From positions 160,001 through 224,000 of the forward strand of contig AE017150.2 in the NCBI GenBank assembly GCA_000002445.1: DNA of 64,000 nt, read 5' to 3'. This document shows, piece by piece, positions 1 to 64,000 of the stretch; positions within the stretch are counted from its first letter, which is position 1, and each line of letters starts with the position of its first letter. The translations under genes and the position numbers were made by a program. The notes beneath the pieces were generated by a model. That model saw only the letters and a list, made by a program, of their open reading frames with translations, had not been told where the DNA came from and ran no database searches. The stretch comes from Trypanosoma brucei (taxonomy: Eukaryota).

Positions 1-2
1 TC

Positions 3-3000
3 GATTCAGTTGGGACTGGTGGACCACTTGTAAAGGTCAGTCTTGATAACTGCGCAGGGTTTGGTGATATGACACTCTTATCCAGCATTGTTACACTCGA
101 GGAGCTGAATATTCAAAAATGTGCTGACATCATTAGTGGTGTGGGTAGCCTTGGTACACTACCGTACCTGCGTGTGCTTAACATAAAGGAGGCACACATC
201 TCGTCCCTTGACTTTACTGGTATTGGTGCCTCAAAATCCCTTTTACAGCTCAATATGGAGAGTATCACGGGACTGATTGATGTGGAAGCACTCGCCAACA
301 TTTTGACTCTGGAAAAACTAAGCCTTCACGGCTGCACGGGTATTGACGCAGGAATTGGATGTCTCGGAAACCTGCCACAGCTTAAAATGTTGGACCTGTC
401 TGGCACAAATACCGACAATGAGTCTCTCAGAAGTTTATGCCTATCGCAGACAGTGGTGTCCCTCAACCTTTCCCATTGTTGGAAAATGACAAATGTGTCC
501 CATATTTCAAGCCTCGAAGCATTGAATGAACTGAATCTGAGCAACTGTTTTGGAATAAATGCAGGATGGGAAGCAATTGAAAAACTTCAGCAGCTACATG
601 TGGCAATCCTCTCGAATACACATATTACTGATAGAAACATATCCCATTTCAGCAAGTGCAAAAACCTTGTTACGCTTGATCTTTCTTTCTGCAATAAGTT
701 ACTTGATGTTACAGCTCTCTCTAACATCACTACGCTTGAGGAGTTGAATCTTGATAGTTGTTCAAACATCAGAAAAGGGCTGAGCGTTCTTGGAGAGTTG
801 CCACGGCTTTGTGTGTTGAACATAAAGGGTGTACAGTTGGAAGACTCAGTTATTGTTTCACTAGGGAATGGTGGATCACTTGTAAAGGTCAGTCTTGATG
901 ACTGCGCAGGGTTTGGTGATGTCACGCCTCTCTCAAACCTTGTTACACTTGAAGAACTGAATCTCCACTACTGTGACAAAGTAACCTCTGGAATGGGAAC
1001 ACTGGGCAGGCTACCGCAGCTTCGTGTACTGGATTTGGGACGGACACAAGTTGATAATAATTCCCTTGAGAATATCTGCACAAGCTCAATCCCACTTGTG
1101 TCATTAAACCTTTCGCATTGCAAGAAAATAACATCTATTTCTTCAATCGCTTCCCTTACAGCATTGGAGGAACTCAACATTGACAACTCCTGTAATGTAA
1201 CATCCGGTTGGAATGTATTTGGTACACTTCATCAACTGCGTGTGGCCACACTGTCGAATACACGCATTAATGATGAAAACATACGGTACGTTAGCGAGTG
1301 CAAGTCTTTGAATACACTCAACCTTGCGTTTTGCAAAGATATAACAGACGTCACAGCACTTTCTAAAATTACTATGCTTGAGGAGCTGAACCTTGATTGC
1401 TGCCCCAACATCAGAAAAGGTATTGAAACTCTTGGAACGCTTCCCAAGGCAGGTATCCTAAGCATGAAGGAATGTTACATGGGAGACAGTGATGCGCAAC
1501 AATGTTCCATCCTTTGGAATAGTAAGTCACTTGTGAAACTGAATCTTGAGAGGTCAATGGGATTCATATCTGTGAAAGCTCTCTCTAACATTGCGACACT
1601 GGAGGAGTTAGTACTCGGTCATGCACGGAAAGTATGTTGTATACCGTCATTTTCCTGTCTACCGCGCCTTCGAGTACTGAATCTGAAATATACGGATTTC
1701 AATGATGATGTAACTAAAAATATTTCCGAATCGAAATCGCTGCAGTCACTCAACTTATCACATTGCAAATGGGTAACCGATATATCAGTATTATCTTCCT
1801 TATTGGCACTGGAGGAACTGAATGTTAACTGCTGCAACGGAATACGAAAAGGCTGGGAGTCGCTCGGAAAGCTGCCTCTACTACGTGTAGCAATTCTATC
1901 TGATACTAACATCACCGCTAAAGATATAGCTTGCCTTAGCAGTTGCAAAACGCTGGTGAAACTAAAGTTTTTTCGGTGTGAGAAGTTGTCAGATGTCACG
2001 GTGGTGTATGAGATTCAATCACTGGAGGAACTGATAGTTAGGAGCTGTTCAGACGGCCTCAAGGGACTGAATGCCCTTGGTACACTGCCACGGTTGCGTT
2101 TTTTGCTTCTGCGAAATGTGAGAGGTAGTGATATATCTGTTGAATCTATTGGGACGAGCAAATCTCTCGTGAGGCTTCATATTGAAATGCGCGAGGACTT
2201 AACAGACACAACACCCCTCTCCAACATCACGTCCCTTGAGGAATTATCATTGCGTGAATGCGGTGATAACCTGGGAGGAGTCGGGACACTTGAGAAACTG
2301 CCACGGCTTAAATCGCTGGATCTCGGTTTATCTGACATTAGCAATAGCACACTTAATTATATTTTTCTGTCTCGATCCATTACGTCACTCAACCTAGACT
2401 CCAGTTGGGAACTAACAGATATATCTCATATATCAAATCTTACGGCACTGGAGGAATTGAATCTGGGAGGATGTTACTACATAACTTCAGGCTGGAAAGC
2501 ACTTAGCGAATTACCACGACTTCGTGTGCTCAACTTGGAATCCACCAGAGTTACGACCCGTTACGATGGATACTATATCAGCAGATGCAAATCCCTCGTC
2601 ACACTCAACCTTGAATTGTGTGATATGACCGATGCTTCATACATCGCTAATATCAAGACACTGGAAGAGTTGCATATAGGGAAATGCAAAGAGCTAACGC
2701 AGGGGTTTAGTGCACTTTTCACTCTTCCGCGGTTGCGCATTCTTAACTTGATTTGTTCTCTTATTACAGATGAAGACCTCAGGGAAATTCAACCACCCCA
2801 TACCATTGAGGAGCTCAATCTTTCTTATTGTGTGGAGCTCAATGATATTACACCACTTGGGAGAATAAAATCAATTAAAAAATTGCATCTCCGTCAGAGC
2901 CATGATGCCAGAAGGTCCACAGAAGGATTCAGAAGTCTTTTGGAGCTGCCGTGCCTTTCTTGGGTGGATCTCAAAAATGCTTCTGTCAGTTCTGATATCC

Positions 3001-3038
3001 TGCGTGAACTGGGAAAAAGGAGGGTACATATATATTAA
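3..3038 (+). CDS. Leucine-rich repeat protein (LRRP, ESAG8-like LRR family), 5'-partial. The reading frame is open from the first base of the window, and the ORF-track start at 69 is an internal Met.
   Basis: The ORF is 989 aa long. It consists almost entirely of roughly 24-25-aa cysteine-containing LRR units (LxxLxLSxCxxITDVSxLSxLxxLEELNLxxCxxIxxGxxxLGxLPxLRVL) typical of the T. brucei LRRP/ESAG8 type. Positions 3-68 are in frame with no stop codon and repeat the LRR unit seen at 840-930. The stop codon TAA is at 3036-3038. Confidence 0.8.
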   Translation, partial: DSVGTGGPLVKVSLDNCAGFGDMTLLSSIVTLEELNIQKCADIISGVGSLGTLPYLRVLNIKEAHISSLDFTGIGASKSLLQLNMESITGLIDVEALANILTLEKLSLHGCTGIDAGIGCLGNLPQLKMLDLSGTNTDNESLRSLCLSQTVVSLNLSHCWKMTNVSHISSLEALNELNLSNCFGINAGWEAIEKLQQLHVAILSNTHITDRNISHFSKCKNLVTLDLSFCNKLLDVTALSNITTLEELNLDSCSNIRKGLSVLGELPRLCVLNIKGVQLEDSVIVSLGNGGSLVKVSLDDCAGFGDVTPLSNLVTLEELNLHYCDKVTSGMGTLGRLPQLRVLDLGRTQVDNNSLENICTSSIPLVSLNLSHCKKITSISSIASLTALEELNIDNSCNVTSGWNVFGTLHQLRVATLSNTRINDENIRYVSECKSLNTLNLAFCKDITDVTALSKITMLEELNLDCCPNIRKGIETLGTLPKAGILSMKECYMGDSDAQQCSILWNSKSLVKLNLERSMGFISVKALSNIATLEELVLGHARKVCCIPSFSCLPRLRVLNLKYTDFNDDVTKNISESKSLQSLNLSHCKWVTDISVLSSLLALEELNVNCCNGIRKGWESLGKLPLLRVAILSDTNITAKDIACLSSCKTLVKLKFFRCEKLSDVTVVYEIQSLEELIVRSCSDGLKGLNALGTLPRLRFLLLRNVRGSDISVESIGTSKSLVRLHIEMREDLTDTTPLSNITSLEELSLRECGDNLGGVGTLEKLPRLKSLDLGLSDISNSTLNYIFLSRSITSLNLDSSWELTDISHISNLTALEELNLGGCYYITSGWKALSELPRLRVLNLESTRVTTRYDGYYISRCKSLVTLNLELCDMTDASYIANIKTLEELHIGKCKELTQGFSALFTLPRLRILNLICSLITDEDLREIQPPHTIEELNLSYCVELNDITPLGRIKSIKKLHLRQSHDARRSTEGFRSLLELPCLSWVDLKNASVSSDILRELGKRRVHIY

Positions 3039-5140
3039 TATTTGATCCATTGTTTCGCTTTGTATAATTTAATAACTTATTGCTGAGAACACGTTACTAA
3101 ATTTAACAGCCAGTTCGAGTGGTTCGCTAACTGTAGGCACCATTATTCGGACAGATACCAGTAACAATTCACATGGATGATATTGTATGTTACACTATCT
3201 TAAATACAAGAAATACAAGGATCTCATTACAGTTATTTAAGCGTTTAACAAATTAGTAAGTCATACCAATCATATATTGTGAAGAATAAAGAACAGTTAG
3301 GAAAGTGTGTGTATGTATGCACAAGGCTTTTTTCTCAATGTAAATTTGTATTTTAGTTGTAAGCGTAGTAAATATTGTATTATGCTCATTCACATTACAA
3401 CTATACCAAATGAACATATCTTATTTTGTATGCCCTTCTAACTTTATGACTACACATTCACACACATATATATTGAATTATTATTATTATTTCTATCGTT
3501 CTTATTGTTATTACATGAAACACAACATTCACATTTAATTTTTACTCATAGCCACACCTGAAAAGTAAAAGCACTCAACATTCTGCAGTACTGTATACCT
3601 GTCAATGATATGAGGAGGTGAAGTTTATATACCATTATAGTGAATATATTTCATTATTCTTATTATTATTTGCTTTACTGAAAGAAATGACAGAGTGACT
3701 TTACAATAAATTATATCAGAGCAGCATCTTAACTACCAATTTGCTACACGGGAAACGATAATACAACACATTACGTGTCTCGTGATTCTTTTTTACACTT
3801 GCCACTGGTATATATCTATATTCTCAAACAATGCGATTGAATATTCTCTTTTCATTAAAATATTATATTATAACTTATTGTATTTGTTTGGTTTTGTAAT
3901 AACATAATTTATTTTATTACATTTCCTTTCAGAATTATTTGTGCCAAACTTTTGTGAAGATGTCATACAATCTGAATTCCCTTGCGCAGCAAAGGGTTGT
4001 GTACCGCCTTAATTCATTAACATTTGTGCTACATGTGCATGGTAAAGTGTATTAAACATTTCACTGGTTTTGGGAAATATTATTTTCTTTCTTACAACAT
4101 GATGCCTCAGAAGAACTGAAGGCGAGAGCAAATCCTTTCATTCATTTTATTTTCCTTTTCTTACCGTATCCGTATATGTTTATGACTTTCCAGAAAACAC
4201 TGCTGAGGTAAATTATGTATTCCTTCATATTTACTTTTTATTTGACAACAACAACAAAGGGATTTCCTCCTCACACACTTAAATTAATTAGACACTGCTG
4301 TTAGCTGATAAGTTATAGACAGCCGCACATTTAAGTTACACAAATCCACACCGATTCGAAATAGCAAAATATCAAATATTATGTATTTATTTGAGAAAAA
4401 AAAAAAAGAGACGAAAAGCAGCGCTGCATCTGAAGGGAGATGCATGTGAAATCGAAGGACAACTGTCATTTGAATATCATATCCCCAAATTGTTTCGCTT
4501 ACATTATTAGCAGTAAATGCTTACGGAACTTGGGAAGTGAATGACTACTGAAATTAGAAGCATGAGGACGCACCGCGATGGCACATGAAAGTAACATGGG
4601 TGGGATTTTTATGTATTGGAAAGTGGAGTGGCTTTAAGGTGTTTTACATGATGTTTAGTTGGAGATTGAAATACTTCAGGAAATAGTGAAAGACTGTTAT
4701 GATACAGGAATATTTTCGTTTACTAATTTCAAGCGCACTTCCGTGACGCACTATTTTCGGTTTACATTGCAAGAAGTGGTATGATATATGCAACTGCTTA
4801 TTTCTTATTTATTTTTTGCGAGTTTATATAAGTGTGGTTTGGTGACGTGGAAAATTTTAGCATATGGTTAATGTCTTTATGACAAGCAAATGCTCTGTTC
4901 GAGCTATGGTATTGGAAGGTTAAATATAAATTATATGTTTTATGAGTTATCAAATGCTGAATGCTGCGACTGACTCACTCTTCAAACAAAAACACTTTCT
5001 CAGCTTTTCCACTCTCAGCTAAAAATGTAGTTCAGTTTCCAAACAGCACACCACATCTCATTCACCATCGGGTAAAGAGATATTGTTGTATGGACAACAC
5101 GAAAGTGGAGAAGTACAGAAAGTAGAAATAAAATAAAGAG

Positions 5141-5160
5141 TATATATATATATATATATA
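5141..5160. repeat. (TA)10 microsatellite
   Basis: A perfect tatatatatatatatatata run. Confidence 0.95.
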
Positions 5161-7774
5161 TCGAATTATGTTGGAACTGCAGGTATCATTCAACCTAAGA
5201 GCAAAAGCACCTTTCCTTCTGTTGTGAGCCGCAACCATGCCGTGACGAAGTTACAAGTGGAAGGAGTTGGGTCAAATCATTCATTACCTAATATCTGTAA
5301 TGTGAATATTTTTGTTTAGAGATATTCGTATGTTAATGAGAGACCATTATGCAGAGGGAAGAACAACCGACGACTGCAACCTAAAACCCGTAATTTGCGG
5401 ACTGTGATAAACTTTAATAGTTTCATTTTATTATGTAAAGATGGCATCAGCAGATTATACTTGTAAGCTGTTTGAAGTCAAAACAACGATACACGGAAGG
5501 GAATGTGCAGGTGGTGATTTAAATCGTATGTTTATGAGAAATTTGTAGTGTGAATCAACTGTTGAAATATGTTGTGCGACATTAACAGCAGATGTTGTTT
5601 TTTTTCATATTATTCTCCTTTTCTTTTCTTTTTTGCTTGTTTGTCGAACAATCTGAGGTTTAGTTGATATATTCCTGAGTTTCATCACATGTGTTTCTGT
5701 TTATATAATACTAATCGTTACAAACTAAATATCTGCAGTAAGTATATTAAAAACATACAATTTGTTGCTACCTCTTGCTTCATTTCTCTTTATTCAAACG
5801 GCACTTTCTTTTAATCTTGTAAATAATGTTTTTATCGTTGTTTCATTTGTTTGCACACTTAATCCTCTGCGCACGCTGCTGTATTTATTTGCTTCTACAT
5901 GCTCGCAAAAAAAAATATATATATAAATCATTTTGAAACAAATCGCGGTTGCGACTGATGTTTGTTTTGTTTGCGTCGTATTATAAGGGGAATGTAAGTT
6001 TCGTTGATTAAACATTTCATGGCATATCATTATCGAGTTGTTGCTATGAACTCATAAATAATCATGAGACAGGTTTTTACGAGTCATACTCCATGCATAA
6101 GTGCAATGCACTGAAGGAATGTAATTTTATTTATTTATTTATTATTACTACCATTATTATTGTCAGAATTAATATTCAGGTTTTCATCCATCACTATTTT
6201 ATTATTTATATTTTCTTTCCAACATCTGTTTCAAGAAACATGGTCGATTGGAAATAATGTAGACATCAATGGTTAGAGAAACTTTGATTTGCCTTGACCG
6301 TGCAGATGCGCAAAGTTCAAAAGGTTTCAGAAAGGTGTTGGGGAAGTTTAACCATATTTTTTTATTACTGAATTCTTTCTCTCAAATGTTTTTGTTCTTT
6401 TGTATTGCACTTAAATTCAAAACCAATTGGGCAGCGCTTTGAAGGCAGTGAAGTGGCGTATGGAAATATTTGCGTATTGGCGTTTTTTTAACGTGTGATG
6501 ATTACGTTCCTAACGGTGATGGAAAAAAAGTAACATATGAATGTGTGTTCAATAATAATAATAATTAAATGCCAAGTTCTCTTACTTTCTGTATCAAATA
6601 CTGAGCCTGTTTTATAATCTCATTTTTTCAAATGCGTATCAAGGTTTAGGAGGCACAATGTTGCTTAAAACTCAACTCTCACGAAAATGACACAAATTAA
6701 GGGAAGCTTCTATCGCAGCCACCATTTCCATGTGTGCAACAGTAAGCGAGTCATTGTAACAATATATTTTTTTGCGCGTGTGAAGTGTGAAATCCTCATG
6801 AGAACTCAAAATTTACTACAATAATACTCATTATGCAAGGTGCTTTGAGTGGGGAAGGCGGCGCAGACTCAAATATCCAAAACAATTTATTTTCCCATAT
6901 GGCGGAACGAACGGAAGCTGTAGTTAAACATACACTGCAAAGCGAGAAAAGTATATCTCCGGGTGCTGACACTCTCTAACGATGTGAACACAAACCCTTC
7001 ACTTGCGAACAGGAGGCTTCAGTTTGTTTATTTGTTTGTTTGTTTTTGAATCCATTCCTCACATCAGCATCCAACATTAAATACAGGGAATTAAGAACCT
7101 TTATCACGACCATTATTGTTGTGTCTTGTAAGATGATACATATTTTATGATAGGAACTTACTGGGCACCAGCAGTCAACAAAGAAATATGAAAGAACACA
7201 ACAGTGATAAACATATATTACCTTGAAGCTACATGTGTACGTTTTCACGGAATTAGCTCAGTGGTATTTTCGAACTCAGAGAATGGGGAAAAGCGACAGT
7301 CAGATGAAATGAATAAAATACCAAATGTCGTGCATCAACTAATATATTTGAAAATAGAATCTCATGCCGTGCATTCCTTGGAGGCATGAAAATAGATTCA
7401 ATAACGCTAAGGTGTGACAGTGTTGAGGCATCTGTTTATCAACATGCGTTGAAAGTGGGGGAAATGTCAGTGAATACCTGAGGTAGCGCCAAACTATTTT
7501 TTTTTAATGGCCACAAAATGCTGCAGTAGAGCAGTGTGGAAATAATTTCATTGGATAGAAAAATGTGTGAGGAAAGTTTATTAAATTTGTTTGAGATTTA
7601 TAACTGTTCTACCTGAGTAACTGTGTGCGTGGTTTAGTACAGGAATACCTTTGCGATAAAGCTTCTATTTCCTTTAAAAGGAAACGGTAAGAAGTTACAC
7701 TAGTTAAAAAAGTAAAACAAATATTTTAATCAAGAACAATATTCAATGTTTTGCTTCAGGACAAAAAAACACTT

Positions 7775-8340
7775 ATTCTGGGAGAAAAGCGTCTGGGGGG
7801 ACGTGAAGCAAGAGTTGATAATGTTTTCAGTTTATATGGCTCCGTATGCAATGCAAAGTGAAGTCACATTATAATGGACAACGAAACTCAACTGCTGTGG
7901 AGGATGGTTGTTGATGGAACGCGTAGTGGCAATGTAATGTGGAAGGATGAAGAACTTAATGTTGTCCCTGAAATTGAGGAAGCTGTTGAGAAGAAACCAG
8001 AACGCAGGGAAGAAGTTGAAGCAATGGTTCTAACATCTCAAATGGGGTGATAATAAGCCAAGTTTGCCGGGGTGAGTAACAAAAACATATTCATCCATAG
8101 AGAAGAGCTCCGCGTATGGAATGTTGTAAGGAATGGAATTGAATTATGGCGTACACAGCGTGCTTTACCGGAATGTCTTTATTTTCCACGATCATACGCT
8201 GTCATTGTTAACCATGGGATTGGAAAATCTCAGAATTTGGGCTCTTTTATCCTCTACAAGTTATTGCATTGTGATGCGGAAGAGTTGCCTATTGTTGCGT
8301 ATTTCTGCGGCATGGCAGTGTTAATATTTGAAACCAACTG
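7775..8340 (+). pseudogene. RHS (retrotransposon hot spot protein) fragment on the plus strand. It is truncated, with internal stop codons and a frameshift.
   Basis: The translation (GEKRLGGREARVDNVFSLYGSVCNAK*SHIIMDNETQLLWRMVVDG..MWKDEELNVVPEIEEAVEKKPER..IHREELRVWNVVRNGIELWRTQR..NHGIGKSQNLGSFILYKLLHCDAEELPIVAYF) aligns to residues about 40-230 of the intact minus-strand RHS at 19639-21663. It contains in-frame stops and a frame change near 8050-8075. Confidence 0.7.
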
Positions 8341-10500
8341 ACGGACCCTTCGGCATAATCAAGGGAGATAGAAGGTACGCAGCTTTAATGCTGGACGGAA
8401 GCATGCCAAGCATTAGTCATTTTTTCTGCTACACGTTTAATGAAACTGTGCATTTATCTGAGTTGTCTATGAATTGGGAAGCGCTTCGACCAGGTCGTTT
8501 AATGAGCAAACTCCCATGGCAGAGTGTTGAACACACCTCATTGCGATGTCTGAATCCGGTGCATCTTCGAGAGGGAGGAGATTAAATGTTCGCGCGCATC
8601 CCGTCTTAAGGATTTCAGCAGTCGGACAGTAACGGACTGCCCGGGGGAGAAGGAAAAGCGGCGAAACAGTCGGTTTTCGGGATGGTGGGAAGCATCGGTG
8701 TGATCCTCCACGTGTGCAAACATGATTCTTTCGGTATCTTTAGAGCGCTCTCAATGTTGAGATCGGTGGTGTTAAGCAGAATACAGGTCTGATCTCAGGT
8801 GAGTCGCGGCGGAATTCCGGGGAACTCTCCCGGCCGAAAAGGATAACCTAAGCAAATAACTGCGCGAGAAAAGAGTAACTGCCACATTTTTCACGAAACG
8901 TTATCATCAGAGTCGGAGGCGGATTCCAGTGATGACCGGATGTCGGAAGATTGATATAGCATGACCCCTTAAGGGTCCATAAGCGTGGAGATTGGCAAAG
9001 GATGGGATTGATGCGTTGAAAGGTTCGCAGAAAAAACAAACAAGCAAGTACGAAATACGATCGGTTGTTCCAATTGTCACACTGGAGCTGCTAATTGCAT
9101 CTGTATCGGCGTTTTTACACAAACGAAAACAATAACAAAGGAGGAATCGGGCATACGGTGGCCGACGTAACGTTTCAAAACAGCCGGGCACGGAATCCAA
9201 CTACAACATCTGTCAACGGAAGATGATGTGCTGTGCAATGGCCCTCGCAGTACATGATGGAAATAACCGGTGCGAGGAATGACGCGAGAACGTCCCATGT
9301 GTAATTGGTTTTCACCTCAAGTCATGGTCGTCTACAGGTTATGTGGAATAGATGAAAATAATAGGGAATTGTGAAAAAAAAGAGTTTTAAAAGAGTTTTT
9401 CGCCGTCATCGTCATCATTCTTCGGAAAGTCAGTATATGGGTTGTTATTATGGCGGTGCGAACTAGACCAGTCCGACGACGGCCACTGCATTTTCTCCCG
9501 GCGACTACTGATATTTTCTCCGCTTTGTCCTTTTCCAAACACTTTTAACTCCTTAAGGTTTCACCATCTTTTCACTTCTTCAGCTGTGCTCGCGCCTTCC
9601 TTCTGTTCCCGATGTCAACGACTCCTGTCCTTTTTACCTTTGCAGAATTCGCACGCTCTCAAGAATTTCCTTACATTTTGCACCTCTTCCCAGTTCCCTC
9701 ACCCGAATCGTGGTCATTCCTATGTCTCCGCCACGGTAGCGTGACGGTTTTTATCATACGCCCCGTCACCGAATCTAGCGCCGGTGTTTCCCGCGCCTGT
9801 GAACTTTCGCCCATGGTGTCCACGGCAAGTCGTTTCTCAACGATCCTTATTTCGCTGCATTTACAAGTTGCCGTTGGCTCTCTTTCCCGCTTGGCGTCAT
9901 GACAACAATGGCTGCGTTCGGCTTTGGCATATGGCTTGTGTACAGCATCTCTTGTTTCGCTTATTTATTTCGTGTGTCGAGGGAATGCTGCCGTTGGCAT
10001 TGACGTTCCTGAACTCAGCAAACTCCTGCCATCACTCACTTTCGTGAGTTCCATCAGCCGTCACAGTTGTGCTCTCGAGCTTGGTATCGTGCTTTCGGTT
10101 GCTTAGCGTCTAGTTAAATGCCACGGCCATGGGCGTCTCCTGAGCAGCAACGCCTTTCTTCATACCTGCAGCATTAGACTTACATTGTTGTGTCGTATGT
10201 GACGGAGGAAGACGCAGCTATGGTTTCAGGGTGGTGAACTCCGTTAGTTTGTTTTTATCATCGGTGACAAATTCGATTACGCAGTTGTTTTACTCTTCTG
10301 TAACTTTCCCTTCCCCAGTTTCAACTGTACATGTTTTCCTCAAAGTCATTCCCATCTGGCAAGTTGGTTTGTTTTTTCCTCCCTTTACAACTTCCAACAA
10401 ACAGAACGGCGTCCGCGACACAACTACTTCCCTTTTCCCCCTTACCTTCCCCACCGAAAAATATCGTTGAAAGTTCAATACTTTCAATGCAACTTTAGCG
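8341..10500. other. Unclassified block with higher GC and no ORFs. It may be a degenerate retroelement or a structured or intergenic sequence.
   Basis: GC content is noticeably higher than in the flanking AT-rich spacer. No ORF longer than about 100 aa is present. No homology to RHS, LRRP or ingi termini can be recognised by eye. The plus strand is CT-rich from 9440 to 10480. Confidence 0.3.
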
Positions 10501-10675
10501 TAAGAAGTTTTTTGGCGGCGATGCCTGAGAATAGTCAAGTCTCACTTCCCTATAATATAGTAATAGAAAAAATATATAACATAATTATAAAAAGTGCTTT
10601 CGTGCAAACGAGTTTTACTGAAATATAACTCATATCGTAAACGAAATTTATTGATACGTACATAACCGCCTCTAT

Positions 10676-10720
10676 TACTTACGAAGCGGAAGTGTCTGAA
10701 AACGTCTTTAACCCGCCTCC
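10676..10720. other. Conserved 45-nt motif, copy 1 (the second copy is at 55966-56010)
   Basis: The sequence acgaagcggaagtgtctgaaaRcgtctttaacccgYctcc is shared nearly identically by two otherwise unrelated regions. Confidence 0.5.
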
Positions 10721-11166
10721 CGCGCTCCCCTTTGCTTGCTCTTTGGACACCCGCGGGTTTATCTTTCTGAGGTCACGTAACTCCATGAAGAATTAATCTT
10801 CCCATCTCGCAGCACACTCCATCTACGGCTAAAGCCTCATGAATCATGTCACTGAAATGTGTGTTGCAATTCCCACTATTTTTTTAAAAATAATATGCAT
10901 CATACTTGTGTTGACTACGCATACATGTACGAGACTCTTCAATCTCTTTCATAAGGCAAATATTCAAAAGCGGGCTCTCGTTTCACAAGTAGCACTTGCA
11001 GTTAAGAACTTCCTTCCCGAATTGAGGAATTATAAAACCACTCCCATCACCCTTGCATGGAAGCATCCGTTACCATCATGGCCACAGTTGCTACAACTCG
11101 CTACTTGCTCACTGGTTTTTTCTTTACTAAAATGCACATCCATTTTTGTGTAAGCTGTAACGCATA

Positions 11167-11192
11167 TGTGTGTGTGTGTGTGTCTGTGTGTG
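11167..11192. repeat. (TG)n microsatellite with one interruption
   Basis: The sequence is tgtgtgtgtgtgtgtctgtgtgtg. Confidence 0.9.
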
Positions 11193-14100
11193 GTAACACG
11201 GTTAAATTATTGGGTCGCATCCGGACCGTATTGCATCATGACAAATATGATGTTACCATTTAAAAAATAAGTAGCAATAGTAGTAGGGAGAAAGCTATTG
11301 TTTTTTCTCACTCCTGCTGCCGCGTACATCATGCGTGATACAACAGTTTTCATTTATTCTATAGTAGATTTTTTCACATAGCAAGGGATACTCGGAATTG
11401 TTGTATAACTTTCGTTGTCCCAGCAATACTGTCTGCTTTTCATGGTTAAACTAAAACTCCAATGAAATCACATTGTTGTGTCATCTTTTGTGAGTCACCA
11501 ATGATGGTTGTGCCCCACATTTCTTCATGCTGGTAACTATTTTGTTTCCACGACATTTAACCACGTCATGTGCCTCACACTAATAAATATGTTGCAGATC
11601 CATGTTTGAGTCCTCAATCTTTCAGGGGTCGCCTGCTGCAGCCTCACGACATCGGCGTCTTCTGAAAAGACCCTTGTGATGGTGTGTGAAACTCCAGGAT
11701 TCTCCTTTATTAACTGATGGGGAGTCGATTCAAATTCACTAATTCCTCATTTTTGCTAACGTATCGGAACCCCACCCGAATATTCTCAGGCAACTTCACT
11801 TGGGAGGGAAATGACTTTAGATCAAACACTGCCACCGACTGGTCATGGAGAGTAATTATCAACTGGGAAAAGTGACACAATGGGACATATGCCTCATAAT
11901 CATCCCTGCTCTTTTTAGCCTTTGGTCATGCAATAAATCAACACCTTCTTCCAATTCTGTTTTTCCTCCATCACAAAGAATGGCGCACAACTCATCCTGT
12001 CATATGTCTCTCTGAAACTGGGCCAATGATACGCGATTGCTTCATTATTTGGGACTTCTTTTTTTACAATGTGCAATTCAGATTCCTTTTTTGATACTTT
12101 CTCTTTCCACATCATCTGTGCTATTCTTAATGCTCCAACCCTCATCAAATCGCTTACTCGCTGCTTGCATCATCCTCTGTCAAATCCACGGAAGGAAAAT
12201 CATTCCCACATTTATTTCCTATTGGAGAGGTGAAGTATTTTCTTTTCCTCCTCTTCCCGTGAGGTCACCTTTGTTTTCCCCTTGTGAGTGTCAAGGAATG
12301 CTGTGCAATCGATAATTTGGGAAGATATTCCCCGTTATAAGTCCCGGCTTCCCTCACACTGGGGCCGCACATTCCTTCCAATTATATCTTACATCAAAAA
12401 CATTAAAAGAACCGACTTGCTTACGGAAGCTGTCACACATCTGAGATACCACACTGTGCCTCGTGGAAGTTCCATTGTGTAGATGTGCTTTCCAAATTCT
12501 ATTAATAATATGTTGTCAATGTCGTGTTCAATTGCAACTACTGCCGCTGCGCGTGTCAGCAGTGCTCTTCTCTTTATGGAATGTTCTATCATTACGTATG
12601 GTCTTTTCAGTATGGTGTCATTTTCCCCTTTGTGGTAATGGCTATGAACTTCTTCCCCTTTCCTCCCGAGGTTCCTCCCTATGACTTTTTTCACACTGGC
12701 AATGCTCTTTTCCCAGTTGATAATTACGCATCGTGTGAGTATGTGGGTATCGCTTTTGAATTTCTTTAGAAGGTTCCCTCCCAAAAAAAAATCCACTGTT
12801 GAGGCTTTCTTTTCGTGTCAGTGTGGCACAACATTTTTCTCTTTTTTTGGGAGCTGTGTAATTTCTTTTTGCCATCGCATGGCTGGATGCAATTCATTCC
12901 ATTGATATTGCAACTGGATACCACTCTGGACGGAACTTCCTGCAAGATATTATCGAATCCCCATTACAACATGTGTTGTGTTTGTTTGATGGGTTTACCT
13001 GTTACCGTACTGTAAAGACGGACCCAAAAACAACATCCGCGTCGGTTTGTCCAATAGAGATGATGGAAGAGTTCTCCTGTACTGAAATGGCAATGGTCTC
13101 TGCGAGTCGTAAACTTACAACAACAAATAAAAGTGCAGTTGCATCCTATGCTGGAATGCGGTAATGATTTTCCGCCAATGCATAAAAACACCGCATGATG
13201 AATTCCCTGTTGCTCACATGTTTTAGTCCTCAGCTACATTCACTTTGCTATTCTATTGGCTCCTGAAACCAATGTCATGATGTACGGACAGCTTTTTGTG
13301 GGAACTGCAATAAAAATAATAATCATAATTATAATAACTCCTTTCACCAATGAGTTTACTATTGGTTGTAAAAGTGCTCTTGGTGCCACTCCATTTTTCT
13401 TTTCTTGAGTCCCCAGCTGCTGAGGGGCTGTTGTATTTTTTTTTAAAGAGTGACGCACCGTTTTATTCCCCACCCCTTTCAGGTGACTTCCTCCTGCACA
13501 GTTTTTACTTTCCCATCGTAGAATGTTTTTCAAGGTGTTTCCTTTGTGAAGCTTTGGTTATGCTATAATTAAAGACCACTCAACTCCCTCCTTCCGGGAA
13601 CTGTTGTTGCATTTATTTCCCTTTAGTTGCTGCAAATTTGTTTATTTGACAAGTTGTAGTGCGATACTTCACTTGACCATATGTGTAACATCGTGTCTCG
13701 TTGCTTTATAAAAATTCAAAAAGAACACATCAGGTGATATTCTTCTGCTCTTACTTCGTCCATTCACATCTCTTCCCGCCAGTTCGGAAACTCCCACTCA
13801 AACTCACCACTCTGTGAAGATTTGTAGTTTCCGTTAGCGATGGACGTACTGAAGTGGACATGTTTGGCACTTCAAAACTAAGTTTTTTAAACTTACACCT
13901 TCCTTCTTGCATACAGCTTCAGTGCGAGAGTAAAGGAATAGTTGAGTATCATGAGAAAACATAAGCCCAAAACATTCTCAACTCAAGCTTTCAATAAAAG
14001 CAAACACATTAAGATGGTTTAGTGAACACATGCAGTATAATCCCTAGCAAAGGTATTATTCACACCCAATAAACAACTCAAACAAATAACACCAGCATAC

Positions 14101-14884
14101 ATATCGCAGACACATAAGTTGCACCTTCACAAACAAATGAAAGCTGCTGTGGCTCATCATGTGTAAAATATTATGAGCACAAAAACATAAATGTCCTTGA
14201 CCTTCCATAAATGTATAACACAATATTTCTTGCATTGTCATCGGGAAAATATTTTTTTTATATTGTTATATATATTCATCCAATAGTCAAGAGTGAGCTC
14301 TGGCCTTGTAGAACTGTAAATGCGTGCATGTTCTGTTATTATTGTTTCCCATTGCAAAATGAAGATACCTGCAGATGTGGAGAAACGTCTCCATAAATGC
14401 TTATGATGCACCAAATAATTCTCTCGTAAAGAAAGGAGAGAACAAATGCTCAGCATACGTGTCGCTATTTGTATCTTTAAATTAAGGTTCTCTTGAATGG
14501 AGTAAAGAAAAAACAAAGAAAAGGCAAGAAGTATATGATGTAATTGGTGAGGCATAATGAAATGACCCAACAAGAGGGAAAGGAAGTTACATGCCTTCAC
14601 TACAGTCATACAAATAAAGCCAGACCCTTCACACTCGTTTTACAATGTTCTGTCGTATCGCTCTGCATAAACAAATAATACTAATAGAAAAGGGAAATGT
14701 AAGAAGAAAGTAAAAAAGTATCAAATAGTTCGAGGATTATCGACACTCAGCTACGTGAAGTGATACGTATCGCAAATGTGTGTTTGAAATGCTCACCATC
14801 CTAATGAACTTACTCGTATGTTACTTAACCCTGGGAAATATTTCTCTGTGCGCTCAAGTTACCTGACAACTCTCCTTCCGCACC

Positions 14885-17800
14885 CTATGCATTGTTACCA
14901 CCTCTATTGTTAACTCCGTTGTTATTGTTACCTTTTACTTGCAATTCAACGTATAGTGCAGTAATGTGGTTACTAAGAGAGACCGCGAACTGACGCACTT
15001 CCTGTTCACAAAACCTTTCCTCAACCTTATTATTTTGTCCTCCGTCTTCGATTGTCCCCTCACAACATTGTGGCTTTGTAATTTTTTCGCTGTCAACCCT
15101 TTGAACATAGATTATTTCCCATACCATCCCGCGTGAAAAATTGTCCCAGCGTCTAAAGTAACTTTGCAAACACCTTTTCATCTTAAATAACCCACCGGTG
15201 CTGCAAGGATGACTACCGGAAATTGTGTACTGCAGTCCCACAAAAGTCTTCGGATTCTCAACAAAAAAGAACGCATCAACAACCGGGAAACTCCTTGATT
15301 GCGGCTTGTACAATTTCATATATTGAATTTCAGCTCCAGCTACAATTGGAACATCCTCAGGAACCACAATCAAAGGATTCGTGAGTCTTGGACCTTGCAG
15401 CACCTGCAGCACACTTTGTTGGATTTGATCCCCAGCAAATGAAAGGCCCTGTAACTCCCTTGCCAACTCAGTTAGTGTATTCTCATGTGACAATGCTTCA
15501 ATGCCACTCTTCTCAAACAGATGACCAACAATAGCGCAGTTAGACAGCAGAGCAGATATTGCAGCATATTTATTCAGTAACCAAGGCCTCAGAAAGTCTA
15601 AAATAACTTGCCCCGTGTAAGATGAAAGCGGTGTGCAGAGATACGAATCACACAGAAGATTCCCTTTCTTCACTCGAACAACCCTCACTAACCTGTGTGA
15701 TGCTTTGCGTGTTTGCCAGGTAGCTGCGTTTTGGAAAATTTTTGCGTAGCTTTCCTTCTTTACATCACTCATTTCGTTAATGGCTTCCTCGATTAGATCA
15801 CACTGCCTGGTGAACGACGCCGAATCAACAATGTGACGAAGCAGTGGGCCAACGATAGGAATGCGATCTTGAATTTCTTGCCATTCACTTTCAATTTTCT
15901 CCTTCGCATCTGAAGGATTCCAACCGTAAGCAGGAGCAATTTTCCCCCACCTCGATATGTGTATGACTTCCAAATCCTTCAATGTATCACAGTTAATGTA
16001 AAAATGTAGGGCTTTGTTTTGCTTGGACCATCCATGGAATTGTCTAACGTTTGGAGAGCTCAAGGCAATACCAGCGAAATCACCAGGTGGTTTCGTCGGA
16101 GCAGGATGATTCTTGTCCACGTCAAATATAACGTATCCCTTAATATTCTCTGCGCCACATGAATCTCTGACTATTTGGCCAATAAGCGTTGAGGCATCAT
16201 CATAATTACTGTAAAACGTAACATATCCTGCTCGATCGCCTTTGGGTTTACGAAACACATACGCCTTACCACTCACAACGTACATGATAATCTAAAGCTG
16301 ACTCGATTCATAATGCAGTAGTTTGTATAACAGTATTATTTTTTTTGGAATTTTCTTCGTGCCTTCGTGAGAGTTTCTCCCAACTGGCGGGGCCATCAGC
16401 CATCACCGTAGAGCCCTGAGATGCTATCGGTCTGGCGACTGTGGCAGAGTCTCCCTTTTTCATTCATCCTAACACACCCTCTATAATTTTTGTTGTATTT
16501 CCGCATATGAACGGAATACAGCAGATGGGGCGAGAAGCCCCCCTCACCCCGGACTCTCCAAAAGATGTCAATTAGCAATCCTTTTGTTTTGATTTTTGTT
16601 ATTCGTTTATTATTCTCTCCCCCTCTTTCTGTTTCTGTTGCTTGTTGATTGCATACCCCCTCTGTCTCTAAGGGTGTCTGGACTATTCCTGCGTCCTGTG
16701 CTTTTCCTGCTAGCTCCACACTCGGCAATAAGGGGGGAAGTTGCAGAAGGGAGAGTGGGTTGTATGACTGTTACCTTAGGTGAGGACTTCACCTGCGGCC
16801 GGCTCCGTTCAACCGCAATGAGAAATTGCGCCAGCATTTAAGAGAAACATACATGCTGCACACACTCACCTTCTACCGCAAACCTGACACGTAACTCCTT
16901 CAAACCTGGACAGCTCATCAAGTGCAGCGACGTTTCTTCGCAGTCGCCGCGTTGGCTGGTAACAGCGCGCTCTACCTTCATACCGTTCATCTTCTTTTGA
17001 TGGAGGGTGAGGCCAGTTTTGCTAGCACACTGCCTTCCGCATGTCGGGCACACCAACATGGATGTGTTTTTATGCGGGGAATCAGTGGCACACAATTTTG
17101 TGCTTTTGCTGCATTTAAGCTCGACTCCCTCACCTTTGTGGAAAGCCTTACAGTGTCGGATGAGGGAGTCCCTGCAACTGAGCACTTTTTGGCACACACC
17201 ACACTGCACCCCGCCCTTCCCCGGGACGTCAACGTTTTCCTCACGGGCACGCTTACGAGGGAATTGCACCAACACCACGGTACCGTCCTCCGTCACTATG
17301 CTTTTATGTTTGAATTTCTTGTGTAGTGACAGGGAAGAACGTGTACCGAAGCTCGCCTCGCACAGGTCACATTGAAACGGCAGCTTCCGTGTATCCTGAG
17401 AGGCTGGCGCTGCTGGGGCTTTACCATCTCCTTGCACTGAGTCCTCGTTCTCTCGCCCCCTTTTCACGCGGCAACTGCCGCTGCCTATGCCATGTATTGT
17501 TCTAAGGTGGTGTAGTAGTCTGCCTGGCACTGCGAATTTGGAGGCACAGATGGTACAATGAAGCACCTGCGGTCTCATCGGGACTCGTGTGCTCGATGGT
17601 AGGGGAACGATCGCCACCACTGGAGGGGGCTCCGGGGGGATATCCACTGCAGGTGTTGCATCGCCGTATTTGATCCTCCGGAGGGCATCAGCTCGCACAA
17701 AGCCATGTTTGTTTACCATATGCGTTACAGCACTCGAGCGGCATTGGTATGTGGCATCACATTCCGTACATTTGGTCGGTTCGGAGGTTCTCTGAACAGT

Positions 17801-18560
17801 GCGTGTCGCAACAGTTGGGACTGTTTGTATTGTTGGTCCTATCGCTGCATGTTGCGGGTTACACCATCGGCACTGTGGAGGCACACTCGGGTTGATCTTC
17901 CGCACCCTCTTGAATTGCATACTGCGGAATACTGAAAGAGTTATATGGCCAACCCTTCTGCGAGGTGAGCACAGCAATCTCTAAATTACCGTGACGAGGC
18001 AGTGGGTCGCACAAGTCAAAAGGCGTGTGACTGACATTCACCTCCTCTTCTGTCCACAACTCGGGTTTGCCGTCACAATTACCCACTACCTTCATGCCAA
18101 GAGGTAAATCATTGTGACCCGACTCCACATAACCCCATGTCGCATTGTATATGGAATCATATACTCCTTTCAGTTCTGCACCACCAGCTGTTTGGTCAGC
18201 TCGTTCCCTTGCCTCTTTGGCAGTATCCAATGCCGCATCCAGCATTGCTCTCGCCCTGGGACCAACAAATTCCCTTATTTGCGCTTTTGCCATCTCCTCC
18301 CATTGCTGCATGTCTTAAATTCTATTACGAGGCAGATCAATAACTGCCCTTGGTAATTGAAACTCATCAAGCCGCTGTATCCTGTATTTCTTCAAGAACA
18401 TTAGCATTAATATATTTTCCCGGATTCTGAACAAACAAAAACATGGCCACATTCTCTGTTTTATACGTGTTTGAGAAGTATTGATTCAAAATTTCATGCA
18501 GTTTCATTTCATCCAAGCTCGCATAATCTTCCAGCAGCACATCCTCAATAGAACTGTTAA
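14885..18560 (-). pseudogene. RHS pseudogene interrupted by an ingi 3' fragment. It is a composite of a C-terminal part (14885-16336), the ingi fragment (16339-about 17895) and an N-terminal part (about 17895-18560).
   Basis: The C-part is a 466-aa in-frame RHS C-terminal region (MYVVSGKAYVF...NRGGNNA). Upstream of it, the codons LILLYKLLHYESSQL abut the ingi tail. The N-part (ORF 17859-18311 plus frameshifted upstream sequence to about 18560) matches the RHS N-terminal region (KAQIREFVGP...GVYDSIYNATWGYVESGHNDLPLGMKVV...LEIAVLTSQKGWPYNSF). It is lost roughly 180 bp short of the GIGKS motif. Confidence 0.75.
16339..17895 (-). mobile_element. ingi non-LTR retroposon, 3' fragment of about 1.6 kb. 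It comprises the C-terminal C2H2 zinc-finger part of the ingi ORF, the 3' UTR and an A8 tail. The 5' part is absent.
   Basis: The 3' terminal sequence (ggaattttcttcgtgccttcgtgagagtttc...gatgctatcggtctggcgactgtggcagagtctccc) is the same as the 3' halves of the two RIME copies, and is followed by a T8 run on the plus strand (16339-16346). The minus-strand ORF 16838-17977 contains at least five C2H2 fingers (CTICASKF..HHLRTIH, CDLCEASF..HKKFKH, CGVCQKVL..HCKAFH, CPTCGRQC..HQKKMNG, CTECDATY..HMVNKH). The 5' boundary is approximate, within about 50 bp. Confidence 0.7.
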
Positions 18561-19638
18561 TTGATCAAGTTGGCCCTTTTTCGCCTCCACGCAGTCAATT
18601 CAAAAAATATATTGCCGCATGCAACCTATTACTATGGAAACGCCTTATTGAATTCCACACTTCTGAAAACTTGCCCCCTGATTCTTCACAAGCTTGCGAT
18701 AAAAGCATAAACAAAAATAGAATCAGAAACAGAGACAGAGACAGTTTACACTGTAGAAAAGGACACCACAGTGAGTCACTCATTCTAGGAAGATAATCAC
18801 AAAAGCAAACACCCTCAAAAAGACAGCTCAGCGCCATAAAGCAGAACCTACTTACTACTAATAAGGAGTTGTGCCCCTTCCCTGCCAGTAAAGACACAAC
18901 ATTCCCCAACAAACACAGTGGAAGATCACAAGACTTATGACCCCTCCATACTAACCTAAACAAGACAGCGTGAATCACAATTGCATGCAATGCGCTAAGA
19001 ACCCAAAACGGTTCCGCACATTTGCCTCTGAGGATCCCTACTCAATCGCACCCCTACGCGGGAATCAATATTCTGCCTGTCACAAAATAACACAGCGGAC
19101 AGCAGAAGGAAAGGGGGAAAATAAAGAAACCCATCACAACACATAAGGATTTTAATGGGAACTTAAAGGAAACCTTCTAGATGAGAATGCTAACACCCAT
19201 ACCACAACAGTGCTCACAATCCTCTTGTATATCAGTGTTTAATTAGTTTTTCACAAAATGATTTGATAATCGTAACGATTCAAGGAATAAAAAAATGTAA
19301 ATGATAAGACACGACGCAACAAGCTGCCACATTGCCATTAATGGATGTATGTAATACCATTGTTACTATCCATTTCATTGTGACAACACATGCAAAATAC
19401 AATCGATACCACGGATTTCGTACGCCTTCCGTCGTGCGGTGAATCGCAGAGTGGATGTAAACAGTTGCGAAAGGATTACACCAACGCAACTGCAAGTTCG
19501 TTATGCTGCCAGGAACCTGTCCAGGATATATGATGAGTGAACTCCATTACCCAGACAAAAAATGTGACGCCTCCTCTTGCCCTTTCATTCGTTCTTCACA
19601 GTGTTTACCTCGTTGTTGGCTTGCCTGAGGTTCGTCAA

Positions 19639-21663
19639 TTACCTTCGGCCCACAGCAGCCACCGCAAGCATTTTGGTAACTATGTTATCCTCATACTGCA
19701 CATGGTACTGCTGCACATTGTTCTTCCAGAATCCCTCCACAAACTGGTGACTGCGGTGCTTTGCCTTACCCTGCGTAATTTCACACTTCTGCTCAGACCT
19801 CATCGCTGTGGATTCGAAGTGCTGAACGTAAATGATTTCCCAGTGAAACATCTCAGTAATTTCCTTCAACTGTTCAACGGTAGCCTCATTCTGGTGACCT
19901 CCCCCCTCCGCACTTGGAAAGAGGGATTGTAACAAATGAATGAATTCGTCGGTTGCTGTGTCATGGCTGCTGGCAACAGTAAACTGCAACAACACAATAG
20001 TTTTCTTCCCTATGGTTCCTGAAGCCTGTGCAGCCTGCTTTTCATCAACAATAAAGAATGCATCCGCTACGGGGTAGTTGGGAATGCATGGCACATATAA
20101 TTCCACCGGAGCCCCCTTCGACTCAGCCCAGTTGATGTCACCTGACACTGTGTTTGGTCGACAAGCATTGAGGAGGTCATCCCTTACGTGTTGCAAAATG
20201 CTTTTGCGTGTCCTCGTGCGCCTGGCCCTTTCATTTGCTGGAAGTTTCGTTATTAGACTTACGAAGCAAGTTAACACTCTGGGGGAACACAAATATTTAA
20301 TTGCATTCTTCTCAAAATAATGCCCGATGACAGATGCGTCCCGCGTCATACCAGACACCAGTGCCCACTCCTCAGCAATGCCGGAAAACACTACATTCAA
20401 AATTCTTTTCTTTATAGATTCAGAGTGAGGTACGCATATGTATATCTCACTATTGTTTCTCCCACAGGCACGAACAATCTTCACGAGTTTGTGAGATGCG
20501 TCACTTTCTCTCCATCCGCCTTTGTTACCCACCACGCCAATATAGAGTTCACGTCGCTCATGGGATTTGATGGAATTTATTTCATTGTCTATGTCGTCCT
20601 CACGCGTGGCATGCTTTGCTTCATCGAACACATAACGAAGTGAAGGTCCAACATGCTCCACACGGTTCTCATACATGTTCCACTTTTCCCTCAACTCAAC
20701 AGGCGTGGCTTGAGGAAAAAGCTTGGGTCCCACACGTGAGAAGAAAGCCCGCATTTCACTCATTTCCCAGCAGTTAACAACAATACGTGCACATCTTTCC
20801 CTCTGCTGGAACCAGCTGTCAAAATTTCTTTCATTATGTGAACTGATCAAAATGCTTCCCCATTTTGGAGCCACATCTGCCGGTGGCTGCTCACCTTTGT
20901 TGACGAAGTCATAAATAATATAACCACGTGTATTAGATGATATATTCTTCATAAACGTTATAGCCGCTTCTTTACTGTACTCCCTAACTCTGCCAACGCC
21001 ACCACCACCTGATTTCTCAAATATATATGCGGCTACACCACGGAAGTACGCAACAACAGGTAACTCTTCCGCATCATAATGCAGTAACTTGTAGAGGATA
21101 AAAGAACCAAAATTCTGAGATTTTCCAATCCCCGGGTTACCAATGGCAAGGTATGATCGTGGAAAATAAAGACATCTTGGCATAACACGTTGTGTACGCC
21201 ATAATTCAATTCCACTCCTTACAACATTCCATACACGGAGCTCTTCTCTGCGAATGAATATGTCACTGTTACTTCCCCGGGCAAAGCCTGTATATGGCCA
21301 ACCCATTTCTGAGGTAAGAACCAACAGCTCAACTCCTTTAGTGCGTTCCGGCTTCTGTTCAAGAGCTTCCTCAATTTCAGGCACGACATTAACTTCCTCA
21401 TCCTTCCACATCAAACCCTCATTGGGCATTCCATCAACCAAGCTCATTCCCAATGTTTGAGTTCCATCGTCGATAATAATATGACTCAATTTCGCATCAT
21501 AAATGGTATCGTATAATTTCTCTTCGAGAGACTTGCCCTCTCCGGTTTCTGATGGGTTCTCGTTTTCTCGGCCGGCTTGTCTCTTCATCGGGCGGTACGC
21601 ACCATTCAACCATCCATTTAAAACATTCCGAGTATCTCCCACACTACCGCCGTTCTGATTCAT
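19639..21663 (-). CDS. RHS: Retrotransposon hot spot protein (RHS), intact 674-aa ORF. N-terminal type is MNQNGG and C-terminal type ends ...VAAVGRR.
   Basis: It is a full-length ORF with the GNPGIGKSQNFGSF P-loop followed by ILYKLLHYDAEELPVVAYF. It is about 95% identical to the 675-aa paralogue at 45540-47567. An upstream U-rich tract with AG on the transcribed strand is consistent with a trans-splice acceptor. Confidence 0.85.
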   Translation of the reverse strand: MNQNGGSVGDTRNVLNGWLNGAYRPMKRQAGRENENPSETGEGKSLEEKLYDTIYDAKLSHIIIDDGTQTLGMSLVDGMPNEGLMWKDEEVNVVPEIEEALEQKPERTKGVELLVLTSEMGWPYTGFARGSNSDIFIRREELRVWNVVRSGIELWRTQRVMPRCLYFPRSYLAIGNPGIGKSQNFGSFILYKLLHYDAEELPVVAYFRGVAAYIFEKSGGGGVGRVREYSKEAAITFMKNISSNTRGYIIYDFVNKGEQPPADVAPKWGSILISSHNERNFDSWFQQRERCARIVVNCWEMSEMRAFFSRVGPKLFPQATPVELREKWNMYENRVEHVGPSLRYVFDEAKHATREDDIDNEINSIKSHERRELYIGVVGNKGGWRESDASHKLVKIVRACGRNNSEIYICVPHSESIKKRILNVVFSGIAEEWALVSGMTRDASVIGHYFEKNAIKYLCSPRVLTCFVSLITKLPANERARRTRTRKSILQHVRDDLLNACRPNTVSGDINWAESKGAPVELYVPCIPNYPVADAFFIVDEKQAAQASGTIGKKTIVLLQFTVASSHDTATDEFIHLLQSLFPSAEGGGHQNEATVEQLKEITEMFHWEIIYVQHFESTAMRSEQKCEITQGKAKHRSHQFVEGFWKNNVQQYHVQYEDNIVTKMLAVAAVGRR

Positions 21664-24600
21664 TTCACTCTCCGAATAATAATCTTAACTGAGTGTGTTG
21701 TGTTATTTCCTTTCTTTGTAACATAAATAATAAAAAAAAATTAAGATGAGGGAATTTAAAATGGATACGCTTCTAAACCAAAGCAAATATACAATAAATG
21801 AATATCAGGAATTAATATGGCAGATGGAAACTATTTACTAAAATTGAGATTCAATACAAATCTTATCATGTGTTAAGAACTCACAGCAACTTAAGCACAA
21901 ATGAGGTATGACAGTATGAATAAACATTTCTGTTTGGAGGAAAACTCAAACAACAATTCCCATTCATAAAACACAATCATTTCAGAAAAAATAATATACT
22001 TAGATATATATAAGTATGTATTGAAAAGCAAAAAAAATAAATAAATGTGGCATTGCCATGAAAAACAGGAAATAATAGTTTTAGTGATAAGCTATGCAAA
22101 ACGTATACTCAGTTAAAGGTACTCATGTGCATAATGAAGGCGCTTCACATTAAGAAATAATACAAACAACTATCAGAATTTGCGTATAATCTCACACGAA
22201 CCGTCACTCGGAATGGCATTTTGTCATAACTTCCTAATGTGGAAAAACTACTTCTAATACATACTCTCACACTCCGAATCAGTACACAGTGTGCAAATGA
22301 AAGTACGAGGTATCAAAAAAAAAAAACAATAATAATCGCCGTAAAAAGTAAAACCAATGAAAATAAAATCTTATACATCAAAGAGGAAACTCTCACCTGA
22401 CGAACAAATGCTGCTCACTTTCTTTATTTAAGTGATCCTTTTTTTTTTTGCAGCCATGGAACCATGAATCTAAGAAATATATATGAAGGCACGAATGATA
22501 TTTGTTTTGCTTTGGTATTGGAGCATCTTGCCATGCGTCTGCTTTTGTGCCTTAGTGAACCTCAAAGAAACCAAAGGCTCACGGAAGGGAACAAATATAT
22601 TTGTGGGAATAATAATTCAATATTAGGCTTCTTTTGAGGAGTGTGCTGAGTGGAATAATGGTGAAAAAGAAGTATTGAAAATTTATGCCACATGGGCAAA
22701 TGCTTTACAATATTTTCTCGCTGTCTGAAAATATGAAATATAGGGAATATATAAGGAACCAGAAACATAGGGAATATATGAAGTATAAGGAAATATATCA
22801 AATATAAGAAAATATATGATATATTCTGAAGTGCCGGATGTGTTTGTGCGTGTCTTCGTATGTGTTCTCTGCTTTATATATCACTAAATATTTTACACAA
22901 TTCCTTTTACTTTGCGTATGCTAATCGCTTGTTTCTCCCTATATAAATTAGTGGAAATATCCATTAGAGAAATAATAATTTACTTTTTTTCTTTTCCCTT
23001 CTCTTCCTTTCCCGCTAATGTTTCACCGTCTATTTTCATTCCTTATAAATATTGTAAATTTCATTTTGTTACTGTAACTATTTCCAAAAAAAAGTGTAAG
23101 TAAGAAACTTTAGTATTACATATCATAATATCTCTAAACTCCTCTTTTGTCATGTTAAGCTACTAATATTTTTATTTCCCATTCATTTTATTCAGCAGAA
23201 CATACAAAACCCCTCAAAAGTCCTTCCTTGTTTTTTTTCCTCAACATCATAATATACCTTGTGGAATATACAAATATATAATAACCATAAATGTGTTATA
23301 CATCTTCACAACATCAGAAACTTCACAAAATAATTGTGTTCCTCAATAAGCAGTGGCTGTGTTTCCTTTTACTTTCTATCAGAGTCAAACTAATTAATTA
23401 ATTACTAATAACTTCCTCCAGATATATTGCTTCTATTTTCTTGGATTATTCAGCAGCGTAACACCGGAGTCTTGAAATAAAGAGTCACAGTTCAAAGAAT
23501 ACAAAACAGTAAAAAAAATTAACAGAGACTCGCACCTTCACATTTGGTTGCATTTGGATACATCAAACGCATTTATTCGCCTCCTTGTGTTTTCTTTTTG
23601 GGGTGGGAGGAGTAAATGCAAAATGTATCAAGTTGACGAGTAGCAGAAATACAACACTTGATATAATTTCACTTACATATAAGCTTTCTTTTCCAACTTT
23701 ATTCCAATTCATAATATTTTGATAGCAATGTAATGCAGTATTCAGCCATAAACATTTTAACCATAAATATAGTAACTAATGTGTGAATGGTAACCCATGG
23801 CGATACATTCCATATGGAACAATACCACATTGTTAAATATACGCATGGAATTAAAACTATAGCACTAAATTGAAAATGAAAAAATAAAAGAGAGAAAGAT
23901 ATGAATTATCAAGAAAGGCATATTCTTCACTAACATGCACTTGTTTCAATATAATCATAATTTGAAGTTACGCTAAATGATAAGTGACCCAATATTCTGA
24001 AATGACACAATAACAATGATTCCATTATAGCAACTGTAAAATAATGATATGCAATAAAATAAATGATAAAAATAAATTAAAATACAGCAAGCAGTGCAGA
24101 ATATATTCTATTGCTATATATAAACATTTGCAAACAGATGAATACCTTTACTCATTGGAAGAAAATAATTAAATTCAAACTTCCTATGATTCTGCCAGTG
24201 TTTGTCGGCTACATGTGGGACTCAAAAAAAACAAAAAGTTTATTTTAAATAAACATGAAGAAAAGAAAAACTTCGCATGAAACCATAAGGGTATCCGTGT
24301 GAGTTATTCGCTACTGTCAAACATAGTTAACTTCACAACCCTCAAGAAAGAGAGAAATAATAAAAGTAAAAGTAAAATTTCAAGTAAAAAAATAAAATAA
24401 AAAGTAAGGAAATATAACATAATTATGCTTAACTAACTGTAATGTGAGGAATGTAAAAATAACAAAATGTTACTCACAATTTAATGTTATCAATGTTTTC
24501 CTTCACAAACGAAAACTGTCACATCTCAATGTGTTCTTTCAAATTAATGTAACGGAACCAGATATGTTTGTATAATATTCTACAATGTCATTTGGCATAT

Positions 24601-25096
24601 CCGATGCTCACTCAAAAAAAAACTTATTCGTTTTGTTGCGATGTAGCTGTTGACAGTGTTGTGCTCTTTTTCTTTTATTTTATTTTTTTTTAACATACCG
24701 CTCCGCACTTCCGTAATCCCCTCAATATTCCTGCAGTTCCCATCATAAAAGATACAAAAGAAATCCATCAAAATAAAGTAACTGGAGTCCAAGATGCTGT
24801 AGAGCACAATGTATTTATTTTGAATAATGGAATCCTGTGATATCAAAGACAATCATCTGCAATGAATAAACTGAAACATTCATTGACTCATGCCACTAAA
24901 ATAATAATTAAATTGTTAAACACATGTTCCCATCGTGTGGTAAGTAATTCAAACAATTCTGTGGCCACATGAAATACTCGAAGAAAAAGGAAACGTATAC
25001 AATGCATAAGCCATTAGTAAAGTATAAATACAGTTTTTGGTATCGAATCCATCATATGTTACAAAGCCGCATTTCACTAACACACAAGAGCAAAAT
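21664..25096. repeat. S cassette, copy 1 (about 3.4 kb AT-rich intergenic unit). The RHS 5' flank lies at its low-coordinate end. It sits between an intact or chimeric MNQNGG-type RHS and a truncated RHS.
   Basis: It is nearly identical to 32861-36317 and 47568-50946. It contains an imperfect GGAATATAT-like minisatellite (about 22700-22830) and a conserved spurious ORF (24580-24852). Confidence 0.8.
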
Positions 25097-26844
25097 TTAA
25101 CTCAACATCATATTTCGAATCATCAGTGATAGAGCTTGGCAACTGTACGATTCGATTCCTCCAACATTTGCCTTCACTCTTATAACCTTCACCAACTTGT
25201 CCGTAACTTCATTGTTCTTCCAGGCAGCCGTATGCTCAATAATATCATTATAGGAATATTCACCCGATTTCTTCATAGTTTCCAACGCATCATGAACTCT
25301 TTTCAGACGCCATTCATAACAGCTTAAAACAAATATATAACGAGGCAAAAGCCCAATTGAATTAATACGTCCCTCCACTATTCTTTACACTCATCTTCCA
25401 TTTCCTTCCTCAATTCGTGTCTTCTTCTGTTGGACACCTTTTCCCTTGCATGTATTGACAGTTTTTTCCATGCCACAAATGCCTTCATGTCACGCACATC
25501 ATCACAGTTTATAATAATTTGGCGGCCTCCCCTATTTGTAGTCCAGTTACCAAAACGGACACTATTCGGAGAAGTGAAAATAGTTACACCCCAAACATCA
25601 GAGGGAAGTTGAGTGTAAGGCTGCTGCGTTTCGTACCTTATGTCCATAATGATGTGTCCTCTGTTTTCAAATTTCATTTTATTTATGGCGTTGACCGCAG
25701 CTCTCAAATATTCGTACCGCACAACCCTTCCCTCTTTCATCACCCTTTCTGTTATATATTAAGTAGGCGATCGTGTCTGTGAAATATGCAACAACATCAA
25801 GCATTCCTTCATGGAAGTGAAGCAATGAATGAAGCAAAAATGATCCAAGGCCACATGATTTACCAATTCCAGACGTGCCAATAACAATATGTATCAGTGG
25901 TCTGTGAGCTGTCCTTTCCACCCACCATGTCTGCAGCCCTTTTTCGCCTTTATACCACACGCGCATAATTTCACGACGGATGTATACGTGCTGAAATACT
26001 GCTTTGCGCCCCGTAGTGTAATCCAATGCAAACCTGTTGTATGGCCAACCCTTCTCCGAAGTGAGAACAAAAATTTCCAAACCATCAGGCCTCTCCTCAA
26101 TCTCTGCATCAACATTGGTAGGATCACGAGTTACATCAACCCCCGCTTCGGTCCAAATGCGCTGTGGCCTTCCATCGAACACTTTCATTCCAAGTGGCTC
26201 TTCATTATAACCCGACATCACATAACTCCATTTCGCATTATATATGGATTCATACAATCCTTTCAGTACGACAGCACCACCAGCTGTTTGGGCAGCTCGT
26301 TTCCTTGCAATGCTTCCTTGAGTGCATTATCCAACATGTTAGTGACAATAATCCAAGTCTGCTCTCCATTTCTCAGTCCACGAATATCCGCCTGTAACCT
26401 GGCCTTTACTTCCTCATTTGCTTGTTGCCACTGCTGAAGATTTAATATTCCCTCTCTGAACAACAGGGGGTAAGCAGTAGCAAAAACTTTGTACGTCCAA
26501 AAGACAGGTAGAAAAAATATATCGTCCAGTATATCCTCTCTTTCAATGTATCGCTCCGGCTTTCTGGAAAACACAAACATTGATACATTATTTTCTTCAT
26601 TCACATTATATCTTCTGCCAACATTACGCCTCAAAAAATCATTCAACATCACATTTTCAGGATGTGGCAGACCTTTCAGCAAAACTGCTTCAACGCTGCT
26701 GAAAAGACTCCATTGTGGTTGGTTATTATTCTCCACTCGTTGCTGCACTGCTGGAGGTTCCGCATCGTTACGCGCAGCCTCCTCATGCCCTCGTCTCCTT
26801 CCCTCAATGTCACCCCTTCCTTCAATAGGAACCTGTTGATTCAT
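25097..26844 (-). pseudogene. RHS pseudogene with multiple frameshifts. It is the C-truncated type that ends RNMMLS, with N-terminal type MNQQVPIEG.
   Basis: Four consecutive ORFs in different frames (26263-26844, 25679-26257, 25378-25743 and 25097-25378) together align to the 579-aa ORF at 50947-52686. Confidence 0.8.
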
Positions 26845-27246
26845 TTCACTCTCCTAATAATAATCTTAATTGAGTGTGTTGTGTTATTTCCTTTCTTACT
26901 AACATAAATTTTAAAAAAGGGATAAAAGATGAGAGAATTTAAAATAGATACATTACTAAACCAAAGCAAATATAAAATAAATGAATATTAGGAATTAATA
27001 TGGCAGGTGGAAACTATTTATTGAAATTAAGATTCAATACAAATCTTATCATGTGTTGGGGCGTCACAGCAACTTAAGCACAAATAAGGTATTACAGTAT
27101 GAAAAAAATTTTCTGTTTGGAGGAAAACTCAAACAACAATTCCCAGTTACTTCACACCATCATTTCAGAAAAAACAATATGCTTATATATATGTATGTAT
27201 TGAAAACCAAAAAATAAATAAATGTGGCATTGCCATGAAAAAAAAA
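26845..27246 (-). promoter_or_regulatory. Conserved RHS 5'-flank block (putative 5' UTR, polypyrimidine tract and splice-acceptor region)
   Basis: A block of about 400 bp (tcactctcc.aataataatcttaa.tgagtgtgttgtgttatttcctttct...aaatgtggcattgccatgaaaaa) lies immediately upstream of five RHS start codons (21663, 26844, 32860, 47567 and 52686), regardless of N-terminal type. Confidence 0.5.
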
Positions 27247-30200
27247 GTTTCACACGTGTGGTCCAAAAGCTGCACCAGCCAATACGATATCTTGACAGCT
27301 TGTCATGCAGTCTTGCCTCAAGAAGAAAATAAAACATTCATCACTTGTTTCCTTAATTGATAAATGAGATCCCATGCTGTGTTAACTCACGTCTCCATTC
27401 AAAAAGTTGACTCAACGTTGTGACGAGGCAGTGACCAAAAACAATCCAAATGCAATTCTAAATTTCTTCATATTACGTTTTCAGTTTTCTTACACATTTC
27501 CCCAACCATTCCGAGTACTAACAGGAATAATTTGGTTCTATAATAATGCATGTGTTTTCTACACCTCTTTCATTTTGTTATGATCCGCACAAAAATTATA
27601 TATGTGGTTGTTGATTCGTCCTGTCAATCAAAGTAACAATCATAATAATTAATTTTCCCCTTTTCTTCATTTTTTCTATTAGCACATGTGCACCTTGGTG
27701 AGATCACTTTCACTCATTTGCACTGATTGGTCAACACTATTTAGTTCGTTATTCAACACACTCCCTTACATGTCCTCTTCTCACCATTTATAACCCACAC
27801 GAGCAGCATCAAATATAGATTGTGAAGAGGTATGAGATCACAAGGAGCTCGCTCTCATTGAGAAGGTTGGATGCGTCATATATATATAATCATGTAATCC
27901 CTTTTCATTTCAACAATACGCAAACCTCAACTGCGGAATCGACTTTGAATGTGTTGACCTCGTCAGCATGAAACGGAGTCCGCCCAGTGGCATGAACATT
28001 AATCTTATCAGTAAACATGTGTTTGAGGGTTGGTAATAAATGGGGTCAAATAAAACATAAGTGCGTATCATCTTCCCCGTTATGCCCGAGTGGAAAATAT
28101 ACATCATCTCCTTGAAGATAATTGTATCCATGTTGTATCAATTCCTCATCCAGCTCTTCATCCTTATCGGTACCCAAAGGCATTGCCATCGCCTAACTTT
28201 TCCGTGAATGCACTCACACCTTTGAGCTAACAACTTCCAGCAACTTTCCATCTGTCATACGGATCGGGAATCCATGAGAATTTATGATCATATCTGTGCA
28301 AATGCCTTTACTCATTGAAGGGCATGTTAACACACCATCAGTCATGAGATCCACTACTCCCTCAAGCCAGCGCCGTGAGGAAAACTTATTTCAGACCTCG
28401 GGACCGCGAACTTCTCTCGTAGCAACTTTAACTTTATTGTTCTACATCCATTGATATATCCGAGTCACTGGAAGGTGAGAGATGACTACATTTGGTCCAC
28501 AACAGCAGGCTGAGGGTATTTATATTCAAGAAAATTAGGTCTTGGTTTCATGGACAGCACGGGAGTTCATTTTTTTACCAAAATATCAAACTGACGAATA
28601 ACCGCACCTTTACTACTGGCAATACCATCACTATTAAAAGCATTGCGTCTCGCAACATTTCAATCTGTTGGAAGAATTATATCATACTCACCGTTGGGAA
28701 GTCTTTCCAGTTTCATCTCATGCTTGCAAAAAACAACACAACAACCATAGCCACAATTGAGCGAACTGCGGTTGTGTACACCTTTGAGTCTTCAATATTG
28801 TAACCTCTATAGCTCATAATGCATACCATCGTATTAATTCCTGCACCTAATATTTCGTAGTTGCTTAGGTTCATAGCCTTCGTCCAGCAAAGGGATCGTT
28901 GAGAGTAAGCACTTAACATAAGTACTGTGTCCATTTCTAATGTACTGATTATGCGCAATGGTTCCAACAGCTTTCTTGCTTATGGCTGACTATAATGTGT
29001 TTCGTGCAAATTGATTGTGATGTGTAAAGGAAAATAATGCTAGCGACAACTCCAAGTGAGTCTCGTGTACTACTCAATGTCTCTATGGTGAACTGCTATA
29101 AGATAGTCATTCGCTTCATCATATAAGTCAATGAATTCCACAACAAGCCTTCAGCTAAAATATCGTTAATCGATCACTTGCCTGAACTCAAGTTATCCAG
29201 GTGTTGAGAAATTACGGTGTGTTTCCCATCGCTAACGACAACATACAACCGCACGATCCTTCTGCCAACACAAACAATTTGAACACTCTTCTGACGGTCA
29301 TTTATCGCAATAGAAACGTAAGGATGCAAGCGGCCTGTGTTCCTCAGGGTTCGTAATACATCCCGACACAAACGGCTCATGTATCGATAAACGCACATCA
29401 GCACTTCATTGAGGAAAACTGTGTAGTATTTAAGAAATTCGTTGTGGCTGATATAATCCACTTCCTACACTCCAATATTGTACGCATCCACGTGTAAAAA
29501 AAAACGAATTATCCATGTCGAGTGTTACCTGACTAAGAATAGCAAAATTATTAACCAAACAGCAACAACTTTCACCCTCTGGGGTATCGCAAGGAGGGAC
29601 ATACACCATTCCCCATTGACTTGAATAGAGAAATAAGTTCGCACATGTGGGTCAATACACGAAGTCATGGTCACTCCACTGCTGCCGTTACATATGATCA
29701 CTGCATGGTTTTCGTATCAATGTTGATGATGATGTGGGATTTGCTGCTGGAGGCAACCAGCAACATAAGTTTAAGGTTGCCACGTGTGGAGAGAGGCCCA
29801 ACTGCCAACCCTCAAACAGGATAACAGACGTGATTATAAGTAAAGAGAAGACAACATATCATAGCATGTTTACCCACCGACAAATAATTGAAAAAAGAAA
29901 GAGAGAGAGAGAGGAAAATGGACACAATCAGGTCACCAGCTGCGTGTCTGCGAAGAACACCATCAAGAGCCGCTCCATAACTCTAATCATAACCAACATA
30001 TATAATATAATTATAACAGCTCGTATATGAGACAGCACATCCAGTAACTGCTTCTAATGTTTGCATATTTCACTCCGTCACAATCTCTCTCCCATGACAC
30101 CTACTGGACATACGACTCAGAGGAGTTATAGTTGAGGCATGTTTCCAATACGCCCTCTCCACCAAGGATGGCGAAGAAGCAAAAAGTACTATTACATTTT

Positions 30201-30535
30201 TGTTCCTTTTATCATTGGCCTATAGATTCCTATCTCTACACGGATGTAAAATTTAGATTGTATAAATGAAAAGAAGATGTGAAGAGTTAGCGTAGTATAA
30301 TTCAATCCTTTAGTTGGTAATAGCACAAATGAAAACAAAACGTTATAATGTTTTCTTACGTCCGTCGATAACATTATATCTGTCTTTCTCTGTGCCCCTT
30401 AAGATTACGATGTGGCTTAACTCCAGTTACGCGTTAGCCGATAAAATACTACTTTTACTATTCCTTAGTCGTCTTCATTTCCACTTCCCTTCCCTCACCT
30501 CCGGCACTCAAGTGAATTATCACGTCCCTTTCCTT
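27247..30535. repeat. B cassette, copy 1 (about 3.3 kb), upstream of a B-type RHS
   Basis: It is collinear with 56356-59650. It contains small ORFs conserved between the copies (for example 29174-29461 vs 58213-58587, and 29734-30030 vs 58852-59112), none with a recognisable domain. Confidence 0.75.
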
Positions 30536-30724
30536 GCAGCAGCTGCGGAAGCTCATTACTGGTGGACAAACAATACACTTGGAATGGCGCAACGGGGCAC
30601 TTCAAGTTGTGATCATAAACCAAACCAGGTACAAAAACGAACCCGCTCCCCCTAATGGTTGTTTCCCTCCTCTTTAAGCATTTGTCACTCTTAACAGCAA
30701 TGCCGTGCACTGCTAAAAAAAAAA

Positions 30725-32860
30725 TTACGCGTCTTCACCTCCTTCCACGTCGTCCATTGCTACGTCACCTCGCCCCTCCACAACCTCTTCACGAGCGCGC
30801 CGCCTTCCCGCCAGTCCCATCAATGCTGGTGCATCTCGCATGCCAGATTCTCGGCGATATGCCTGAATTAATTCCGCTTGCATCGTTTCCTTGAGTGTCA
30901 CTTGGAATTGGTCGATGGATTCCCAAAATGTTTGCGGTCCCAGAGGACCTCGGCCCTCACCTTGATCTCTATCGGGAGGTCCTCCGCAAAGTTGCCTGTG
31001 GGTTATCGTGCCACCGTTAACCGAATTAATGTATATCATCTCCCAAACCATGTCGCGGGAAAACGCACCCCAATCAGAAAAATATCTTGCCATGTTTTCT
31101 CGGAGCTTCTGCACCTTATCCGTAGTGGTGGGGTGACTGTCCGACTTGGTTACTTGTAAAAGCACAGCTGTATTTGGCGTGGTTGGTGGCGCTGTTCCGT
31201 CACGGTTTCTCCTGAACCGCCCCTCAACGAAAAAAAAGCCATCCACCACGGGTTCATTGCCTGTGGCAGGGAGGTAGAGAACCATGTGTTTACACTTCTC
31301 AATTGGTTGCTGTCTGGCATCTGGTAAGACTTCCCATCCAGTGAGGCACAACTGCTGAGGAGTCATGTCGTTCAGTATGCTTCGCTTCTCTTCCGGTCCA
31401 CCCGGCCTCTGCAGGTATTTTAAGTTTTCTGCGATAACTTTAAAAACTCGAGGGAAAAGAAGCGAAAGCAACGCAAGCCTTTCAAAAGCGTTGGCCCCGA
31501 GACACTCGTCTGATATTGTAATCTGCTTTGAAGTCATCTCCTCAATAAGAATGCCAAATAATGTGCAAATCAACATATTCCAAATGTTGACAGAAAGTGA
31601 TCTGCAACGATATGAATCGACATTGACAATCCCAGAGCTTACCCGCACTATCTTCACCAATTTGTGCGTTACCATATCATTTTGCCAGTACGAAGATTTA
31701 CTAATAACCTTATCGTATTTCTTTCCGTTTTCGCTATCAAACTTTCTAGCTTCTTTACGCACACATTTCAGTCGTTTGTGATAGACAGGGCCTGATAAAA
31801 CAAAACGAGGCAATGGACCAACCATGTCAATGCGCTCTTCCACAATTTTCCACTCGCTTTCAAGCTCCTCCATTAACTGCTGCCTCGTTTTGTCGCGCGG
31901 CGCCTCCTCCGAAAGCACACACAGCTTTTTCCATGCCACAAATGCCTTGATGTCGCGCACATCATCGCAGTTTATAATAATATGGCGGCTTCCCATGTCC
32001 TTTTCCCAGTGGTGAAAATGGGCCTCATCCGGAGAAGTGAGGACAGTTACACCCCAACCCAAATGGCGCAGCCCATCAGGCGGTATAAGTAAGCCCTTAC
32101 CGATGTCAACAATGATGTGACCTCTTTTTTTTCTTATTGTTTTTATGAAGGTAACGGCGGAATCGGTGCTGCTGTATTCCTCAACCCTCCCCTCTTCTCC
32201 GGGTTTCTTGTTATATATTAAATAGGCGATTTATCCCACGAAATATGCAACAACATCAAACATTCCTTCATTGAAGTGAAGCAGTGAATGAAGCAAAAAT
32301 GATCCAAGGCCACATGATTTACCAATACCAGGTGTACCAATAACAATATGTATCGGTGGTCTCTGTGCTTTTTCCACCCACCTTCCTTGCAGCCCTCGTT
32401 GAATTATATACCACACGCGCATAATTTCACGACGGCTGTATACATGTTTAAATACTGCTTTGCGCCCCGTAGTGTAGTCCAATGCAAACCTGTTGTATGG
32501 CCAACCTTTCTCCGAAGTGAGAACAAAAATCTCCAAACCATCGGGTCTCTCCGGCACTCGTGCATCAACATTCGCAGGTTCAGGAGTTATATCAACCTCC
32601 TCCTCCGTCCATATGCGCTGCGGTTTTCCATTAAACACTTTCATTCCAAGTGGCTCTTCATCATAACCCGACATCACATAGCTCCATTTTGCATTGTATA
32701 TGGAATCGTATAATTTCTCTTCGAGAGACTTGCCCTCTCCGGTTTCTGATGGGTTCTCGTTTTGTCGGCCGGCTTGTCTCTTCATCGGGCGGTACGCACC
32801 ATTCAACCATCCATTTAAAATATTCCGAGTATCTCCCACACAACCACCATTCTGATTCAT
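30725..32860 (-). pseudogene. RHS pseudogene. It is a chimera of the MNQNGG N-terminal 50 codons with a B-type body, with a frameshift or deletion at 32062-32230.
   Basis: The ORF 32231-32860 (209 aa, ends at GIGKSCGLGSFLLHSLLHF..AYFVG) and the ORF 30725-32062 (445 aa, B-type C-terminus) are separated by a frame-disrupting region containing a T9 run. The body is about 85-90% identical to the intact RHS at 59959-62484. Confidence 0.8.
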
Positions 32861-35800
32861 TTCACTGTCCGAATAATAATCTTAATTGAGTGTGTTGTGT
32901 TATTTCCTTTCTTTGTAATATTAATTTTAAAAAAGAATTAAGATGAGAGAATTTAAAATAGATACGCTTCTAAACCAAAGCAAATATACAATCAATGAAT
33001 ATCAGGAATTAATATGGAAGATGAAAACTATTTATTGAAATTAGAATTCAATACAAATCATATCATATGTTTAGAACTCACAGCAACTTAAGCACAAATG
33101 AGGTATGACAGTATGAATAAACATTTCTGTTTGGAGGAAAGCTCAAATAACAATTTCCAGTTACTGCACACAATCATTCCAGAAAAAATACTCACATATA
33201 TACGTATTGAAAACCCAAAAAAAATAAATTACTTCAACATTTCCATGAAAAACAGCATATAATAGTTTTAGCGATAAGCTATGTAAAATGTATAATACTT
33301 GGTTAAAGTTACTCATGTGCATGATGAAGGCGCTTCACATTAAAAAATAATACAAGCAACGATCAGAATTTGCGTATAATCTCACACGAACCGTCACTCG
33401 GAATGGCATTTTGTCATAACTTCCTAATGTGGAAAAACTATTTTAATGCCAACTCTCACACTCCGAATCAGTACACAGTGTGCAAATGAGAGTACGAGAT
33501 ATCAAAACATATACAATAATAGTCGCCGTAAAAAGTAAAACAAATAAAAATAAAATCTTATACATCAAAGAGGAAACTCTCACCTGACGAACAAATGCTG
33601 CTCACTTTCTTTAAGTGATCCTGTTTTTTTTTCTTCTTCTTGCAACCATGGAGCCATGAATCTAAGAAATATATATGAAGGCATGAAAGATATTTGTTTT
33701 TGTTTTTGGTATTGGAGCACCTTGCCATGCGTCTGCTTTTGCACCTTGATGAAACTCAAAAGAAACGAAAGGATTACGGAAGGGAACAAATATATTTGTG
33801 GGAATAATGATCCAATATTAGGCCTCTTTTGAGGAGTGTGCTGAGTGGAATAATGGTGAAAAAGAAGTATTGAAAATGTATGCCACATGGGCAAATGCTT
33901 TACAATGTTTTCTCTCTATCTGAAAAATATGGAATATATGGAATATATAAGGAACCAGAAACATAGGGAATATATGGAATATGTAAGGAAATATATCAAA
34001 TATAAGAAAATATATGATATATTCTGAAGTGCCGGATGTGTTTGTGCGTGTCTTCGTATGTGTTCTCTGCTTTATATATCACTAAATATTTTACACAATT
34101 CCTTTTACTTTGCGTATGCTAATCGCTTGTTTCTCCCTATATAAATTAGTGGAAATATCCATTAGAGAAATAATAATTTACTTTTTTTCTTTTCCCTTCT
34201 CTTCCATTCCAGCTAATGTTTCACCCGCCTATTTTCATTCCTTATAAATATTGTAAATTTCATTTTGTTACTGTAACTATTTCCAAAAAGAAAAGTGTAA
34301 GTAAGACAGTTTAAGCATTACATATCATAATATTTCTAAACTCCTCTTTTGTCATGTTAAGCTACTAATATTTTTTTCCCATTCATTTTATTCAGCAATA
34401 CATACAAAACCCCTTCAAAAGTCCTTCCTTGTTTTTTTCTTCAACATCATAATATATCTTGTGGAATATACAAATATATAATAACCATAAATGTGTTATA
34501 TATCATCACAACATCAGAAGCTATACAACAGAATTATGTTCTTCAAGAAGCGGTGTTTGTGTTTCCTTTTATTTTATCTCAGAGTCAAACTAATTAATTT
34601 AATAATTAATTACTAATAACATCCTCCAAAGATATTGCTTCTATTTTCTTGGATTACTCAGTAGCGTAACACCGGAGTCTTGCAATAAAGAGTCACAGTT
34701 CAAAGAATACAAAACAGTAAAAAAAATAAACAGAGACTCGCACCTTCACATTTGGTTGCATTTGGATACATCAAACATATTTATACACTTGCATTCCTAG
34801 TTTCTTTTTTGGGGGTGGGAGGAGTAAATGCAAAATGTATCAAGTTGACGAGTAGCAGAAATACAACACATGATATAATTTCACTTACATATAAGCTTTC
34901 TTTTCCCACTTTATTTCAATTCATAATATTTTGATAGCAATGTAATGCAGCATTCAGCTATAAACATTTTAACCATAAATATAGTAACTAATTTGTGAAT
35001 GGTAACCCATGGTGATACATTCCATATGGAACAATACCACATTGTTAAATATACGCATGGAATTAAAACTATAGCACTAAATTGAAAATGAAAAATTAGA
35101 AGAGAAAAAGATATGAATTATCAAAAGAAGCATATTCTTCACTAACATGCACTTGTTTCAATACAATCATAATTTGAAATTACTTTAAATGATAAGTGAC
35201 TTAATATCCTGAAATGACACAATAACAATGATTTCATTATAGCATCTGTAAAATAATGATATGCAATAAAATAAATAATAAAAATAAATTAAAATACAGC
35301 AAGCAGTGCAGTATATATTCTACTGCTATATATAAACATTTGCCAACAGATGAATAGCTTTGCTCATTGGAATAAAATAATTAAATTCAAACTTCCTATG
35401 ATTCTGCCAGTGTTAGTCGGCTACATGTGGGACTCAAAAAAAAAAACGAAAGTTTATTTTAAATAAACATGAAGAAAAGAAAAACTTCGCATGAAACCAT
35501 AAGGGTACCCCTGTGAGTTATTCGCTACTGTCAAACATAGTTAACTTCACAACCCTCAAGAAAGAAAGAATTAAATAATAAAAGTAAAAGTAAAATTTCA
35601 AGTTAAAAAAATAAAAATAAAAATTAAGGAAATATAACATAATTATGCTTAACTAACTGTAACGTGAGGAATGTAAAAATAACAAAATGTTACTCACAAT
35701 TTAATGTTATCAATGTTTTCCTTCACAAACGAAAACTGTCACATCTCAATGTGTTCTTTCAAATTAATGTAACGGAACCAGATATGTTTGTATAATATTC

Positions 35801-36317
35801 TACAATGTCATTTGGCATTGTCTGATGCTCACTCAAAAAAAAACTTATTCGTTTTGTTGCGATGTAGCTGTTGACAGTGTTGTGCTCTTTTTCTTTTATT
35901 TTATTTTTTTTTAACATACCGCTGCGCACTTCCGTAATCCCCTCAATATTCCTGCAGTTCCCATCATAAAAGAAACAAAAGAAATCCATCAAAATAAAGT
36001 AACTGGAGTCTAAGATATTGTAGAGCACAATGTATTTATTTTGAGTAATGGAATCCTGTGACATCAGAGACAGTCATCTGCAATGAATAAACTGAAACAT
36101 TCATTGACTCATGCCACTAAATTAATAATTAAATTGTTAAACACATATTCCCATCGTGCGGTAAGTAATTCAAACAATTCCGTGACCACATGAAATACTC
36201 GAAGAAAAAGGAAACGTATACAATGCATAAGCCATTAGTAAAGTATAAATACAGTTTTTGGTATCGAATACATCATATGTTACAAAGCCGCATGTCACTA
36301 ACACACAAGAGCACAAT
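32861..36317. repeat. S cassette, copy 2
   Basis: It is collinear with S1 and S3. Confidence 0.8.
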
Positions 36318-37049
36318 TTAACTCATCATCATATTTCGAATCATCAGTGATAGAGCTTGGCAACCGTACGATTCGATAACTCCAACATTTGCCTTCACTC
36401 TTACAACCTTTACCAACTTGTCCGTAACTTCATTGTTCTTCCAGGCAGCCGTATGCTCAATAATATCATTATAGGAATATTCATCCGACTTCTTCATAGT
36501 TTCCAACGCATCATGCACACTTTTCAGACGCCATTCATAACAGCTTAAACCAAATATATATAACGAGGCAGAGGTCCAATTGAATTCATACGTCCCTCCA
36601 CTATTCTTTCCACTCATCTTCCATTTCCTTTCTCAATTCGTGCCTTCTTCTGTTGGATACCTTTTCCCTTGCATGTATTGACAGCTTTTTCCATGCCACA
36701 AATGCCTTCATGTCACGCACATCATCACAGTTTATAATAATTTGGCGGCCTCCCGTATTTGTAGTCCAGTTACCAAAACGGACACTTATGGGGAAATCGA
36801 GAAACGTTACACTCCAAACATCAGAGGGAAGTTGAGTGTAAAGCTGCTGCGTTTCGTACCTTGTGTCCATAATGATGTGTCCTCTGTTTTCAAATTTTAT
36901 TTTATTTATGGCGTTGACCGCAGCTCTCGAATATTGGTACTGCACAACCCTCCCTCTTTCATCACCCTTTCTGTTATATATTAAGTAGGCGATCGTGTCT
37001 GTGAAATACGCAACAACATCAAACATTCCTTCATGGAAGTGAAGCAGTG

Positions 37050-37061
37050 AATGAAGCAAAA
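37050..37061. repeat. RIME target-site duplication, left copy (AATGAAGCAAAA)
   Basis: It is an identical 12-mer to 37590-37601, and the two copies immediately flank the element. Confidence 0.9.
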
Positions 37062-37298
37062 TTTTTTTTAGAATTTTCTTCGTGCCTTCGTGAGAGTTTC
37101 CCCCCACTGGCGCGGCCATCAGCCATCACCGTAGAGCCCTGAGATGCTATCGGTCTGGCGACTGTGGCAGAGTCTCCCTTTTTTATTCATCCTAACACAC
37201 CCTCTACAATTTTTGTTGTATTTCCGCATATGAACGGAATACAGCAGATGGGGCGAGAAGCCTCCCACCCCGGACTCTCCAAAGGATGCCAATTAGCA

Positions 37299-37336
<38 letters not shown>

Positions 37337-37589
37337 CGGAGTTCCACATCACCGGACAGCAGCATCTTAGTGCGGATGATACTGCTGATGGCACGCTGGC
37401 ACGTGCCCAGGGACCGACAAATGAAAAACGGTGTCCCAGCAAGACGCTGCTGATCCCTGTGCTGTATGATGCCGTAGCCGGAGCACAGCAGTGTTCCCCA
37501 TGAAAGGAACGCTGCTGGCTCTTGGCTTCCCCCGATGATACGGGGTACTGGACCCTGGCACCACGTTGAGGTGGCCGGCATCGCCAGGG
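37062..37589 (-). mobile_element. RIME (the ingi-derived short non-LTR retroposon), a complete copy with an A8 tail and an expanded internal A34 tract
   Basis: The 5' end on the minus strand is CCCTGGCGATGCCGGCCACCTCAACGTGGTGCCAGGGTCCAGTACCCCGTATCATCGGGGGAAGCCAAGAGCCAGCAGCG..., which is the ingi/RIME 5' signature. The 3' half is identical to the ingi 3' end at 16347-16580. It terminates in T8 on the plus strand (37062-37069). Confidence 0.85.
37303..37336. repeat. T34 homopolymer (A34 on the element strand) internal to the RIME
   Basis: It is an uninterrupted run of 34 T. The equivalent position in the second RIME copy (about 43267-43273) has only T7. Confidence 0.95.
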
Positions 37590-37601
37590 AATGAAGCAAA
37601 A
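37590..37601. repeat. RIME target-site duplication, right copy (AATGAAGCAAAA)
   Basis: It is identical to 37050-37061. Confidence 0.9.
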
Positions 37602-38472
37602 ATGATCCAACACCGTATGATTTACCAATACCAGGTGTACCAATAACAATATGTATCGGTGAATCCACCACTGCGTCATTCAGCCACCATGTTTTCAGAT
37701 CCTTTTGGATTTTATACCACACGCGCATAATTTCACGACGGATATATACATGCTGAAATGCTGCTTTGTGCCCCGTAGTGTAATCCAATGCAAACCTGTT
37801 GTATGGCCAACCTTCCTCCGAAGTGAGAACAAAAATCTCCAAACCATTGGGTCTCTCCTCAATCTCTGCATCAACATTCGCAGGAAGAGGAGTTACATCC
37901 ACCTCCGCTTCGGTCCATATGCGCCGTGGCCTTCCATTGAATACTTTCATTCCAAGTGGCTCTGTATGATAACCCGACATCACATAACTCCATTTCGCAT
38001 TATATATGGATTCATACACTCCTCTCAGTTCGACAGCACCACCAGCTGTTTGGGCAGCTCGTTCCCCCACTTCTTTGGCAATGCGCAGTGCCCTGTCCAA
38101 CTTTGTCGCTGCCACGGGACCAACAAATTCCCTTATTTCCCCTCTTCCCTTCTCCTCCCACTGACTGAGGGTGCTAATCCCATTACGAGGCAGATAAATA
38201 ACTGCCCTCAGTAATTGAAACTCATCAAGCCCCCGTATAATTCCTTGAAGCCTTGCATCCAAAATATAATCCTCCGGGCTCTGAACAAAAATGGGCATCC
38301 TAACATTTTCTGCTTCAGCCACCGCAAAAGTCCCGCCAACGAACTTCTGAATAAAGTCGTTCACTGTCATTTTACGCAAACCCGCATAATCTTCCAGCAG
38401 CACATCCCTCACCTTACTATCCATTGTCCAGTTGGGCCCCCCCTCATTTCTCTGCCGTATCTGTGGAGGCTG

Positions 38473-38496
38473 AGCAGCAGCAGCAGCAGCAGCAGC
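38473..38496 (-). repeat. (AGC)8 / (GCT)8 trinucleotide repeat encoding Ala8 in the RHS N-terminus
   Basis: It is translated as PPAPPAAAAAAAAQPP. The paralogue at about 62350 has only two Ala at this position. Confidence 0.9.
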
Positions 38497-38616
38497 AGGA
38501 GGAGCAGGCGGTACATTTTCATCCCGTGGCCTCCTCATGGGCCCTTCAATATTACCTGCCACTTGTTGGTTTGCATTATTTCCTTGTGGAGCTGCGGGAC
38601 TATTTGCTCTTGACAT

Positions 38617-40800
38617 AACTCTCTTAATATTATTAACTTAACTTCCTTTCCTTTCCTTTTTTCTCTGAAATTATAAATAACTGAAGTAAAATAATATATA
38701 AGGAAACAATAGTGTGTGAACAGTGTAACATAATATCAAATGTAATAAAGCGCGTTAATGTTTATTCACTATAGTTTGTATAATATGATATCATAATGTA
38801 TTTGGTATTGAGGGGAACAATTTCAAAATATAGCAGCTGTAAATAAATATTTCCCTTGCTTCATTATCATGTGCTAAATATAATTAACTTCCTGTATCAT
38901 TTCTTTCTAAACCATATATAATATGGAAACAAAAAATATTACTGCCTCATATACCTGCGTAAACACTTCGTATATATAATCAATATTTAAAGAGAGTCAA
39001 ATTCTATCAATTAAAATCAAGTAAAACAATAAACAATAAAATTTATGGATATTAATGAAACGAAGAAATAGAGTATCGGCACAACACATAGGGATATACA
39101 CACACATGAATACGCACTACACAACTGTTCCACTGGAGTTTCCTCACTTCTGTCAATACGTAACATTCACTTGCATTGAATAAACTCATTGAAAATATAA
39201 ATCACTTATCCCCTCCCCCGTGTATTCACTTACTTCCAAAGGAGAATATTAAATAATGTCTGTAGGACAGGTAAAAAAGAAACTGATACTCTATTTTGCA
39301 TCAGATAACCAAAAGGTATTTCCGTTTACTTTGATTATAAACAAAAACATCATTTCACCTTCAGTTAAAATAAAATTGAATTACTTGTCTACTCACTGTT
39401 CACAACTGTCATCAGCTAATTCATCCCCACATATTCACATGAATCTTATGTGCCATCGTTGTTGAATCCATTCACACATCTTCCATGATGGTGATTGCAC
39501 AACATACTGTAAATAATTGGAATGAAATTAATACAATTAATTGAGGAAACCGTAAAAGATTATCATAACATATCTTTTATTTTCCCTCCTTTCATTTACA
39601 CAAATTAAATATGTAATGAGACAATTCCCTTTCAGTACGTGTTCACACCTATTGTATCATCATTGTAAGTTTCCTATTGCTCATATACACGAAGCTACTG
39701 GAATAATAAAACAACACATTGAAACACCTTGAAAAAATATATAATAAATGTAAAAGAGGATGTATGAACTGACAGATAATAAAATGAAACACGTCTCGCA
39801 CTTTCCTTATAAATATTCAATAGTTGGTATGTTACAAATAAAAACAATTACACATTATAGAAAGGAAAGGATATAATTACATTATACACCTGTATGTGGA
39901 TATGTAACAGCGAATCATAGTAGAAATAAATTGTCTAAACACAATAGTTATGGAAGATAAAATAATTCAAAACATCAATAATATTATTCTATCAACATTC
40001 CCTTCCTTCTCCATTAAGTTTCCAAATGGTTTCAAATAATAATTCACATAATTCCATACATATGTTATGATGGGTATTGCATGCAGTACAACTTAAAGGA
40101 AGTGTAACTCATATAACATTTTCAAAAATAGGTGTTGAATGGTTGTTTGCTACCATCAATTACATTTCCAATGTCTGATTACACTTTTATATGCATGAAG
40201 GAAGTTACTGATGATAACTTTGACATGCTCGAGAATCCATAACACAAAGCGACTGCTGCATGCAATAAAAAATAAAAATATAAATAACATCCGAATTCAT
40301 TTACTGACAGATGAGTGCAAGTCATTCACCCAAACTTCATAGCTGCAGAAATAAACTCGCTGCTGCCAATAGGAAATGATCCCGCATAAATATTGAGTAT
40401 CTGAAAATGATAGCAACGGGTTTCCATTTTTGAAATATATGCATAAACTACATGAGGTATATGAAGCCATATTGGTAAAGTGTCACTACGCATGTTGCAA
40501 TTTACTATCAGAAGTGTCTGCCTTATTTTATTTCTTGTGTTAATGTAACTCATGAGTATCATTCATTATTCTTTACAATACAACTGTAAGTCATTTTGCA
40601 TTTTTACATATTTTCTTATTCCCTCATACTGGAAGTGTTCCACATATGAGATTCCTCAATATCGTTCACACAATAAAAATAATTTCATTTCCTTCTGCAT
40701 TCAGTTTCTTGTGCAGCAGTGTGTGCACTAATCATTCATAAAGTTTTTAATTTGCCAAATACATCATTACGAAACTATTTTCCACAAATAAACAAACAAA
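38617..40800. repeat. C cassette, copy 1 (the upstream region of MSRANS-type RHS)
   Basis: 38617-40130 is collinear with 62485-64000. 40038-40800 is collinear with 53246-54005. Confidence 0.75.
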
Positions 40801-41605
40801 CAAACATTTTTAAATGTTGCTGTGAAACGGAAATTGAATCACGGAAAATTGTGGGGCGCACACGTAATGGGCACCATGAATGCCTCTTTGGATATTCCTC
40901 TATGGCTTTTCACCAGCATCATCAACTTACTTTTTGTGTAAAAAAAAACAAAAAAGAAATAAAGGTACAAATGCATTAATAAACCCAACTCCTCAGCAGG
41001 AAATCAAGAACAGGAAGCCACGAAAAGCGTATGGCACATATGATTTTCACCTCTCAGTTACTTGAGGTGGATCGCATGATTTACCCACCTCCTAAGAACA
41101 CACCCTCCGAGAGGCCCGATTAAAAGAAAAAAAAACGCTATGACGGTTGAAAAGACGTTTTTCATAAACCTTCACTTTATACGTGAGGATGCATAAATAA
41201 ACAATGATAACGATGAGAATGCTAACGGAAACAATGACGAACCGTGAGGATCCTAGAAAATAAAATAAAATAAAATCATCACGTACCTTCACAGTAGGGA
41301 AACTTAATAAATAACAAAATATAAATATTCCCTACACAGAGGTATAGGGAGTGTTCGTCAACTTCGTAATGCTAATCAAAAAGCCTTCAAATGTATCGAT
41401 CATTCGTGTAGTCAATCAAATAAGAAGTAATATGTACTACACGCACAAAAGCACACTTATAAAGCCTACAAACCCACTTGCCCCCTTTTAGAGAATACCA
41501 CTCTCTAGTCAGTGATAGGAGAGGTGATATTAAAAGTTTTCCCTTTATAATTATTTCTGACTCCTCAATTCGTTGCAACATAACATAACATGCAAAGATG
41601 TTGCA

Positions 41606-44441
41606 TCAGTCAGCGGGGCCACCAGCAATAGCGTTTGGTTCATCCTGGGTGATCTCCTTAACAATATTCCCTTCCATCTTCACTTGAAACTGGTTGATTT
41701 TATTCCACAACTCTGTAGTATAATCGCCTCTGCCCCCAACTGGTTCGCACTTCTGCCTCACATCGATTGGCTTGCTGTCACTGTACTGTATGTAAATTAG
41801 CTCCCATTTCAAGTTTCTTGCGAGCTTATCCCATTCACGAAACAATTGTTTCATTGCCTTGATAAACTTATCTACCTTCGTTCGTGTCGTGTGATGCGTT
41901 GGTGCCACTGTCGGCTGGAGCAGAACAATTGTTGTTGCGGTGATCGCTCTTCCTTCTCTATCAACAGCTGGCTCAGTTACAAAGAAAAAGGCGTTCACAA
42001 CGGGGAAATTTCCCTGTACAGGTCGGTAAAGGCACCCAACCTCAATGTCTTGGCCTGTCGTTTCGGGGTTAAACTGACGAAGTGAAGTTGGAACACGTCC
42101 CACGGCATTACCACTTGCCAGAGCGGATACATTTGAATCCATTTCTTCTCCAACGCGAGGGAGATACCGCAGGTGCGTCACAATCGTCTGCACAACATTT
42201 CCCATCGTGAAGGCATATATGCCCACATTTTCAAATTCATCATTGGCCTGCTCTTCTTTCCCACGAAAAACCTTCCGAAGGTAATTGTCTCGCATACATG
42301 CTGTGTCCGCCCACACTCTCAATTTCTGCTCAATATAAACGGAAACAGCTCTGTTTCTGCATTCTTCTCATTCTCAGTTACAACCCGGACCAACTTAGCC
42401 AACCTGTATGTAGTCCCGTCCTCGCGCCATTCAACTCGACCATTCAGCACCTTCATGTAGTGTTCAGCATCGCCTCTACTGATTTCCTCCAGTGCCCCAT
42501 TTATTTCTCTAACATGGTCACAATAGGGTTTGTCACCTTCCAGTACGTGGCGGGGCAGTGGGCCCACCTTCTTAATCCATCCTAATATTTTCCCCCATTC
42601 GTTCTCAAGGTTTATGATGTGAGTTTCGGTGATTTTACTTGCCTCCAACTTTGACAGCCGCCTCCACGAAACCGCAGCCTTCAGTTCCACCTTTTCATAG
42701 CAATTGATGCAAAGGAACTCGTAACCCCGTGGTTCCTTCCACTCTCTGTAGTTATTTGGATCTGGAGATGTCAACACAATTACGGGCCACGCTCCCGGCA
42801 ATTTTGTCGGTATGGGTTCATCTCTCTCTTTCGAAAAGTCGTATATAATGTAACCAAGAAGCTTTTCATCAACGAAGGCCTTCACAGCATCCAATCCATC
42901 TACTTCCTCTTCATAGAATACAACCCTTCCCGGATGATCGTTTGTCGCCCTGAAGAAAATATATGCCTCGCCCTTCACAAAATAAGCGATATTCCGCAAC
43001 AGCTCCTAATCGTAATGCAGCAACCCTTGGAGCAGAAATTTTCTTCGTGCCTTCGTGAGAGTTTCTCCCCACTGGCGCGGCCATCAGCCATTACCGCAGA
43101 GCCCTTAGATGCTATCGGTCTGGCGACTGTGACAGAGTCTCCCTTTTTTATTCATCCTAACACACCCTCTATAATTTTTGTTGTAGCTCCGCAGTTGAAC
43201 GGAATACAGCAGATGGGGCGAGAAGCCTCCCACCCTGGGCTCTCCCAAAGATGTCAATTAGAAATCCTTTTTTTGGAGTTCCACATCACCGGACAGCAGC
43301 ATCTTAGTGCGGATGATACTGCTGATGGCACGCTGGCACGTGCCCAGGGACCGACAAATGAAAAACGGTGTCCCAGCAAGACGCTGCTGATCCCTGTGCT
43401 GTATGATGCCGTAGCCGGAGCACAGCAGTGTTCCCCATGAAAGGAACGCTGCTGGCTCTTGGCTTCCCCTGATGATACGGGGTACTGGACCCTGGCACCA
43501 CGTTAAGGCAGATTCATTCTTAGTGTAAGCTAAATACTCGCTGGCCGCGGGGATCGATTCCGGTACTATCTGCGACGACCAATCTACTTAACCACTAAAC
43601 CAGCGTAAGCCGAATATAATAGCCAGCACCAACTGATTTCCCAATACCTGCACTGCCGACGAGGACGCAAGGAATCTGTTTTTCGATCAGCCCTGACTCC
43701 AGCCACAAATCCAGCCTGTGCTTCACAAGATACCACACTCTCATTACCTCTCGACGAATGTACACATCCCGGTCAAACACGTAGTCTCCTGGTTCCTCCG
43801 CATCCTCTTGAATTGCATGTTCCGGAATGCTGAAAGAGTTATATGGCCAACTCTTCTGCGAGGTGAGCACAGCAATCTCTAAATTACCGTGACGAGGCAG
43901 TGGGTCGCACAAGTCATAAGGCGTGTGACTGACATTCACCTCCTCTTCTGTCCACAACTCGGGCTCGCCGTCACTATTACCCACCACCTTCATGCCAAGA
44001 GGTAAATCATTGTGACCCGACTCTACATAACCCCACGTCGCATTATATATAGAATCATATACTCCTTCAAGGTTTACAGCACCAGCAGCTGTTTGGTCAG
44101 CTTGCTTTTCCTTGCTTCTTTGGAAATGCGCAGTGCACTGTCCAACTTCGCCGCTGCAGTGAGGCAACAAGTTCCCTTATTTGCGCTGTTGCCCTCTCTT
44201 CCCAGTGCTGCATGTCTTCAATTCTATTACTAGGAGGGTAAATAACTGCCCTCGGTAATTGAAACTCGTCAGTATCCTGTATATCCTCAAGAATCTCGGC
44301 ATCAACATTAATATATCTTCTGAGATTATTAACAAACACATCCATGGACACATTCTCTGTGTTATACGTGTTTGAGGAAAACTGATTCAAAAAGTCATGC
44401 AGTTTCATTTCACCCAAACTCGCATAATCTTCCAGCAGCAC
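41606..44441 (-). pseudogene. RHS pseudogene interrupted by a 5'-truncated RIME. It is a composite of a C-part (41606-43024, one frameshift near 42320, C-terminus ...AGGPAD), the RIME, a filler and an N-part (43595-44441).
   Basis: The C-part ORFs 42319-42999 and 41606-42322 align to RHS from LLQGLLHYD/AYFVKGEAYIF to the C-terminus. The N-part ORFs 43595-44170 and 44097-44441 align to the RHS N-terminus up to GIGKSVGAG. Confidence 0.8.
43025..43508 (-). mobile_element. RIME copy 2. It has no poly(A) tail, its 5' end is truncated by about 18 nt, and its internal A-tract is 7 nt.
   Basis: It is identical to the RIME at 37062-37589 apart from its ends. It is followed on the 5' side by about 85-110 bp of unassignable sequence (43509-about 43615) before RHS resumes. 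Confidence 0.8.
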
Positions 44442-45539
44442 ATTTTCAATAGAACTGTTAATTGATCAAGTTGGCCCTCTTCCTCCTCACGCAGTCTCTT
44501 CGAAAAATACAATGGCGCATGCAACCTATTACTATGGAAACGCCTTATTGAATTCCACACTTCTGAAAGCTTGCCCCCTGATTCCTCACAAGCTTGCGAT
44601 AAAAGCATAAACAAAAATAGAATCAGAAACAGAGACAGAGACAGTTTACACTGTAGAAAAGGACACCACAGTGAGTCACTCATTCTAGGAAGATAATCAC
44701 AAAAGCAAACACCCTCAAAAAGACAGCTCAGAGCCATAAAGCAGAACCTACTTACTACTAATAAGGAGTTGTGCCCCTTCCCTGCCAGTAAAGACACAAC
44801 ATTCCCCAACAAACACAGTGGAAGATCACAAGACTTATGACCCCTCCATACTAACCTAAACAAGACAGCGTGAATCACAATTGCATGCAATGCGCTAAGA
44901 ACTCGAAACGGTTCCGCACATTTGCCTCTGAGGATCCCTACTCAATCGCACCCCTACGCGGGAATCAATATTCTGCCTGTCACAAAATAACACAGCGGAC
45001 GGCAGAAGGAAAGGGGGAAAATAAAGAAAGCCATCACAACACATAAGGATTTTAATGGGAACTTACAGGAAACCTTCTAGATGAGAATGCTAACACCCAT
45101 ACAACAACAGTGCTCACAATCCTCTTGTATATCAGTGTTTAATTAGTGTTTCACAAAATGATTTGATAATCGTAACGATTCAAGGAATAAAAAAAATGTA
45201 AATGATAAGACACGACGCAACAAGCTGCCACATTGCCATTAATGGATGTATGTAATACCATTGTTACTATCCATTTCATTGTGACAACACACGCAAAATA
45301 CAATCGATACCACGGATTTCGTACGCCTTCCGTCGTGCGGTGAATCGCAGAGTGGATGTAAACAGTTGTGAAAGGATTACACCAACGCAACTGTAAGTTC
45401 GTTATGCTGCCAGAAGCCTGTCTAGGATATACGATGAGTGAACTTCATTACTCCAACACAAAATGTGACGCCTCCTCTTGCCCTTTCATTCGTTCTTCAC
45501 AGTGCTTACTTCATTGTTGGCTTGCCCGAGGTTCGCCAA

Positions 45540-47567
45540 TTACCTTCGGCCCGCAGCAGCCACCGCAAGCATTTTGATAACTATGTTATCCTCATACTGC
45601 ACATGGTACTGCTGCACATTGTTCTTCCAGAATCCCTCCACAAACTGGTGACTGCGGTGCTTTGCCTTACCCTGTGTAATTTCACACTTCTGCTCAGACC
45701 TCATCGCTGTGGATTCGAAGTGCTGAACGTAAATGATTTCCCAGTGAAACATCTCAGTAATTTCCTTCAACTGCTCAACGGTAGCCTCATTCTGGTGACC
45801 ACCCCCCTCCGCACTTGGCAAGAGGGATTGTAGCAAATGAATGAATTCGTCGGTTTTTGTGTCATGTCTGCTGGCAACAGTAAACTGCAACAACACAATA
45901 GTTTTCTTTCCTGTGGTTCCTGAAGCCTGTGCAGCCTGCTCGTCATCAACAATAAAGAATGCATCCGCTACGGGGTAGTTGGGAACGCATGGCACATATA
46001 ATTCCACCGGAGCCCCCTCCGACTCAGCCCAGTTGATGTCACCTGGCACTGTTTTTGGTCGACGGACTTTGAGGAGGCCATCCCTTACGTGTTGCAAAAT
46101 GCTTTTGCGTGTCCTCATGCGTCTGGCCCTTTCATTTGCTGGAAGTTTCGTTATTAGATTTACGAAGCAAGTTAACACTCTGGGGGAACACAAATATTTA
46201 ATTGCATTCTCCTCAAAATAAAGCCCGATGGCAGATGCATTCCGCATCATACCAGTTGTCAGTGCCCACTCCTCAGCAATGCCGGAAAACACTACATTCA
46301 AAATTCTTTTCTTTATAGATTCAGAATGCGCCACGCAGACATACGTGTCAAAGGAGTTTCCTTCTCGAGCTTTGATACGAACGATCTTCACGAGCTTATG
46401 TGATGCATCATTGTCCCTCCATTCCCCACAGTTGTCCAGTACCTTAGTATATATTCCGTACTTGTTACCTGCTACGATACTCCCCAATTCCCCGTCCACT
46501 GCAGTAAGCTCCTGTCCATACATTACTTCGTCAAACACATAACGAAGTGAAGGTCCGACACGCTCCACACGGTTCTCATACATGTTCCACTTTTCCCTCA
46601 ACTCAACATGCGTGGCTTGAGGAAAAAGCTTGGGTCCCATACGTGAGAAGAAAGCCCGCATTTCACTCATTTCCCAGCAGTTAACAACAATAAACGCGCC
46701 TTTACGTTGCTTTTGCCAGCTGTCAAAATTTCTCAAATTAGGTGAACTGATCAAAATGCTTCCCCATTTTGGAGCCACATCTGCCGGTGGCTGCTCGCCT
46801 TTTTTGACAAAGTCATAAATAACATAACCACGTGTATTAGATGATATAACCTTCATAAACGTTATAGCCGCTTCTTTACTGTACTCCCTAACTCTGCCAA
46901 CGCCACCACCACCTGATTTCTCAAATATATATGCGGCTACACCACGGAAGTACGCAACAACAGGTAACTCTTCCGCATCATAATGCAATAACTTGTAGAG
47001 GATAAAAGAACCCAAATTCTGAGATTTACCAATCCCAGGATTACCAATGGCAACGTATGATCGTGGTAAATAAGGACATCCCGGTATAACACGCTGGGCA
47101 CGCCATAATTCAATTCCACTCCTTACAAAATTCCATACACGGAGCTCTTCTCTGCGAATGAATATGTCACTGTTACTTCCCCGGGCAAAGTCTGTATATG
47201 GCCAACCCATTTCAGACGTAAGAACCAACAGCTCCACTCCTTTAGTGCGTTCCGGCTTCTGTTCAAGAGTTTCCTCAATTTCAGGCACGACATTAACTTC
47301 CTCATCCTTCCACATCAAACCCTCATTGGGCATTCCATCAACCATCCTCATTCCCAATGGTTGAGTTCCATCGTCGATAATAATATAACTCCATTTCGCA
47401 TTATAGGTGGAATCGTATAATTTCTCTTCGAGAGACTTGCCCTCTCCGGTTTCTGATGGGTTCTCGTTTTGTCGGCCGGCTTGTCTCTTCATTGGGCAGT
47501 ACGCACCATTCAACCATCCATTTAAAACATTCCGAGTATCTCCTACACTACCGCCGTTCTGATTCAT
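45540..47567 (-). CDS. RHS: Retrotransposon hot spot protein (RHS), intact 675-aa ORF. It is a paralogue of the RHS at 19639-21663.
   Basis: It is a full-length ORF with MNQNGG...GIGKSQNLGSFILYKLLHYDAEELPVVAYF...VAAAGRR. It is about 95% identical to copy 1, except for a divergent patch at about 46325-46545. Confidence 0.85.
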   Translation of the reverse strand: MNQNGGSVGDTRNVLNGWLNGAYCPMKRQAGRQNENPSETGEGKSLEEKLYDSTYNAKWSYIIIDDGTQPLGMRMVDGMPNEGLMWKDEEVNVVPEIEETLEQKPERTKGVELLVLTSEMGWPYTDFARGSNSDIFIRREELRVWNFVRSGIELWRAQRVIPGCPYLPRSYVAIGNPGIGKSQNLGSFILYKLLHYDAEELPVVAYFRGVAAYIFEKSGGGGVGRVREYSKEAAITFMKVISSNTRGYVIYDFVKKGEQPPADVAPKWGSILISSPNLRNFDSWQKQRKGAFIVVNCWEMSEMRAFFSRMGPKLFPQATHVELREKWNMYENRVERVGPSLRYVFDEVMYGQELTAVDGELGSIVAGNKYGIYTKVLDNCGEWRDNDASHKLVKIVRIKAREGNSFDTYVCVAHSESIKKRILNVVFSGIAEEWALTTGMMRNASAIGLYFEENAIKYLCSPRVLTCFVNLITKLPANERARRMRTRKSILQHVRDGLLKVRRPKTVPGDINWAESEGAPVELYVPCVPNYPVADAFFIVDDEQAAQASGTTGKKTIVLLQFTVASRHDTKTDEFIHLLQSLLPSAEGGGHQNEATVEQLKEITEMFHWEIIYVQHFESTAMRSEQKCEITQGKAKHRSHQFVEGFWKNNVQQYHVQYEDNIVIKMLAVAAAGRR

Positions 47568-50500
47568 TTCACTCTCTGAATAATAATCTTAATTGAGTGT
47601 GTTGTGTTATTTCCTTTCTTTGTAACATAAATTAAAAAAGAATTAAGATGAGAGAATTTAAAATGGATACGCTTCTAAACCAAATCAAATATACAAAAAT
47701 GAATATTAGGAATTAATATGGCAGATGGAAACTATTTATTGAAATTAGGATTCAATACAAATCTTATCATGTGTTGGGGTGTCACGGCAACTTAAGCACA
47801 AATAAGGTATGACAGTATGAATAAACATTTCTGTTTGGAGGAAAACTCAAACAACAATTCTCAGCTACTGCACACCATCATTCCAGAAAAAATAATATAC
47901 TTAGATATATTTATGTATTGAAAAGCAAAAAAATAAATAAATGTGGCATTGCCATGAAAAATGGGAAACAATAGCTTTACTCATAAGCTATGTAAAACGT
48001 AGAATACTCGATTAAAGTTACTCATGTGCATGATGAAGGCGCTTCACATTAAGAAATAGTACAAACAACTATCAGAACTTGCGCATAATCTCACATGAGC
48101 CGTCACTCGGAATGACATTTTGTCATAACTTCCTAATGTGGAAAAACTATTTCTAATGCCAACTCTCACGCTCCGAATCAGTACACAGTGTGCAAATGAG
48201 AGTACGAGATATCAAAACAATAATAATCGCCGTAAAAAGTAAAACCAATGAAAATAAAATCTTATACATCAAAGAGGAACCTCTCTCACCTGACGAACAA
48301 ATGCTGCTCACTTTCTTTATTCTTTATTTAAGTGATCCTGTGTTTTTTTTTCTTGCAACCATGGAGCCATGAATCTAAGAAATATATATATGTGAAGGCA
48401 TGAAAGATATTTGTTTTGCTTTGGTATTGGAGCACCTTGCCATGCGTCTGCTTTTGCGCCTTGGTGAAACTCAAAAGAAACGAAAGGCTCACGGAAGGGA
48501 ACAAATATATTTGTGGGAATAATAATTAAATATTAGGCCTCTTTTGAGGAGTGTGTTGAGTGTAATAATGGTGAAAAAGAAGTATTGAAAATTTATGCCA
48601 CATGGACAAATGCTTTACAATGTTTTCTCTCTATCTGAAAATATGGAATATATGGAATATATAAGGAACCAGAAACATAGGGAATATATGAAGTATAAGG
48701 AAATATATCAAATATAAGAAAATATTTGAAATATATGGAAAACATATGAGAGGCAAAAAGAATGGAAAGAAATTTGGTAAATGAATATACATTCATGGAA
48801 ATATCCATTAGAGAAATAATAATTTTCTTTTTCTCCTCCCTTCCCGCTAATGTTTCACCCGCTTATTTCCATTCCTTATAAATATTGTAAATTTCTTTTT
48901 GTTACTGTAACTATTTCCAAAAAAAAAGTGTAAGTAAGACACTTTAAGCATTACATATCATAATATCTCTAAACTCCTTCTATGTTATGTTAATCTACTA
49001 ATATTTTCATTCCCATTCATTTTATTCAGCAGAACATACAAAACCCCCTCAAAAGTCCTTCCTTGTTTTTTTCTTCAACATCATAACATATCTTGTGGAA
49101 TATACAAATATATAATAACCATAAATGTGTTATATATCATCACAACATCAGAAGCTTCACGACATAATTGTGTTCCTCAAGAAGCAGTGGTTGTGTTTCC
49201 TTTTATTTTATCTCATAGTCAAACTAATTAATTAATTACTAATAACATCCTCCAAAGATATTGCTTCTATTTTCTTGGATTGTTCAGCAGCGTAACACCG
49301 GAGTCTTGAAATAAAGAGTCACAGTTCAAAGAATACAAAACAGTAAAAAAAAAATAATAAACAGAGACTCGCACCTTCACAATTGGTTGCATTTGGATGC
49401 ATCAAACATATTTATTCGCCTCCTTGTGTTTTTTTTTTGGGGGTGGGAGGAGTAAATGCAAAATTATATCAAGTTGACGAGTAGTAGAAATACAACACTT
49501 GATATAATTTCACTTACATATAAGCTTTCTTTTCCCACTTTATTCCAATTCATAATATTTTGATAGCAATGTAATGCAGCATTCAGCTATAAACATTTTA
49601 ACCATAAATATAGTAACTAATGTGTGAATGGTAACCCATGGCGATACATTCCATATGGAACAATACCACATTGTTAAATATACGCATGGAATTAAAACTA
49701 TAGCACTAAATTGAAAATGAAAAATTAAAAGAGAAAAAGATATGAATTATCAAAAGAGGCATATTCTTCACTAAGATGCACTTGTTTCAATACAATCATA
49801 ATTTGAAATTACTTTAAATAATAAGTGGCCCAATATCCTGAAACGACACAATAACAATGATTTCATTATAGCATCTGTAAAATAATGATATGCAATAAAA
49901 TAAATAATAAAAATAAATTAAAATACAGCAAGCAGTGCAGAATATATTCTATTGCTATATATAAACATTTGCCAACAGATGAATACCTTTACGCATTGGA
50001 AGAAAATAATTAAATTCAAACTTCCAATGATTCTGCCCAGTGTTTGTCGGCTACATGTGGGACTCAAAAAAAAACAAAAATTTATTTTAAATAAACATGA
50101 AAAAAAGAAAAACTTCGCATGAAACCATAAGGGTACCCCTGTGAGTTATTCGCTACTGTCAAACATAGTTAACTTCACAACCCTCAAGAAAGAAAGAATT
50201 AAATAATAAAAGTAAAAGTAAAATTTCAAGTTAAAAAAATAAAAATAAAAATTAAGGAAATATAACATAATTATGCTTAACTAACTGTAATGTGAGGAAT
50301 GTAAAAATAACAAAATGTTACTCACAATTTAATGTTATCAATGTTTTCCTTCACAAACAAAAACTGTCACATCTCAATGTGTTCCTTCAAATTAATGTAA
50401 AGGAACCAGATATGTTTGTATAATATTCTACAATGTCATTTGGCATTGTCCGATGCTCACTCAAAAAAAAAAACTTATTCGTTTTGTTGCGATGTAGCTG

Positions 50501-50946
50501 TTGACAGTGTTGTGCTCTTTTTCTTTTTTTTTATTTTTTTTAACATACCGCTCCGCACTTCCGTAATCCCCTCAATATTCCTGCAGTTCCCATCATAAAA
50601 GATACAAAAGAAATCCATCAAAATAAAGTAACTGAAGTCCAAGATGCTGTAGATCGCAATGTATTTATTTTGAATAATGGAACCCTGTGATATCAAAGAC
50701 AATCATCTGCAATGAATAAACTGAAACATTCACTGACTCATGCCACTAAAATAATAATTAAATTGTTAAACACATGTTCCCATCGTGTGGTAAGTAATTC
50801 AAACAATTCTGTGACCACATGAAATACTCGAAGAAAAAGGAAACGTATACAATGCATAAGCCATTAGTAAAGTATAAATACAGTTTTTGGTATCGAATCC
50901 ATCATATGTTACAAAGCCGCATTTCACTAACACACAAGAGCACAAT
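47568..50946. repeat. S cassette, copy 3
   Basis: It is collinear with S1 and S2. Confidence 0.8.
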
Positions 50947-52686
50947 TTAACTCATCATCATATTTCGAATCATCAGTGATAGAGCTTGAAATTTAAATGA
51001 TTCGATAAATCCAACATTTCCCTTTACTCTTACAACCTTTACCAACTTTTCCGTAACTTCATTGTTCTTCCAGGCAGCGGTATGCTCAATAATATCATTA
51101 TAGGAATATTCATCCGACTTCTTCATAGTTTCCAACGCATCATGAACTCTTTTCAGACGCCATTCATAACAGCTTAAAACAAATATATAACGAGGCAAAA
51201 GCCCAATTGAATTAATACGTCCCTCCACTATTCTCCACTCATCTTCCATTTCCTTCCTCAATTCGTGTCTTCTTCTGTTGGATACCTTTTCCCTTGTATG
51301 TATTGACAGTTTTTTCCATGCCACAAATGCCTTCATGTCACGCACATCATCACAGTTTATAATAATTTGGCGGCCTCCCGTAATTGTAGTCCAGTTACCA
51401 AAGTGGGAACTATTCGGGGAAGTGAAAATAGTTACACTCCAAACATCAGAGGGAAGTTGAGTGTAAAGCTGCTGCATTGCATACCTTATGTCCATAATAA
51501 TGTGTCCTCTGTTTTCAAATTTCATTTTATTTATGGCGTTGACCGCAGCTCTCAAATATTCGTACCGCACAACCCTCCCTCTTTCATCACCCTTTCTGTT
51601 ATATATTAAGTAGGCGATCGTGTCTGTGAAATATGCAACAACATCAAGCATTCCTTCATGGAAGTGAAGCAACGAATGAAGCAAAAATGATCCAAGGCCA
51701 TATGATTTACCAATACCAGGTGTACCAATAACAATATGTATCGGTGGTCTGTGAGCTGTCTTTTCCACCCACCATGTTTTCAGATCTTTTTCGACTTTAT
51801 ACCACACGCGCACAATTTCACGACGGATGTATACGTGCTGAAATACTACTTTGCGCCCCGTAGTGTAATCCAATGCAAACCTGTTGTATGGCCAACCTTT
51901 CTCCGAAGTGAGAACAAAAATCTCCAAACCATCGGGTCTCTCCTCAATCTCTGCATCAACATTCGCAGGAAGAGGAGTTATATCCACATCTTCTTCGGTC
52001 CACATGCGCTGCGGCCTTCCATCGAACACTTTCATGCCAAGTGGCTCTGTATGATAACCCGACATCACATAACTCCATTTCGCATTATATATGGATTCAT
52101 ACAATCCTTTCAGTTCGACAGCACTACAAGCTGTTTGAGCAGCTCGTTCCCTTGCTTCATTGAGTGCATCATTCAACATGTTAGTGACAACAATCCAAAG
52201 GCGCTCTCCATCTCTCAGTCCACGAATATCCGCCTGTAACCTGACCTTTGCTTCCTCATCTGCTTGTTGCCAGCGCTGAAGATTCAATATTCCCTCATCC
52301 TCAAAGAAACCATAGACGCTGACAAAACGTTTGTACACTTTATACTCTGTTGTCGCGAATATTCGATTGAGCGCATTAACGTCATTAATATACTCTTCAG
52401 GTTCCAGTACGAACGCAGACATTGATACATTATTTTCTTCATTCACATTATATCTTCTGCCAAAATTACGCCTCAAAAAATCATTCAACATCATATTTCT
52501 AGGATGTGGCAGACCATTCAGCAAAACTGCGTCAACGCAGCTGAAAAGACCCCATTGTGGTTGGTTGTTATTCTCCACTCGTTGCTGCACTACTGGAGGT
52601 TCCGCATCGTTACGCGCAGCCTCCTCATTTTCTCGTCTCCTTCCCTCAATGTCACCCCTTCCTTCAATAGGAACCTGTTGATTCAT
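50947..52686 (-). CDS. RHS: RHS with an intact 579-aa ORF that is C-terminally truncated relative to full-length RHS (ends RNMMMS). It is either a short RHS variant or a pseudogene.
   Basis: It is an uninterrupted ORF, MNQQVPIEG...GIGKSYGLGSFLLHSLLHFHEGM...VKVVRVKGNVGFIESFKFQALSLMIRNMMMS*. The same stop position is shared by the copies at 25097 and 36318. Full-length RHS continues for roughly 300 aa beyond this point. Confidence 0.7.
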   Translation of the reverse strand: MNQQVPIEGRGDIEGRRRENEEAARNDAEPPVVQQRVENNNQPQWGLFSCVDAVLLNGLPHPRNMMLNDFLRRNFGRRYNVNEENNVSMSAFVLEPEEYINDVNALNRIFATTEYKVYKRFVSVYGFFEDEGILNLQRWQQADEEAKVRLQADIRGLRDGERLWIVVTNMLNDALNEARERAAQTACSAVELKGLYESIYNAKWSYVMSGYHTEPLGMKVFDGRPQRMWTEEDVDITPLPANVDAEIEERPDGLEIFVLTSEKGWPYNRFALDYTTGRKVVFQHVYIRREIVRVWYKVEKDLKTWWVEKTAHRPPIHIVIGTPGIGKSYGLGSFLLHSLLHFHEGMLDVVAYFTDTIAYLIYNRKGDERGRVVRYEYLRAAVNAINKMKFENRGHIIMDIRYAMQQLYTQLPSDVWSVTIFTSPNSSHFGNWTTITGGRQIIINCDDVRDMKAFVAWKKLSIHTREKVSNRRRHELRKEMEDEWRIVEGRINSIGLLPRYIFVLSCYEWRLKRVHDALETMKKSDEYSYNDIIEHTAAWKNNEVTEKLVKVVRVKGNVGFIESFKFQALSLMIRNMMMS

Positions 52687-53245
52687 TTCACTCTCCTAAT
52701 AATAATCTTAATTGAGTGTGTTGTGTTATTTCCTTTCTTTGTAACATAAATTTTAAAAAAGGGATAAAAGATGAGAGAATTTAAAATGGATACATTTCTA
52801 AACCAAAGCAAATATACAATCAATATCAGGAATTAATATGGCAGGTGGAAACTATTTACTAAAATTAGGATTCAATACAAATCTTATCATGTGTTTAGAA
52901 CTCACAGCAACTTAAGCACAAATAAGGTATGACAGTGCGAATAAACATTTCTCTTGGGAGGAAAAACTCAAACAACAATTCCCAGTTACTGCACACCATC
53001 ATTTCAGAAAAAATAATAATATACTTACATATATATTTATGAAAAAGCAAAGAAAATAAATGTGGCATTGCTATAAAAAATGGGAAACAATAGTTTTAGC
53101 GATAAATCATGCAAAACGTAGAATACTCGGTTGCATACAGAAAAGTGCCTTACTTACCTTACAAAATTAAAAATATACCAAAAGTAAAAATAAATATAAA
53201 ACATTATCTTCACACTTCAAACCAGACACGTATTAAGCAAGAGAA

Positions 53246-54005
53246 AATAATTCACATAATCCCATACATATGTTACGATGGGTATTGCATGCAGTACAAT
53301 TTAAAGGAAGTGTAACTCATATAACATTTTCAAAAATAAGGTATTGAATGACTGTTTGCTACCATCAATTACATTTCCAATGCCTGATTACACTTTTATA
53401 TGCATGAAGGAAGTTACTGATGATAACTTTGACATGCTCGAGAATCCATAACACAAAGCGACTGCTGCATGCAATAAAAAATAAAAATAAAAATAACATC
53501 CGAATTTATTTACTGACAGATGAGTGCAATTCATTCACCCAAACTTCATAGCTGCAAAAATAAACTCGCCGTTGCCAATAGGAAATAATCCCGCATAAAT
53601 ATTGAGTATCTGAAAATGATAGCAACGGGTTTCCATTTTTGAAATATATGCATAAAATACATGAGGTATATGAAGCCATATTGGTAAAGTGCCACTACGC
53701 ATGTTGCAATTTACTATCAAAAGTGTCTGCCTTATTTTATTTCTTGTGTTACTGTAACTCATGAGTATTATTCATTATTCTTTACAATACAACTGTAAGT
53801 CATTTTGCATTTTTACATATTTTCTTATTCTCTCATGCTGGAAGTGTTCCACATATAATATTCCTCAATATCGTTCACAAAATAAAAATAATTTCATTTA
53901 CTTCTGCATTCAGTTTCTTGTGTAGCAGTGTGTGCACTAATCATCCATAAAGTTTTTAATTTGCCAAATACATCATTACGAAACTATTTTCCACAAATAA
54001 ACAAA
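53246..54005. repeat. C cassette, partial copy 3
   Basis: It is collinear with 40038-40800. Confidence 0.7.
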
Positions 54006-54766
54006 CATACAAATCATTGGGACAATATCTTTGAGATATTTCCTTCACTATATTTGCAGTTCAGTAGTAATTAAAGGAAACTTTTTGTATAATTCAGCAC
54101 ATGGTGGAATTGCAAAGAAATGTGATAGTACTTATAATCAATAAGTTCCCAATTTTCCTCACATGGTCTCCTTTCATGCCTTTACATCCTTATATAATTC
54201 ACAGAGAATTACTGCAATTTCCTTCATATGATTTCAGGATTCCATAAGTCACAATACAAATAATATATATATATATATCCTCCTACATAATTTGCACATA
54301 ATATTGCTTAACATATAAATTATCACAAACCTATGACTTTACACTCCTCCTAAGAATAATAGAATCAAATTATTTCTATTTTGCATCATTACATGAAGCT
54401 TTGGAAAATGGAAAAAAAAAGAATCAAACAAAAGGTAATGTAAAGAACACAGTTTCATAATACAGATTATAACTTGTTTGTGAATTGCAGATGCAAACAC
54501 AAAATGTTCAAACAGGGAAACAGTAAAGGATGTTACTGATAATGTAAGCACAAATTAATCAAAAATAGAAACATAAATAAAATTGAAACTTATAAAAACA
54601 CAAAAATATATTACACAAATATTTACCACATATTATAATTCGCCACCCTCACACTTGAATTACAAAGAGGACATAATACACATATGTGGTAAAACTAATA
54701 CAACTCGAATATACGTATGTGCCATCTTATTAACATAATCATTCTAATATTTACTCAGTATGTATG

Positions 54767-54796
54767 TCTGTGTGTGTGTGTGTGTGTCTGTGTGTA
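54767..54796. repeat. (TG)n microsatellite with interruptions
   Basis: The sequence is tctgtgtgtgtgtgtgtgtgtctgtgtgtag. Confidence 0.9.
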
Positions 54797-55965
54797 GAAA
54801 TGATGAAATGTAATTGTAACAAATCAGGCACAACACAAACAAAATATATGCATTATATTATTCTCTAAAAAGTAGAAGAATAAAAATCAAGAAATATTAC
54901 GCAACTTTTCTCACAAGTAATTTTCCTTCTGTATATAACACGACAGCTGACAACATTAAACTCTCAATTCCATAATATCTGACACCTGAAGTGATAATTA
55001 GCAGCGGATGCCTTTAACAAAAAACAACAGAAATAACAACATCAAAGCATGTTTTGAAAGCTTAAATAAAGTTCCTCATGGATAAACCATTTGTACGAAG
55101 TTTGAGTGACAAGTAGGAGGAACAAAGAAAAAATAGAAAAGAAGAATTAAATGGTAAAACAATTGCGTGTGATATAACTAAAGGATTTGTTAGGCACTAC
55201 ACTCATTAAACTCCAATTTCATAAAAATACTGCAAGGCATAATATTTACTGCTTTACCGGTTATGTGCCTCCAGCAAGCAATAATAAATACTTCGAGTAT
55301 TATTCAATTTCTGATGCATTGAAGTGTGTAATAAATTAGTGCATGAGTAAACTATTCAAATGTTGGTGTTTAATTCAAATTATAAACTCTGCACTATGAA
55401 TGTCTCTCGATGTTTATAATTTGAGAGAGCAAAAGTGACGGCGCTACTATTTATTTCTTCCAGTTCATGAATATATAAATATATTTATACATATATAATC
55501 AGATGTGACATGCAAAAGCGTTTAAACATCAGGCATGAACATCTTTCCATTCATTTAAAGTAAGACGATACAATAAGGTAAGTTTAGGATGAAGTGAAGG
55601 TATCATAATGTTAATATCTTCCTTCAAGCGGAGGATTCAATTTAAATAGGCGTACTTCACAAACAATAGTAAAATAACTGAGAAAACTTATATCACTTAA
55701 TCGTTATTTCCTTCAATTCTTATTTTGAATCGCTCTGTACCGTCACACCTTCAATAAAGTATATAGTGACGCATTTCATACATCCTACCTAAGCCATCTC
55801 TCATAGTCATAGCTCTCAACAGCAATAATAACAAATAATGAATAGTTTAGTTCTTACCTTCCCTTTTTACTACCGACAAGAAAGATATACGAAATAATTA
55901 TCATGCTGGATAAACAGTAAGCGTTCCTCATTATCCTACACAAAATATGAATTGAAACGATAATT

Positions 55966-56010
55966 TACTAACGAAGCGGAAGTGTCTGAAAGCGTCTTTA
56001 ACCCGTCTCC
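55966..56010. other. Conserved 45-nt motif, copy 2
   Basis: It matches 10676-20720 style motif copy 1 at 10676-10720 with two transitions. Confidence 0.5.
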
Positions 56011-56355
56011 TGTGCGGGGCGAAGAGGGTTGTGTTGTGTGGGCTTTCTAAAAATTTCACTCTCTTGCAGACAGCTGCGTAAATAAACGGGAAGTACAGGT
56101 GTGTTTAGAGAAATATAACCGTACAAAATAATACTCTGCACTCCTATGACCAAAACCATTCATAATGCAGGCTTTCAAAATACACGACATCATCTCAACA
56201 AATTGTAATTATTTTTTTTTGCATAATGTCCTCCAGAAGACAGAACAACAGATGACACAGTTAAATAACACATGACAAACAAGGAATATAACCGCACATC
56301 CTCAGCAGTAAATGTTTCAGTTTCTCCTTTAAAAAAAACAAAGAAAAATAAAACA

Positions 56356-59300
56356 GTTTCACACGTGTGGTCCAAAAGCTGCATCAGCCAATACAATATC
56401 TTGACAACTTGTCATGCAATCTTGCCTCAAGAAGAAAATAAAACATTCATCTCTGCTTTCCCTTAATTGATAAATGAGATCCCATGCTGTGTTAACTCAC
56501 GTCTCCATTCAAAAAGTTGACTCAACGTTGTGACGAGGCAGTGACCAAAAACAATCCAAATGCAATTCCAAATTTCTTCATATTACGTTTTCAGTTTTAT
56601 TACACATTTCCCCAACCATTCCGAGTACTAACAGGAATAATTTGGTTCTATAATAATGCATGTGTTTTCTACAGCTCTTTCATTTTGTTATGATCCGCAC
56701 AAAAATTATATATGTGGTTGTTGATTCGTCCGGTTAATCAAAGTAACAATCATAATAATTAATTTTCCCCTTTTCTTCATTTTTTCTATTAGCACATGTG
56801 CACCTTGGTGAGATCACTTTCACTCATTTGCACTGATTGGTCAACACTATTTAGTTCGTTATTCAACACACTCCCTTACATGTCCTCTTCTCACCATTTA
56901 TAACCCACACGAGCAGCATCAAATATAAATTGTGAAGAGGTATGAGATCACAAGGAACTCGCTCTCATTGAGAAGGTTGGATGCGTCATATATATATATA
57001 ATCATGTAATCCCTTTTCATTTCAACAATACGCAAACCTCAACTGCGGAATCGACTTTGAATGAGTTGACCTCGTCAGCATGAAACGGAGTCCGCCCAGT
57101 GGCATGAACATTAATCTTATCAGTAAACATGTGTTTGAGGTGTTGGTAATAAATGGGGTCAAAGAAAACATAAGTGCGTATCATCTTCCCCGTTATGCCC
57201 GAGTGGAAAATATACATCATCTCCTTGAAGATAATTGTATCCATGTTGTATCAATTCCTCATCCAGCTCCTTATCCCTATCAGTACCCAAACGCAGTGTC
57301 ATCGCCGAATTTTTTCATGAATGCACTCACACCTTTGAGCTAACGAGTTCCAGCAACTTTGCAACTGTCATACGGCTCGGGAATCCATGAGAATTTATGA
57401 TCATATCTGGGCAAATGCCTTTACTCATTGAAGGGCATGTTAACACACCATCAGTCATGAGATCCACTACTCCCTCCAGACCGTGCCGTGAGGAAAACTT
57501 ATTTCAGACCTCGGGACCGCAAACTTCTCTCGTGGCAACTTTAACTTTATTGTTCTACATCCATTGATATATCCGAGTCACTGGAAGGTGAGAGATGACC
57601 ACATTTGGTTCACAACAGCAGGCTGAGGGTATTTATTATATTCAAGAAAATTAGGTCTTGGTTCCTTGAAAGGCACGGGAGTTTATTTGTTTACAAAAAT
57701 ATCAAACTGACAGACAGCCGCACCTTTACTACTGGCAATACCATCACTACTAAAAGCATTGTGTCTCGCAACATTCCAATCTGTTGGAAGAATTATATCA
57801 TACATACTCACCGTTGGGAAGTCTTTCCAGTTTCATCTCATGCTTACAAAAAACACACCACCCATAGCCACAATTGAGCGAACTGCGGTTGTGTACACCT
57901 TTGAGTCTTCAATATTGTAACCTCTATAGCTCATAATGCATACCATCGTATTAATTCCTGCGCCTAATATTTTGTAGTTGCTTAGGTTCATAGCCTTCGT
58001 CCAGCAAAGGGATAGTTGAGAGTAAGCACTCAACATAAGTACTGTGTCCATTTATAATGTACTGATTATACGCAATGGTTCCAACAGCTTGCTTGCCCAT
58101 GGCTGACTGTAATGTGTTTCGTACAAATTGATTGTGATGTGGAAAGGAGAATAATGCTAGCGACAACTCCAAGTGAGTCTCGTGTACTGCTCAATGTCTT
58201 TGTGGTGAACTGCTAAAAGACAGACATTCGCTTCGTCATATAAGTCAATGAATTCCACAACAAACCTTCAGCTAAAATATCGTTAATCGAGCACTTGCTT
58301 GAACTCAAGTTATCCAGGTGTTGAGAAATTACAGCGTGTTTCCCATCGCGAACGAAAACATACAACCTCACGATCCTTCCGCCGACACTAACAATTCGAA
58401 CACTATTCTGGCGGTCATTTATCGCAATTGAAACGTGTGGATGCAAGCGGCCTGTGTTCCTCAGGGTTCGTAATACATCCTGACACAAACGGCTCATGTA
58501 TCGATAAACGCACATCAGCGCTTCATTGAGGAAAACTGTGTAGTATTTAAGAAATTCGTTAAGGCTGATATAATCTATTTCCTCCACTCCAATATTGTAC
58601 GCATCCGCGTGTCAACAAACAAATTATTCATGTCTAGTGTTACCTGACTAAGAATAGCAAAATTATTAACCAAACAGCAACAACTTTCACCCTCTGGGGT
58701 ATCGCAAGGAGGGACATACACCATTCCCACATTGACTTGAATAGAGAAATAATGATCCGCACATGTGGGTCAATAGACGAGGCCATGGTCACTCCACTGC
58801 TGCCGTTACATATGATCACTGCATTGTTTTCGTATCAATGTTGATGATGATATGGGATTTGCTGCTGGAGGCAACCAACAACATAAGTTTAAGGTTGCCA
58901 CGTGTGGAGAGAGGCCCAACTGCCAACCCTCAACCAGGATAACAGAAGTGATTATAAGGAAAGAGAAGACAACATATCATAGCATGTTTACCCACCGACA
59001 AATAATTGAAGAAAGAAAAAGAAAGAGAGGAAAATGGACGAAATCACGTCACCAGCTGCGTGTCTGCGAAGAACACCATCAAGAGCTGCTCCATAACTGC
59101 AACCATAACTAACATGTATAATATAATTATAACAGCTCGTATATGAAACAGCACATCCAGTAACTGCTTCTAATGTTTGCATATTTCACTCCGTCACAAT
59201 CTCTCTCCCATGACACCTACTGGAAACACAACTCAGAGGAGTTTTAGTTGAGGCATGTTTCCAATACGCTCTCTCTACCACGGATGGCAAAGAAGCAAAA

Positions 59301-59650
59301 AGTACTATTACATTTTTGTTCTTTTTATCATTGGACTATAGATCCCTATCTCTACACGGATGGAAAATTTAGATTGTATAAATGAAAAGAAGATGTGAAA
59401 AGTTAGTGTAGTATAATCCAATCCTTTAGTTAGTAACAGCACAAATGAAAACAAAACGTTACAATGTTTTCTTACGTCCGTCGATAACATTATTTCTGTC
59501 TTCATCTGTGCCCCTTAAGATTACGGTGTGGCTTAACTCCAGTTACGCGTTAGCCGATAAAATACTACTTTTACTATTCATTAGTCATCTTCATTTCCAC
59601 ATCCCTTCCCTCACCTCCGACAACTATGTAAATTACCACGCCCTTTCCTG
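56356..59650. repeat. B cassette, copy 2
   Basis: It is collinear with 27247-30535. Confidence 0.75.
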
Positions 59651-59958
59651 CACTAACCGCCGCATTTGATTGCTGATTGAAAAGAATAAGATGATTACTA
59701 CACCCGCTATTTGCTGAATATTACCCCCTTGCAGCGCATCCTGTCATGTCAAGCATTAAGACAAAGCCATTTACCCTGTCTTGGCAGTCAGGACTGCTGG
59801 CCTCCCAATGATACGACAACTCAATTTTACATTAAATGAAAAAACGCCGCCTCGCCCCACATTAGCACCGTACACTGTTGACTGCTTGCGTTCACCATAA
59901 CATACCAGGCCGGATATTTTTACCCAGCTTCCACCTCACCTAATGCTATGAAATCGTC

Positions 59959-62484
59959 TCACCCTCCTTGCGCTCCCGCTTGCTCGTTGCGTGGCTGCGG
60001 CGCAGGCTCCATGGCCAGAAGTGGAGCATCCCGATACCAACATTCATCTCTATATGCTCGCATTAGCTGCCCCTGCATTTCTTCCCTTAACGTTACTTGG
60101 TATTGAGCCATGTTTCTCCACATATCTGCCGCTTCGGCGGGGTTGTCGCCATCACAAAGCTGCCATCTTGTAATCACACCACCGTTAACCGAATTAATGT
60201 ATATCATCTCCCAAACCATGTTGCGGGAAAACGCACCCCAATCAGAAAAATATCTTGCCATGTTTTCTCGGAACTTCTTCACCTTATCCGTAGTGGTGGG
60301 GTGCCTCTCCGACTTGGTTACTTGTAAAAGCACAGCTATATTTGGAGTGGTCGGTGGCGCTGCTCCGTCACGGTTTCTCCTGAACCGCCCCTCAACGAAA
60401 AAAAAGCCATCCACCACGGGTTCATTGCCTGTGGCAGGGCGGTAGAGAACCATGTATTCACAATTATCAATTGGTTGCTGGTGGGTCGCAGGTAAGGCCT
60501 TCTGCCCAATGAGTCTCAACTGCTGAGGAGCCATGTCGTTCAGTATGCATCGTTTCTCTTCCAGTCCGCCAGGCCGCTGCAGGTATTTTAAGTTTTCTGC
60601 GATAACTTTAAAAACTCGAGGGAAAAGAAGCGAAAGCAACGCCCTTGATTCAAACACGTTGGCTGCGGCACTCTCGTCTGACATCGTAACTTGACAGATA
60701 GCCATTTTCTCCACATCAATGGCAAGCAGTTTGAAAAATATAGCATTCCCAATGCAAACCGAAAGTGGCCGGCAGCGGTATTCATCGACGCTCTCTCCGG
60801 CATCTCGCACACGGACGATTTTCACTAACCTGTGCGTTACCTTATCATTTCGCCAATCGGCAATTTTCCCCATTATGTCCTCGTAGTGACTTTTGTTGTC
60901 ACCATTGATGGACGTTATCATCTTTTTTGCCTGAGACACACGTTTTGTGTACCCCGCGCTGTTGTAAACGCAACGAGGCACTGGCCCAACCACATTAATA
61001 CGGCTCTTTATTGTTTCCCACTCATTTTCAAGTTCTTCTACAATCCTCGCCTGAGCTTCTTCATCAAGTGCCGCATAGCCTGATGCTACAGACAGCTTAG
61101 TCCATGCCACAAATGCCTTCATGTCACGCACATCATCGCAGTTTATAATAATTCCTACGTCTCTCTTGTCTTTTGACCAGTGATGAAAATGGGCCTCATC
61201 CGGAGAAGTGAGGAGAGTTACACCCCAAGCGTGAACCGGCAGACCATCGGGTGGCGTCTGCGCATTCTTGCATATGTCAACAATGATGTGCCCTTTTTTT
61301 TTCTTGAATACTAACGCAGCTATGACCCTAACAGCAGCTTTCACGTCTTCATATTCCTCAACCCTTCCCTCTTCCCCGGGTTTCTTGTTATATATTAAAT
61401 AGGCGATCCCGTCTGTGAAATACGCAACAACATCAAACATTCCTTCATGGAAGTGAAGCAATGAATGAAGCAAAAATGATCCAACACCGTATGATTTACC
61501 AATACCAGGTGTACCAATAACAATATGTCTCGGTGTTATATCAGCTTTTTCCACCCACCTTCCTTGCAGCCCTCGTTGGATTATATACCACACGCGCATA
61601 ATTTCACGACGGATATATACATGTTTAAAATTTTCCCAGCATATCTCAGCGTCATCCAATGCAAACCTGTTGTATGGCCAACCCTTCTCCGAAGTGAGAA
61701 CAAAAATCTCTAAACCATAAGGTCTCTCCGGCACTCGTGCATCAAGATTCGCAGGAAGAGGATTTATATCCACCTCTTCTTCAGTCCACATGTGTGGCGG
61801 TCTTCCATCGAACACTTTCATGCCAAGTGGCTCTTCATCATAACCCGACATCACATAACTCCATTTTGCATTATAAATGGAATCATACACTCCTTCAAGG
61901 TATACAGCACCATCAGATGCCTGGGCAGCTCGCTTTTCCGCTCTCTTGGCGGCTATCACTGCAGCATCCAACCTTCCCCTCGCCACGGGACCAACAAATT
62001 CCCTTATTTCTCCCTTTCCCTTCTCCTCCCACTGACTGAGGGTGCTAATTTCCTTTTCGTCAAGGTAGTCTACCTTCTCAGACAGATCAATAGCTGTCTT
62101 CACTGTTTTAAACTCATCAGTGCCCCGTACCCTTCCTAGAAGCCTGGCATCCAAAATATAATCCTCCGGGCTCTGAACAAAAATGGGCATCCTAACATTT
62201 TCTGCTTCAGCCACCGCAAAAGTCCCGCCAACGAACTTCTGAATAAAATCGTTCACTGTCATATCCCTCAAACCCGCATAATCCTCCAGCAGCACATCCC
62301 TCACCTTACTATCCATAGTCCAGTTGGGCCCCCCTTCAGTTCTCTGCCGTATTTGTGGAGGCTGAGCAGCAGGAGGCGGTACATTTTCATCCCGTGGTCT
62401 CCTCATGGCTGCTCCAAAATTACCTGCCACTTGTGGATTTTCATTATTTCCTTGTGGAGCTGCGGGACTATTTGCCCTTGACAT
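59959..62484 (-). CDS. RHS: Retrotransposon hot spot protein (RHS), intact B-type gene of 841 aa counted from Met 62484 (MSRANSPAAPQG). The ORF track extends it 39 codons further upstream to 62601.
   Basis: It is a full-length ORF with GTPGIGKSYGVGSFLLHSLLHF and a long C-terminal domain ending ...QPRNEQAGAQGG. The MSRANS start is homologous to the start of the RHS at 36318-38616. Upstream codons read through the C-cassette sequence. Confidence 0.8.
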   Translation of the reverse strand: MSRANSPAAPQGNNENPQVAGNFGAAMRRPRDENVPPPAAQPPQIRQRTEGGPNWTMDSKVRDVLLEDYAGLRDMTVNDFIQKFVGGTFAVAEAENVRMPIFVQSPEDYILDARLLGRVRGTDEFKTVKTAIDLSEKVDYLDEKEISTLSQWEEKGKGEIREFVGPVARGRLDAAVIAAKRAEKRAAQASDGAVYLEGVYDSIYNAKWSYVMSGYDEEPLGMKVFDGRPPHMWTEEEVDINPLPANLDARVPERPYGLEIFVLTSEKGWPYNRFALDDAEICWENFKHVYIRREIMRVWYIIQRGLQGRWVEKADITPRHIVIGTPGIGKSYGVGSFLLHSLLHFHEGMFDVVAYFTDGIAYLIYNKKPGEEGRVEEYEDVKAAVRVIAALVFKKKKGHIIVDICKNAQTPPDGLPVHAWGVTLLTSPDEAHFHHWSKDKRDVGIIINCDDVRDMKAFVAWTKLSVASGYAALDEEAQARIVEELENEWETIKSRINVVGPVPRCVYNSAGYTKRVSQAKKMITSINGDNKSHYEDIMGKIADWRNDKVTHRLVKIVRVRDAGESVDEYRCRPLSVCIGNAIFFKLLAIDVEKMAICQVTMSDESAAANVFESRALLSLLFPRVFKVIAENLKYLQRPGGLEEKRCILNDMAPQQLRLIGQKALPATHQQPIDNCEYMVLYRPATGNEPVVDGFFFVEGRFRRNRDGAAPPTTPNIAVLLQVTKSERHPTTTDKVKKFRENMARYFSDWGAFSRNMVWEMIYINSVNGGVITRWQLCDGDNPAEAADMWRNMAQYQVTLREEMQGQLMRAYRDECWYRDAPLLAMEPAPQPRNEQAGAQGG

Positions 62485-64000
62485 AACTCTCTTAATATTA
62501 ACGTAACTTAACTTCCTTTCCTTTTCTTTTTTCTCTGAAATTATAATTAACTGAATTAAAATAATAGATAAGGAAACAATAGCGGGTGAACAGTGTAACA
62601 TAATATCAAATGTAATATAGCGCGTTAATGTTTATTCACTATTGTTTGTATAATATGATATCATAATGTATTTGGTATTAAGAGGAACAATTTCAAAATA
62701 TAGCAGCTGTAAATAAATATTTCCCTTGCTTCATTATCATGTGCTAAATGTAATATATTCCTGTATCATTCTTTTTAAACCATATATAATATGGAAACAA
62801 AAAATATTACTGCCTCATATACCTGCATCAACACTACGTATATATAATCAATATTTAAAGAGAGTCAAATTCTATCAATTAAAATCAAGTAAAACAATAA
62901 ACAAAAAATTTATGGATATTAATGAAGCGAAGAAATAGAGTATCGGCACAACACAAAGATATACACACACATGGATACACACGGTTACACAACTGCTTCT
63001 TTATATACCCTCCCCATTTTTACAATACGTAACATTCACTTGCATTGAAAGAATTTATTGAAAATATAAATCACTTATCCCCTCCCCCGTGTAATCACTG
63101 ACTTCCAAAGGAGAATATTAAATAATGTCTGTAGGACAGGTAAAAAAAACTGATAGTCTTTTTGCATCAGATAACCAGAAGGTATTTCTGTTTACTTTGA
63201 TTATAAACAAAAACATCATTTTGCCTTCAGTTAAAATAAAATTGATTTACTTGCCTCCTCACTGTTCACAACTAACAACAACTAATTCAGCCCCACATAT
63301 TCACATGAATCTGATGTGCCATGGGTGTTGAATCCATTCACACATCTTCCATGATAGCGATGATACAACATATTGTAAATAATTGGAATAAAATTAATAC
63401 AATTAATTGAGGAAACCGTAAAAGATTATCATAACACATTTTTAAATTTCACTTCCTTTCATTTACACAGATTAAATATGTAATGAGACAATTCCCTTTC
63501 AGTACGTGTCCACACCTATTGTATCATCATTGTAAGTTTCCTATTGCTCATATACACAAAGTTATTATAATAACAAAAAATAAAACAACTCATTGAAACA
63601 ACTTGAAAAAATATATAACAAATAAAGGTAATAAAGAGAATGAGCGTGAACTGACAGATAATAAAATGAAACATGTCTCGCACTTCCCTTCTAAATATTC
63701 AATAGTTGGCGGATTACAAATAAAAACAATTACACATTATAAAAAGGAAAGGATATAATTACATTATGCACCTGCATGAGGATATGTAACAGCGAGTCAT
63801 AGTAGAAATAAATTGCCTAAACACAATAGTTATGGAAGATAAAATAATTCAAAATATCAAAAATATTATTCTATCAACATTCCCTTCCTCCTCCATTAAG
63901 TTTCCAATGGTTTCAAATAATAATTCACATAATCCCATACATATGTTACGATGGGTATTGCATGCAGTACAATTTAAAGGAAGTGTAACTCATATAACAT
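62485..64000. repeat. C cassette, copy 2, cut by the window end
   Basis: It is collinear with 38617-40130. Confidence 0.75.

What the first reader, a model, noticed from the sequence alone, without database searches (positions are those of the whole stretch)
8341..14884. A zone of about 6.5 kb where plus-strand genes converge on the minus-strand RHS array, containing a GC-richer block with no ORFs
LRRP and an RHS fragment are on the plus strand to the left. Everything to the right is on the minus strand. Transcription of the two sets would therefore converge between about 8.3 and 14.9 kb. The segment 8341-10500 within it is distinctly GC-richer and has no ORFs and no recognisable family. Convergent strand-switch regions in trypanosomatids are termination sites and often carry RNA genes, degenerate retroelements and specialised chromatin.
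Basis: inference. Interest (0 to 1): 0.5.

Follow-up and report, generated by a model that had tools for sequence, protein, structure and literature searches.

The report
Decayed retroelements at convergent gene junction

Summary
The window is T. brucei TREU927 chromosome 2. LRRP (69-3038) and a 480-bp RHS fragment (7850-8331) lie on the plus strand. Every RHS gene from 14885 onward lies on the minus strand. The block 8341-10500 has GC 0.474 against a window mean of 0.391 (95th percentile). Its open frames and stop counts match shuffled sequence.

New here: base composition switches strand at 9341-9400, inside the block. The stretch 10677-13024 (minus strand) is a degenerate VIPER tyrosine-recombinase retrotransposon. 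It is collinear with a T. grayi copy and matches published VIPER YR and RT/RH sequences (E 1e-11 and 3e-10).

The block matches no Pfam, Rfam, tRNA, RHS, ingi or VIPER sequence and has no repeats. A T. b. equiperdum copy of the locus is 94.4% identical in the block and 94.9% in the flanking spacer, so there is no extra constraint.

Best reading: two oppositely oriented, fully decayed fragments of unknown origin at a convergent junction that collects dead mobile elements. Termination and chromatin could not be tested. The protein-database negatives for the block are unreliable, because the control matches were missed. Interest is low.

The parts
69..3038 (+). LRRP gene, C-terminal 989 codons (gene starts left of the window); last plus-strand gene before the junction
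   Evidence: Pfam LRR families; 100% identity to XP_951492.1 of T. brucei TREU927 on a 1,193,948-bp contig
3039..4848 (+). LRRP 3' flank shared with a paralogous LRRP locus
   Evidence: Window 1-3996 is 90.5% and 3981-4848 is 70.7% identical to a T. b. gambiense LRRP pseudogene locus, L003
7850..8338 (+). RHS N-terminal fragment (pseudogene relic), cut off 45 positions into the 312-position P-loop domain
   Evidence: blastn 79% to 21017-21497 and 46921-47402; tblastx; Pfam RHS_N 25-118 and RHSP 5-45/312; internal stops
8339..9340 (+). Left arm of the GC-richer block: GC 0.481, purine-rich on the plus strand (GC skew +0.14, AT skew +0.09); no detectable homology or coding signal
   Evidence: composition; open frames random; 3-base periodicity 0.73, like non-coding; no hits; 94.4% identity to the T. 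b. equiperdum copy
9341..9400 (.). 60-nt AT-rich junction containing no C; composition switches strand here
   Evidence: GC 0.233, GC skew 1.0; sign change of GC skew and of the k-mer strand score between 9001-9500 and 9251-9750; sequence read
9401..10540 (-). Right arm of the GC-richer block: GC 0.479, purine-rich on the minus strand (GC skew -0.17, AT skew -0.27 on plus); no detectable homology or coding signal
   Evidence: 94.5% identity to the T. b. equiperdum copy with 102- and 27-nt deletions in the window at about 9581/9600
10541..10676 (.). AT-rich spacer (GC 0.27) just beyond the VIPER 3' end
   Evidence: the T. grayi copy shows the same GC drop right after the conserved 3' block
10677..10735 (-). 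Conserved non-coding 3' block of the VIPER relic
   Evidence: 86% nt identity over 59 nt to T. grayi L002 2362-2419; a 46-nt copy at window 55965-56010, 93%
10750..11964 (-). VIPER reverse transcriptase / RNase H remnant with stops and frameshifts
   Evidence: tblastn with T. theileri VIPER RT/RH: 11952-11713 E 2.8e-10, 11377-11243 E 0.02, 10815-10762 E 0.68 (weak, counted only as collinear); T. grayi frames: 11952-11455 E 2.8e-15; RT motifs FDLKSF and RLPIS retained
12392..13024 (-). VIPER tyrosine recombinase remnant, including the 142-codon open frame 12392-12817
   Evidence: HMMER hits to Tb10.v4.0215 (81%), T. grayi KEG06943 (49%) and a T. b. gambiense hypothetical (44%); T. theileri VIPER YR aligns to 12883-12443, E 1.1e-11; H-x-x-K-R ... 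G-K ... R-x-T-x-x-Y invariant across four sequences
13025..13850 (-). Probable 5' continuation of the VIPER relic (inferred, no homology found)
   Evidence: Same composition as the confirmed part (GC 0.40, GC skew -0.12, AT skew -0.15); published VIPER copies have 2.1-2.4 kb from ORF1 start to ORF2 end (PMC6681497 suppl. 3); no CH-box
13851..14884 (-). AT-rich flank downstream of the RHS pseudogene (T-rich on the minus strand), containing the 123-aa ORF 14238-14609
   Evidence: GC 0.36, AT skew +0.13; the ORF sequence is in UniParc as UPI00001B51A6 with no Pfam family; open stretch of 133 codons, p 0.003 against shuffles
14885..16285 (-). 3' part of an RHS pseudogene; first minus-strand gene of the array
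   Evidence: Pfam RHSP 34-311, E 9e-108; preceded on its strand by an ingi 3' fragment (16338-17896) and the hot-spot 12-mer TACTGTTATACA

Best explanation
The 6.5 kb zone is the gene-free interior of a convergent junction in the RHS-rich left arm of T. brucei chromosome 2. It is filled with dead sequence. From left to right: a truncated RHS fragment on the plus strand; a 2.2 kb GC-richer block made of two unrelated, fully decayed pieces in tail-to-tail orientation that meet at a 60-nt AT-rich joint (9341-9400); a degenerate VIPER tyrosine-recombinase retrotransposon on the minus strand (10.68-13.0 kb, probably to about 13.85 kb); and the AT-rich flank of an ingi-disrupted RHS pseudogene.

Shown: the strand layout, the composition switch, the VIPER identity, the lack of coding or RNA signal in the block, and its drift at the rate of its flanks.

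Inferred: each arm of the block is a relic of once-coding or mobile DNA, because each is purine-rich and G-rich on its own outward-to-inward strand, as RHS, ingi and VIPER sequences are here. Also inferred: the block has no sequence-specific function. By position, RNA polymerase II coming from LRRP and from the RHS array would meet here. In T. brucei that end point is set by chromatin (H3.V, H4.V, base J), not by a known DNA motif. This step is inferred from the literature and was not tested.
For: Organism and genes.

Convergence and switch point: cumulative GC skew peaks at 9001-9500. The k-mer strand score is positive for most windows across 2751-9500 and negative for most across 9251-27000.

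VIPER: the HMMER search of the 142-codon frame found trypanosome paralogues. The window's minus strand 13024 to 10677 is collinear with T. grayi L002 146-2419, in the order YR, then RT, then RH, then a 59-nt DNA block. Published VIPER YR and RT/RH sequences (PMC6681497 supplements 12, 13, 18) align at E 1.1e-11 and 2.8e-10. That paper reports 36 YR and 58 RT/RH hits in TREU927, all degenerate.

Block: no Pfam hit in six frames; no Rfam or tRNA hit; no RHS similarity by phmmer --max; no ingi RT/RH; no similarity to the rest of the window, the VIPER part or other loci; open frames and stops equal to shuffles.

Drift: identity to the T. b. equiperdum copy is 94.4-94.5% in the arms, 94.9% in the spacer and 94.7% in LRRP, and the window copy carries two deletions in the right arm.
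Against: The origin of the block is not identified, so 'decayed relic' is an argument from composition and from the absence of signal.

The two large protein-database searches on the block and its neighbour are not valid negatives. One search missed an exact 123-aa match and an 81%-identical 160-aa protein that are both in that database. No T. brucei DNA or repeat library could be searched.

The comparison for constraint rests on one other copy, probably a paralogue. A small functional site would escape it.

One 160-nt stretch (9720-9879, minus strand) folds better than all 200 shuffles (z -4.16).

No transcription or chromatin data were available.
Confidence: 0.7

Rival explanations
1. The right arm of the block (9.4-10.5 kb) is the non-coding 3' tail of the same VIPER element (split direct repeats B1-A2-B2), and only the left arm is of other origin.
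For: The right arm lies directly 3' of the element and has the same strand composition as the confirmed VIPER part. T. cruzi VIPER carries about 0.6 kb of repeats after ORF3 (PMC6681497 Table 1 and suppl. 3).
Against: Homology to the T. grayi copy stops at 10677, and in both species GC drops right after the conserved block. Published ORF3 ends predict the coding end at about 10.7-10.9 kb, and 0.6 kb of repeats cannot fill 1.1 kb. No direct repeats were found in 9400-10760 or against 13000-14900, apart from a 49-nt AT-rich match.
Confidence: 0.12
2. The block is a decayed pseudogene of a known T. brucei family. My recollection of the chromosome II paper (El-Sayed 2003, which could not be read here) is that the RHS region holds ESAG3, ESAG4 and RNA-polymerase pseudogenes.
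For: GC content and purine-rich sense strands resemble coding DNA. LRRP is ESAG8-like, and ESAG3 follows ESAG8 in expression sites (own knowledge).
Against: No Pfam domain in any frame of either copy of the block; this argues against adenylate cyclase and RNA polymerase. Open frames are random. Three-base periodicity in the left arm is at non-coding level. ESAG3 itself could not be tested.
Confidence: 0.12
3. The block is a functional element of the strand-switch region: a termination or chromatin-boundary sequence, or an unannotated non-coding RNA.
For: It sits exactly at the composition switch. Each arm would give G-rich RNA from its own side. One window folds with z -4.16. The block is kept in the second copy of the locus.
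Against: It is no more conserved than the flanks and carries indels. Four of the six substitutions at paired positions break pairs, and none is compensatory. Mean fold z over 64 windows is 0.08. No Rfam hit and no G-quadruplex motif. No sequence-specific Pol II terminator is known in T. brucei (PMC4721609).
Confidence: 0.06
4. The block is simply the 3' UTR or intergenic region of a neighbouring gene.
For: It lies between genes, and no gene is annotated in it. Only one NCBI protein accession falls between LRRP and the RHS gene at 19639.
Against: The nearest plus-strand gene ends 5.3 kb upstream, with an RHS relic in between. The nearest minus-strand gene is separated from it by a 2.3-3.2 kb VIPER relic. 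Confirmed flanks here are AT-rich (0.34-0.36 GC), while the block is 0.47-0.48.
Confidence: 0.05

Closest known systems
VIPER (vestigial interposed retroelement), the tyrosine-recombinase retrotransposon of trypanosomatids (Lorenzi 2006; Ribeiro 2019, PMC6681497)
   Same: The stretch 10677-13024(-) carries a YR remnant followed by an RT/RH remnant, in that order. [quoted passage not shown]
   Different: No gag-like ORF, CH-box or split direct repeats could be shown.
Convergent strand-switch regions (cSSRs) of T. brucei, sites of Pol II termination marked by H3.V, H4.V and base J and producing siRNAs (PMC4721609, PMC3447711)
   Same: Two coding strands converge, and the composition skew switches in the gap. 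cSSRs are catalogued in the RHS-rich first 175 kb of chromosome 2.
   Different: The plus-strand unit seen here is one LRRP gene plus relics. The gap is long (11.8 kb from LRRP stop to RHS stop). Chromatin marks, termination and siRNAs were not tested, and the window was not mapped to the published coordinates.
GC-rich strand-switch domains made of degenerate VIPER/SIRE and L1Tc elements, which form T. cruzi centromeres, and the T. brucei centromeric strand-switch regions with DIRE/ingi plus AT-rich repeat arrays (Obado 2007, PMC1868937)
   Same: A strand-switch gap that is GC-richer than its surroundings and holds a degenerate VIPER, with an LRRP gene next to it, as at the T. brucei chromosome 1 centromere.
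   Different: The window has no AT-rich 29-bp array and no rRNA genes. The chromosome 2 array lies between Tb927.2.1470 and Tb927.2.1560. So this is not the centromere.
RHS pseudogenes disrupted at the retroelement hot spot (Bringaud 2002; own knowledge)
   Same: The neighbouring pseudogene at 14885-18400 shows the classic layout: ingi 3' end, A-rich tail, TACTGTTATACA, RHS 3' part.
   Different: The plus-strand fragment at 7850-8338 runs through the hot-spot position and breaks about 80 nt later. What follows it matches neither the RIME-A half nor the ingi 3' end present elsewhere in the window.

Membership tests
VIPER retrotransposon (for 10677-13024, minus strand) | Tyrosine recombinase with the catalytic H-x-x-R ... 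Y signature, similar to curated VIPER YR | tested here: met
   T. theileri VIPER YR aligns to 12883-12443, E 1.1e-11. HSIKR...GK...R-T--Y is invariant in four sequences. Pfam and PDB profiles did not detect it.
VIPER retrotransposon (for 10677-13024, minus strand) | Reverse transcriptase / RNase H similar to curated VIPER RT/RH | tested here: met
   11952-11713 E 2.8e-10, 11377-11243 E 0.02 and 10815-10762 E 0.68 (weak), all collinear. The T. grayi homologue shows the motifs FDLKASFFQ, LPMGY, WIDN and DAS..GWG, and a weak RVT_1 hit (E 0.012, below the curated cutoff).
VIPER retrotransposon (for 10677-13024, minus strand) | Gene order YR upstream of RT/RH on one strand | tested here: met
   Collinear chain: window 13024 to 10677 against T. 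grayi L002 146 to 2419
VIPER retrotransposon (for 10677-13024, minus strand) | Gag-like ORF1 (with CH-box in some species) upstream of YR | tested here: inconclusive
   No CH-box anywhere in the window. No homology upstream of 13024. Ribeiro 2019 also found zero Gag hits in T. brucei.
VIPER retrotransposon (for 10677-13024, minus strand) | Split direct repeats (A1 ... B1-A2-B2) | tested here: inconclusive
   Only a 49-nt AT-rich direct match, 10568-10615 against 13312-13357, 80%. Such repeats are absent from many published copies.
VIPER retrotransposon (for the GC block 8339-10540) | Similarity to VIPER coding or terminal sequence | tested here: not met
   No tblastx or tblastn hit to the T. 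grayi, T. b. gambiense or published VIPER sequences. Homology ends at 10677.
ingi / DIRE / RIME (for the GC block) | ingi-type RT, RNase H, endonuclease or zinc-finger domains, or RIME terminal sequence | tested here: not met
   No Pfam domain in six frames of two copies. ingi RT and RH give no hit. No DNA similarity to the ingi 3' end or the RIME copies in the window.
RHS (for the GC block) | Continuation of the RHS P-loop domain beyond profile position 45 | tested here: not met
   Pfam RHSP ends at 8338. phmmer --max with seven window RHS proteins against six frames of 8339-14884 found nothing better than E 0.4.
Convergent strand-switch region / Pol II termination site | Coding strands of flanking genes point toward each other | tested here: met
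   LRRP and the RHS fragment are on plus; the RHS array is on minus. The composition switch is at 9341-9400.
Convergent strand-switch region / Pol II termination site | H3.V, H4.V and base J enrichment; loss of nascent transcription; overlapping small RNAs | not testable with these tools
   No sequencing-track data were available. Only published lists of cSSR coordinates could be read.
T. brucei centromere | Kilobase array of AT-rich repeats (29-bp unit on chromosome 2) next to rRNA genes | tested here: not met
   TRF finds only short 9-36-bp arrays of at most 104 bp. No rRNA. The published position is Tb927.2.1470-1560.
Known RNA families (Rfam 15), tRNA | Covariance-model or tRNA match | tested here: not met
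   Zero hits at gathering score in 64 kb. Only one E=4.4 snoRNA-like match, at 12125-12177. No tRNA.

The most novel reading that the evidence does not exclude
The 2.2 kb block, with its two mirror-skewed GC-rich arms meeting at a C-free AT-rich joint, is a so far undescribed sequence element of T. brucei convergent junctions. It might be a landing pad for termination chromatin or the source of a structured non-coding transcript (9720-9879, minus strand), kept in both copies of the duplicated LRRP/RHS unit.
Probability: 0.05. Interest if true: 0.45.

Novelty: already known. Interest (0 to 1): 0.15.

Why it matters
It matters little beyond annotation. The locus is in a published reference chromosome. 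Convergent strand-switch regions in this RHS-rich arm are already catalogued, and degenerate VIPER copies in T. brucei are already counted. The useful output is a corrected map. The composition switch lies at 9.34-9.40 kb. About 2.3-3.2 kb of the 'anonymous' zone is a VIPER relic. The GC-richer block shows no sign of selection. It adds one more case of dead VIPER DNA sitting in a strand-switch gap, as at T. cruzi centromeres and at the T. b. gambiense chromosome 11 locus seen here.

Tried and rejected
(1) Six-frame translations joined with X, sent to the search for homologous proteins: no hits. This method failed its controls. One search contained an exact 123-aa database sequence and a stretch 81% identical to Tb10.v4.0215, and found neither.

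The single job went to the 142-codon frame and led to VIPER.

(3) Exact look-ups of window proteins and P0001/P0014 in the look-up of encoding contigs failed. TREU927 appears not to be indexed there.

(4) My visual impression that 11.5-13 kb was RHS-like was wrong.

(5) The idea that the two arms are an old inverted duplication found no excess similarity.

(6) AlphaFold on the YR fragment gave pLDDT 36 and is unusable. PDB sequence searches with the YR profile and with T. grayi RT gave nothing.

(7) Three-base periodicity separates coding from non-coding only weakly here.

(8) The chromosome II paper (El-Sayed 2003) is not held.

(9) Block k-mers searched in the VIPER paper's supplements found nothing. 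No T. brucei sequences were found in the stored supplement text (file 8 is truncated).

(10) The centromere idea was rejected.

Full report
WHERE THIS IS. ORF 69-3038(+) is 100% identical to the C-terminal 989 residues of LRRP XP_951492.1 of Trypanosoma brucei brucei TREU927, on a 1,193,948-bp contig, that is chromosome 2. The RHS gene at 19639-21663(-) is XP_951494.1. Pfam confirms LRR repeats in the first ORF. It confirms RHS_N/RHSP domains in seven of the eight large minus-strand ORFs scanned; the eighth, 16838-17977, carries C2H2 zinc fingers and belongs to the ingi fragment.

CHECK OF THE OBSERVATION. On the plus strand, left of the zone, lie LRRP and a 480-bp RHS relic. The relic (7850-8331) is 79% identical to two full RHS genes in the window. 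It covers Pfam RHS_N 25-118 and RHSP 5-45 of 312, with internal stops. Everything from 14885 rightward is on the minus strand. The block 8341-10500 has GC 0.474. The spacer to its left has 0.336, the DNA to its right 0.418, and the whole window 0.391. This puts the block in the 95th percentile of equal-sized windows. Its longest ATG ORF is 96 aa. Longest open stretches and stop counts on both strands equal those of dinucleotide shuffles.

THE STRAND SWITCH. GC skew is positive from about 7.3 to 9.3 kb and negative from about 9.3 kb on. The cumulative skew peaks at 9001-9500. A 4-mer strand model was trained on 27-64 kb taken as minus sense. It scores positive for most windows across 2751-9500 and negative for most across 9251-27000. 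The block thus consists of two parts. The left arm (8339-9340) has GC 0.48 and is purine-rich on the plus strand. The right arm (9401-10540) has GC 0.48 and is purine-rich on the minus strand. They are joined by 60 nt of AT-rich DNA that contains no C. The arms are not an inverted duplication.

On the minus strand of 10.5-13.8 kb, stops are slightly depleted and there is a 142-codon open stretch (p 0.02). An exhaustive HMMER search with that stretch (12392-12817) found four trypanosome relatives: Tb10.v4.0215 (81% identity), a 35-aa UniParc fragment (82%), a T. grayi hypothetical protein (49%) and a T. b. gambiense 'hypothetical protein, unlikely' (44%).

I fetched the DNA around two of these. 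The window's minus strand from 13024 to 10677 is collinear with 146-2419 of the T. grayi contig. The chain has four parts:
- a block with the invariant pattern HSIKR...GK...R-T--Y;
- a reverse-transcriptase block (FDLKSF..., RLP...);
- an RNase H C-terminus;
- a 59-nt non-coding block that is 86% identical between the two species.

The supplements of Ribeiro et al. 2019 (PMC6681497) contain curated VIPER alignments with these same motifs. With their T. theileri sequences, tblastn gives YR at 12883-12443 (E 1.1e-11). It gives RT/RH at 11952-11713 (E 2.8e-10), 11377-11243 (E 0.02) and 10815-10762 (E 0.68, weak), all collinear. There are no hits anywhere else in the 64 kb. This is a degenerate VIPER, the tyrosine-recombinase retrotransposon of trypanosomatids. 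That paper counts 36 YR and 58 RT/RH hits in TREU927, all degenerate, and zero Gag hits.

The 3' end of the relic is at about 10.66-10.68 kb. Homology stops there, and in both species GC drops immediately afterwards. This agrees with published ORF3 end positions. The 5' end is uncertain. Composition suggests about 13.85 kb. Published element lengths would allow up to about 14.7 kb.

THE BLOCK ITSELF. The following tests found nothing:
- Pfam on all six frames, in this copy and in the second copy;
- Rfam and tRNA scans;
- the window's seven RHS proteins by unfiltered phmmer;
- ingi RT and RNase H;
- the VIPER relic, the ingi fragment, and the other fetched loci;
- repeats.

Three-base periodicity in the left arm is at non-coding level.

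A T. b. equiperdum chromosome 2 contig is collinear with window 1-10832. It was reached through an LRRP fragment that clusters with the paralogous LRRP XP_951476. Identity is 94.7% in LRRP, 94.9% in the 4849-7849 spacer, 90.8% in the RHS relic, 94.4% and 94.5% in the two arms, and 96-98% at the VIPER end. The window copy has lost 102 and 27 nt in the right arm. So the block is part of a duplicated unit of at least 10.8 kb and changes as fast as its non-coding flanks.

One 160-nt stretch (9720-9879, minus strand) folds better than 200 shuffles (z -4.16). Over 64 windows the mean z is 0.08. Of six substitutions at paired positions between the two copies, four break pairs and none is compensatory.

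HOW IT MOST LIKELY WORKS. The zone is best read as a sink for dead DNA between two converging gene sets. It holds an RHS fragment, two unidentifiable relics, a VIPER relic, and the flank of an ingi-disrupted RHS pseudogene. Purine-rich, G-rich sense strands are shared by the window's RHS and VIPER sequences, and less clearly by the ingi fragment, whose G excess is slight. The AT-rich flanks lack this pattern. That is the basis for calling the arms former coding or mobile DNA. This step is inference.

Polymerases from the two sides would meet here. In T. brucei this end point is marked by H3.V, H4.V and base J, and overlapping transcripts yield siRNAs (PMC4721609, PMC3447711). The published cSSR table lists three such regions within the first 175 kb of chromosome 2, with high small-RNA counts. 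An earlier survey of 49 convergent units listed none in this arm. I could not place the window on those coordinates, and no track data were available.

COMPARISON WITH KNOWN SYSTEMS. The VIPER relic meets the tested family criteria: YR, RT/RH and their order. Gag and split repeats could not be shown. The junction resembles the GC-rich strand-switch domains of degenerate VIPER/SIRE and L1Tc at T. cruzi centromeres, and an LRRP gene also lies at the T. brucei chromosome 1 centromere (PMC1868937). But the window lacks the AT-rich array and rRNA genes. The chromosome 2 array lies between Tb927.2.1470 and Tb927.2.1560. The T. b. gambiense VIPER relic I fetched also lies between plus-strand genes and a minus-strand trans-sialidase gene.

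CAVEATS. The protein-database negatives for the block are void, because that query style missed known matches. No T. brucei DNA or repeat library could be searched. Constraint was judged from one other copy. The chromosome II paper was not available, and what I cite from it is from memory.

VERDICT. The feature is an ordinary, already catalogued kind of region. The added value is a located composition switch and a recognised VIPER relic. The 2.2 kb block remains unnamed but shows no sign of function.

Noticed in passing
window 1-10832 versus L004 (T. b. equiperdum CM010673.1, 802,696-814,910, reversed): The whole stretch LRRP, spacer, RHS relic, GC block and VIPER end exists as a second copy at 93-96% identity. 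LRRP/RHS protein pairs XP_951476/XP_951477 and XP_951492/XP_951494 suggest a segmental duplication of the convergent unit within chromosome 2.
   Followed up: partly
window 10677-10735; 55965-56010; L002 2362-2419: A short non-coding block (core CGGGTTAAAGACGYTTTCAGACACTTCCGCTTCGT) just after the VIPER RNase H end is 86% identical between T. brucei and T. grayi. It recurs as a solo 46-nt copy elsewhere in the window. It may be a cis-acting end sequence of VIPER.
   Followed up: partly
window 9720-9879, minus strand: Four adjacent hairpins give a folding energy below all 200 shuffles (z -4.16). Substitutions in the second copy break pairs and none compensates.
   Followed up: yes
window 37061-37599 and 43037-43520, minus strand: Two RIME elements. 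The B half is 92-93% identical to the ingi 3' end at 16338-16614, and the A half matches an ingi/L1Tc-like 5' end on the T. grayi contig. The first carries a run of 34 A between the halves.
   Followed up: partly
window 16320-17896, minus strand: A 1.56 kb ingi 3' fragment (C2H2 zinc-finger ORF, A-rich tail) is inserted in an RHS pseudogene. The hot-spot 12-mer TACTGTTATACA follows directly after the tail.
   Followed up: partly
window 14238-14609, minus strand: A 123-aa ORF whose exact sequence is in UniParc (UPI00001B51A6). It is probably the single NCBI protein accession between LRRP and the RHS gene. It has no Pfam family, and its open stretch is longer than in shuffles (p 0.003).
   Followed up: partly
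window 10568-10615 and 13312-13357: An AT-rich direct repeat (80% over 49 nt) brackets the YR plus RT/RH part of the VIPER relic. It could be a remnant of terminal repeats or a chance match of low-complexity DNA.
   Followed up: no
L001 (T. b. gambiense chr 11, 3,009,785-3,026,210), 7596-8665: Another VIPER YR relic, truncated after about 1.07 kb. It also sits between plus-strand genes and a minus-strand trans-sialidase gene. It probably corresponds to Tb927_11_v5.1_3036323_3052622 in the list of Ribeiro 2019.
   Followed up: partly
window 22769-22824, 33922-34022, 48637-48741: Short arrays of a 19-bp unit (AGGAAATATATGAAATATA) recur in the spacers between RHS genes.
   Followed up: no
tool behaviour: Long queries made of frames joined by X returned no hits from the search for homologous proteins, even for sequences known to be in its database. 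Such negatives should not be trusted.
   Followed up: yes

What the first reader, a model, noticed from the sequence alone, without database searches (positions are those of the whole stretch)
16286..17977. A 1.6-kb ingi 3' fragment inserted at the identical RHS hotspot codon, with the ingi 5' portion and about 180 bp of RHS missing
The ingi tail (A8) abuts RHS codons ...GSF|LILLYKLLHY. This is the same site as both RIME insertions. On the 5' side the element ends after only the zinc-finger part of its ORF. The RHS N-part resumes about 60 codons too early, at about 17895, with no TSD. This looks like a 5'-truncated insertion followed by deletion or recombination, not a simple retroposition.
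Basis: partly seen in the sequence, partly recalled or inferred. Interest (0 to 1): 0.5.

Follow-up and report, generated by a model that had tools for sequence, protein, structure and literature searches.

The report
Truncated ingi retroposon in RHS pseudogene
One gene of a Trypanosoma brucei-type RHS gene array is interrupted at the family's known hot spot by the last 1.56 kb of an ingi retroposon, and a single junction has removed the rest of the element and about 180 bp of the gene; this is an ordinary case of a well-described kind of pseudogene.

Summary
On the minus strand, 16347-17895 plus an A8 tail (16339-16346) is the 3' end of an ingi retroposon. Its last 268 nt are 92-97% identical to the 3' halves of the two RIME elements in the window. 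Upstream lie 428 in-frame codons with four C2H2 fingers. Their only specific relatives are NCBI 'Tbingi protein' entries from T. grayi and T. theileri. GC content is 52.3%, the published ingi value.

The tail abuts the RHS hot-spot codons in the same register as the intact RIME at 37062-37589, which has a perfect 12-bp target-site duplication (TSD). On the 5' side, RHS homology resumes at 17896. Missing are 176 nt of RHS (58 codons, including the P-loop), the 12-nt upstream TSD copy and about 3.7 kb of ingi.

One deletion or ectopic joining event after a canonical insertion explains both losses. A one-step abortive insertion with target deletion cannot be excluded. An 8-nt stretch at the junction (GCGGAAGA) may be microhomology, but no full-length T. 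brucei ingi sequence could be obtained to test this.

RHS pseudogenes carrying ingi/RIME at this site, often rearranged, are already described. Interest is low.

The parts
14885..16338 (-). RHS C-terminal part. Hot-spot codons IILLYKLLHYESSQL lie at 16338-16295. A nonsense TAG (Q in relatives) lies at 16294-16292. An open 466-aa frame runs from the ATG at 16285.
   Evidence: Pfam RHSP positions 34-311 of 312, E=9e-108. 70% identical to T. brucei TREU927 RHS proteins P0160/P0161 from their residue 196 onward. No nucleotide relative elsewhere in the window.
16339..16346 (-). Poly(A) tail of the ingi fragment (A8). It may extend as A8TAA to 16336.
   Evidence: Read directly. Aligned to RIME37's A8 tail.
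16347..16614 (-). ingi 3' non-coding region, the part shared with the RIME 3' half.
   Evidence: blastn 92.8% and 92.1% to 37061-37335 and 43037-43274. 96.6% and 92.5% in global alignment, with only 9 private differences.
16607..17895 (-). C-terminal 428 codons of the ingi ORF: the CRWCNP motif, four C2H2 fingers and the C-terminal tail. A premature TAA lies at 16840-16838 and the natural TAATAA at 16612-16607.
   Evidence: Translation. Pfam zf-C2H2_4. Homologues named 'Tbingi protein' from T. grayi and T. theileri. Collinear alignment that includes the stretch past the TAA. GC 52.3%.
17896..17903 (-). 5' junction zone GCGGAAGA. These are the last bases alignable to RHS. In the ingi frame they also read R-K-(I), as in the T. 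theileri Tbingi protein, so they are possible microhomology.
   Evidence: Target against paralogue alignment. P0018 reads 'LLRKIQTHIPSGCRWCNP' against the target's 'VRKINPSVPPQCRWCNP'. The microhomology is inference only.
17896..18311 (-). RHS N-terminal part (138 codons from the ATG at 18311), truncated before the P-loop. Its own frame runs into ingi sequence and stops at 17859-17861, the end of ORF 17859-18311.
   Evidence: Pfam RHS_N positions 1-85 of 127, E=3.5e-37. 90-91% nucleotide identity to 43794-44210 and beyond.
43606..43793 (-). Reference segment in the paralogous RHS pseudogene. It corresponds to what the target lacks: 176 nt (43793-43618) up to the hot-spot nick position, plus the 12-nt TSD-equivalent.
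37050..37601 (-). Comparison element: intact RIME (37062-37589) at the same hot spot, with a perfect 12-bp TSD TTTTGCTTCATT (37601-37590 and 37061-37050).
   Evidence: Read directly. Alignment.

Best explanation
This is an RHS (retrotransposon hot spot) pseudogene of a Trypanosoma brucei-group genome.

Step 1. An ingi non-LTR retroposon integrated by ordinary endonuclease-directed, target-primed reverse transcription at the family's fixed hot spot, a few codons after the P-loop. The evidence is the intact 3' junction: a canonical ingi 3' end, an A-tail, and target sequence starting in the same register as an intact RIME elsewhere in the array. This step is shown by the sequence.

Step 2. One later rearrangement joined a point inside the RHS N-terminal region to a point about 3.7 kb inside the element. 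That point lies just downstream of the RNase H region. The event removed the ingi 5' part, the upstream 12-bp TSD copy and 176 nt of RHS, including the P-loop. This step is inferred.

The rearrangement was either an intrachromosomal deletion or a one-sided ectopic repair or gene-conversion event that brought in the N-part block. That block is 91% identical to 43794-48734. The most likely joining route is microhomology-mediated end joining, the end-joining pathway documented in T. brucei. It may have used the GCGGAAGA stretch at 17903-17896.

The result is a dead gene. The RHS frame stops 12 codons into ingi sequence. The ingi remnant lacks the endonuclease, reverse transcriptase and RNase H regions and the 5' promoter signature, and it has one premature stop. 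The RHS C-part has its own nonsense codon.
For: Identity of the fragment as ingi:
- 3' region 92-97% identical to RIME 3' halves, with an A8 tail.
- 428-codon frame homologous to 'Tbingi protein' entries.
- The T. grayi homologue P0009 has the end of an RNase H domain immediately before the matching region. This places the breakpoint just after RNase H.
- GC 52.3% equals the published ingi value (PMC2323293).
- A published ingi length of 5.25 kb (PMC2323293) minus 1.56 kb leaves about 3.7 kb missing.

Hot-spot register: same as RIME37, which has a 12-bp TSD. A 12-bp TSD is the rule for Tbingi/TbRIME (PMC3820030).

A single junction accounts for both losses.

Rearrangement history in this array:
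- The target and the pseudogene at 41606-44200 share N-parts and 5 kb of upstream sequence at 91% identity.
- Their C-parts belong to different subfamilies. Against the same TREU927 protein P0160, the target C-part is 70% identical and the paralogue's is 30%.
- Chimeric RHS pseudogenes are the published pattern (Bringaud 2002, as summarised in PMC7563717).
- ingi/RIME-mediated rearrangements are reported in PMC2854126.

Repair pathways: T. brucei end joining is MMEJ with 5-20 bp microhomologies, and one-sided MMEJ gene conversion is documented (PMC3045614).
Against: - No full-length T. brucei ingi sequence could be obtained. Microhomology at the junction rests on two residues (R-K) shared with a T. 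theileri protein.
- Experimental MMEJ deletions averaged 284 bp (PMC3045614), far less than the roughly 3.9 kb required for a simple deletion.
- Nothing in the sequence dates the truncation relative to the insertion. A one-step abortive insertion gives the same end product.
- About half of T. cruzi L1Tc copies are 5'-truncated and about half of L1Tc/NARTc copies lack a TSD (PMC1874656, PMC5814959). Truncation at integration is therefore not rare in this clade.
Confidence: 0.6

Rival explanations
1. One-step event. During target-primed reverse transcription the cDNA was not completed (5' truncation at about ingi nt 3,700). Its end was joined, possibly through microhomology, to a second-strand break about 176 nt upstream of the first nick instead of 12 nt downstream. 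This produces a target-site deletion and no TSD, as described for a minority of mammalian L1 insertions.
For: The 3' junction is canonical and the 5' junction is a single clean join. In the sister element L1Tc, about 50% of copies are 5'-truncated, attributed to unfinished reverse transcription (PMC1874656). About half of L1Tc/NARTc copies lack TSDs (PMC5814959). The L1 analogy comes from general knowledge and was not tested here.
Against: No documented case of insertion-associated target deletion for ingi was found in the papers searched. The neighbouring pseudogenes show independent evidence of post-insertion rearrangement. Such rearrangement is sufficient on its own.
Confidence: 0.25
2. One reading: a 5'-truncated ingi inserted first, and a separate later deletion removed about 180 bp of RHS plus the TSD.
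For: The same structural facts.
Against: It needs two independent events whose endpoints coincide at one junction. The second deletion would have to end exactly at, or inside, the truncated 5' end. Nothing requires this.
Confidence: 0.08
3. The zinc-finger ORF belongs to an unrelated gene or to a degenerate ingi-related element (DIRE), or the junction is an assembly artefact in a repetitive array.
For: Generic C2H2 proteins dominate the hit list by score. RHS arrays are hard to assemble (PMC2854126).
Against: The collinear, single-stretch hits are Tbingi proteins, and they include regions outside the fingers. The ORF is contiguous with a near-consensus ingi/RIME 3' end. It has only one stop, no frameshift and ingi-like GC content, unlike a DIRE (48.7% GC, PMC2323293). 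A misassembly would be expected inside a long repeat, not at an 8-nt overlap.
Confidence: 0.04

Closest known systems
RHS pseudogenes of T. brucei carrying ingi/RIME at the conserved hot spot (Bringaud et al. 2002, Eukaryot Cell 1:137; summarised in PMC7563717)
   Same: The N-part has an RHS_N domain and the C-part an RHSP domain. The retroelement sits a few codons after the P-loop position, in the same register as other copies. There is no TSD, and there is evidence of chimerism in the array. The insertion truncates the RHS frame.
   Different: The element is only the last 1.56 kb of ingi. The P-loop and about 58 RHS codons upstream of the hot spot are deleted too. I could not read the original paper, which is not held. 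I therefore cannot say whether such 5'-deleted cases were listed there.
Tbingi, the autonomous 5.25-kb non-LTR retroposon of T. brucei, and its deletion derivative RIME
   Same: The 3' 268 nt are shared with RIME. It has an A-tail, a C-terminal C2H2 region, ingi-like GC content and the ingi insertion site.
   Different: It lacks the 5' 79-bp signature, the endonuclease, reverse transcriptase and RNase H regions, and the TSD. It has one premature stop codon.
MMEJ deletions and one-sided MMEJ gene conversion in T. brucei (Glover, Jun and Horn 2011, PMC3045614)
   Same: It is a clean two-partner junction with a candidate 5-8 nt overlap. The junction coincides with one end of a duplicated block at least 5 kb long.
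   Different: Any deletion here would be about 3.9 kb, against an experimental mean of 284 bp. The microhomology is unverified.
5'-truncated LINE insertions with target-site deletion (mammalian L1; 5'-truncated L1Tc in T. cruzi, PMC1874656)
   Same: It has an intact 3' end and tail, a truncated 5' end, a missing TSD and lost target DNA.
   Different: This is not demonstrated for ingi. Here it cannot be distinguished from post-insertion deletion.

Membership tests
Tbingi (ingi-clade non-LTR retroposon), 3' fragment | 3' terminal ~250-270 nt shared with RIME, ending in an A-rich tail | tested here: met
   92-97% identity to two RIME 3' halves, with an A8 tail.
Tbingi (ingi-clade non-LTR retroposon), 3' fragment | ORF C-terminal region homologous to ingi/L1Tc proteins, with CX2CX12HX3-5H fingers | tested here: met
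   Four fingers. Collinear homology to NCBI 'Tbingi protein' of T. grayi and T. theileri, E 1e-14 to 7e-16. The motif is described for L1Tc in PMC5814959.
Tbingi (ingi-clade non-LTR retroposon), 3' fragment | 5' 79-bp signature and the endonuclease, reverse transcriptase and RNase H domains | tested here: not met
   No match of 16615-19000 to the RIME 5' halves. Pfam finds only zf-C2H2. This is expected for a 5'-deleted copy: it is a fragment, not a complete member.
Tbingi (ingi-clade non-LTR retroposon), 3' fragment | 12-bp target-site duplication | tested here: not met
   No second copy of the post-tail sequence near the 5' junction. The rule is stated in PMC3820030.
Tbingi (ingi-clade non-LTR retroposon), 3' fragment | High nucleotide identity (~95%) to the T. 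brucei ingi consensus across the coding part | not testable with these tools
   No T. brucei ingi sequence is reachable: protein search empty, contig look-ups empty, metagenome hit a chance match.
RHS (retrotransposon hot spot) gene family, pseudogene | RHS_N and RHSP (P-loop) domains | tested here: met
   Pfam PF20445 E=3.5e-37 and PF07999 E=9e-108. 70% identity to TREU927 RHS proteins.
RHS (retrotransposon hot spot) gene family, pseudogene | ATP/GTP-binding motif a few codons upstream of the hot spot | tested here: not met
   The GxxGxGKS motif is found in 8 other copies in the window but not in this one. It lies within the deleted 176 nt.
RHS (retrotransposon hot spot) gene family, pseudogene | Retroelement at the conserved hot-spot position | tested here: met
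   The tail/target boundary is in register with RIME37.
MMEJ-type junction | 5-20 bp of identity between the two partners at the join | tested here: inconclusive
   The RHS side is known from the paralogue. The ingi side is inferred only from R-K-I in a T. theileri protein.

The most novel reading that the evidence does not exclude
The junction records a single ingi integration event that was 5'-truncated and deleted 176 nt of its target. This would be an L1-like, retrotransposition-associated genomic deletion in a trypanosome. It would show that ingi integration itself, and not only later recombination, erodes RHS genes.
Probability: 0.25. Interest if true: 0.3.

Novelty: already known. Interest (0 to 1): 0.1.

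Why it matters
It matters little beyond annotation. The locus should be labelled as an RHS pseudogene with a 5'-deleted ingi remnant, not as a zinc-finger gene. It is one more example of how the RHS arrays of T. brucei decay through retroposon insertion at a fixed site, followed by rearrangement. If the junction microhomology were confirmed, it would be a natural MMEJ scar consistent with the repair pathways shown experimentally in this organism.

Tried and rejected
1. The word-indexed protein search with the 379-aa ORF found nothing. T. brucei ingi C-terminal proteins are evidently not in that collection.

2. In the exhaustive representative search, the top hits by score are generic multi-finger C2H2 proteins with 8-18 matched stretches each. 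I treated these as uninformative. Only the single-stretch, collinear hits were used.

3. Three attempts to fetch T. brucei DNA carrying a full-length ingi all returned 'not on record'. The queries were exact protein look-ups of the 674-aa RHS and of P0160 and P0161.

4. An exact 20-mer from the CRWCNP region was scanned against metagenome and viral contigs. The single metagenome hit (L001) shares only 24 nt and is chance. There were no viral hits.

5. The founding RHS paper (PMC118050) is not held.

6. I tried to decide whether the N- and C-parts come from the same RHS subfamily. The N-part is 54-59% identical to several subfamilies, so this is not discriminating.

7. Rfam and ARAGORN on the window found nothing relevant.

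8. MAFFT and tblastn extended the Tbingi alignment into 17896-17956. I rejected this as spurious, because that stretch is 85-90% identical to RHS paralogues.

9. A literature search for the ingi ORF length (1657 aa) returned only unrelated papers. That number is not used as evidence.
Full report
**Context**

The window is a head-to-tail array of RHS (retrotransposon hot spot) genes on the minus strand. A leucine-rich-repeat protein gene lies at its low-coordinate end (Pfam).
- Eight RHS copies retain the P-loop motif G-x-x-G-I-G-K-S followed by the hot-spot codons.
- Six of those sites are empty. One holds an intact RIME (37062-37589). One holds a rearranged RIME (about 43037-43508).
- The finding concerns a ninth copy, 14885-18311, the last of the array.
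- Closest database proteins to its C-part are two RHS proteins of T. brucei brucei TREU927, at 70% identity. The sequence is therefore T. brucei-group RHS DNA, but this copy has no close annotated protein relative.

**What the 1.6-kb insert is**

Read on the minus strand, 16347-16614 matches the 3' halves of both RIMEs.
- blastn gives 92.8% over 277 nt (E=8e-115) and 92.1% over 240 nt.
- Global alignment gives 96.6% and 92.5%, with only 9 private differences.
- The region ends ...CACGAAGGCACGAAGAAAATTCC followed by A8 at 16339-16346, just as RIME37 ends ...AAAATTCT plus A8.

RIME is ingi with its central 4.7 kb deleted (PMC2323293). Homology to RIME should therefore stop where ingi-specific sequence begins. 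It stops at 16614, beside an A-rich stretch, as in the RIMEs.

Upstream of that point, 17895-16607 is one reading frame of 428 codons.
- A single internal TAA lies at 16840-16838.
- A terminal TAATAA lies at 16612-16607, exactly at the RIME boundary.
- The frame has a CRWCNP motif and four CX2CX12HX3-4H fingers. Pfam zf-C2H2_4 scores E=4.7e-9.

A full HMMER scan of 1.84 billion representatives returned many generic multi-finger proteins. The collinear single-stretch hits were P0009, P0018, P0007, P0008, P0013 and relatives (E 1e-13 to 7e-16, 34-52% identity).
- All but P0013 (an uncharacterized T. theileri protein) are named 'Tbingi protein' by NCBI, in T. grayi and T. theileri.
- P0009 begins with the end of an RNase H domain, followed by ...GWLLRVLQPTTPNTCRWCNP. 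The breakpoint in the target is therefore just downstream of RNase H.
- T. theileri P0007 aligns across the internal TAA (CFSKRLAKFFIAVERN against CFS*MLAQFLIAVERS). That stop is therefore a mutation of this copy and not the natural ORF end.

GC content of the fragment is 52.3%, against 39% for the window. This equals the published ingi figure of 52.3% (PMC2323293).

The fragment is 1,549 nt plus its tail. From the published length of 5.25 kb, about 3.7 kb of the 5' side is absent.

**The 3' junction**

RIME37 is a textbook insertion with the 12-bp TSD TTTTGCTTCATT on both sides (37601-37590 and 37061-37050). This agrees with the 12-bp rule for Tbingi/TbRIME (PMC3820030).

Its post-tail sequence and that of the target align without gaps.
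- The target reads A8-TAATACTGTTATACAAACTACTGCATTATGAA, that is (I)ILLYKLLHYE.
- TREU927 relatives read APFLLYKLLHYESSQLQ at this point.
- The insertion point is the same nucleotide if the tail is A8TAA, and otherwise 3 nt away.
- The ingi therefore entered by normal site-specific integration.

The RHS C-part has a further nonsense codon (TAG at 16294-16292, a Q in relatives). After that it is open for 466 codons.

**The 5' junction**

The N-part and everything upstream (17896-22824) is 91% identical to 43794-48734. This is a segmental duplication that includes the next RHS gene.
- Homology ends exactly at 17896.
- The target reads ...CAAGAGGGTGCGGAAGA|TCAACCCGAGTGTGCC.
- The paralogue reads ...CAAGAGGATGCGGAGGA|ACCAGGAGACTACGTG.
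- The paralogue then runs a further 176 nt (58 codons, PGDYVFDRD...GSAGIGKSVGAGY) to the hot-spot position.
- Measured against P0161, about 59 residues are missing.
- Pfam agrees: RHS_N positions 1-85 of 127 are present and RHSP starts at position 34.
- No copy of the post-tail 15-mer lies near the 5' junction, so there is no TSD.

Relative to a canonical insertion, the locus lacks about 3.7 kb of ingi, the 12-nt upstream TSD copy and 176 nt of RHS. All three losses meet at one junction.

**Mechanism**

A single junction is most simply one event. I favour a canonical insertion followed by one rearrangement, at about 0.6. There are two sub-versions.

- Intrachromosomal deletion of about 3.9 kb.
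- One-sided ectopic repair or gene conversion. In this version the N-part block, which is 91% identical to 43794-48734, was joined into a pre-existing ingi.

Support for the favoured explanation:
- T. brucei joins ends by MMEJ using 5-20 bp microhomologies. It also shows gene conversion with homologous recombination at one end and MMEJ at the other (PMC3045614).
- The array carries independent signs of rearrangement. The target and its paralogue share N-parts but have C-parts of different subfamilies: against the same TREU927 protein P0160, the target C-part is 70% identical and the paralogue's is 30%.
- The paralogue's RIME lacks a TSD, lacks poly(A), and has about 109 nt of foreign sequence in place of its first ~22 nt.
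- Chimeric RHS pseudogenes are the published pattern (PMC7563717, summarising Bringaud 2002).
- ingi/RIME-mediated rearrangements are noted in genome comparisons (PMC2854126).

A hint of microhomology:
- The last 8 RHS-alignable bases, GCGGAAGA, read in the ingi frame as R-K-(I).
- T. theileri Tbingi has LLRKI at exactly the same distance from CRWCNP.
- If T. brucei ingi has the same residues, the two partners shared 7-8 nt at the join.
- This is inference. No T. brucei ingi sequence could be retrieved.

The main rival, at about 0.25, is a one-step abortive integration with target-site deletion.
- About half of T. cruzi L1Tc copies are 5'-truncated (PMC1874656).
- About half of L1Tc/NARTc copies lack TSDs (PMC5814959).
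- This rival therefore cannot be dismissed, and it yields an identical end product.

Alternatives involving an unrelated gene, a DIRE or a misassembly are unlikely. The ORF is collinear with Tbingi proteins, nearly intact and contiguous with a near-consensus ingi 3' end.

**Comparison with what is known, and novelty**

RHS genes were named for this property: a large fraction are pseudogenes with ingi or RIME at one fixed in-frame position just after the nucleotide-binding motif, and many are chimeric (PMC7563717). The present locus is an instance of that class. Its one extra feature is a deletion that removed the 5' part of the element and the adjacent RHS segment.

It passes the tests for an RHS pseudogene and for an ingi 3' fragment. 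As expected for a remnant, it fails the tests for a complete ingi: there is no 5' signature, no enzymatic domains and no TSD. Nothing here departs from known biology.

**Verdict**

Interest is 0.1. Novelty is 'already known'.

Noticed in passing
window 43037-43617 (minus strand): The second RIME is not canonical. Its first ~22 nt are replaced by about 109 nt of sequence found nowhere else in the window (43509-43617...GGTTTAGTGGTTAAGTAGATTGGTCGTCGCAGATAGTACCGGAATCGATCCCCGCGGCCAGCGA...). It has no poly(A) tail and no TSD. The extra sequence looks vaguely tRNA-like, but ARAGORN and Rfam find nothing.
   Followed up: partly
window 37050-37601 (minus strand): An intact RIME with a perfect 12-bp TSD (TTTTGCTTCATT) and a 34-nt A-run (37303-37336) at the junction of its two halves. 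It looks like a recent, unrearranged insertion at the RHS hot spot.
   Followed up: partly
window 17896-24000 versus 43794-49841: A segmental duplication at about 91% identity with a spacing of about 25.9 kb. It carries an RHS pseudogene N-part plus a complete 674/675-aa RHS gene. One end of the duplicated block coincides exactly with the ingi 5' junction.
   Followed up: partly
window 41606-44200 versus 14885-18311: The two paralogous pseudogenes share N-parts at about 90% nucleotide identity. Their C-parts belong to different RHS subfamilies: against the same TREU927 protein P0160, the target C-part is 70% identical and the paralogue's is 30%. At least one pseudogene is a chimera joined at the retroelement. 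The paralogue's N-part also has a frameshift.
   Followed up: partly
window 7832-8331 (plus strand): An isolated RHS N-terminal fragment in the opposite orientation to the array. It is 78% identical in nucleotide sequence to 21017-21497.
   Followed up: no
window 69-3038 (plus strand): A 989-aa leucine-rich-repeat protein ORF flanks the low-coordinate end of the RHS array.
   Followed up: no
window 16292-16294 and 14885-16285 (minus strand): The RHS C-part has a single nonsense codon (TAG for Q) 15 codons after the hot spot and is otherwise an uninterrupted 466-codon frame. Its closest database proteins are only 70% identical (TREU927). This C-terminal type may lack an intact annotated representative.
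   Followed up: partly
window 37581-37589 and following (minus strand): In the intact RIME an ATG at element nt 9 opens a long frame (MPATSTWCQGPVPRII...), and the RHS frame reads straight into it (GSFLLHSLAMPATS...). Insertions at this hot spot are thus in frame with the element's own ORF.
   Followed up: no

What the first reader, a model, noticed from the sequence alone, without database searches (positions are those of the whole stretch)
17895..53100. A 9.4-kb segmental duplication whose left boundary coincides with retroelement-interrupted RHS pseudogenes
17895-27240 and 43595-53100 are collinear across an RHS N-part, an intergenic region, an intact RHS, the S cassette, a truncated RHS and the 5' flank. 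In copy 1 the duplicated N-part is joined through an ingi fragment to a C-part ending ...GNNA. In copy 2 the same N-part is joined through a RIME to a different C-part ending ...GPAD. The duplication edge therefore sits exactly at the retroelement. This is what is expected if ingi/RIME copies, which share termini, act as ectopic recombination substrates that shuffle RHS halves.
Basis: partly seen in the sequence, partly recalled or inferred. Interest (0 to 1): 0.65.

Follow-up and report, generated by a model that had tools for sequence, protein, structure and literature searches.

The report
Duplicated RHS gene block in trypanosome
This is an ordinary, already described kind of repeat-rich trypanosome gene cluster: a large block of RHS genes is present twice, and one copy ends where a broken gene was patched onto the inside of a mobile element.

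Summary
The duplication is real: 17896-27243 matches 43794-53080 at 92.3% identity over 9.2 kb. It is only the best-kept part of a larger tandem repeat with a period of about 25.9 kb. That repeat runs on, with two large indels, to the end of the window.

The window is a Trypanosoma brucei-group RHS cluster, with its genes on the minus strand.

- **C-parts:** they are unrelated at DNA level (55% identity, the same as shuffled sequence; 29-30% at protein level). A boundary therefore exists.
- **Edge position:** the edge touches a retroelement only in copy 1.
- **Copy 1 junction:** an RHS2-type N-part is cut at about residue 253. It is joined, across a 9-nt imperfect microhomology, to nucleotide about 3701 of a 5254-nt ingi. 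That is the interior of the element, not a terminus shared with RIME. The same junction is present in T. equiperdum.
- **Copy 2:** this is not a shuffled gene. Both halves are RHS2-type, and an uninterrupted RHS2 gene in T. equiperdum spans the site.
- **Exchange between elements:** it does occur, but it is seen elsewhere. The copy-2 RIME and a T. equiperdum ingi share one tail-less 3' junction and 7 private substitutions.

This biology was published in 2002-2011, so interest is low.

The parts
17896..27243 (.).
   Evidence: Self-BLAST. Global alignment gives 92.3% identity.
43794..53080 (.). Duplication, copy 2. The true left end of homology is 43794, not 43595.
14885..16335 (-). C-part C1. 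It is RHS1-like and starts exactly at the canonical hot-spot (TACTGTTATACA, 16324-16335). It ends ...GGNNA.
   Evidence: Pfam RHSP profile positions 34-311. 70% aa identity to P0001/P0002, whose cluster holds 'RHS1'. Sequence.
16336..17895 (-). 5'-truncated ingi, covering element nt ~3710-5254, with a short A tail. It carries the C2H2 zinc-finger part of the ingi ORF.
   Evidence: 96.3% identity to the full-length ingi of L002 over 1556 nt. Pfam zf-C2H2.
17896..17904 (-). Junction microhomology TGCGGAAGA. The N-part parent reads TGCGGAGGA and the ingi parent reads TGCGAAAGA.
   Evidence: Only 0.15% of N-part/ingi position pairs reach 7/9 matches. The same junction is present in T. equiperdum L001.
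17896..18660 (-). RHS2-type N-part, copy 1 (pseudogene psi-A), cut at about aa 253 of RHS2
   Evidence: tblastn with P0013: aa 92-253 at 82% identity, aa 1-94 at 56%. Pfam RHS_N positions 1-85 of 127.
19639..21663 (-). Intact RHS gene, 674 aa (copy 1)
25055..26844 (-). C-terminally truncated, frame-broken RHS (copy 1)
27238..32707 (.). Continuation of the duplication in unit 1. It holds an RPB2 pseudogene segment and an RHS with in-frame stops (30725-32860).
   Evidence: Matches 56345-61884 in three blocks at 83-94% identity.
32682..37061 (.). Third copy of the module 'RHS 5' end + AT-rich spacer + truncated RHS C-part'
   Evidence: 93.0% identity to 21485-25839 and 90-94% to 47385-51686.
37062..37589 (-). 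RIME with a perfect 12-nt target-site duplication, TTTTGCTTCATT (37050-37061 and 37590-37601). This is a simple insertion.
   Evidence: The site is empty in T. equiperdum L001 and L004.
37589..40119 (.). Unit-1 segment that matches the last 2.5 kb of the window
   Evidence: 87.6% identity to 61463-64000.
41606..43037 (-). C-part C2. It is RHS2-type, has one frame break near 42319-42322, and ends ...GGPAD.
   Evidence: 82-93% aa identity to P0013, whose cluster holds 'RHS2a'. 91-94% nt identity to T. equiperdum RHS2 loci.
43038..43508 (-). RIME lacking its first 18 nt and its A tail. No target-site duplication.
43509..43620 (-). 112-nt filler of unknown origin at the 5' junction of the RIME
   Evidence: Not a tRNA and no Rfam family. 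Unique in the window, L001 and L002.
43621..44560 (-). RHS2-type N-part, copy 2 (pseudogene psi-B). It runs through the P-loop GIGKS to within ~15 nt of the hot-spot.
   Evidence: tblastn with P0013 aa 1-323. Pfam RHS_N positions 1-127. Aligned with the uninterrupted RHS2 of L004.
45540..47567 (-). Intact RHS gene, 675 aa (copy 2)
50947..52686 (-). C-terminally truncated RHS, 579 aa ORF (copy 2)
53081..56344 (.). 3.3-kb stretch present in unit 2 and absent from unit 1. T. equiperdum chromosome-2 loci also carry it.
56345..64000 (.). Continuation of the duplication in unit 2, up to the window end. It holds the RPB2 pseudogene and an intact 880-aa RHS (59959-62601).

Best explanation
The window is a subtelomeric RHS (retrotransposon hot spot) gene cluster of a Trypanosoma brucei-group parasite. 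The reported 9.4-kb repeat is the best-preserved part of a head-to-tail duplication with a period of about 25.9 kb. That duplication extends at least over 17896-40119 and 43794-64000. It belongs to a family of RHS modules that also occurs on other chromosomes.

The modules are multiplied and reshuffled mainly by unequal homologous recombination and gene conversion between RHS paralogues.

Unit 2 keeps a complete RHS2-type pseudogene: N-part, 112-nt filler, RIME, then RHS2 C-part.

Unit 1 is the last unit before unique flanking DNA. It is cut inside that RHS2 N-part at about residue 253. There it is fused by microhomology-mediated joining (TGCGnAnGA) to nucleotide ~3701 of an ingi. That ingi sits at the canonical hot-spot of a different, RHS1-like gene.

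The left edge of the duplication is therefore an illegitimate (MMEJ-type) junction that happens to lie inside a retroelement. It is not a crossover in the termini that ingi and RIME share.

The most economical history is a break in or near the ingi that was repaired by copying the neighbouring unit. Homology would have been used at one end and microhomology at the other. [quoted passage not shown]

Shown: the sequence relationships, the junction, its presence in a second genome, and the subfamily assignments. Inferred: the order of events and the repair pathway.
For: **Identity of the locus**
- Pfam RHSP, RHS_N and DUF7578 hit ten RHS genes or pseudogenes on the minus strand.

**Extent of the duplication**
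-.

**Junction**
- The copy-1 N-part follows copy 2 up to 17896.
- From 17904 down to 16349 the sequence is 96.3% identical to ingi nt 3701-5254 of L002.
- The 9 nt of overlap match 7/9 between the two parental proxies. Only 0.15% of position pairs reach this level.
- The same junction is present in T. equiperdum CM010672.1 (L001). That locus matches window 8043-26308 at 95-97% identity. The junction is therefore neither an assembly artefact nor recent.
- L001 is closer to copy 1 (95.2%) than to copy 2 (92.6-93.7%).

**Subfamilies**
- The N-parts are 75-82% aa identical to P0013, and C2 is 82-93% identical to it. The P0013 cluster contains 'RHS2a'.
- The next-best N-type reaches only 47-59% identity.
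- C1 is 70% identical to P0001, whose cluster contains 'RHS1'.
- An uninterrupted RHS2 gene in L004 is collinear with the psi-B N-part (to 43621) and with C2 (from 43038), continuing on to 37585.

**Other breakpoints without retroelements**
- 21485/32682/47385 lie in an RHS 5' end.
- About 26308 is a breakpoint in L001.
- 27243/53080 is an indel.

**Literature**
- MMEJ in T. brucei uses microhomologies of 5-20 bp, tolerates mismatches, and can form one end of a gene conversion. No NHEJ was detected (PMC3045614).
Against: - The pathway is inferred from a single junction.
- 7/9 microhomology is suggestive but not conclusive.
- The parental sequences are present-day proxies that have diverged by ~7%.
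- A two-step history cannot be excluded: crossover between elements, followed by a microhomology deletion that removed the N-part end and 3.7 kb of ingi. The deletion would have erased its own evidence.
- The window ends at 64000, so the full unit and any third unit cannot be seen.
- Identity along the repeat is patchy (77-98.6%), which shows later conversions that blur the original event.
Confidence: 0.6

Rival explanations
1. An ingi in one RHS pseudogene and a RIME or ingi in another recombined through their shared 250-bp termini. That placed the duplicated block next to a foreign C-part. A later deletion then removed the end of the N-part and the first 3.7 kb of the ingi in copy 1.
For: - The C-parts are unrelated while the N-parts are shared.
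- Neither element has a target-site duplication.
- Exchange inside the shared 3' terminus is visible between the psi-B RIME and the L002 ingi.
- RHS2 C-parts are found behind ingi elements with two different VSG-side flanks in T. equiperdum.
- The literature states that ingi and RIME recombine and cause rearrangements (PMC2854126).
Against: - The observed junction is not in a shared terminus. It joins the interior of the RHS_N domain to the interior of the ingi, with microhomology.
- The model needs an extra event.
- The psi-A ingi 3' end carries none of the 7 private variants of the psi-B element.
- The copy-2 gene is RHS2 on both sides, so nothing was shuffled there.
Confidence: 0.22
2. A single retrotransposition event produced the junction. 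A 5'-truncated ingi inserted at the hot-spot of a pre-existing RHS2-N/RHS1-C hybrid gene. Its 5' end was joined by microhomology, and about 190 nt of target was deleted.
For: - The 3' end of the element is canonical: an A tail followed by the hot-spot sequence TACTGTTATACA.
- Microhomology at the 5' junction and target deletions are typical of 5'-truncated LINE insertions in other organisms (own knowledge).
- Mosaic RHS genes without retroelements exist in the window.
Against: - No uninterrupted gene with this N/C combination was found among the proteins retrieved.
- All other ingi copies recovered here are full length.
- To my knowledge ingi is rarely 5'-truncated (not tested here).
- The model does not explain why the homology with unit 2 ends at exactly this point, unless the hybrid gene was itself the end of the unit.
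Confidence: 0.12
3. The repeat or its edge is an assembly artefact of a repeat-rich region.
For: RHS clusters are hard to assemble. None of the three window proteins looked up has an exact match in the public collection.
Against: - The two copies differ at 7.7% of aligned positions and by indels.
- The psi-A junction and 18 kb around it are present in an independent T. equiperdum assembly.
- The unit-2 arrangement is mirrored in T. equiperdum chromosome-2 loci.
Confidence: 0.02

Closest known systems
RHS pseudogenes of T. brucei with RIME or ingi at the hot-spot (Bringaud et al. 2002, Eukaryot Cell 1:137; summarised in PMC7563717)
   Same: - Clustered RHS genes and pseudogenes.
- Elements inserted a few codons after the P-loop, in the orientation of the gene, with a 12-nt duplicated target (37062-37589).
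- Pseudogenes whose two halves belong to different subfamilies (psi-A).
   Different: - In psi-A the N-side junction is not at the hot-spot. It lies ~190 nt upstream in RHS_N and inside the ingi.
- Psi-B has a 112-nt filler and a RIME that lacks 18 nt at its 5' end.
- The original paper was not held in the library, so the comparison rests on a later paper's summary and on my memory of the abstract.
[quoted passage not shown]
   Same: A 9-nt microhomology with mismatches at the junction. The duplicated block has one illegitimate end and, presumably, one homologous end. The setting is subtelomeric.
   Different: Those events were induced by I-SceI in engineered strains and their deletions averaged 284 bp. 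Here the event is natural and old, it is shared with T. equiperdum, and it involves kilobases.
Rearrangements mediated by ingi and RIME (Berriman et al. 2005, as cited in PMC2854126)
   Same: An element-to-element exchange is seen: the psi-B RIME and the L002 ingi share their 3' end by descent.
   Different: That exchange does not form the edge of the duplication that was reported.
Mosaic RHS genes formed by unequal crossing-over and gene conversion in T. cruzi (PMC7563717)
   Same: Tandem units, patchy identity and converted patches inside intact genes (dS 0.02-0.07 against 0.37-0.56 within one gene pair).
   Different: Different species and different retroelements (L1Tc and NARTc).

Membership tests
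RHS multigene family | RHS_N domain followed by the RHSP P-loop domain | tested here: met
   Pfam PF20445 and PF07999 at E values from 1e-10 to 1e-108 on ten loci.
RHS multigene family | Retroelement insertion hot-spot a few codons downstream of the GxxGxGKS motif | tested here: met
   RIME 37062-37589 lies after GIGKSYGVGSFLLH with a 12-nt TSD. The ingi and RIME 3' ends in psi-A and psi-B are at the same relative position.
RHS2 subfamily (psi-B, and the N-part of psi-A) | C-terminal domain of RHS2 type. Subfamilies are defined by the C-terminal region. | tested here: met
   C2 is 82-93% aa identical to P0013, whose 90% cluster contains 'RHS2a' AAL14353.1.
RHS2 subfamily (psi-B, and the N-part of psi-A) | N-part contiguous with that C-part in an intact gene | tested here: met
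   The uninterrupted RHS2 gene in L004 aligns to 44482-43621 and then 43038-41606. The far N-terminal ~150 codons are only 55-75% nt identical, so the N-part is itself a mosaic.
RHS1 subfamily (C1) | C-terminal domain of RHS1 type | tested here: inconclusive
   70% aa identity to P0001, whose cluster contains 'RHS1' AAL14360.1. Identity is 82% at nt level to the L004 RHS1 gene. This is the closest subfamily, but C1 is divergent.
ingi (autonomous non-LTR retrotransposon) | About 5.2 kb, with APE, RT, RNase H and zinc-finger coding capacity and an A tail | tested here: met
   The fragment 16336-17895 is 96.3% identical to nt 3701-5254 of a 5254-nt element that carries those Pfam domains. Only the 3' 30% is present.
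RIME | About 500 bp, made of the first and last ~250 bp of ingi, with an A tail and a 12-nt TSD | tested here: met
   Fully met by 37062-37589. For 43038-43508 the two halves match, but the first 18 nt, the tail and the TSD are missing.
Duplication by homologous recombination between retroelements | Breakpoint lies inside the sequence that the two elements share | tested here: not met
   The breakpoint is at ingi nt ~3701, outside the 250-bp termini shared with RIME, and inside RHS_N on the other side.
Duplication by homologous recombination between retroelements | Hybrid element at the junction between the two units | tested here: inconclusive
   The psi-B RIME shares its last ~165 nt with an ingi of another genome and groups with RIMEs upstream of that. 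Which of the two elements is the recombinant cannot be told.
MMEJ junction | Microhomology of 5-20 bp, mismatches tolerated, at a junction between otherwise unrelated sequences | tested here: met
   TGCGGAAGA, with 7/9 matches between the parental proxies. Background frequency is 0.15%. Criterion taken from PMC3045614.
MMEJ junction | Dependence on the MMEJ machinery and independence from RAD51 | not testable with these tools
   Requires genetics.

The most novel reading that the evidence does not exclude
[quoted passage not shown] If so, retroelements at RHS hot-spots would act as fragile sites that seed module duplication, rather than as homology substrates.
Probability: 0.3. Interest if true: 0.3.

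Novelty: already known. Interest (0 to 1): 0.15.

Why it matters
RHS clusters are among the most plastic parts of African trypanosome chromosomes, and they border the VSG arrays used for antigenic variation. This locus illustrates three known repair routes acting side by side:
- recombination between RHS paralogues;
- exchange between ingi and RIME termini;
- microhomology-mediated joining.

It adds a worked example in which the edge of a large duplication is a microhomology junction shared by two genomes. It does not open a new question.

Tried and rejected
**Look-ups that found nothing**
- Exact look-ups of three window proteins (LRR protein, 675-aa RHS, 880-aa RHS) found no record. The source genome is therefore not in the collection.
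- P0013 and P0038 (TREU927 RHS2) could not be located on contigs. T. equiperdum loci were used instead.
- A protein search with the copy-2 N-part returned a single hit, P0012. The RHS2 relationship emerged only from the C2 search and local BLAST.
- Bringaud et al. 2002 is not held in the paper library.

**The 112-nt filler**
- I suspected a tRNA-derived insert. ARAGORN found no tRNA.
- Rfam at E<=10 gave only spurious miRNA hits inside the RIME.
- There is no second copy in the window, L001 or L002. I left it unexplained.

**Uninformative comparisons**
- The 3' halves of the psi-A and psi-B elements are 92.9% identical. All element pairs are 92-95% identical, so this says nothing about whether the duplication runs through the element.
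- I looked for a step change in identity to the intact RHS2 gene exactly at the RIME site. Identity is patchy on both sides, so there was no clear result.
- ORFs in the left flank (8-15 kb) and in the AT-rich spacer have no Pfam match. Tandem-repeat search found only short AT-rich repeats.


Full report
**What the window is**

Pfam finds the RHS_N and RHSP (P-loop) domains of the retrotransposon hot spot family, often with DUF7578, in ten genes or pseudogenes on the minus strand between 14.9 kb and 62.6 kb. A further inverted fragment lies at 7775-8329, and a leucine-rich-repeat gene at 69-3038. The closest proteins are from T. brucei TREU927 and T. equiperdum. No exact copy of three window proteins is on record, so the strain itself is not in the collection.

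**Checking the observation**

- Self-BLAST gives four collinear blocks, 17896-27243 against 43794-53080, at 91-94% identity.
- A global alignment gives 92.3% identity (8508 matches, 707 mismatches). Identity per 500 nt ranges from 77% to 98.6%.
- The listed content is correct: RHS N-part, intact RHS of 674 or 675 aa, AT-rich spacer, truncated RHS.
- The two C-part ORFs end GGNNA and GGPAD.
- The C-parts (14885-16335 and 41606-43037) are 55.5% identical in a global nucleotide alignment, against 55.7% for shuffled sequence. They are 29-30% identical as proteins.

**Three corrections**

1. Homology in copy 2 begins at 43794. The figure 43595 is only an ORF end.
2. 27240/53100 is not the right end of the duplication. 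After a 3.3-kb stretch present only in unit 2 (53081-56344), collinearity resumes:
   - 27238-30538 against 56345-59652 (94.4%)
   - 31011-31521 against 60179-60689
   - 31917-32707 against 61088-61884
   - 37589-40119 against 61463-64000, which reaches the window end

   Unit 1 carries an extra 4.9 kb (about 32707-37589). This is a third copy of the module 'RHS 5' end, spacer, truncated C-part' (32682-37061, 93%) plus a RIME. The repeat is therefore a head-to-tail duplication with a period of about 25.9 kb.
3. The edge touches a retroelement only in copy 1.

**Anatomy of the left edge, copy 1 (psi-A)**

Read on the minus strand, the N-part follows copy 2 up to ...CAAGAGGGTGCGGAAGA. It then continues as TCAACCCGAGTGTGCC....

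A full-length ingi recovered from T. equiperdum (L002 4167-9420, 5254 nt, with endonuclease, RT, RNase H and zinc-finger ORFs) matches window 17904-16349 at 96.3% from its nucleotide 3701 to its end. The nine bases at 17896-17904 belong to both alignments:

| Sequence | Nine bases |
|---|---|
| N-part parent | TGCGGAGGA |
| ingi parent | TGCGAAAGA |
| Product | TGCGGAAGA |

. Only 0.15% of all position pairs between the N-part and ingi reach 7/9 matches.

The RHS side of the break is at Pfam RHS_N position 85 of 127, about 190 nt upstream of the canonical hot-spot. The 3' end of the ingi is canonical: a short A tail, then TACTGTTATACA, then C1 in frame with the family.

**Anatomy, copy 2 (psi-B)**

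The N-part runs on for 173 nt past the point where copy 1 stops, through the P-loop GSAGIGKS, to 43621. It is followed by 112 nt of unrelated filler (43509-43620). Next comes a RIME that lacks its first 18 nt and its A tail (43038-43508). After that come TTCTGCTCCAAG and the C-part. Neither element has a target-site duplication. The RIME at 37062-37589, by contrast, has a perfect 12-nt duplication.

**Are the halves shuffled?**

C2 is 82-93% identical to P0013, an intact 789-aa TREU927 protein. Its 90% cluster contains the GenBank entry named RHS2a.

The shared N-part is 75-82% identical to the same protein over residues 92-319. The next-best N-types reach only 47-59% identity.

In T. equiperdum locus L004 an uninterrupted RHS2 gene aligns with window 44482-43621 and then directly with 43038-37585. 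Psi-B is therefore an RHS2-family gene split by a RIME, not a product of half-swapping. Its far N-terminal part is divergent, however, and its 5' junction has been damaged.

C1 is 70% identical to P0001 and P0002, and the P0001 cluster contains RHS1. Only psi-A is chimeric: RHS2-type N, RHS1-like C.

**Evidence from a second genome**

T. equiperdum CM010672.1 (L001) matches window 8043-26308 at 95-97% identity and has the identical N-part/ingi junction. The junction is therefore real and old. L001 is closer to copy 1 (95.2%) than to copy 2 (92.6-93.7%), so the duplication predates that split.

To the right of about 26308, L001 switches to a different RHS N-terminal type. At the position of the 37062-37589 RIME it has an empty site. 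This shows rearrangement between RHS paralogues with no element involved.

**Does exchange between elements occur at all?**

Yes. L002 carries a full ingi directly in front of an RHS2 C-part that is 94.5% identical to psi-B's C2 and its downstream DNA. The 3' junction is the same unusual tail-less one, GAAGAAAAT|TTCTGCTCCAAG.

In the last ~165 nt the L002 ingi and the psi-B RIME share 7 substitutions found in none of the four other element ends compared. Upstream of that, psi-B groups with RIMEs and L002 with ingis. One of the two is therefore a recombinant inside the shared 3' terminus.

L002 and L003 also show RHS2 C-parts behind ingis whose 5' flanks are two different VSG-side sequences, without target duplications. 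It is not, however, what made the edge at 17896.

**Most likely mechanism**

T. brucei repairs breaks by homologous recombination or by microhomology-mediated end joining. MMEJ there uses microhomologies of 5-20 bp and tolerates mismatches. Gene conversions with homology at one end and microhomology at the other have been observed (PMC3045614).

The structure fits that pattern. A break in or near the ingi of an RHS1-like pseudogene was healed by copying the neighbouring unit and sealed at TGCGnAnGA.

Two alternatives remain open:
- an element-to-element crossover followed by a microhomology deletion;
- a 5'-truncated ingi insertion with target deletion into a pre-existing hybrid gene.

**Verdict**

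The duplication is real but larger and more complex than reported. Its coincidence with a retroelement holds for one copy only and reflects illegitimate joining. Retroelement-mediated shuffling is real in this family but is seen elsewhere. All of this lies within published knowledge of RHS clusters. Interest is low.

Noticed in passing
window 57020-58611 (-); second copy expected near 27910-29500: Pseudogene of an RPB2-type RNA polymerase second-largest subunit. Pfam Rpb2 domain 4 and four pieces of domain 6 lie in collinear order, broken by stops and frameshifts, inside the duplicated intergenic segment.
   Followed up: partly
window 43509-43620 (-): 112-nt filler of unknown origin between the RHS2 N-part and a RIME that lacks 18 nt at its 5' end. 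It is not a tRNA, matches no Rfam family, and is unique in the window, L001 and L002. Its ends carry a loose direct repeat, GGCTTACGCT and AGCTTACACT.
   Followed up: partly
window 37050-37601; L001 ~2510-2522; L004 ~15843-15859: RIME with a perfect 12-nt target-site duplication (TTTTGCTTCATT) and a 34-nt internal A run. The corresponding site is empty in two T. equiperdum loci, so this is a simple insertion in the third copy of the module.
   Followed up: yes
window 19639-21663 vs 45540-47567: The two intact RHS paralogues have dS of 0.02-0.07 near their ends (overall dN/dS 0.55), but dS of 0.37-0.56 in codons 300-450. The patch was converted from another paralogue. T. equiperdum L001 carries the copy-1 version.
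   Followed up: partly
L002 4167-10852 and L003 4118-10801 (T. equiperdum CM010673.1 and CM010672.1): Full-length ingi directly in front of an RHS2 C-part, next to VSG genes. The two loci have different 5' flanks and no target duplication. These are RHS halves at the border of VSG arrays.
   Followed up: partly
window 53081-56344; 40038-40808: A 3.3-kb AT-rich stretch is present in unit 2 and in T. equiperdum chromosome-2 loci but absent from unit 1. Its part 53246-54018 recurs at 40038-40808 at 96% identity.
   Followed up: no
window 18885-19383 vs the matching stretch of copy 2: This intergenic stretch between the intact RHS and the RHS2 N-part is 98.6% identical between the copies, while its neighbours are 88-93% identical. 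It reflects either a recent conversion or a constrained element.
   Followed up: no
window 7775-8329 (+): An inverted RHS fragment, about 83% identical to 21043-21411 and 46947-47315, lies in the otherwise ORF-poor left flank between the LRR gene and the cluster.
   Followed up: no
L001 11791-11936: The T. equiperdum ortholog of the psi-A ingi fragment carries about 135 nt of extra sequence in the ingi 3' region that is absent from the window.
   Followed up: no

What the first reader, a model, noticed from the sequence alone, without database searches (positions are those of the whole stretch)
20420..20625. A mosaic patch of about 200 bp with roughly 60 divergent codons inside otherwise about 95% identical RHS paralogues
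The paralogues 19639-21663 and 45540-47567 are near-identical except between about 20420-20625 and 46325-46545. There the proteins read ATREDDIDNEINSIKSHERRELYIGVVGNKGGWRES.. versus MYGQELTAVDGELGSIVAGNKYGIYTKVLDNCGEWRDN... The sharp edges suggest a short gene-conversion tract from a third RHS subfamily.
Basis: seen in the sequence. Interest (0 to 1): 0.5.

Follow-up and report, generated by a model that had tools for sequence, protein, structure and literature searches.

The report
RHS6-type cassette inside a trypanosome RHS5 gene
Two neighbouring copies of a Trypanosoma brucei "retrotransposon hot spot" (RHS5) gene are about 95% identical except for a sharply bounded ~200-bp block, which in one copy matches the related RHS6 gene; this is an ordinary short gene-conversion mosaic in a gene family known to recombine.

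Summary
The two ORFs (19639-21663 and 45540-47567, minus strand) differ at 99 of 1821 aligned bases outside the patch. Inside it they differ at 100 of 210. The patch is 20425-20626 in copy A and 46326-46533 in copy B.

Synonymous sites in the patch are saturated (pS 0.71, against dS 0.08 in the flanks). So the block has a much older history than its flanks and is not a local burst of amino-acid change.

The window is T. brucei TREU927 chromosome 2. "RHS" here means the trypanosome retrotransposon-hot-spot family, not bacterial Rhs. Both genes are RHS5.

- **Copy B:** its patch is the one found in RHS5a and in a chromosome-4 RHS5.
- **Copy A:** its patch, shared with XP_951477, is 63/64 identical to RHS6a. 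A is only 82-86% identical to RHS6a just upstream and 34% downstream.

Two further short RHS6-like blocks occur in RHS5 genes, and their groupings are mutually incompatible, so exchange is recurrent.

The best reading is a short non-allelic gene conversion from RHS6 into the A lineage. The direction is inferred, and no RHS6 DNA was available.

The tract coincides with two helices plus a β-hairpin of a tentatively winged-helix-like module.

Interest is low to moderate, because this kind of event is already known.

The parts
19639..21663 (-). RHS5-subfamily gene, copy A (674 aa; XP_951494.1 / AAQ15577.1), carrying the RHS6-type cassette
   Evidence: ORF. Exact-sequence look-up. Pfam RHS_N (51-159) plus RHSP (173-468). 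C-terminal domain 235/253 identical to RHS5a.
45540..47567 (-). RHS5-subfamily gene, copy B (675 aa; XP_951495.1 / AAQ15579.1), carrying the native RHS5-type cassette
   Evidence: ORF. Same 90% cluster as RHS5a (CAB95337 / AAL14356). Pfam domains.
20425..20626 (-). Patch in copy A (202 nt; aa 349-412 differ): the RHS6-type cassette
   Evidence: Boundaries. 63/64 aa identical to RHS6a and 26/64 to copy B. pS 0.71 and pN 0.40 against B.
46326..46533 (-). Patch in copy B (208 nt; aa 348-413): the RHS5-type cassette
   Evidence: Boundaries. 66/66 identical to the chromosome-4 RHS5 (P0002) and 61/66 to RHS5a.
20627..20649 (-). 5' (gene-sense) junction block: 23 nt identical in A and B (B: 46534-46556), encoding GPSLRYVF, a motif conserved across the whole RHS family
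   Evidence: Family conservation of VGPxPRYVF.
20369..20424 (-). 3' junction block: at least 56 nt identical in A and B (B: 46270-46325). It begins with the codons for SESIKKRI. HSESIKKRI is identical in all five RHS5 proteins and in RHS6a, and is the last stretch shared with RHS6a.
   Evidence: Protein columns 571-579 are 9/9 identical in all pairs.
20786..20811 (-). Second, very short mosaic block (B: 46693-46715). Copy A, XP_951477 and RHS6a read SWFQQRERCAR; copy B, the chromosome-4 RHS5 and RHS5a read SWQKQR-KGAF.
   Evidence: 13 of 23 aligned bases differ, LLR 24; columns 441-449.
17896..26454 (.). Segmental duplication unit 1 (about 8.6 kb) containing copy A. Unit 2 is 43794-52296 and contains copy B. 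Identity is 93-95% in coding and non-coding parts alike.
43794..52296 (.). Segmental duplication unit 2, containing copy B

Best explanation
The patch is the footprint of a short-tract, non-allelic homologous exchange between two subfamilies of the T. brucei RHS gene family. The exchange could be a gene conversion or an equivalent double crossover.

Copy B keeps the cassette native to RHS5. In the lineage leading to copy A and its 98%-identical relative XP_951477, about 200 bp were overwritten by the homologous stretch of an RHS6-type gene.

The exchange resolved inside two short blocks that RHS5 and RHS6 share. On the 5' side this is the family-wide GPSLRYVF motif. On the 3' side it is the HSESIKKRI island, after which RHS5 and RHS6 lose similarity altogether.

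Shown here:
- the sharp bounds of the patch;
- saturated synonymous divergence inside it;
- the discrete two-haplotype distribution among paralogues;
- near-identity of copy A's cassette to RHS6a;
- incompatible site patterns that prove repeated exchange.

Inferred: the direction (RHS6 as donor) and the molecular pathway (heteroduplex or synthesis-dependent repair using short homology).

At protein level the tract replaces a contiguous structural unit, two helices plus a β-hairpin, lying after the P-loop ATPase and its helical lid. This unit is tentatively the helix-turn-helix and wing of a winged-helix-like module.
For: - **Bounds and significance:** 100/210 columns differ inside the patch against 99/1821 outside, LLR 121, P about 1e-67. 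The patch is the top outlier in the whole 8.6-kb duplication.
- **Old history rather than local selection:** pS is 0.71 and pN 0.40 in the patch, against dS 0.082 and dN 0.048 in the flanks. The invariant peptide DASHKLVKIVR inside the patch has synonymous differences in 5 of its 11 codons.
- **Discrete haplotypes:** A, XP_951477 and RHS6a share one version; B, the chromosome-4 RHS5 and RHS5a share the other.
- **A is closer to RHS6a in the tract than around it:** the A-RHS6a mismatch is 1/64 in the patch, 10/55 just upstream, 41/299 in the core and 162/246 downstream (p = 0.003-0.004).
- **B's cassette looks long resident in RHS5:** the B-RHS5a mismatch is 5/66 in the patch and 26/298 in the core (p = 1), as expected if this cassette has been in RHS5 since these lineages split.
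- **Both flanks of A are RHS5:** the leader is 49/49 identical to RHS5a and the C-terminal domain 235/253, so two breakpoints are needed.
- **Recurrent exchange:** 42 sites group {A, XP_951477, RHS6a}, clustered in columns 505-570 and 441-449. Ten sites group {RHS5a, RHS6a}, eight of them in columns 383-395. The two groupings are mutually incompatible. RHS6a is the common partner in all three blocks, which favours RHS6 as the donor.
- **No other source:** neither cassette is found in the window, among 5.8 billion proteins or in the exhaustive representative library.
- **Structure:** the divergent residues, aa 349-412, map onto H348-364, H368-378, β394-400 and β406-412, at pLDDT 73-87 in the full-length model and 80-94 in the sub-domain model.
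- **Literature:** RDP4-supported mosaic structures and segmental gene conversion are described for T. cruzi RHS, and recombinant RHS pseudogenes for T. brucei (PMC7563717).
Against: - The donor comparison rests on one RHS6 protein sequence. No RHS6 nucleotide sequence was available, so synonymous-site identity and exact breakpoints against the donor are untested.
- The direction is not proven. [quoted passage not shown]
- Divergence between RHS5 (B type) and RHS6a in the shared core is itself patchy. The patch can therefore equally be described as an island that escaped earlier RHS5/RHS6 homogenisation and was converted later only in the A lineage.
Confidence: 0.72

Rival explanations
1. Same exchange, opposite direction or ancient dimorphism. 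Under this reading both cassettes are old alternative alleles of the RHS5/RHS6 core, and RHS6 received its cassette from an A-type RHS5. Alternatively, both types have been maintained by selection and are reshuffled in either direction.
For: Only one RHS6 sequence is available, and RHS6 is annotated as single-copy (PMC6393297). Both cassettes are about equally distant (25-35% identity) from every other RHS subfamily and species, so outgroups do not polarise them. The cassettes share a one-residue insertion relative to other RHS proteins.
Against: RHS6a is the partner in three separate blocks that involve two different RHS5 lineages. Making RHS6 the recipient needs three imports, plus an unexplained origin for each divergent RHS5 segment. 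The B-type cassette is present in two of the three RHS5 lineages, with divergence matching their flanks.
Confidence: 0.2
2. Local diversifying selection or hypermutation. Under this reading the patch is a hypervariable segment that diverged in place after the duplication, without any exchange.
For: The region is among the less conserved parts of the RHSP domain across the family. It is probably surface-exposed helices and a hairpin.
Against: Synonymous divergence is saturated (pS 0.71), about nine times the flank pS, even in codons of an invariant peptide, and dN/dS in the patch is below 1. Only two discrete versions exist, each shared by paralogues on different chromosomes. Copy A's version is 63/64 identical to RHS6a.
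Confidence: 0.03
3. Single unequal crossover. Under this reading copy A is a simple two-part chimera, RHS6-like on the 5' side and RHS5 on the 3' side, and the upstream edge of the patch is only where RHS5 and RHS6 happen to become similar.
For: The 3' edge abuts the exact point where RHS6a and RHS5 stop being similar (columns 571-579). In the core, A is almost as close to RHS6a (258/299) as to B (267/298). Other junction chimeras exist in the window.
Against: In the 55 residues just upstream of the patch, A matches B at 52/55 but RHS6a at only 45/55, and A shares none of the ten RHS6a-specific residues. A also has the RHS5-specific 49-residue leader (49/49 to RHS5a). Two breakpoints flanking the patch are therefore required.
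Confidence: 0.04
4. Assembly artefact. Under this reading reads from different RHS paralogues were merged in a repetitive region.
For: The region is highly repetitive, with several 85-95% identical blocks.
Against: The same RHS5-with-RHS6-cassette structure recurs in an independent locus (XP_951477, 98% identical to A with its own substitutions). The B structure recurs on chromosomes 1 and 4. Both ORFs are intact and in frame, with only a clean 6-nt indel between them.
Confidence: 0.01

Closest known systems
Mosaic or chimeric RHS genes made by segmental and interlocus gene conversion in Trypanosoma cruzi (Bernardo et al. 2020, PMC7563717)
   Same: It is the same protein family (Pfam RHS_N plus RHSP). 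Short fragments of one paralogue are inserted into another, and the resulting mosaic genes stay intact. The paper reports inserted fragments as small as about 4% of the gene, and the tract here is about 10%.
   Different: The species and subfamilies differ. Here the exchange is between two named T. brucei subfamilies (RHS6 and RHS5). It was shown by hand from five RHS5 sequences and one RHS6 sequence rather than by RDP4, and the donor comparison is at protein level only.
T. brucei RHS family and its subfamily classification (Bringaud et al. 2002, as summarised in PMC6393297 and PMC7563717)
   Same: The window is part of the chromosome 2 RHS cluster of TREU927. The two genes are RHS5 by C-terminal domain. 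They have the ATP/GTP-binding motif GNPGIGKS, and neighbouring RHS pseudogenes are interrupted just after that motif.
   Different: Subfamilies are defined by the C-terminal domain. This finding shows that a block upstream of that domain does not follow the subfamily boundary, since two of the five RHS5 proteins carry the RHS6 version. I could not read the 2002 paper, so I cannot say whether it already noted this.
Segmental gene conversion that builds mosaic VSG genes in T. brucei (cited in PMC7563717; the comparison is from my own knowledge)
   Same: Both occur in the same organism and involve non-allelic homologous exchange between diverged paralogues in subtelomeric or repetitive regions. 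In both, junctions lie in short stretches of shared sequence.
   Different: VSG mosaics are selected during infection for antigenic novelty on a surface coat. RHS proteins are nuclear or cytoplasmic factors linked to transcription (PMC6393297), and there is no evidence that this event is programmed or immune-selected.
Bacterial Rhs / YD-repeat polymorphic toxins
   Same: They share only the acronym and the general idea of variable segments in paralogues.
   Different: They are unrelated proteins. No YD or RHS-repeat Pfam family was detected, and the genes here are eukaryotic P-loop proteins.

Membership tests
Trypanosome retrotransposon hot spot (RHS) protein family | Pfam RHS_N (PF20445) followed by the RHSP P-loop domain (PF07999), with a Walker-A motif | tested here: met
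   in A, RHS_N covers 51-159 (E 1e-18) and RHSP covers 173-468 (E 3e-55); B is equivalent. GNPGIGKS is present in both.
RHS5 subfamily (T. brucei) | C-terminal domain of RHS5 type (subfamilies are defined by C-terminal similarity) and the short RHS5 leader | tested here: met
   B falls in the same 90% cluster as RHS5a. A against RHS5a is 235/253 in the C-terminal domain and 49/49 in the leader.
RHS6 subfamily (T. brucei) | RHS6-type C-terminal domain and a long N-terminal extension with DUF7578 | tested here: not met
   A against RHS6a is 84/246 in the C-terminal domain. A has no DUF7578 or N-terminal extension. Only the cassette (63/64) and a 9-residue block are of RHS6 type.
Non-allelic gene-conversion tract | A sharply bounded segment whose divergence from the sister paralogue far exceeds that of the flanks, at synonymous sites too | tested here: met
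Non-allelic gene-conversion tract | An identifiable third sequence that is closer to the recipient inside the tract than outside it | tested here: met
   At protein level only: the A-RHS6a mismatch is 1/64 inside, against 10/55 and 41/299 outside.
Non-allelic gene-conversion tract | Nucleotide-level identity with the donor, and breakpoints confirmed by formal tests (GENECONV, 3SEQ or RDP) | not testable with these tools
   No T. brucei DNA outside the window could be retrieved.
Non-allelic gene-conversion tract | Phylogenetic incongruence between segments (incompatible bipartitions) | tested here: met
   42 sites support {A, XP_951477, RHS6a} and 10 sites support {RHS5a, RHS6a}. Both sets are spatially clustered.
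Non-allelic gene-conversion tract | Direction of transfer (which copy is donor) | tested here: inconclusive
   Parsimony favours RHS6 as donor. Outgroups are uninformative.
Winged-helix (wHTH) domain, for the structural unit replaced | Helix-turn-helix followed by a β-hairpin wing, with significant structural matches to known wHTH domains | tested here: inconclusive
Bacterial Rhs / YD-repeat toxins | YD / RHS repeats and a C-terminal toxin tip | tested here: not met
   No such Pfam family was detected at E up to 0.01. All homologues found are trypanosome proteins.

The most novel reading that the evidence does not exclude
The exchanged block may not be a neutral scar but a functional cassette. 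It would be the helix-turn-helix plus wing of a winged-helix-like module sitting behind the RHS ATPase. Under this reading, T. brucei keeps two very old versions of this reading head (about 40% identical) and moves them between RHS6 and RHS5 paralogues. RHS6 is the subfamily most closely associated with DNA and chromatin. The result would be RHS5 proteins with RHS6-type nucleic-acid or partner specificity.
Probability: 0.12. Interest if true: 0.45.

Novelty: new member of a known kind. Interest (0 to 1): 0.22.

Why it matters
The finding mainly matters for bookkeeping. It shows that T. brucei RHS subfamily labels, which are based on the C-terminal domain, do not hold for the whole protein. Two of the five RHS5 proteins carry a 64-residue RHS6 block, on top of a core that is about 86% identical to RHS6.

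This is relevant to anyone who assigns mass-spectrometry peptides, RNAi fragments or antibodies to "RHS5" or "RHS6". For example, RHS5 was the second most abundant protein in the RHS6 pull-down reported in PMC6393297. Whether shared peptides contributed to that result is my speculation.

The finding also adds a clean, well-bounded example of short-tract ectopic conversion, with junctions in 23-nt and at least 56-nt identity blocks, in a non-antigen gene family of an organism where such events are usually studied only in VSGs.

If the cassette proves to be a functional winged-helix reading head, it would give a handle on how RHS paralogues diversify their chromatin or partner specificity.

Tried and rejected
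- **Donor inside the window.** blastn-short, relaxed blastn and tblastn of both patches found only the two genes themselves. Other RHS copies are at most 32% identical, and there is no reverse-strand match, so an inversion is excluded.
- **Compensating frameshifts.** The 27-nt mini-patch is not the same bases read in another frame. The main patch is truly divergent DNA.
- **Fetching T. brucei DNA for the paralogues.** The look-up of encoding contigs had no record for XP_951477, the chromosome-4 RHS5 or copy A. An exact 33-mer from copy A's patch had no match in the metagenome contigs.
- **Patch-only protein search.** The 89-aa B-patch query shared too few index words and returned nothing, which was a technical failure and wasted a search. 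A profile of all six RHS5/6 proteins returned the same 13 proteins as the first search.
- **Exhaustive phmmer with the B patch.** It found only the RHS5 and RHS6 representatives, more distant RHS proteins at about 41% identity, and spurious summed matches to bacterial repeat proteins. No outside donor for the B-type cassette emerged.
- **Outgroup polarisation.** Both cassettes are 25-35% identical to every other RHS, so this was uninformative.
- **Sequence search of solved structures.** Only meaningless CutA hits at E about 0.003 were returned.
- **Foldseek on the sub-domain.** Nothing significant was found.
- **Bringaud et al. 2002.** The paper could not be read.
Full report
**1. What is there**

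The window is a piece of Trypanosoma brucei brucei TREU927 chromosome 2. Both lie on a 1,193,948-bp record.

"RHS" here is the trypanosome retrotransposon-hot-spot family. Both proteins have Pfam RHS_N and the RHSP P-loop domain, and all homologues found are trypanosome proteins. They have nothing to do with bacterial Rhs toxins.

Copy B sits in the same 90%-identity cluster as RHS5a and a chromosome-4 paralogue. Copy A clusters with XP_951477, which lies elsewhere on chromosome 2. By their C-terminal domains and short leader, both are RHS5.

They lie in two units of an 8.6-kb segmental duplication (17896-26454 and 43794-52296). The units are 93-95% identical in coding and non-coding DNA alike.

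**2.

- Outside the patch, the genes differ at 99 of 1821 aligned positions.
- Inside the patch, they differ at 100 of 210. The patch is A 20425-20626 and B 46326-46533, counted from first to last differing base. There is one 6-nt indel.
- 55 of 70 codons are changed at nucleotide level and 40 at amino-acid level.
- A two-rate segmentation gives a log-likelihood ratio of 121 nats, and the binomial tail is about 1e-67.
- Over the whole duplicated unit this is the strongest outlier by a wide margin.
- The edges are abrupt. There are 23 identical bases on the 5' side in gene sense (20627-20649, encoding GPSLRYVF) and at least 56 on the 3' side (20369-20424, starting with the codons for SESIKKRI).

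**3. It is a block with a different history, not local selection**

Synonymous differences in the patch are saturated (pS 0.71, pN 0.40). In the flanks, dS is 0.082 and dN is 0.048.

Even the peptide DASHKLVKIVR, which is invariant between the copies and lies inside the patch, has synonymous differences in 5 of its 11 codons. A burst of amino-acid change after the duplication cannot produce this.

There is no inverted or displaced copy of either version in the window. The nearby 27-nt mini-patch is not a compensated frameshift.

**4. Where the two versions come from**

Only six RHS5/RHS6-like proteins exist in the searched collections. In these, the patch has two discrete forms:

- **A type:** copy A, XP_951477 and RHS6a (Q8T9M4).
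- **B type:** copy B, the chromosome-4 RHS5 and RHS5a.

Copy A compared with RHS6a, segment by segment (Fisher p = 0.003-0.004):

| Segment | A vs RHS6a identity |
|---|---|
| Shared core upstream | 258/299 |
| 55 residues immediately upstream of the patch | 45/55 |
| Patch | 63/64 |
| C-terminal domain | 84/246 |

In the 55 residues immediately upstream, A matches B at 52/55. Copy A's leader is 49/49 identical to RHS5a and its C-terminal domain 235/253, so A is RHS5 on both sides of the patch. Two breakpoints are therefore needed.

The B-type cassette differs between copy B and RHS5a as much as their flanks do (5/66 against 26/298, p = 1). This fits a long residence of that cassette in RHS5.

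Neither cassette resembles any other RHS subfamily or species by more than about 35%. An exhaustive search with the B cassette found no outside source.

**5. Exchange between RHS5 and RHS6 is recurrent**

- 42 parsimony-informative columns group {A, XP_951477, RHS6a}. They cluster in the patch (columns 505-570) and in a separate 9-residue block (columns 441-449, window 20786-20811).
- 10 columns group {RHS5a, RHS6a}, eight of them in columns 383-395.
- These two groupings are incompatible on any single tree.

RHS6a is the common partner in all three blocks, which involve two different RHS5 lineages. The most economical reading is therefore that an RHS6-type gene donated short tracts to RHS5 genes at least two or three times.

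The reverse direction, or an old dimorphism shuffled both ways, cannot be excluded. Only one RHS6 sequence and no RHS6 DNA were available.

A complementary description also fits. Divergence between B-type RHS5 and RHS6a is patchy across the shared core. The core may therefore have been largely homogenised earlier, with the patch as an island that was converted only in the A lineage.

**6. Mechanism**

The outcome is what short-tract non-allelic gene conversion, or a double crossover, produces. The junctions sit in the only two nearby stretches that RHS5 and RHS6 share.

The 3' stretch (HSESIKKRI) is also the last point of RHS5/RHS6 similarity before the subfamily-specific C-terminal domains begin.

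Other sharp recombination junctions at conserved motifs occur in the same window. One example is an ORF at 32231-32860 that joins the RHS5 leader to a different RHS core just before the codons of the conserved IYNAKWS motif, which both sequences keep in diverged form.

The molecular pathway is inferred, not shown.

**7. What the tract replaces in the protein**

An AlphaFold model of copy A has mean pLDDT 63.5, with 73-87 across the patch. A better model of residues 296-475 has pLDDT 82.

Both place the divergent residues 349-412 exactly on four consecutive elements: helix 348-364, helix 368-378, strand 394-400 and strand 406-412.

- Foldseek found nothing significant.

The idea that the cassette is the helix-turn-helix plus wing of a winged-helix-like module is therefore tentative. 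No paper in the searchable library links RHS with a winged helix.

**8. Comparison with what is known**

The T. brucei RHS family, its subfamilies and its clusters on chromosome 2 have been known since 2002. RHS2, RHS4 and RHS6 act in Pol II transcription and mRNA export. RHS6 is annotated as the sole member of its subfamily and is the one most closely associated with DNA (PMC6393297).

Mosaic RHS genes formed by segmental and interlocus gene conversion are documented for T. cruzi with RDP4. Recombinant RHS pseudogenes are mentioned for T. brucei (PMC7563717).

The present case is thus a specific, clean instance of a known process. I found no description of this particular RHS6-type block in RHS5 genes, but I could not read the original 2002 paper.

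**9. Verdict**

- It is a new member of a known kind, of low to moderate interest.
- The most novel surviving reading is a functional, exchangeable winged-helix-like reading head. It is possible but weakly supported.

Noticed in passing
window 20786-20811 (copy B: 46693-46715): A second, 26-nt mosaic block lies in the same genes. Copy A reads FQQRERCAR, as does RHS6a, while copy B reads QKQR-KGAF, as does RHS5a. It is separated from the main patch by 55 codons in which copy A is RHS5-like. It could be a second tract of the same event or an independent one.
   Followed up: partly
window 32231-32860 (-), junction near 32700; compare 21485-21663: This ORF joins the RHS5 upstream region and 51-residue leader (MNQNGG...EEKLYDS) to the core of a different RHS type (SYVMSGYDEEPLGMKVF). 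The DNA alignment shows near-identity to copies A and B up to the LYDS codons. Divergence then rises sharply, starting in the codons of the conserved IYNAKWS motif. This is another recombination junction at a conserved motif.
   Followed up: partly
RHS6a (P0003) residues 1-181, compared with window 26263-26844 (-) and 50947-52686 (-): The long N-terminal extension of RHS6a, which contains DUF7578, is about 73% identical to the N-termini of two RHS ORFs in the window. Those ORFs continue with a non-RHS5/6 core. RHS6 itself therefore looks modular: the N-terminus of one type, a core shared with RHS5, and its own C-terminus.
   Followed up: partly
RHS5a (P0016) alignment columns 383-395, not in the window: The chromosome-1 RHS5a carries an RHS6a-type block (KKYSKGAAMDLLE) where the other four RHS5 proteins read REYSKEAAITFMK. 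It is 14/14 identical to RHS6a across columns 383-396, against 5-6/14 for copies A and B.
   Followed up: yes
window 18170-18616 vs 44068-44516: This is the second-largest substitution-rich block in the segmental duplication (76 of 438 positions differ, against about 5% background). It lies in the N-terminal part of an RHS pseudogene downstream of the RHS5 genes and is possibly another exchange.
   Followed up: no
window 22816-22952 vs 48726-48796: An indel-rich stretch upstream of the RHS5 genes where the two duplication units cannot be aligned cleanly: unit 1 is about 65 nt longer, and 29 of 62 aligned bases differ.
   Followed up: no
window 37204-38616 (-); repeats at 16338-16597, 37061-37318 and 43037-43274: An RHS ORF runs normally through the P-loop (GTPGIGKSYGVGSFLLHSL). 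It then reads into unrelated sequence that ends in a run of lysine codons (an A-run). About 240-260-bp repeats at 92-95% identity sit at three RHS pseudogenes. This looks like the classic RIME/ingi insertion hot spot, but I did not check it against a retroelement reference.
   Followed up: no
window 16838-17977 (-): A 379-aa ORF contains several C2H2 zinc-finger motifs (Pfam zf-C2H2_4 and zf-C2H2). It lies between RHS fragments and may be part of an ingi retroelement ORF.
   Followed up: no
window 69-3038 (+): A 989-aa ORF is made almost entirely of leucine-rich repeats (Pfam LRR_4 at E 1e-49 and other LRR families). It sits on the opposite strand from the RHS array and is probably the ESAG8-like LRRP commonly found beside RHS clusters. 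That identification is from memory and was not tested.
   Followed up: partly
window 7820-8338 (+): An isolated fragment of an RHS5/6-type core lies on the opposite strand to the rest of the array. It is 83.5% identical in nucleotides to copies A and B and 66% identical in amino acids to RHS6a residues 191-363. It does not reach the patch region.
   Followed up: no
copies A and B outside the patch: Constraint on the RHS5 genes looks weak. dN/dS is about 0.58 overall and about 0.85 in the 3' third. Coding divergence (5.4%) is about the same as that of the flanking non-coding DNA (5-7%).
   Followed up: partly
copy A residues about 520-615 (window about 19820-20105): The most conserved C-terminal motif of the family (P-V-x-D-A/G-F-F ... 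V-L-L-Q-x-T) sits on consecutive β-strands in the model. It resembles a degenerate PD-(D/E)xK nuclease core with Q in place of the acidic residue. This was not tested by a domain-level fold search.
   Followed up: no
P0017 and P0018 (hits from the representative library): The B-type cassette gives summed E-values of 1e-11 to 1e-16 against very long repeat proteins (1313 and 4352 aa). Each repeat matches only weakly (about 31-36% over 39 residues), so these are spurious accumulations and not homologues.
   Followed up: yes

Follow-up and report, generated by a model that had tools for sequence, protein, structure and literature searches.

Repeated blocks between RHS genes on Trypanosoma brucei chromosome 2 appear to be intergenic spacers duplicated together with their neighbours

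The window, by which we mean the whole stretch of 64,000 nucleotides that was analyzed, is a known cluster of RHS (retrotransposon hot spot) genes on chromosome 2 of Trypanosoma brucei TREU927. The RHS genes in it are arrayed head-to-tail, and the cluster is of the subtelomeric type. Three ORFs match TREU927 proteins exactly (XP_951494, XP_951495 and XP_951496), AAL14354 and AAL14355 are among the accessions of the chromosome-2 proteins P0001 and P0002, and in Pfam searches every large minus-strand ORF contained RHSP (PF07999), RHS_N (PF20445) and DUF7578, with E-values from 1e-18 to 1e-108 for RHSP and RHS_N. The P-loop GxxGxGKS is present in the translations as GTPGIGKS or GNPGIGKS. Scans of the window for Rfam families and tRNA genes returned none. 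RHS clusters, their subfamilies, the retroelement hot spot and recombinant pseudogenes were reportedly described by Bringaud et al. 2002 (Eukaryot Cell 1:137). Loci outside the window that served for comparison were taken from T. b. equiperdum contigs. A bacterial Rhs toxin or orphan-cassette model was considered and ruled out. The likeness to bacterial Rhs/YD-repeat toxin loci lies in the acronym and in superficial 'cassettes' starting inside conserved coding sequence, whereas the proteins of the window are unrelated to these toxins: Pfam recognizes only the trypanosome families RHSP, RHS_N and DUF7578, RHS_repeat families are absent from the window ORFs, there are no YD repeats and no toxin or immunity gene, and the genome is eukaryotic.

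All genes and elements described below lie on the minus strand. RHS5 genes are found at 19639-21663 (674 aa, XP_951494) and at 45540-47567 (675 aa, XP_951495). The latter is intact and shares a 90%-identity cluster with 'RHS5a' Q7K5P6, annotated 'retrotransposon hot spot protein 5', which identifies as RHS5 the genes that a sequence-only reading of the window had called A-type. An intact RHS3 gene at 50947-52686 (579 aa, XP_951496, AAL14354) starts with the N-terminal module MNQQVPIEG and ends in ...MIRNMMMS*, and an RHS3 pseudogene at 25097-26844 is broken by frameshifts or stops into four ORF pieces. The gene formerly termed B-type, at 59959-62601, is RHS2-like and carries an MSRANS N-terminal module. 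Its likely start is at 62484, and the ORF 59959-62484 is intact, as had been stated.

Three homologous blocks, here S1, S2 and S3, separate genes of this array. S1 (21664-25096, 3433 nt) extends from the stop codon of the RHS3 pseudogene to the ATG of the first RHS5 gene and is about 94% identical to the other two copies; S2 (32861-36317, 3457 nt) lies between an RHS3 pseudogene disrupted by a RIME and an RHS4/RHS2 chimeric pseudogene; and S3 (47568-50946, 3379 nt) is bordered by intact genes on both sides, RHS3 and RHS5. Pairwise identities are 93.9-94.3% with gaps excluded, far beyond chance. Every copy starts directly behind the stop codon of a frame ending in ...LSLMIRNMM[ML]S*, and the homology closes with a common 5' flank of about 450 bp and, in the gene that follows, the initial ~53 codons (MNQNGG...EEKLYD). 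The alignments thus agree with the sequence-only reading on the existence of three such blocks, on their start at RNMM[ML]S* and their end some 53 codons into the following gene, and on the continuation as RHS5 after S1 and S3 and as something different after S2. They do not bear out its view of what S is.

The stop codon at which S begins had been taken as premature. UniProt 'RHS3' Q8WPQ6 (576 aa) ends ...LSLMTRNMMMS, and the ending ...M[IT]RNMMM[SN] recurs in RHS proteins of 557-590 aa from other chromosome-size contigs and from T. b. equiperdum. The ORF 50947-52686 is 70% identical to Q8WPQ6 over its full length with the same C-terminal end, and the pseudogene upstream of S2 (36318-38616) is 92.5% identical to it over the last 80 residues. 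By these comparisons the stop is the native one of the RHS3 subfamily, premature only in an evolutionary sense. Neither is the left edge of S a junction, because RHS3 homology is continuous across the stop, where five RHS3 loci align without a break, and because a remnant of RHS coding sequence lies beyond it. A collinear 59-nt match to RHS2 coding DNA was located 81-140 nt past the RHS3 stop (anchored DNA alignment, z up to 5), and a profile HMM of the RHS sequence beyond the RHS3 end yielded collinear forward-frame hits of 13.4 to 4.5 bits, compared with a best score of 4.4 bits in 3000 shuffled frames and of -1.6 in 45 natural control frames; in absolute terms the signal is weak (at most 13 bits), and weakest in S3. 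Note that searching S by tblastn with the B and RHS5 proteins, at a cut-off as permissive as E = 10, returned nothing with an E-value under 6, and that a word size of 2 produced scattered weak hits only, the decayed coding sequence being clear only by anchored DNA alignment and by the profile HMM with its controls. By this analysis the first ~560 nt of S are best described as decayed RHS C-terminal coding sequence, in S1 at about 24537-25096 according to the profile hits.

At the right edge, the homology among the S copies ends within a stretch of about 37 nt that codes for Y[DE]SIYNAKWSY and is common to all RHS types. Each of three N-terminal modules, MNQNGG, MNQQVPIEG and MSRANS, is combined with several subfamily bodies, and the join is always at Y[DE]SIYNAKWSY. 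The right end of S, consisting of the 5' flank and MNQNGG...EEKLYD, is the 5' module also of intact RHS1, RHS4 and RHS5 genes, and the bodies that follow S plus this module differ, being RHS5 after S1 and S3, RHS4/2 after S2, and RHS1 in L004, a comparison locus described below. An RHS4 protein (P0015) and the gene downstream of S2 are 95-97% identical across that join. Homology-driven exchange inside RHS coding sequence is thus real in this region. The earlier proposal of exchange through homology within RHS genes holds for the right edge, which falls in the shared Y[DE]SIYNAKWSY stretch, but not for S as the unit that inserts.

S is, moreover, composite, because its left portion occurs with a different 5' flank in L002, an RHS3 tandem array of T. 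b. equiperdum. There, 2.6 kb of the left part of S (86% identical) are joined to the other type of 5' flank; conversely, the right part of S is found upstream of RHS3 genes that lack the left part. The two ends are thus separable, and in all loci RHS3 runs on into the left end without interruption. In S1 the class-I RHS 5' flank occupies 21664-22105 and the RHS3-specific 3' flank reaches to about 22534; the class-I flank is at 32861-33304 in S2 and at 47568-48010 in S3. Neither S nor the class-I flank was found in L003 and L005, two arrays of RHS genes of about 690 aa. A further locus, L001, contains an RHS3-like gene without S and was rejected as an empty S site: its homology ends 12 nt before its own stop codon, corresponding to about 36 nt before the RHS3 stops of the window, and the truncation is unrelated to S and adjoins VSG-like sequence. 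When the two ends of S are compared, direct or inverted matches run to 6-11 nt at most, no longer than those in shuffled controls (up to 13), and the ends bear no target duplications above chance and no A-tail. No ORF of at least 60 aa is conserved across the copies, short open stretches aside, and the S ORFs that were tested gave no Pfam hits. Contrary to what had been suggested, S neither recombines nor inserts as a discrete unit with ends inside RHS genes.

It had also been proposed that the pseudogenes flanking S2 are a single B-type gene that the cassette split in two. The resemblance of the upstream pseudogene, 36318-38616, to B is confined to the 5' flank and N-terminal module and ceases at about 38100; beyond about 38070 and as far as its stop the gene is of RHS3 type, with 91-98% identity to both remaining RHS3 copies versus 40-85% to B. 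Its N-terminal module is of the MSRANS type, as in Q8WPQ6, and intact RHS3 genes with an MSRANS N-terminus are known elsewhere. The downstream gene, 30725-32860, reads as one frame of 711 codons, interrupted just once, by an in-frame stop at codon 210 (32231-32233). Its codons 1-300, including the MNQNGG module, are RHS4-like and codons 300-711 RHS2-like; the C-terminal tail is identical to XP_951479, and there are strong differences from B in several stretches and in that tail. As residues 24-638 of B are covered by the upstream and residues 218-862 by the downstream gene, some 420 codons of B have counterparts in each of the two, which therefore are not halves of one gene. By the alignments they are two whole tandem genes, an RHS3 pseudogene and an RHS4/RHS2 chimera. 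In line with this, the comparison that had been proposed as a check, run here, did not find 30530-38700 collinear with 59650-62600 plus an insertion.

Nor was it S that fragmented these genes. The downstream one was inactivated by its one nonsense codon, the upstream one by frameshifts near 36607 and 36557 and by a RIME-type retroposon of about 520 nt (37062-37584) with an internal A run and an A-rich 3' end. The RIME sits five codons (YGVGS) after the P-loop GTPGIGKS, the classical hot spot, and is flanked by a 17-nt target duplication, TTTTGCTTCATTC[C/A]CTG, at 37585-37601 and 37045-37061; the homologous site in L004 is uninterrupted and has one copy of the 17-mer. Its 5' sequence, GCGATGCCGGCCACCTCAACGTGGTGCCAGGGTCCAGTACCCC, resembles the conserved ingi/RIME/L1Tc 5' signature. 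By self-comparison, further RIME copies are located at 43037-43508 and 16338-16597, and a second retroelement occupies the same hot-spot position within 44170-41606.

Self-comparison of the window further revealed that RHS3, S and RHS5 together form a 9.3-kb duplicate, nested with the same identity in a higher-order duplicate of about 16-19 kb. Copy I of the latter (43037-61884, ~19 kb) comprises the B-gene body, its 3' flank, an extra 3.2 kb, RHS3, S3 and RHS5, and closes with the 5' portion of an RHS pseudogene, which extends to the 3' end of a RIME. Copy II (16349-32707, ~16 kb), its paralogue by collinear hits, comprises an RHS2-type body, a 3' flank of 3.3 kb, the RHS3 pseudogene, S1, RHS5 and an RHS-pseudogene 5' part that runs up to the 3' end of a retroelement. 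The two copies match firmly, at 92-94%, below position 30538 and more weakly, at 83-90%, over 32707-31011. The left boundary of copy II is blurred, with 83% identity to copy I over 32707-31917, where the gene is RHS4-like. Its right-hand junction is the feature at 14885-17977, in which an ingi 3' fragment at the hot spot (16338 to ~17896), retaining only its C2H2 zinc-finger ORF (16838-17977), is followed by an RHS1-like 3' part (14885-16333).

A block of 16.2 kb (16334-32571) is missing from L004, which is otherwise collinear with the window. Both ends of the block lie inside RHS coding sequence, one in RHS_N and the other at the ingi/hot-spot site. L004 was dropped as a candidate orthologous locus, as it is only 90-94% identical to the window, whereas a TREU927 protein encoded on a different contig matches its RHS1 gene at 97.5%. 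L004 is probably a collinear homologue from a paralogous cluster, and the 16-kb difference would therefore fit a gain as well as a loss of the block, be it old or recent.

The reading that we favor, with a probability of roughly 0.85 on sequence comparison, is that S is the ordinary spacer between an RHS3 gene and the next gene, copied with its neighbors by segmental duplication, and not a mobile unit that splits genes. It consists of four parts. The first ~0.56 kb are the decayed C-terminal coding sequence, left untranslated through the old nonsense codon by which the short RHS3 subfamily is set apart, and are followed by ~2 kb of RHS3-specific 3' flank, by the T-rich 5' flank of ~0.45 kb common to many RHS genes, and by the short N-terminal module MNQNGG...EEKLYD. 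The T-rich flank presumably carries signals for trans-splicing of the next gene and for polyadenylation of RHS3. The three copies would have arisen from duplication of the surrounding genes and not from movement of S. RHS genes themselves follow a plan of N-terminal module, core of RHS_N and P-loop, and subfamily-specific C-terminus, and homologous recombination or gene conversion at conserved stretches would re-join these modules, a mechanism that, together with its direction, we infer from the arrangement. S1, S2 and S3 are about equidistant (~6%), which fits near-simultaneous duplication as well as later homogenization by gene conversion.

It might also be that the RHS3 body, the spacer and the MNQNGG module form a preferred conversion tract and, together with the hot-spot retroelements, fixed 'handles'. 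If true, these would let T. brucei copy multigene RHS blocks between subtelomeric arrays. A separate point is an origin of the RHS3 subfamily from a single old nonsense mutation, with the former C-terminal coding sequence now serving as 3' UTR; taken jointly we consider the two unlikely. A related and quite improbable alternative is ongoing concerted evolution, in which RHS3, S and the MNQNGG module would be a favored conversion tract copied between RHS arrays without being a mobile element. The near-equal distances among the copies (~94%) suit this, as does the S of L004, about as close to S3 (93.7%) as to S2 (92.2%), and the unit around S2 (38070-32700) covers exactly a single array period and has its two edges close to where RHS_N begins. 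Equal distances, however, would also result from duplications of similar age, and no tract boundaries appeared sharper than those of the modules; as S1 and S3 lie in the 9.3-kb and 16-19-kb duplicates at equal identity, no tract specific to S is needed.

We regard as very improbable the original proposal of a discrete cassette that inserts or converts via RHS homology and split one B-type gene at S2. It draws on the resemblance of the outer flanks of the S2 locus to those of B, with the 5' flank and N-terminal module at 40119-37589 matching 64000-61463 (87.6%) and the 3' flank at 30538-27238 matching 59652-56345 (94%), and on the right end of S homology lying inside coding sequence. Against it stand the ~420 codons of B in both supposed halves, the RHS3 type of the upstream gene from about 38070 and the intact MSRANS-type RHS3 genes elsewhere, the RHS4-like first 300 codons downstream, disruptions by RIME, frameshifts and a nonsense codon rather than by S, ends devoid of terminal repeats and target duplication, the separation of S-left and S-right in L002, and a left edge without discontinuity. 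Least credible is a model in which S belongs with ingi, RIME, DIRE or SIDER as a degenerate retroelement that has transduced RHS flanks: the cluster is rich in retroelements (RIME 37062-37584, RIME-like 43037-43508, ingi fragment 16338-17896) and S is AT-rich without a long ORF, but self-comparison reveals no similarity of S to the window's RIME or ingi copies, the tested S ORFs have no Pfam hit, the ends lack an A-tail or target duplication, the start is collinear with RHS C-terminal coding sequence, and the end is an ordinary RHS 5' flank found also upstream of RHS3 genes.

The RHS1-6 subfamilies of T. brucei are distinguished by their C-termini, and their genes are mosaic, with a retroelement hot spot after the P-loop and pseudogenes formed by recombination (PMC6393297, PMC7563717). 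Chimeric RHS pseudogenes have arisen in T. brucei through recombination at or around this hot spot, and mosaic RHS genes in T. cruzi via unequal crossing-over and gene conversion (PMC7563717). The window differs in nothing essential from the T. brucei clusters, with which it shares organism and proteins, the head-to-tail array, C-terminal subfamilies, many pseudogenes and RIME/ingi elements after the P-loop. Its junctions likewise lie in conserved RHS coding stretches and at the RIME/ingi site, as in the different 5' and 3' parts joined in the chimera at 30725-32860 and in 18311-14885, where an unrelated RHS 5' part, ingi and an RHS1 3' part follow one another. In contrast, what was exchanged or duplicated here spans about 16 kb and several genes, rather than a short tract within one gene. 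RHS recombination with ends in coding sequence is already known from the literature. The main value of this analysis, with little beyond it, is a correction of annotation: the genes belong to the trypanosome RHS family, and the supposed cassette would be an intergenic spacer duplicated with them. Two details, the decayed C-terminal coding sequence past the RHS3 stop and an explicit map of how three N-terminal modules are shuffled, may be absent from earlier accounts. The former might interest specialists, as might the 16-kb block by which two collinear RHS loci differ, with its ends in RHS_N and at the hot spot.

All large minus-strand ORFs of the window carry RHS_N (PF20445) and the RHSP P-loop domain (PF07999) in Pfam, often together with DUF7578, and three of them, at 19639-21663, 45540-47567 and 50947-52686, are identical to the T. 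b. brucei TREU927 proteins XP_951494, XP_951495 and XP_951496, respectively. 'RHS' here therefore stands for retrotransposon hot spot protein rather than for bacterial Rhs. The family clusters at subtelomeres, about 60% of its copies are pseudogenes, possibly originating from recombination among RHS variants, and its hot spot for RIME/ingi insertion lies directly past the P-loop; the sources give the division into RHS1-6 by C-terminus of Bringaud et al. 2002, and attribute the mosaic structure of T. cruzi RHS genes to unequal crossing-over and gene conversion (PMC6393297, PMC7563717). The pattern reported in the sequence-only reading is real but ordinary in meaning, and existing descriptions of the family cover it. 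A 989-aa leucine-rich-repeat protein (69-3038, plus strand; several LRR Pfam families) adjoins the cluster on the opposite strand.

The three blocks termed S are present on the minus strand as described: S1 (21664-25096, 3433 nt), S2 (32861-36317, 3457 nt) and S3 (47568-50946, 3379 nt), with pairwise identities of 93.9-94.3%. A stop ending ...LSLMIRNMM[ML]S* directly precedes each, and all three close with a common RHS 5' flank of ~450 bp plus the opening ~53 codons (MNQNGG...EEKLYD) of the gene that follows. As proposed, that gene is A-type past S1 and S3, namely RHS5 (a 90% cluster containing 'RHS5a', Q7K5P6), but past S2 it is not A-type, nor simply B-type: it is RHS4-like and then RHS2-like. 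The B-type ORF at 59959-62484 is intact. The view of S as a recombining cassette that split a B-type gene is nevertheless refuted, as detailed for its two edges and the genes beside S2.

The stop in front of S had been called premature. It is indeed shared by all three copies, but UniProt Q8WPQ6, named RHS3, has 576 aa and the C-terminus ...LSLMTRNMMMS, and ...MIRNMMM[SN] also terminates other RHS proteins of 557-590 aa, encoded on further contigs of chromosome size and in T. b. equiperdum; the stop is therefore the native one of the described RHS3 subfamily. Nor does the left edge of S mark a junction: in five RHS3 loci, three in the window and two from a T. b. equiperdum array (L002), the alignment runs unbroken from coding sequence through the stop into S. 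A 59-nt stretch located 81-140 nt past the stop in S1-S3 and L002 matches collinear RHS2 DNA encoding ...ALLSLLFPRVFKVIAEN (z up to 5 versus shuffles). Moreover, a profile HMM made from 23 long RHS proteins, using solely the portion beyond the RHS3 end, matches the initial ~560 nt of S collinearly in forward reading frames (profile 13-111 at residues 13-113, profile 200-239 at residues 149-188), with scores of 13.4, 9.1, 7.8, 5.6, 5.3 and 4.5 bits against a best of 4.4 bits in 3000 shuffled frames and -1.6 in 45 frames taken from other AT-rich spacers. The unbroken alignment, the 59-nt match and the profile matches thus identify the start of S as an old, decayed RHS C-terminal coding region, and RHS3 as an RHS lineage shortened through an old in-place nonsense codon. 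In T. b. equiperdum QSBY01000017.1 (L001, 11746-11760) the RHS3 homology of an RHS3-like gene breaks off 12 nt before its own stop, equivalent to ~36 nt ahead of the window RHS3 stops, and unrelated GC-richer sequence adjoining a VSG-like ORF follows; this is an independent truncation breakpoint, near but not at the RHS3 stop.

When 30530-38700 was aligned with 59650-62600, the former did not prove to be B plus an insertion. B residues 24-638 correspond to the gene upstream of S2 and residues 218-862 to the one downstream, so that ~420 codons are present twice and S2 lies between two complete tandem genes rather than two halves of one. The upstream gene, 36318-38616, is B-like solely in its 5' flank and MSRANS module, to about 38100; beyond ~38070, as far as the stop, its identity to the two remaining RHS3 copies is 91-98%, compared with only 40-85% to B, and it covers residues 1 to 576 of Q8WPQ6. 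It is an RHS3 pseudogene, interrupted by a RIME insertion (37062-37584) as well as frameshifts close to 36607 and 36557. The RIME lies past GTPGIGKS and YGVGS with a 17-nt duplication, TTTTGCTTCATTC[C/A]CTG, on both sides; in the homologous T. b. equiperdum cluster L004 (CM010673.1) the site is uninterrupted and holds one copy of the 17-mer. The downstream gene, 30725-32860, is a single 711-codon frame with a lone nonsense codon at position 210. Its codons 1-300 are RHS4-like: most windows of 40 residues are 88-97% identical to the RHS4 protein P0015, with a drop to 60-72% near residues 100-180 and values of 95-97% where the MNQNGG module joins RHS_N. Codons 300-711 are RHS2-like and have the same tail as XP_951479, XP_951483 and the RHS protein P0005; identity to these is mostly 85-100%, with dips to ~60-75% around residues 340-400 and 460-540. 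The defects of these neighbours were not caused by S. The S2 locus also departs from B in its C-terminal tail and in the initial few hundred nucleotides of 3' flank; the 3.3-kb 3' flank itself is 94% identical between the two. Within this RHS2-type flank, a 124-aa minus-strand ORF (58213-58587; paralogous stretch at about 29100-29470) matches Pfam RNA_pol_Rpb2_4 (E = 2e-11) and resembles a fragmentary or pseudogenic copy of the second-largest RNA polymerase subunit.

S itself is composite. L002 (CM010675.1) is a tandem RHS3 array with a period of 5405 bp in which the RHS3 stop is followed by a homologue of the left part of S (window 25096 to ~22534, 86% identical) and then by the other RHS 5' flank type, found ahead of the B gene and ahead of 38616, in place of the ~450-bp class-I flank that ends S. 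This class-I flank also lies upstream of RHS3 genes themselves (26837-27243, 52679-53130). Terminal direct or inverted repeats above chance were not found at the ends of S, nor did S contain a conserved long ORF, a Pfam match, an Rfam family or a tRNA. The right edge of S is a module boundary that recurs throughout the family. Each of three N-terminal modules is paired with several subfamily bodies: MNQNGG... (52 aa) with RHS1, RHS4 and RHS5, MNQQVPIEG... with RHS2, RHS3 and RHS6, and MSRANS... with RHS1, RHS2, RHS3 and RHS4; Y[DE]SIYNAKWSY is the point at which bodies join all three. In the gene downstream of S2, the S homology changes type inside a ~37-nt DNA stretch common to all types, at about 32713-32677. 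A GCT/AGC triplet run (38473-38507, minus strand) encodes a poly-alanine tract within the MSRANS module whose length differs among RHS copies; the window has AAAAAAAA, and the tract is shorter in both Q8WPQ6 and B.

Self-comparison places S1 and S3 in nested duplications. RHS3, S, RHS5 and the downstream flank form a 9.3-kb duplicate (27243-17896 versus 53080-43794, 91-95%), nested in a higher-order one (32707-16349 versus 61884-43037) that begins where RHS_N starts in an RHS2-type gene and finishes with the 3' end of a retroelement occupying the hot spot in an RHS pseudogene; its two copies are 92-94% identical below 30538 and match less well (83-90%) over the initial 1.7 kb. L004 is collinear with window 43974-32571 and 16333-5030 (90-94%), without the intervening 16.2 kb and without either RIME, and after its S comes P0049, an intact RHS1 gene of the MNQNGG type. 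Both ends of this block difference lie inside RHS genes, the left in the conserved opening ~45 codons of RHS_N (32707-32571) and the right where the 3' end of an ingi element meets the hot spot (16333-16338). As a TREU927 protein of another contig shares 97.5% identity with the RHS1 gene of L004, this locus is probably a paralogous cluster, not the orthologue, and so gives no timing of the difference. A ~290-nt RHS1 segment of L004 (10296-10589) has no close counterpart in the window; a single deletion therefore cannot turn the window arrangement into that of L004, which would favour the window arrangement as the derived state.

Homologous recombination, by unequal crossing-over or gene conversion, in the conserved beginning of RHS_N and at retroelements or sequence of the hot spot may account for these arrangements; it would copy whole blocks and re-join RHS modules, with S travelling along as the spacer between RHS3 and the next gene. 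The T-rich class-I flank would bear the trans-splice and polyadenylation signals usual in trypanosome intergenic regions. The general idea of homology-driven exchange within RHS coding sequence was thus right, but it concerns gene modules and multigene blocks.

Several smaller features accompany the cluster. About 112 nt (43509-43620, minus strand), in which ARAGORN found no tRNA, separate RHS P-loop codons from a 5'-truncated RIME-like element without an A-tail (43037-43508); both are missing from the uninterrupted homologous L004 gene. An inverted RHS5-like fragment (7937-8305, plus strand; 83.5% identical to 21043-21411 and 46947-47315), also present at L004 18740-19204, lies on the opposite strand near a GC-skew sign change and is possibly a strand-switch region at the array edge. 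A 773-bp repeat in spacers upstream of RHS genes (53246-54018 and 40038-40808) is 96% identical between the window copies and 95.6% to L004 2618-3388. Another dispersed repeat associated with RHS clusters is a ~2-kb sequence without a long ORF (11634-13607), 89.5% identical to L001 7396-9376, which lies upstream of an RHS3-like gene in another contig, from T. b. equiperdum.
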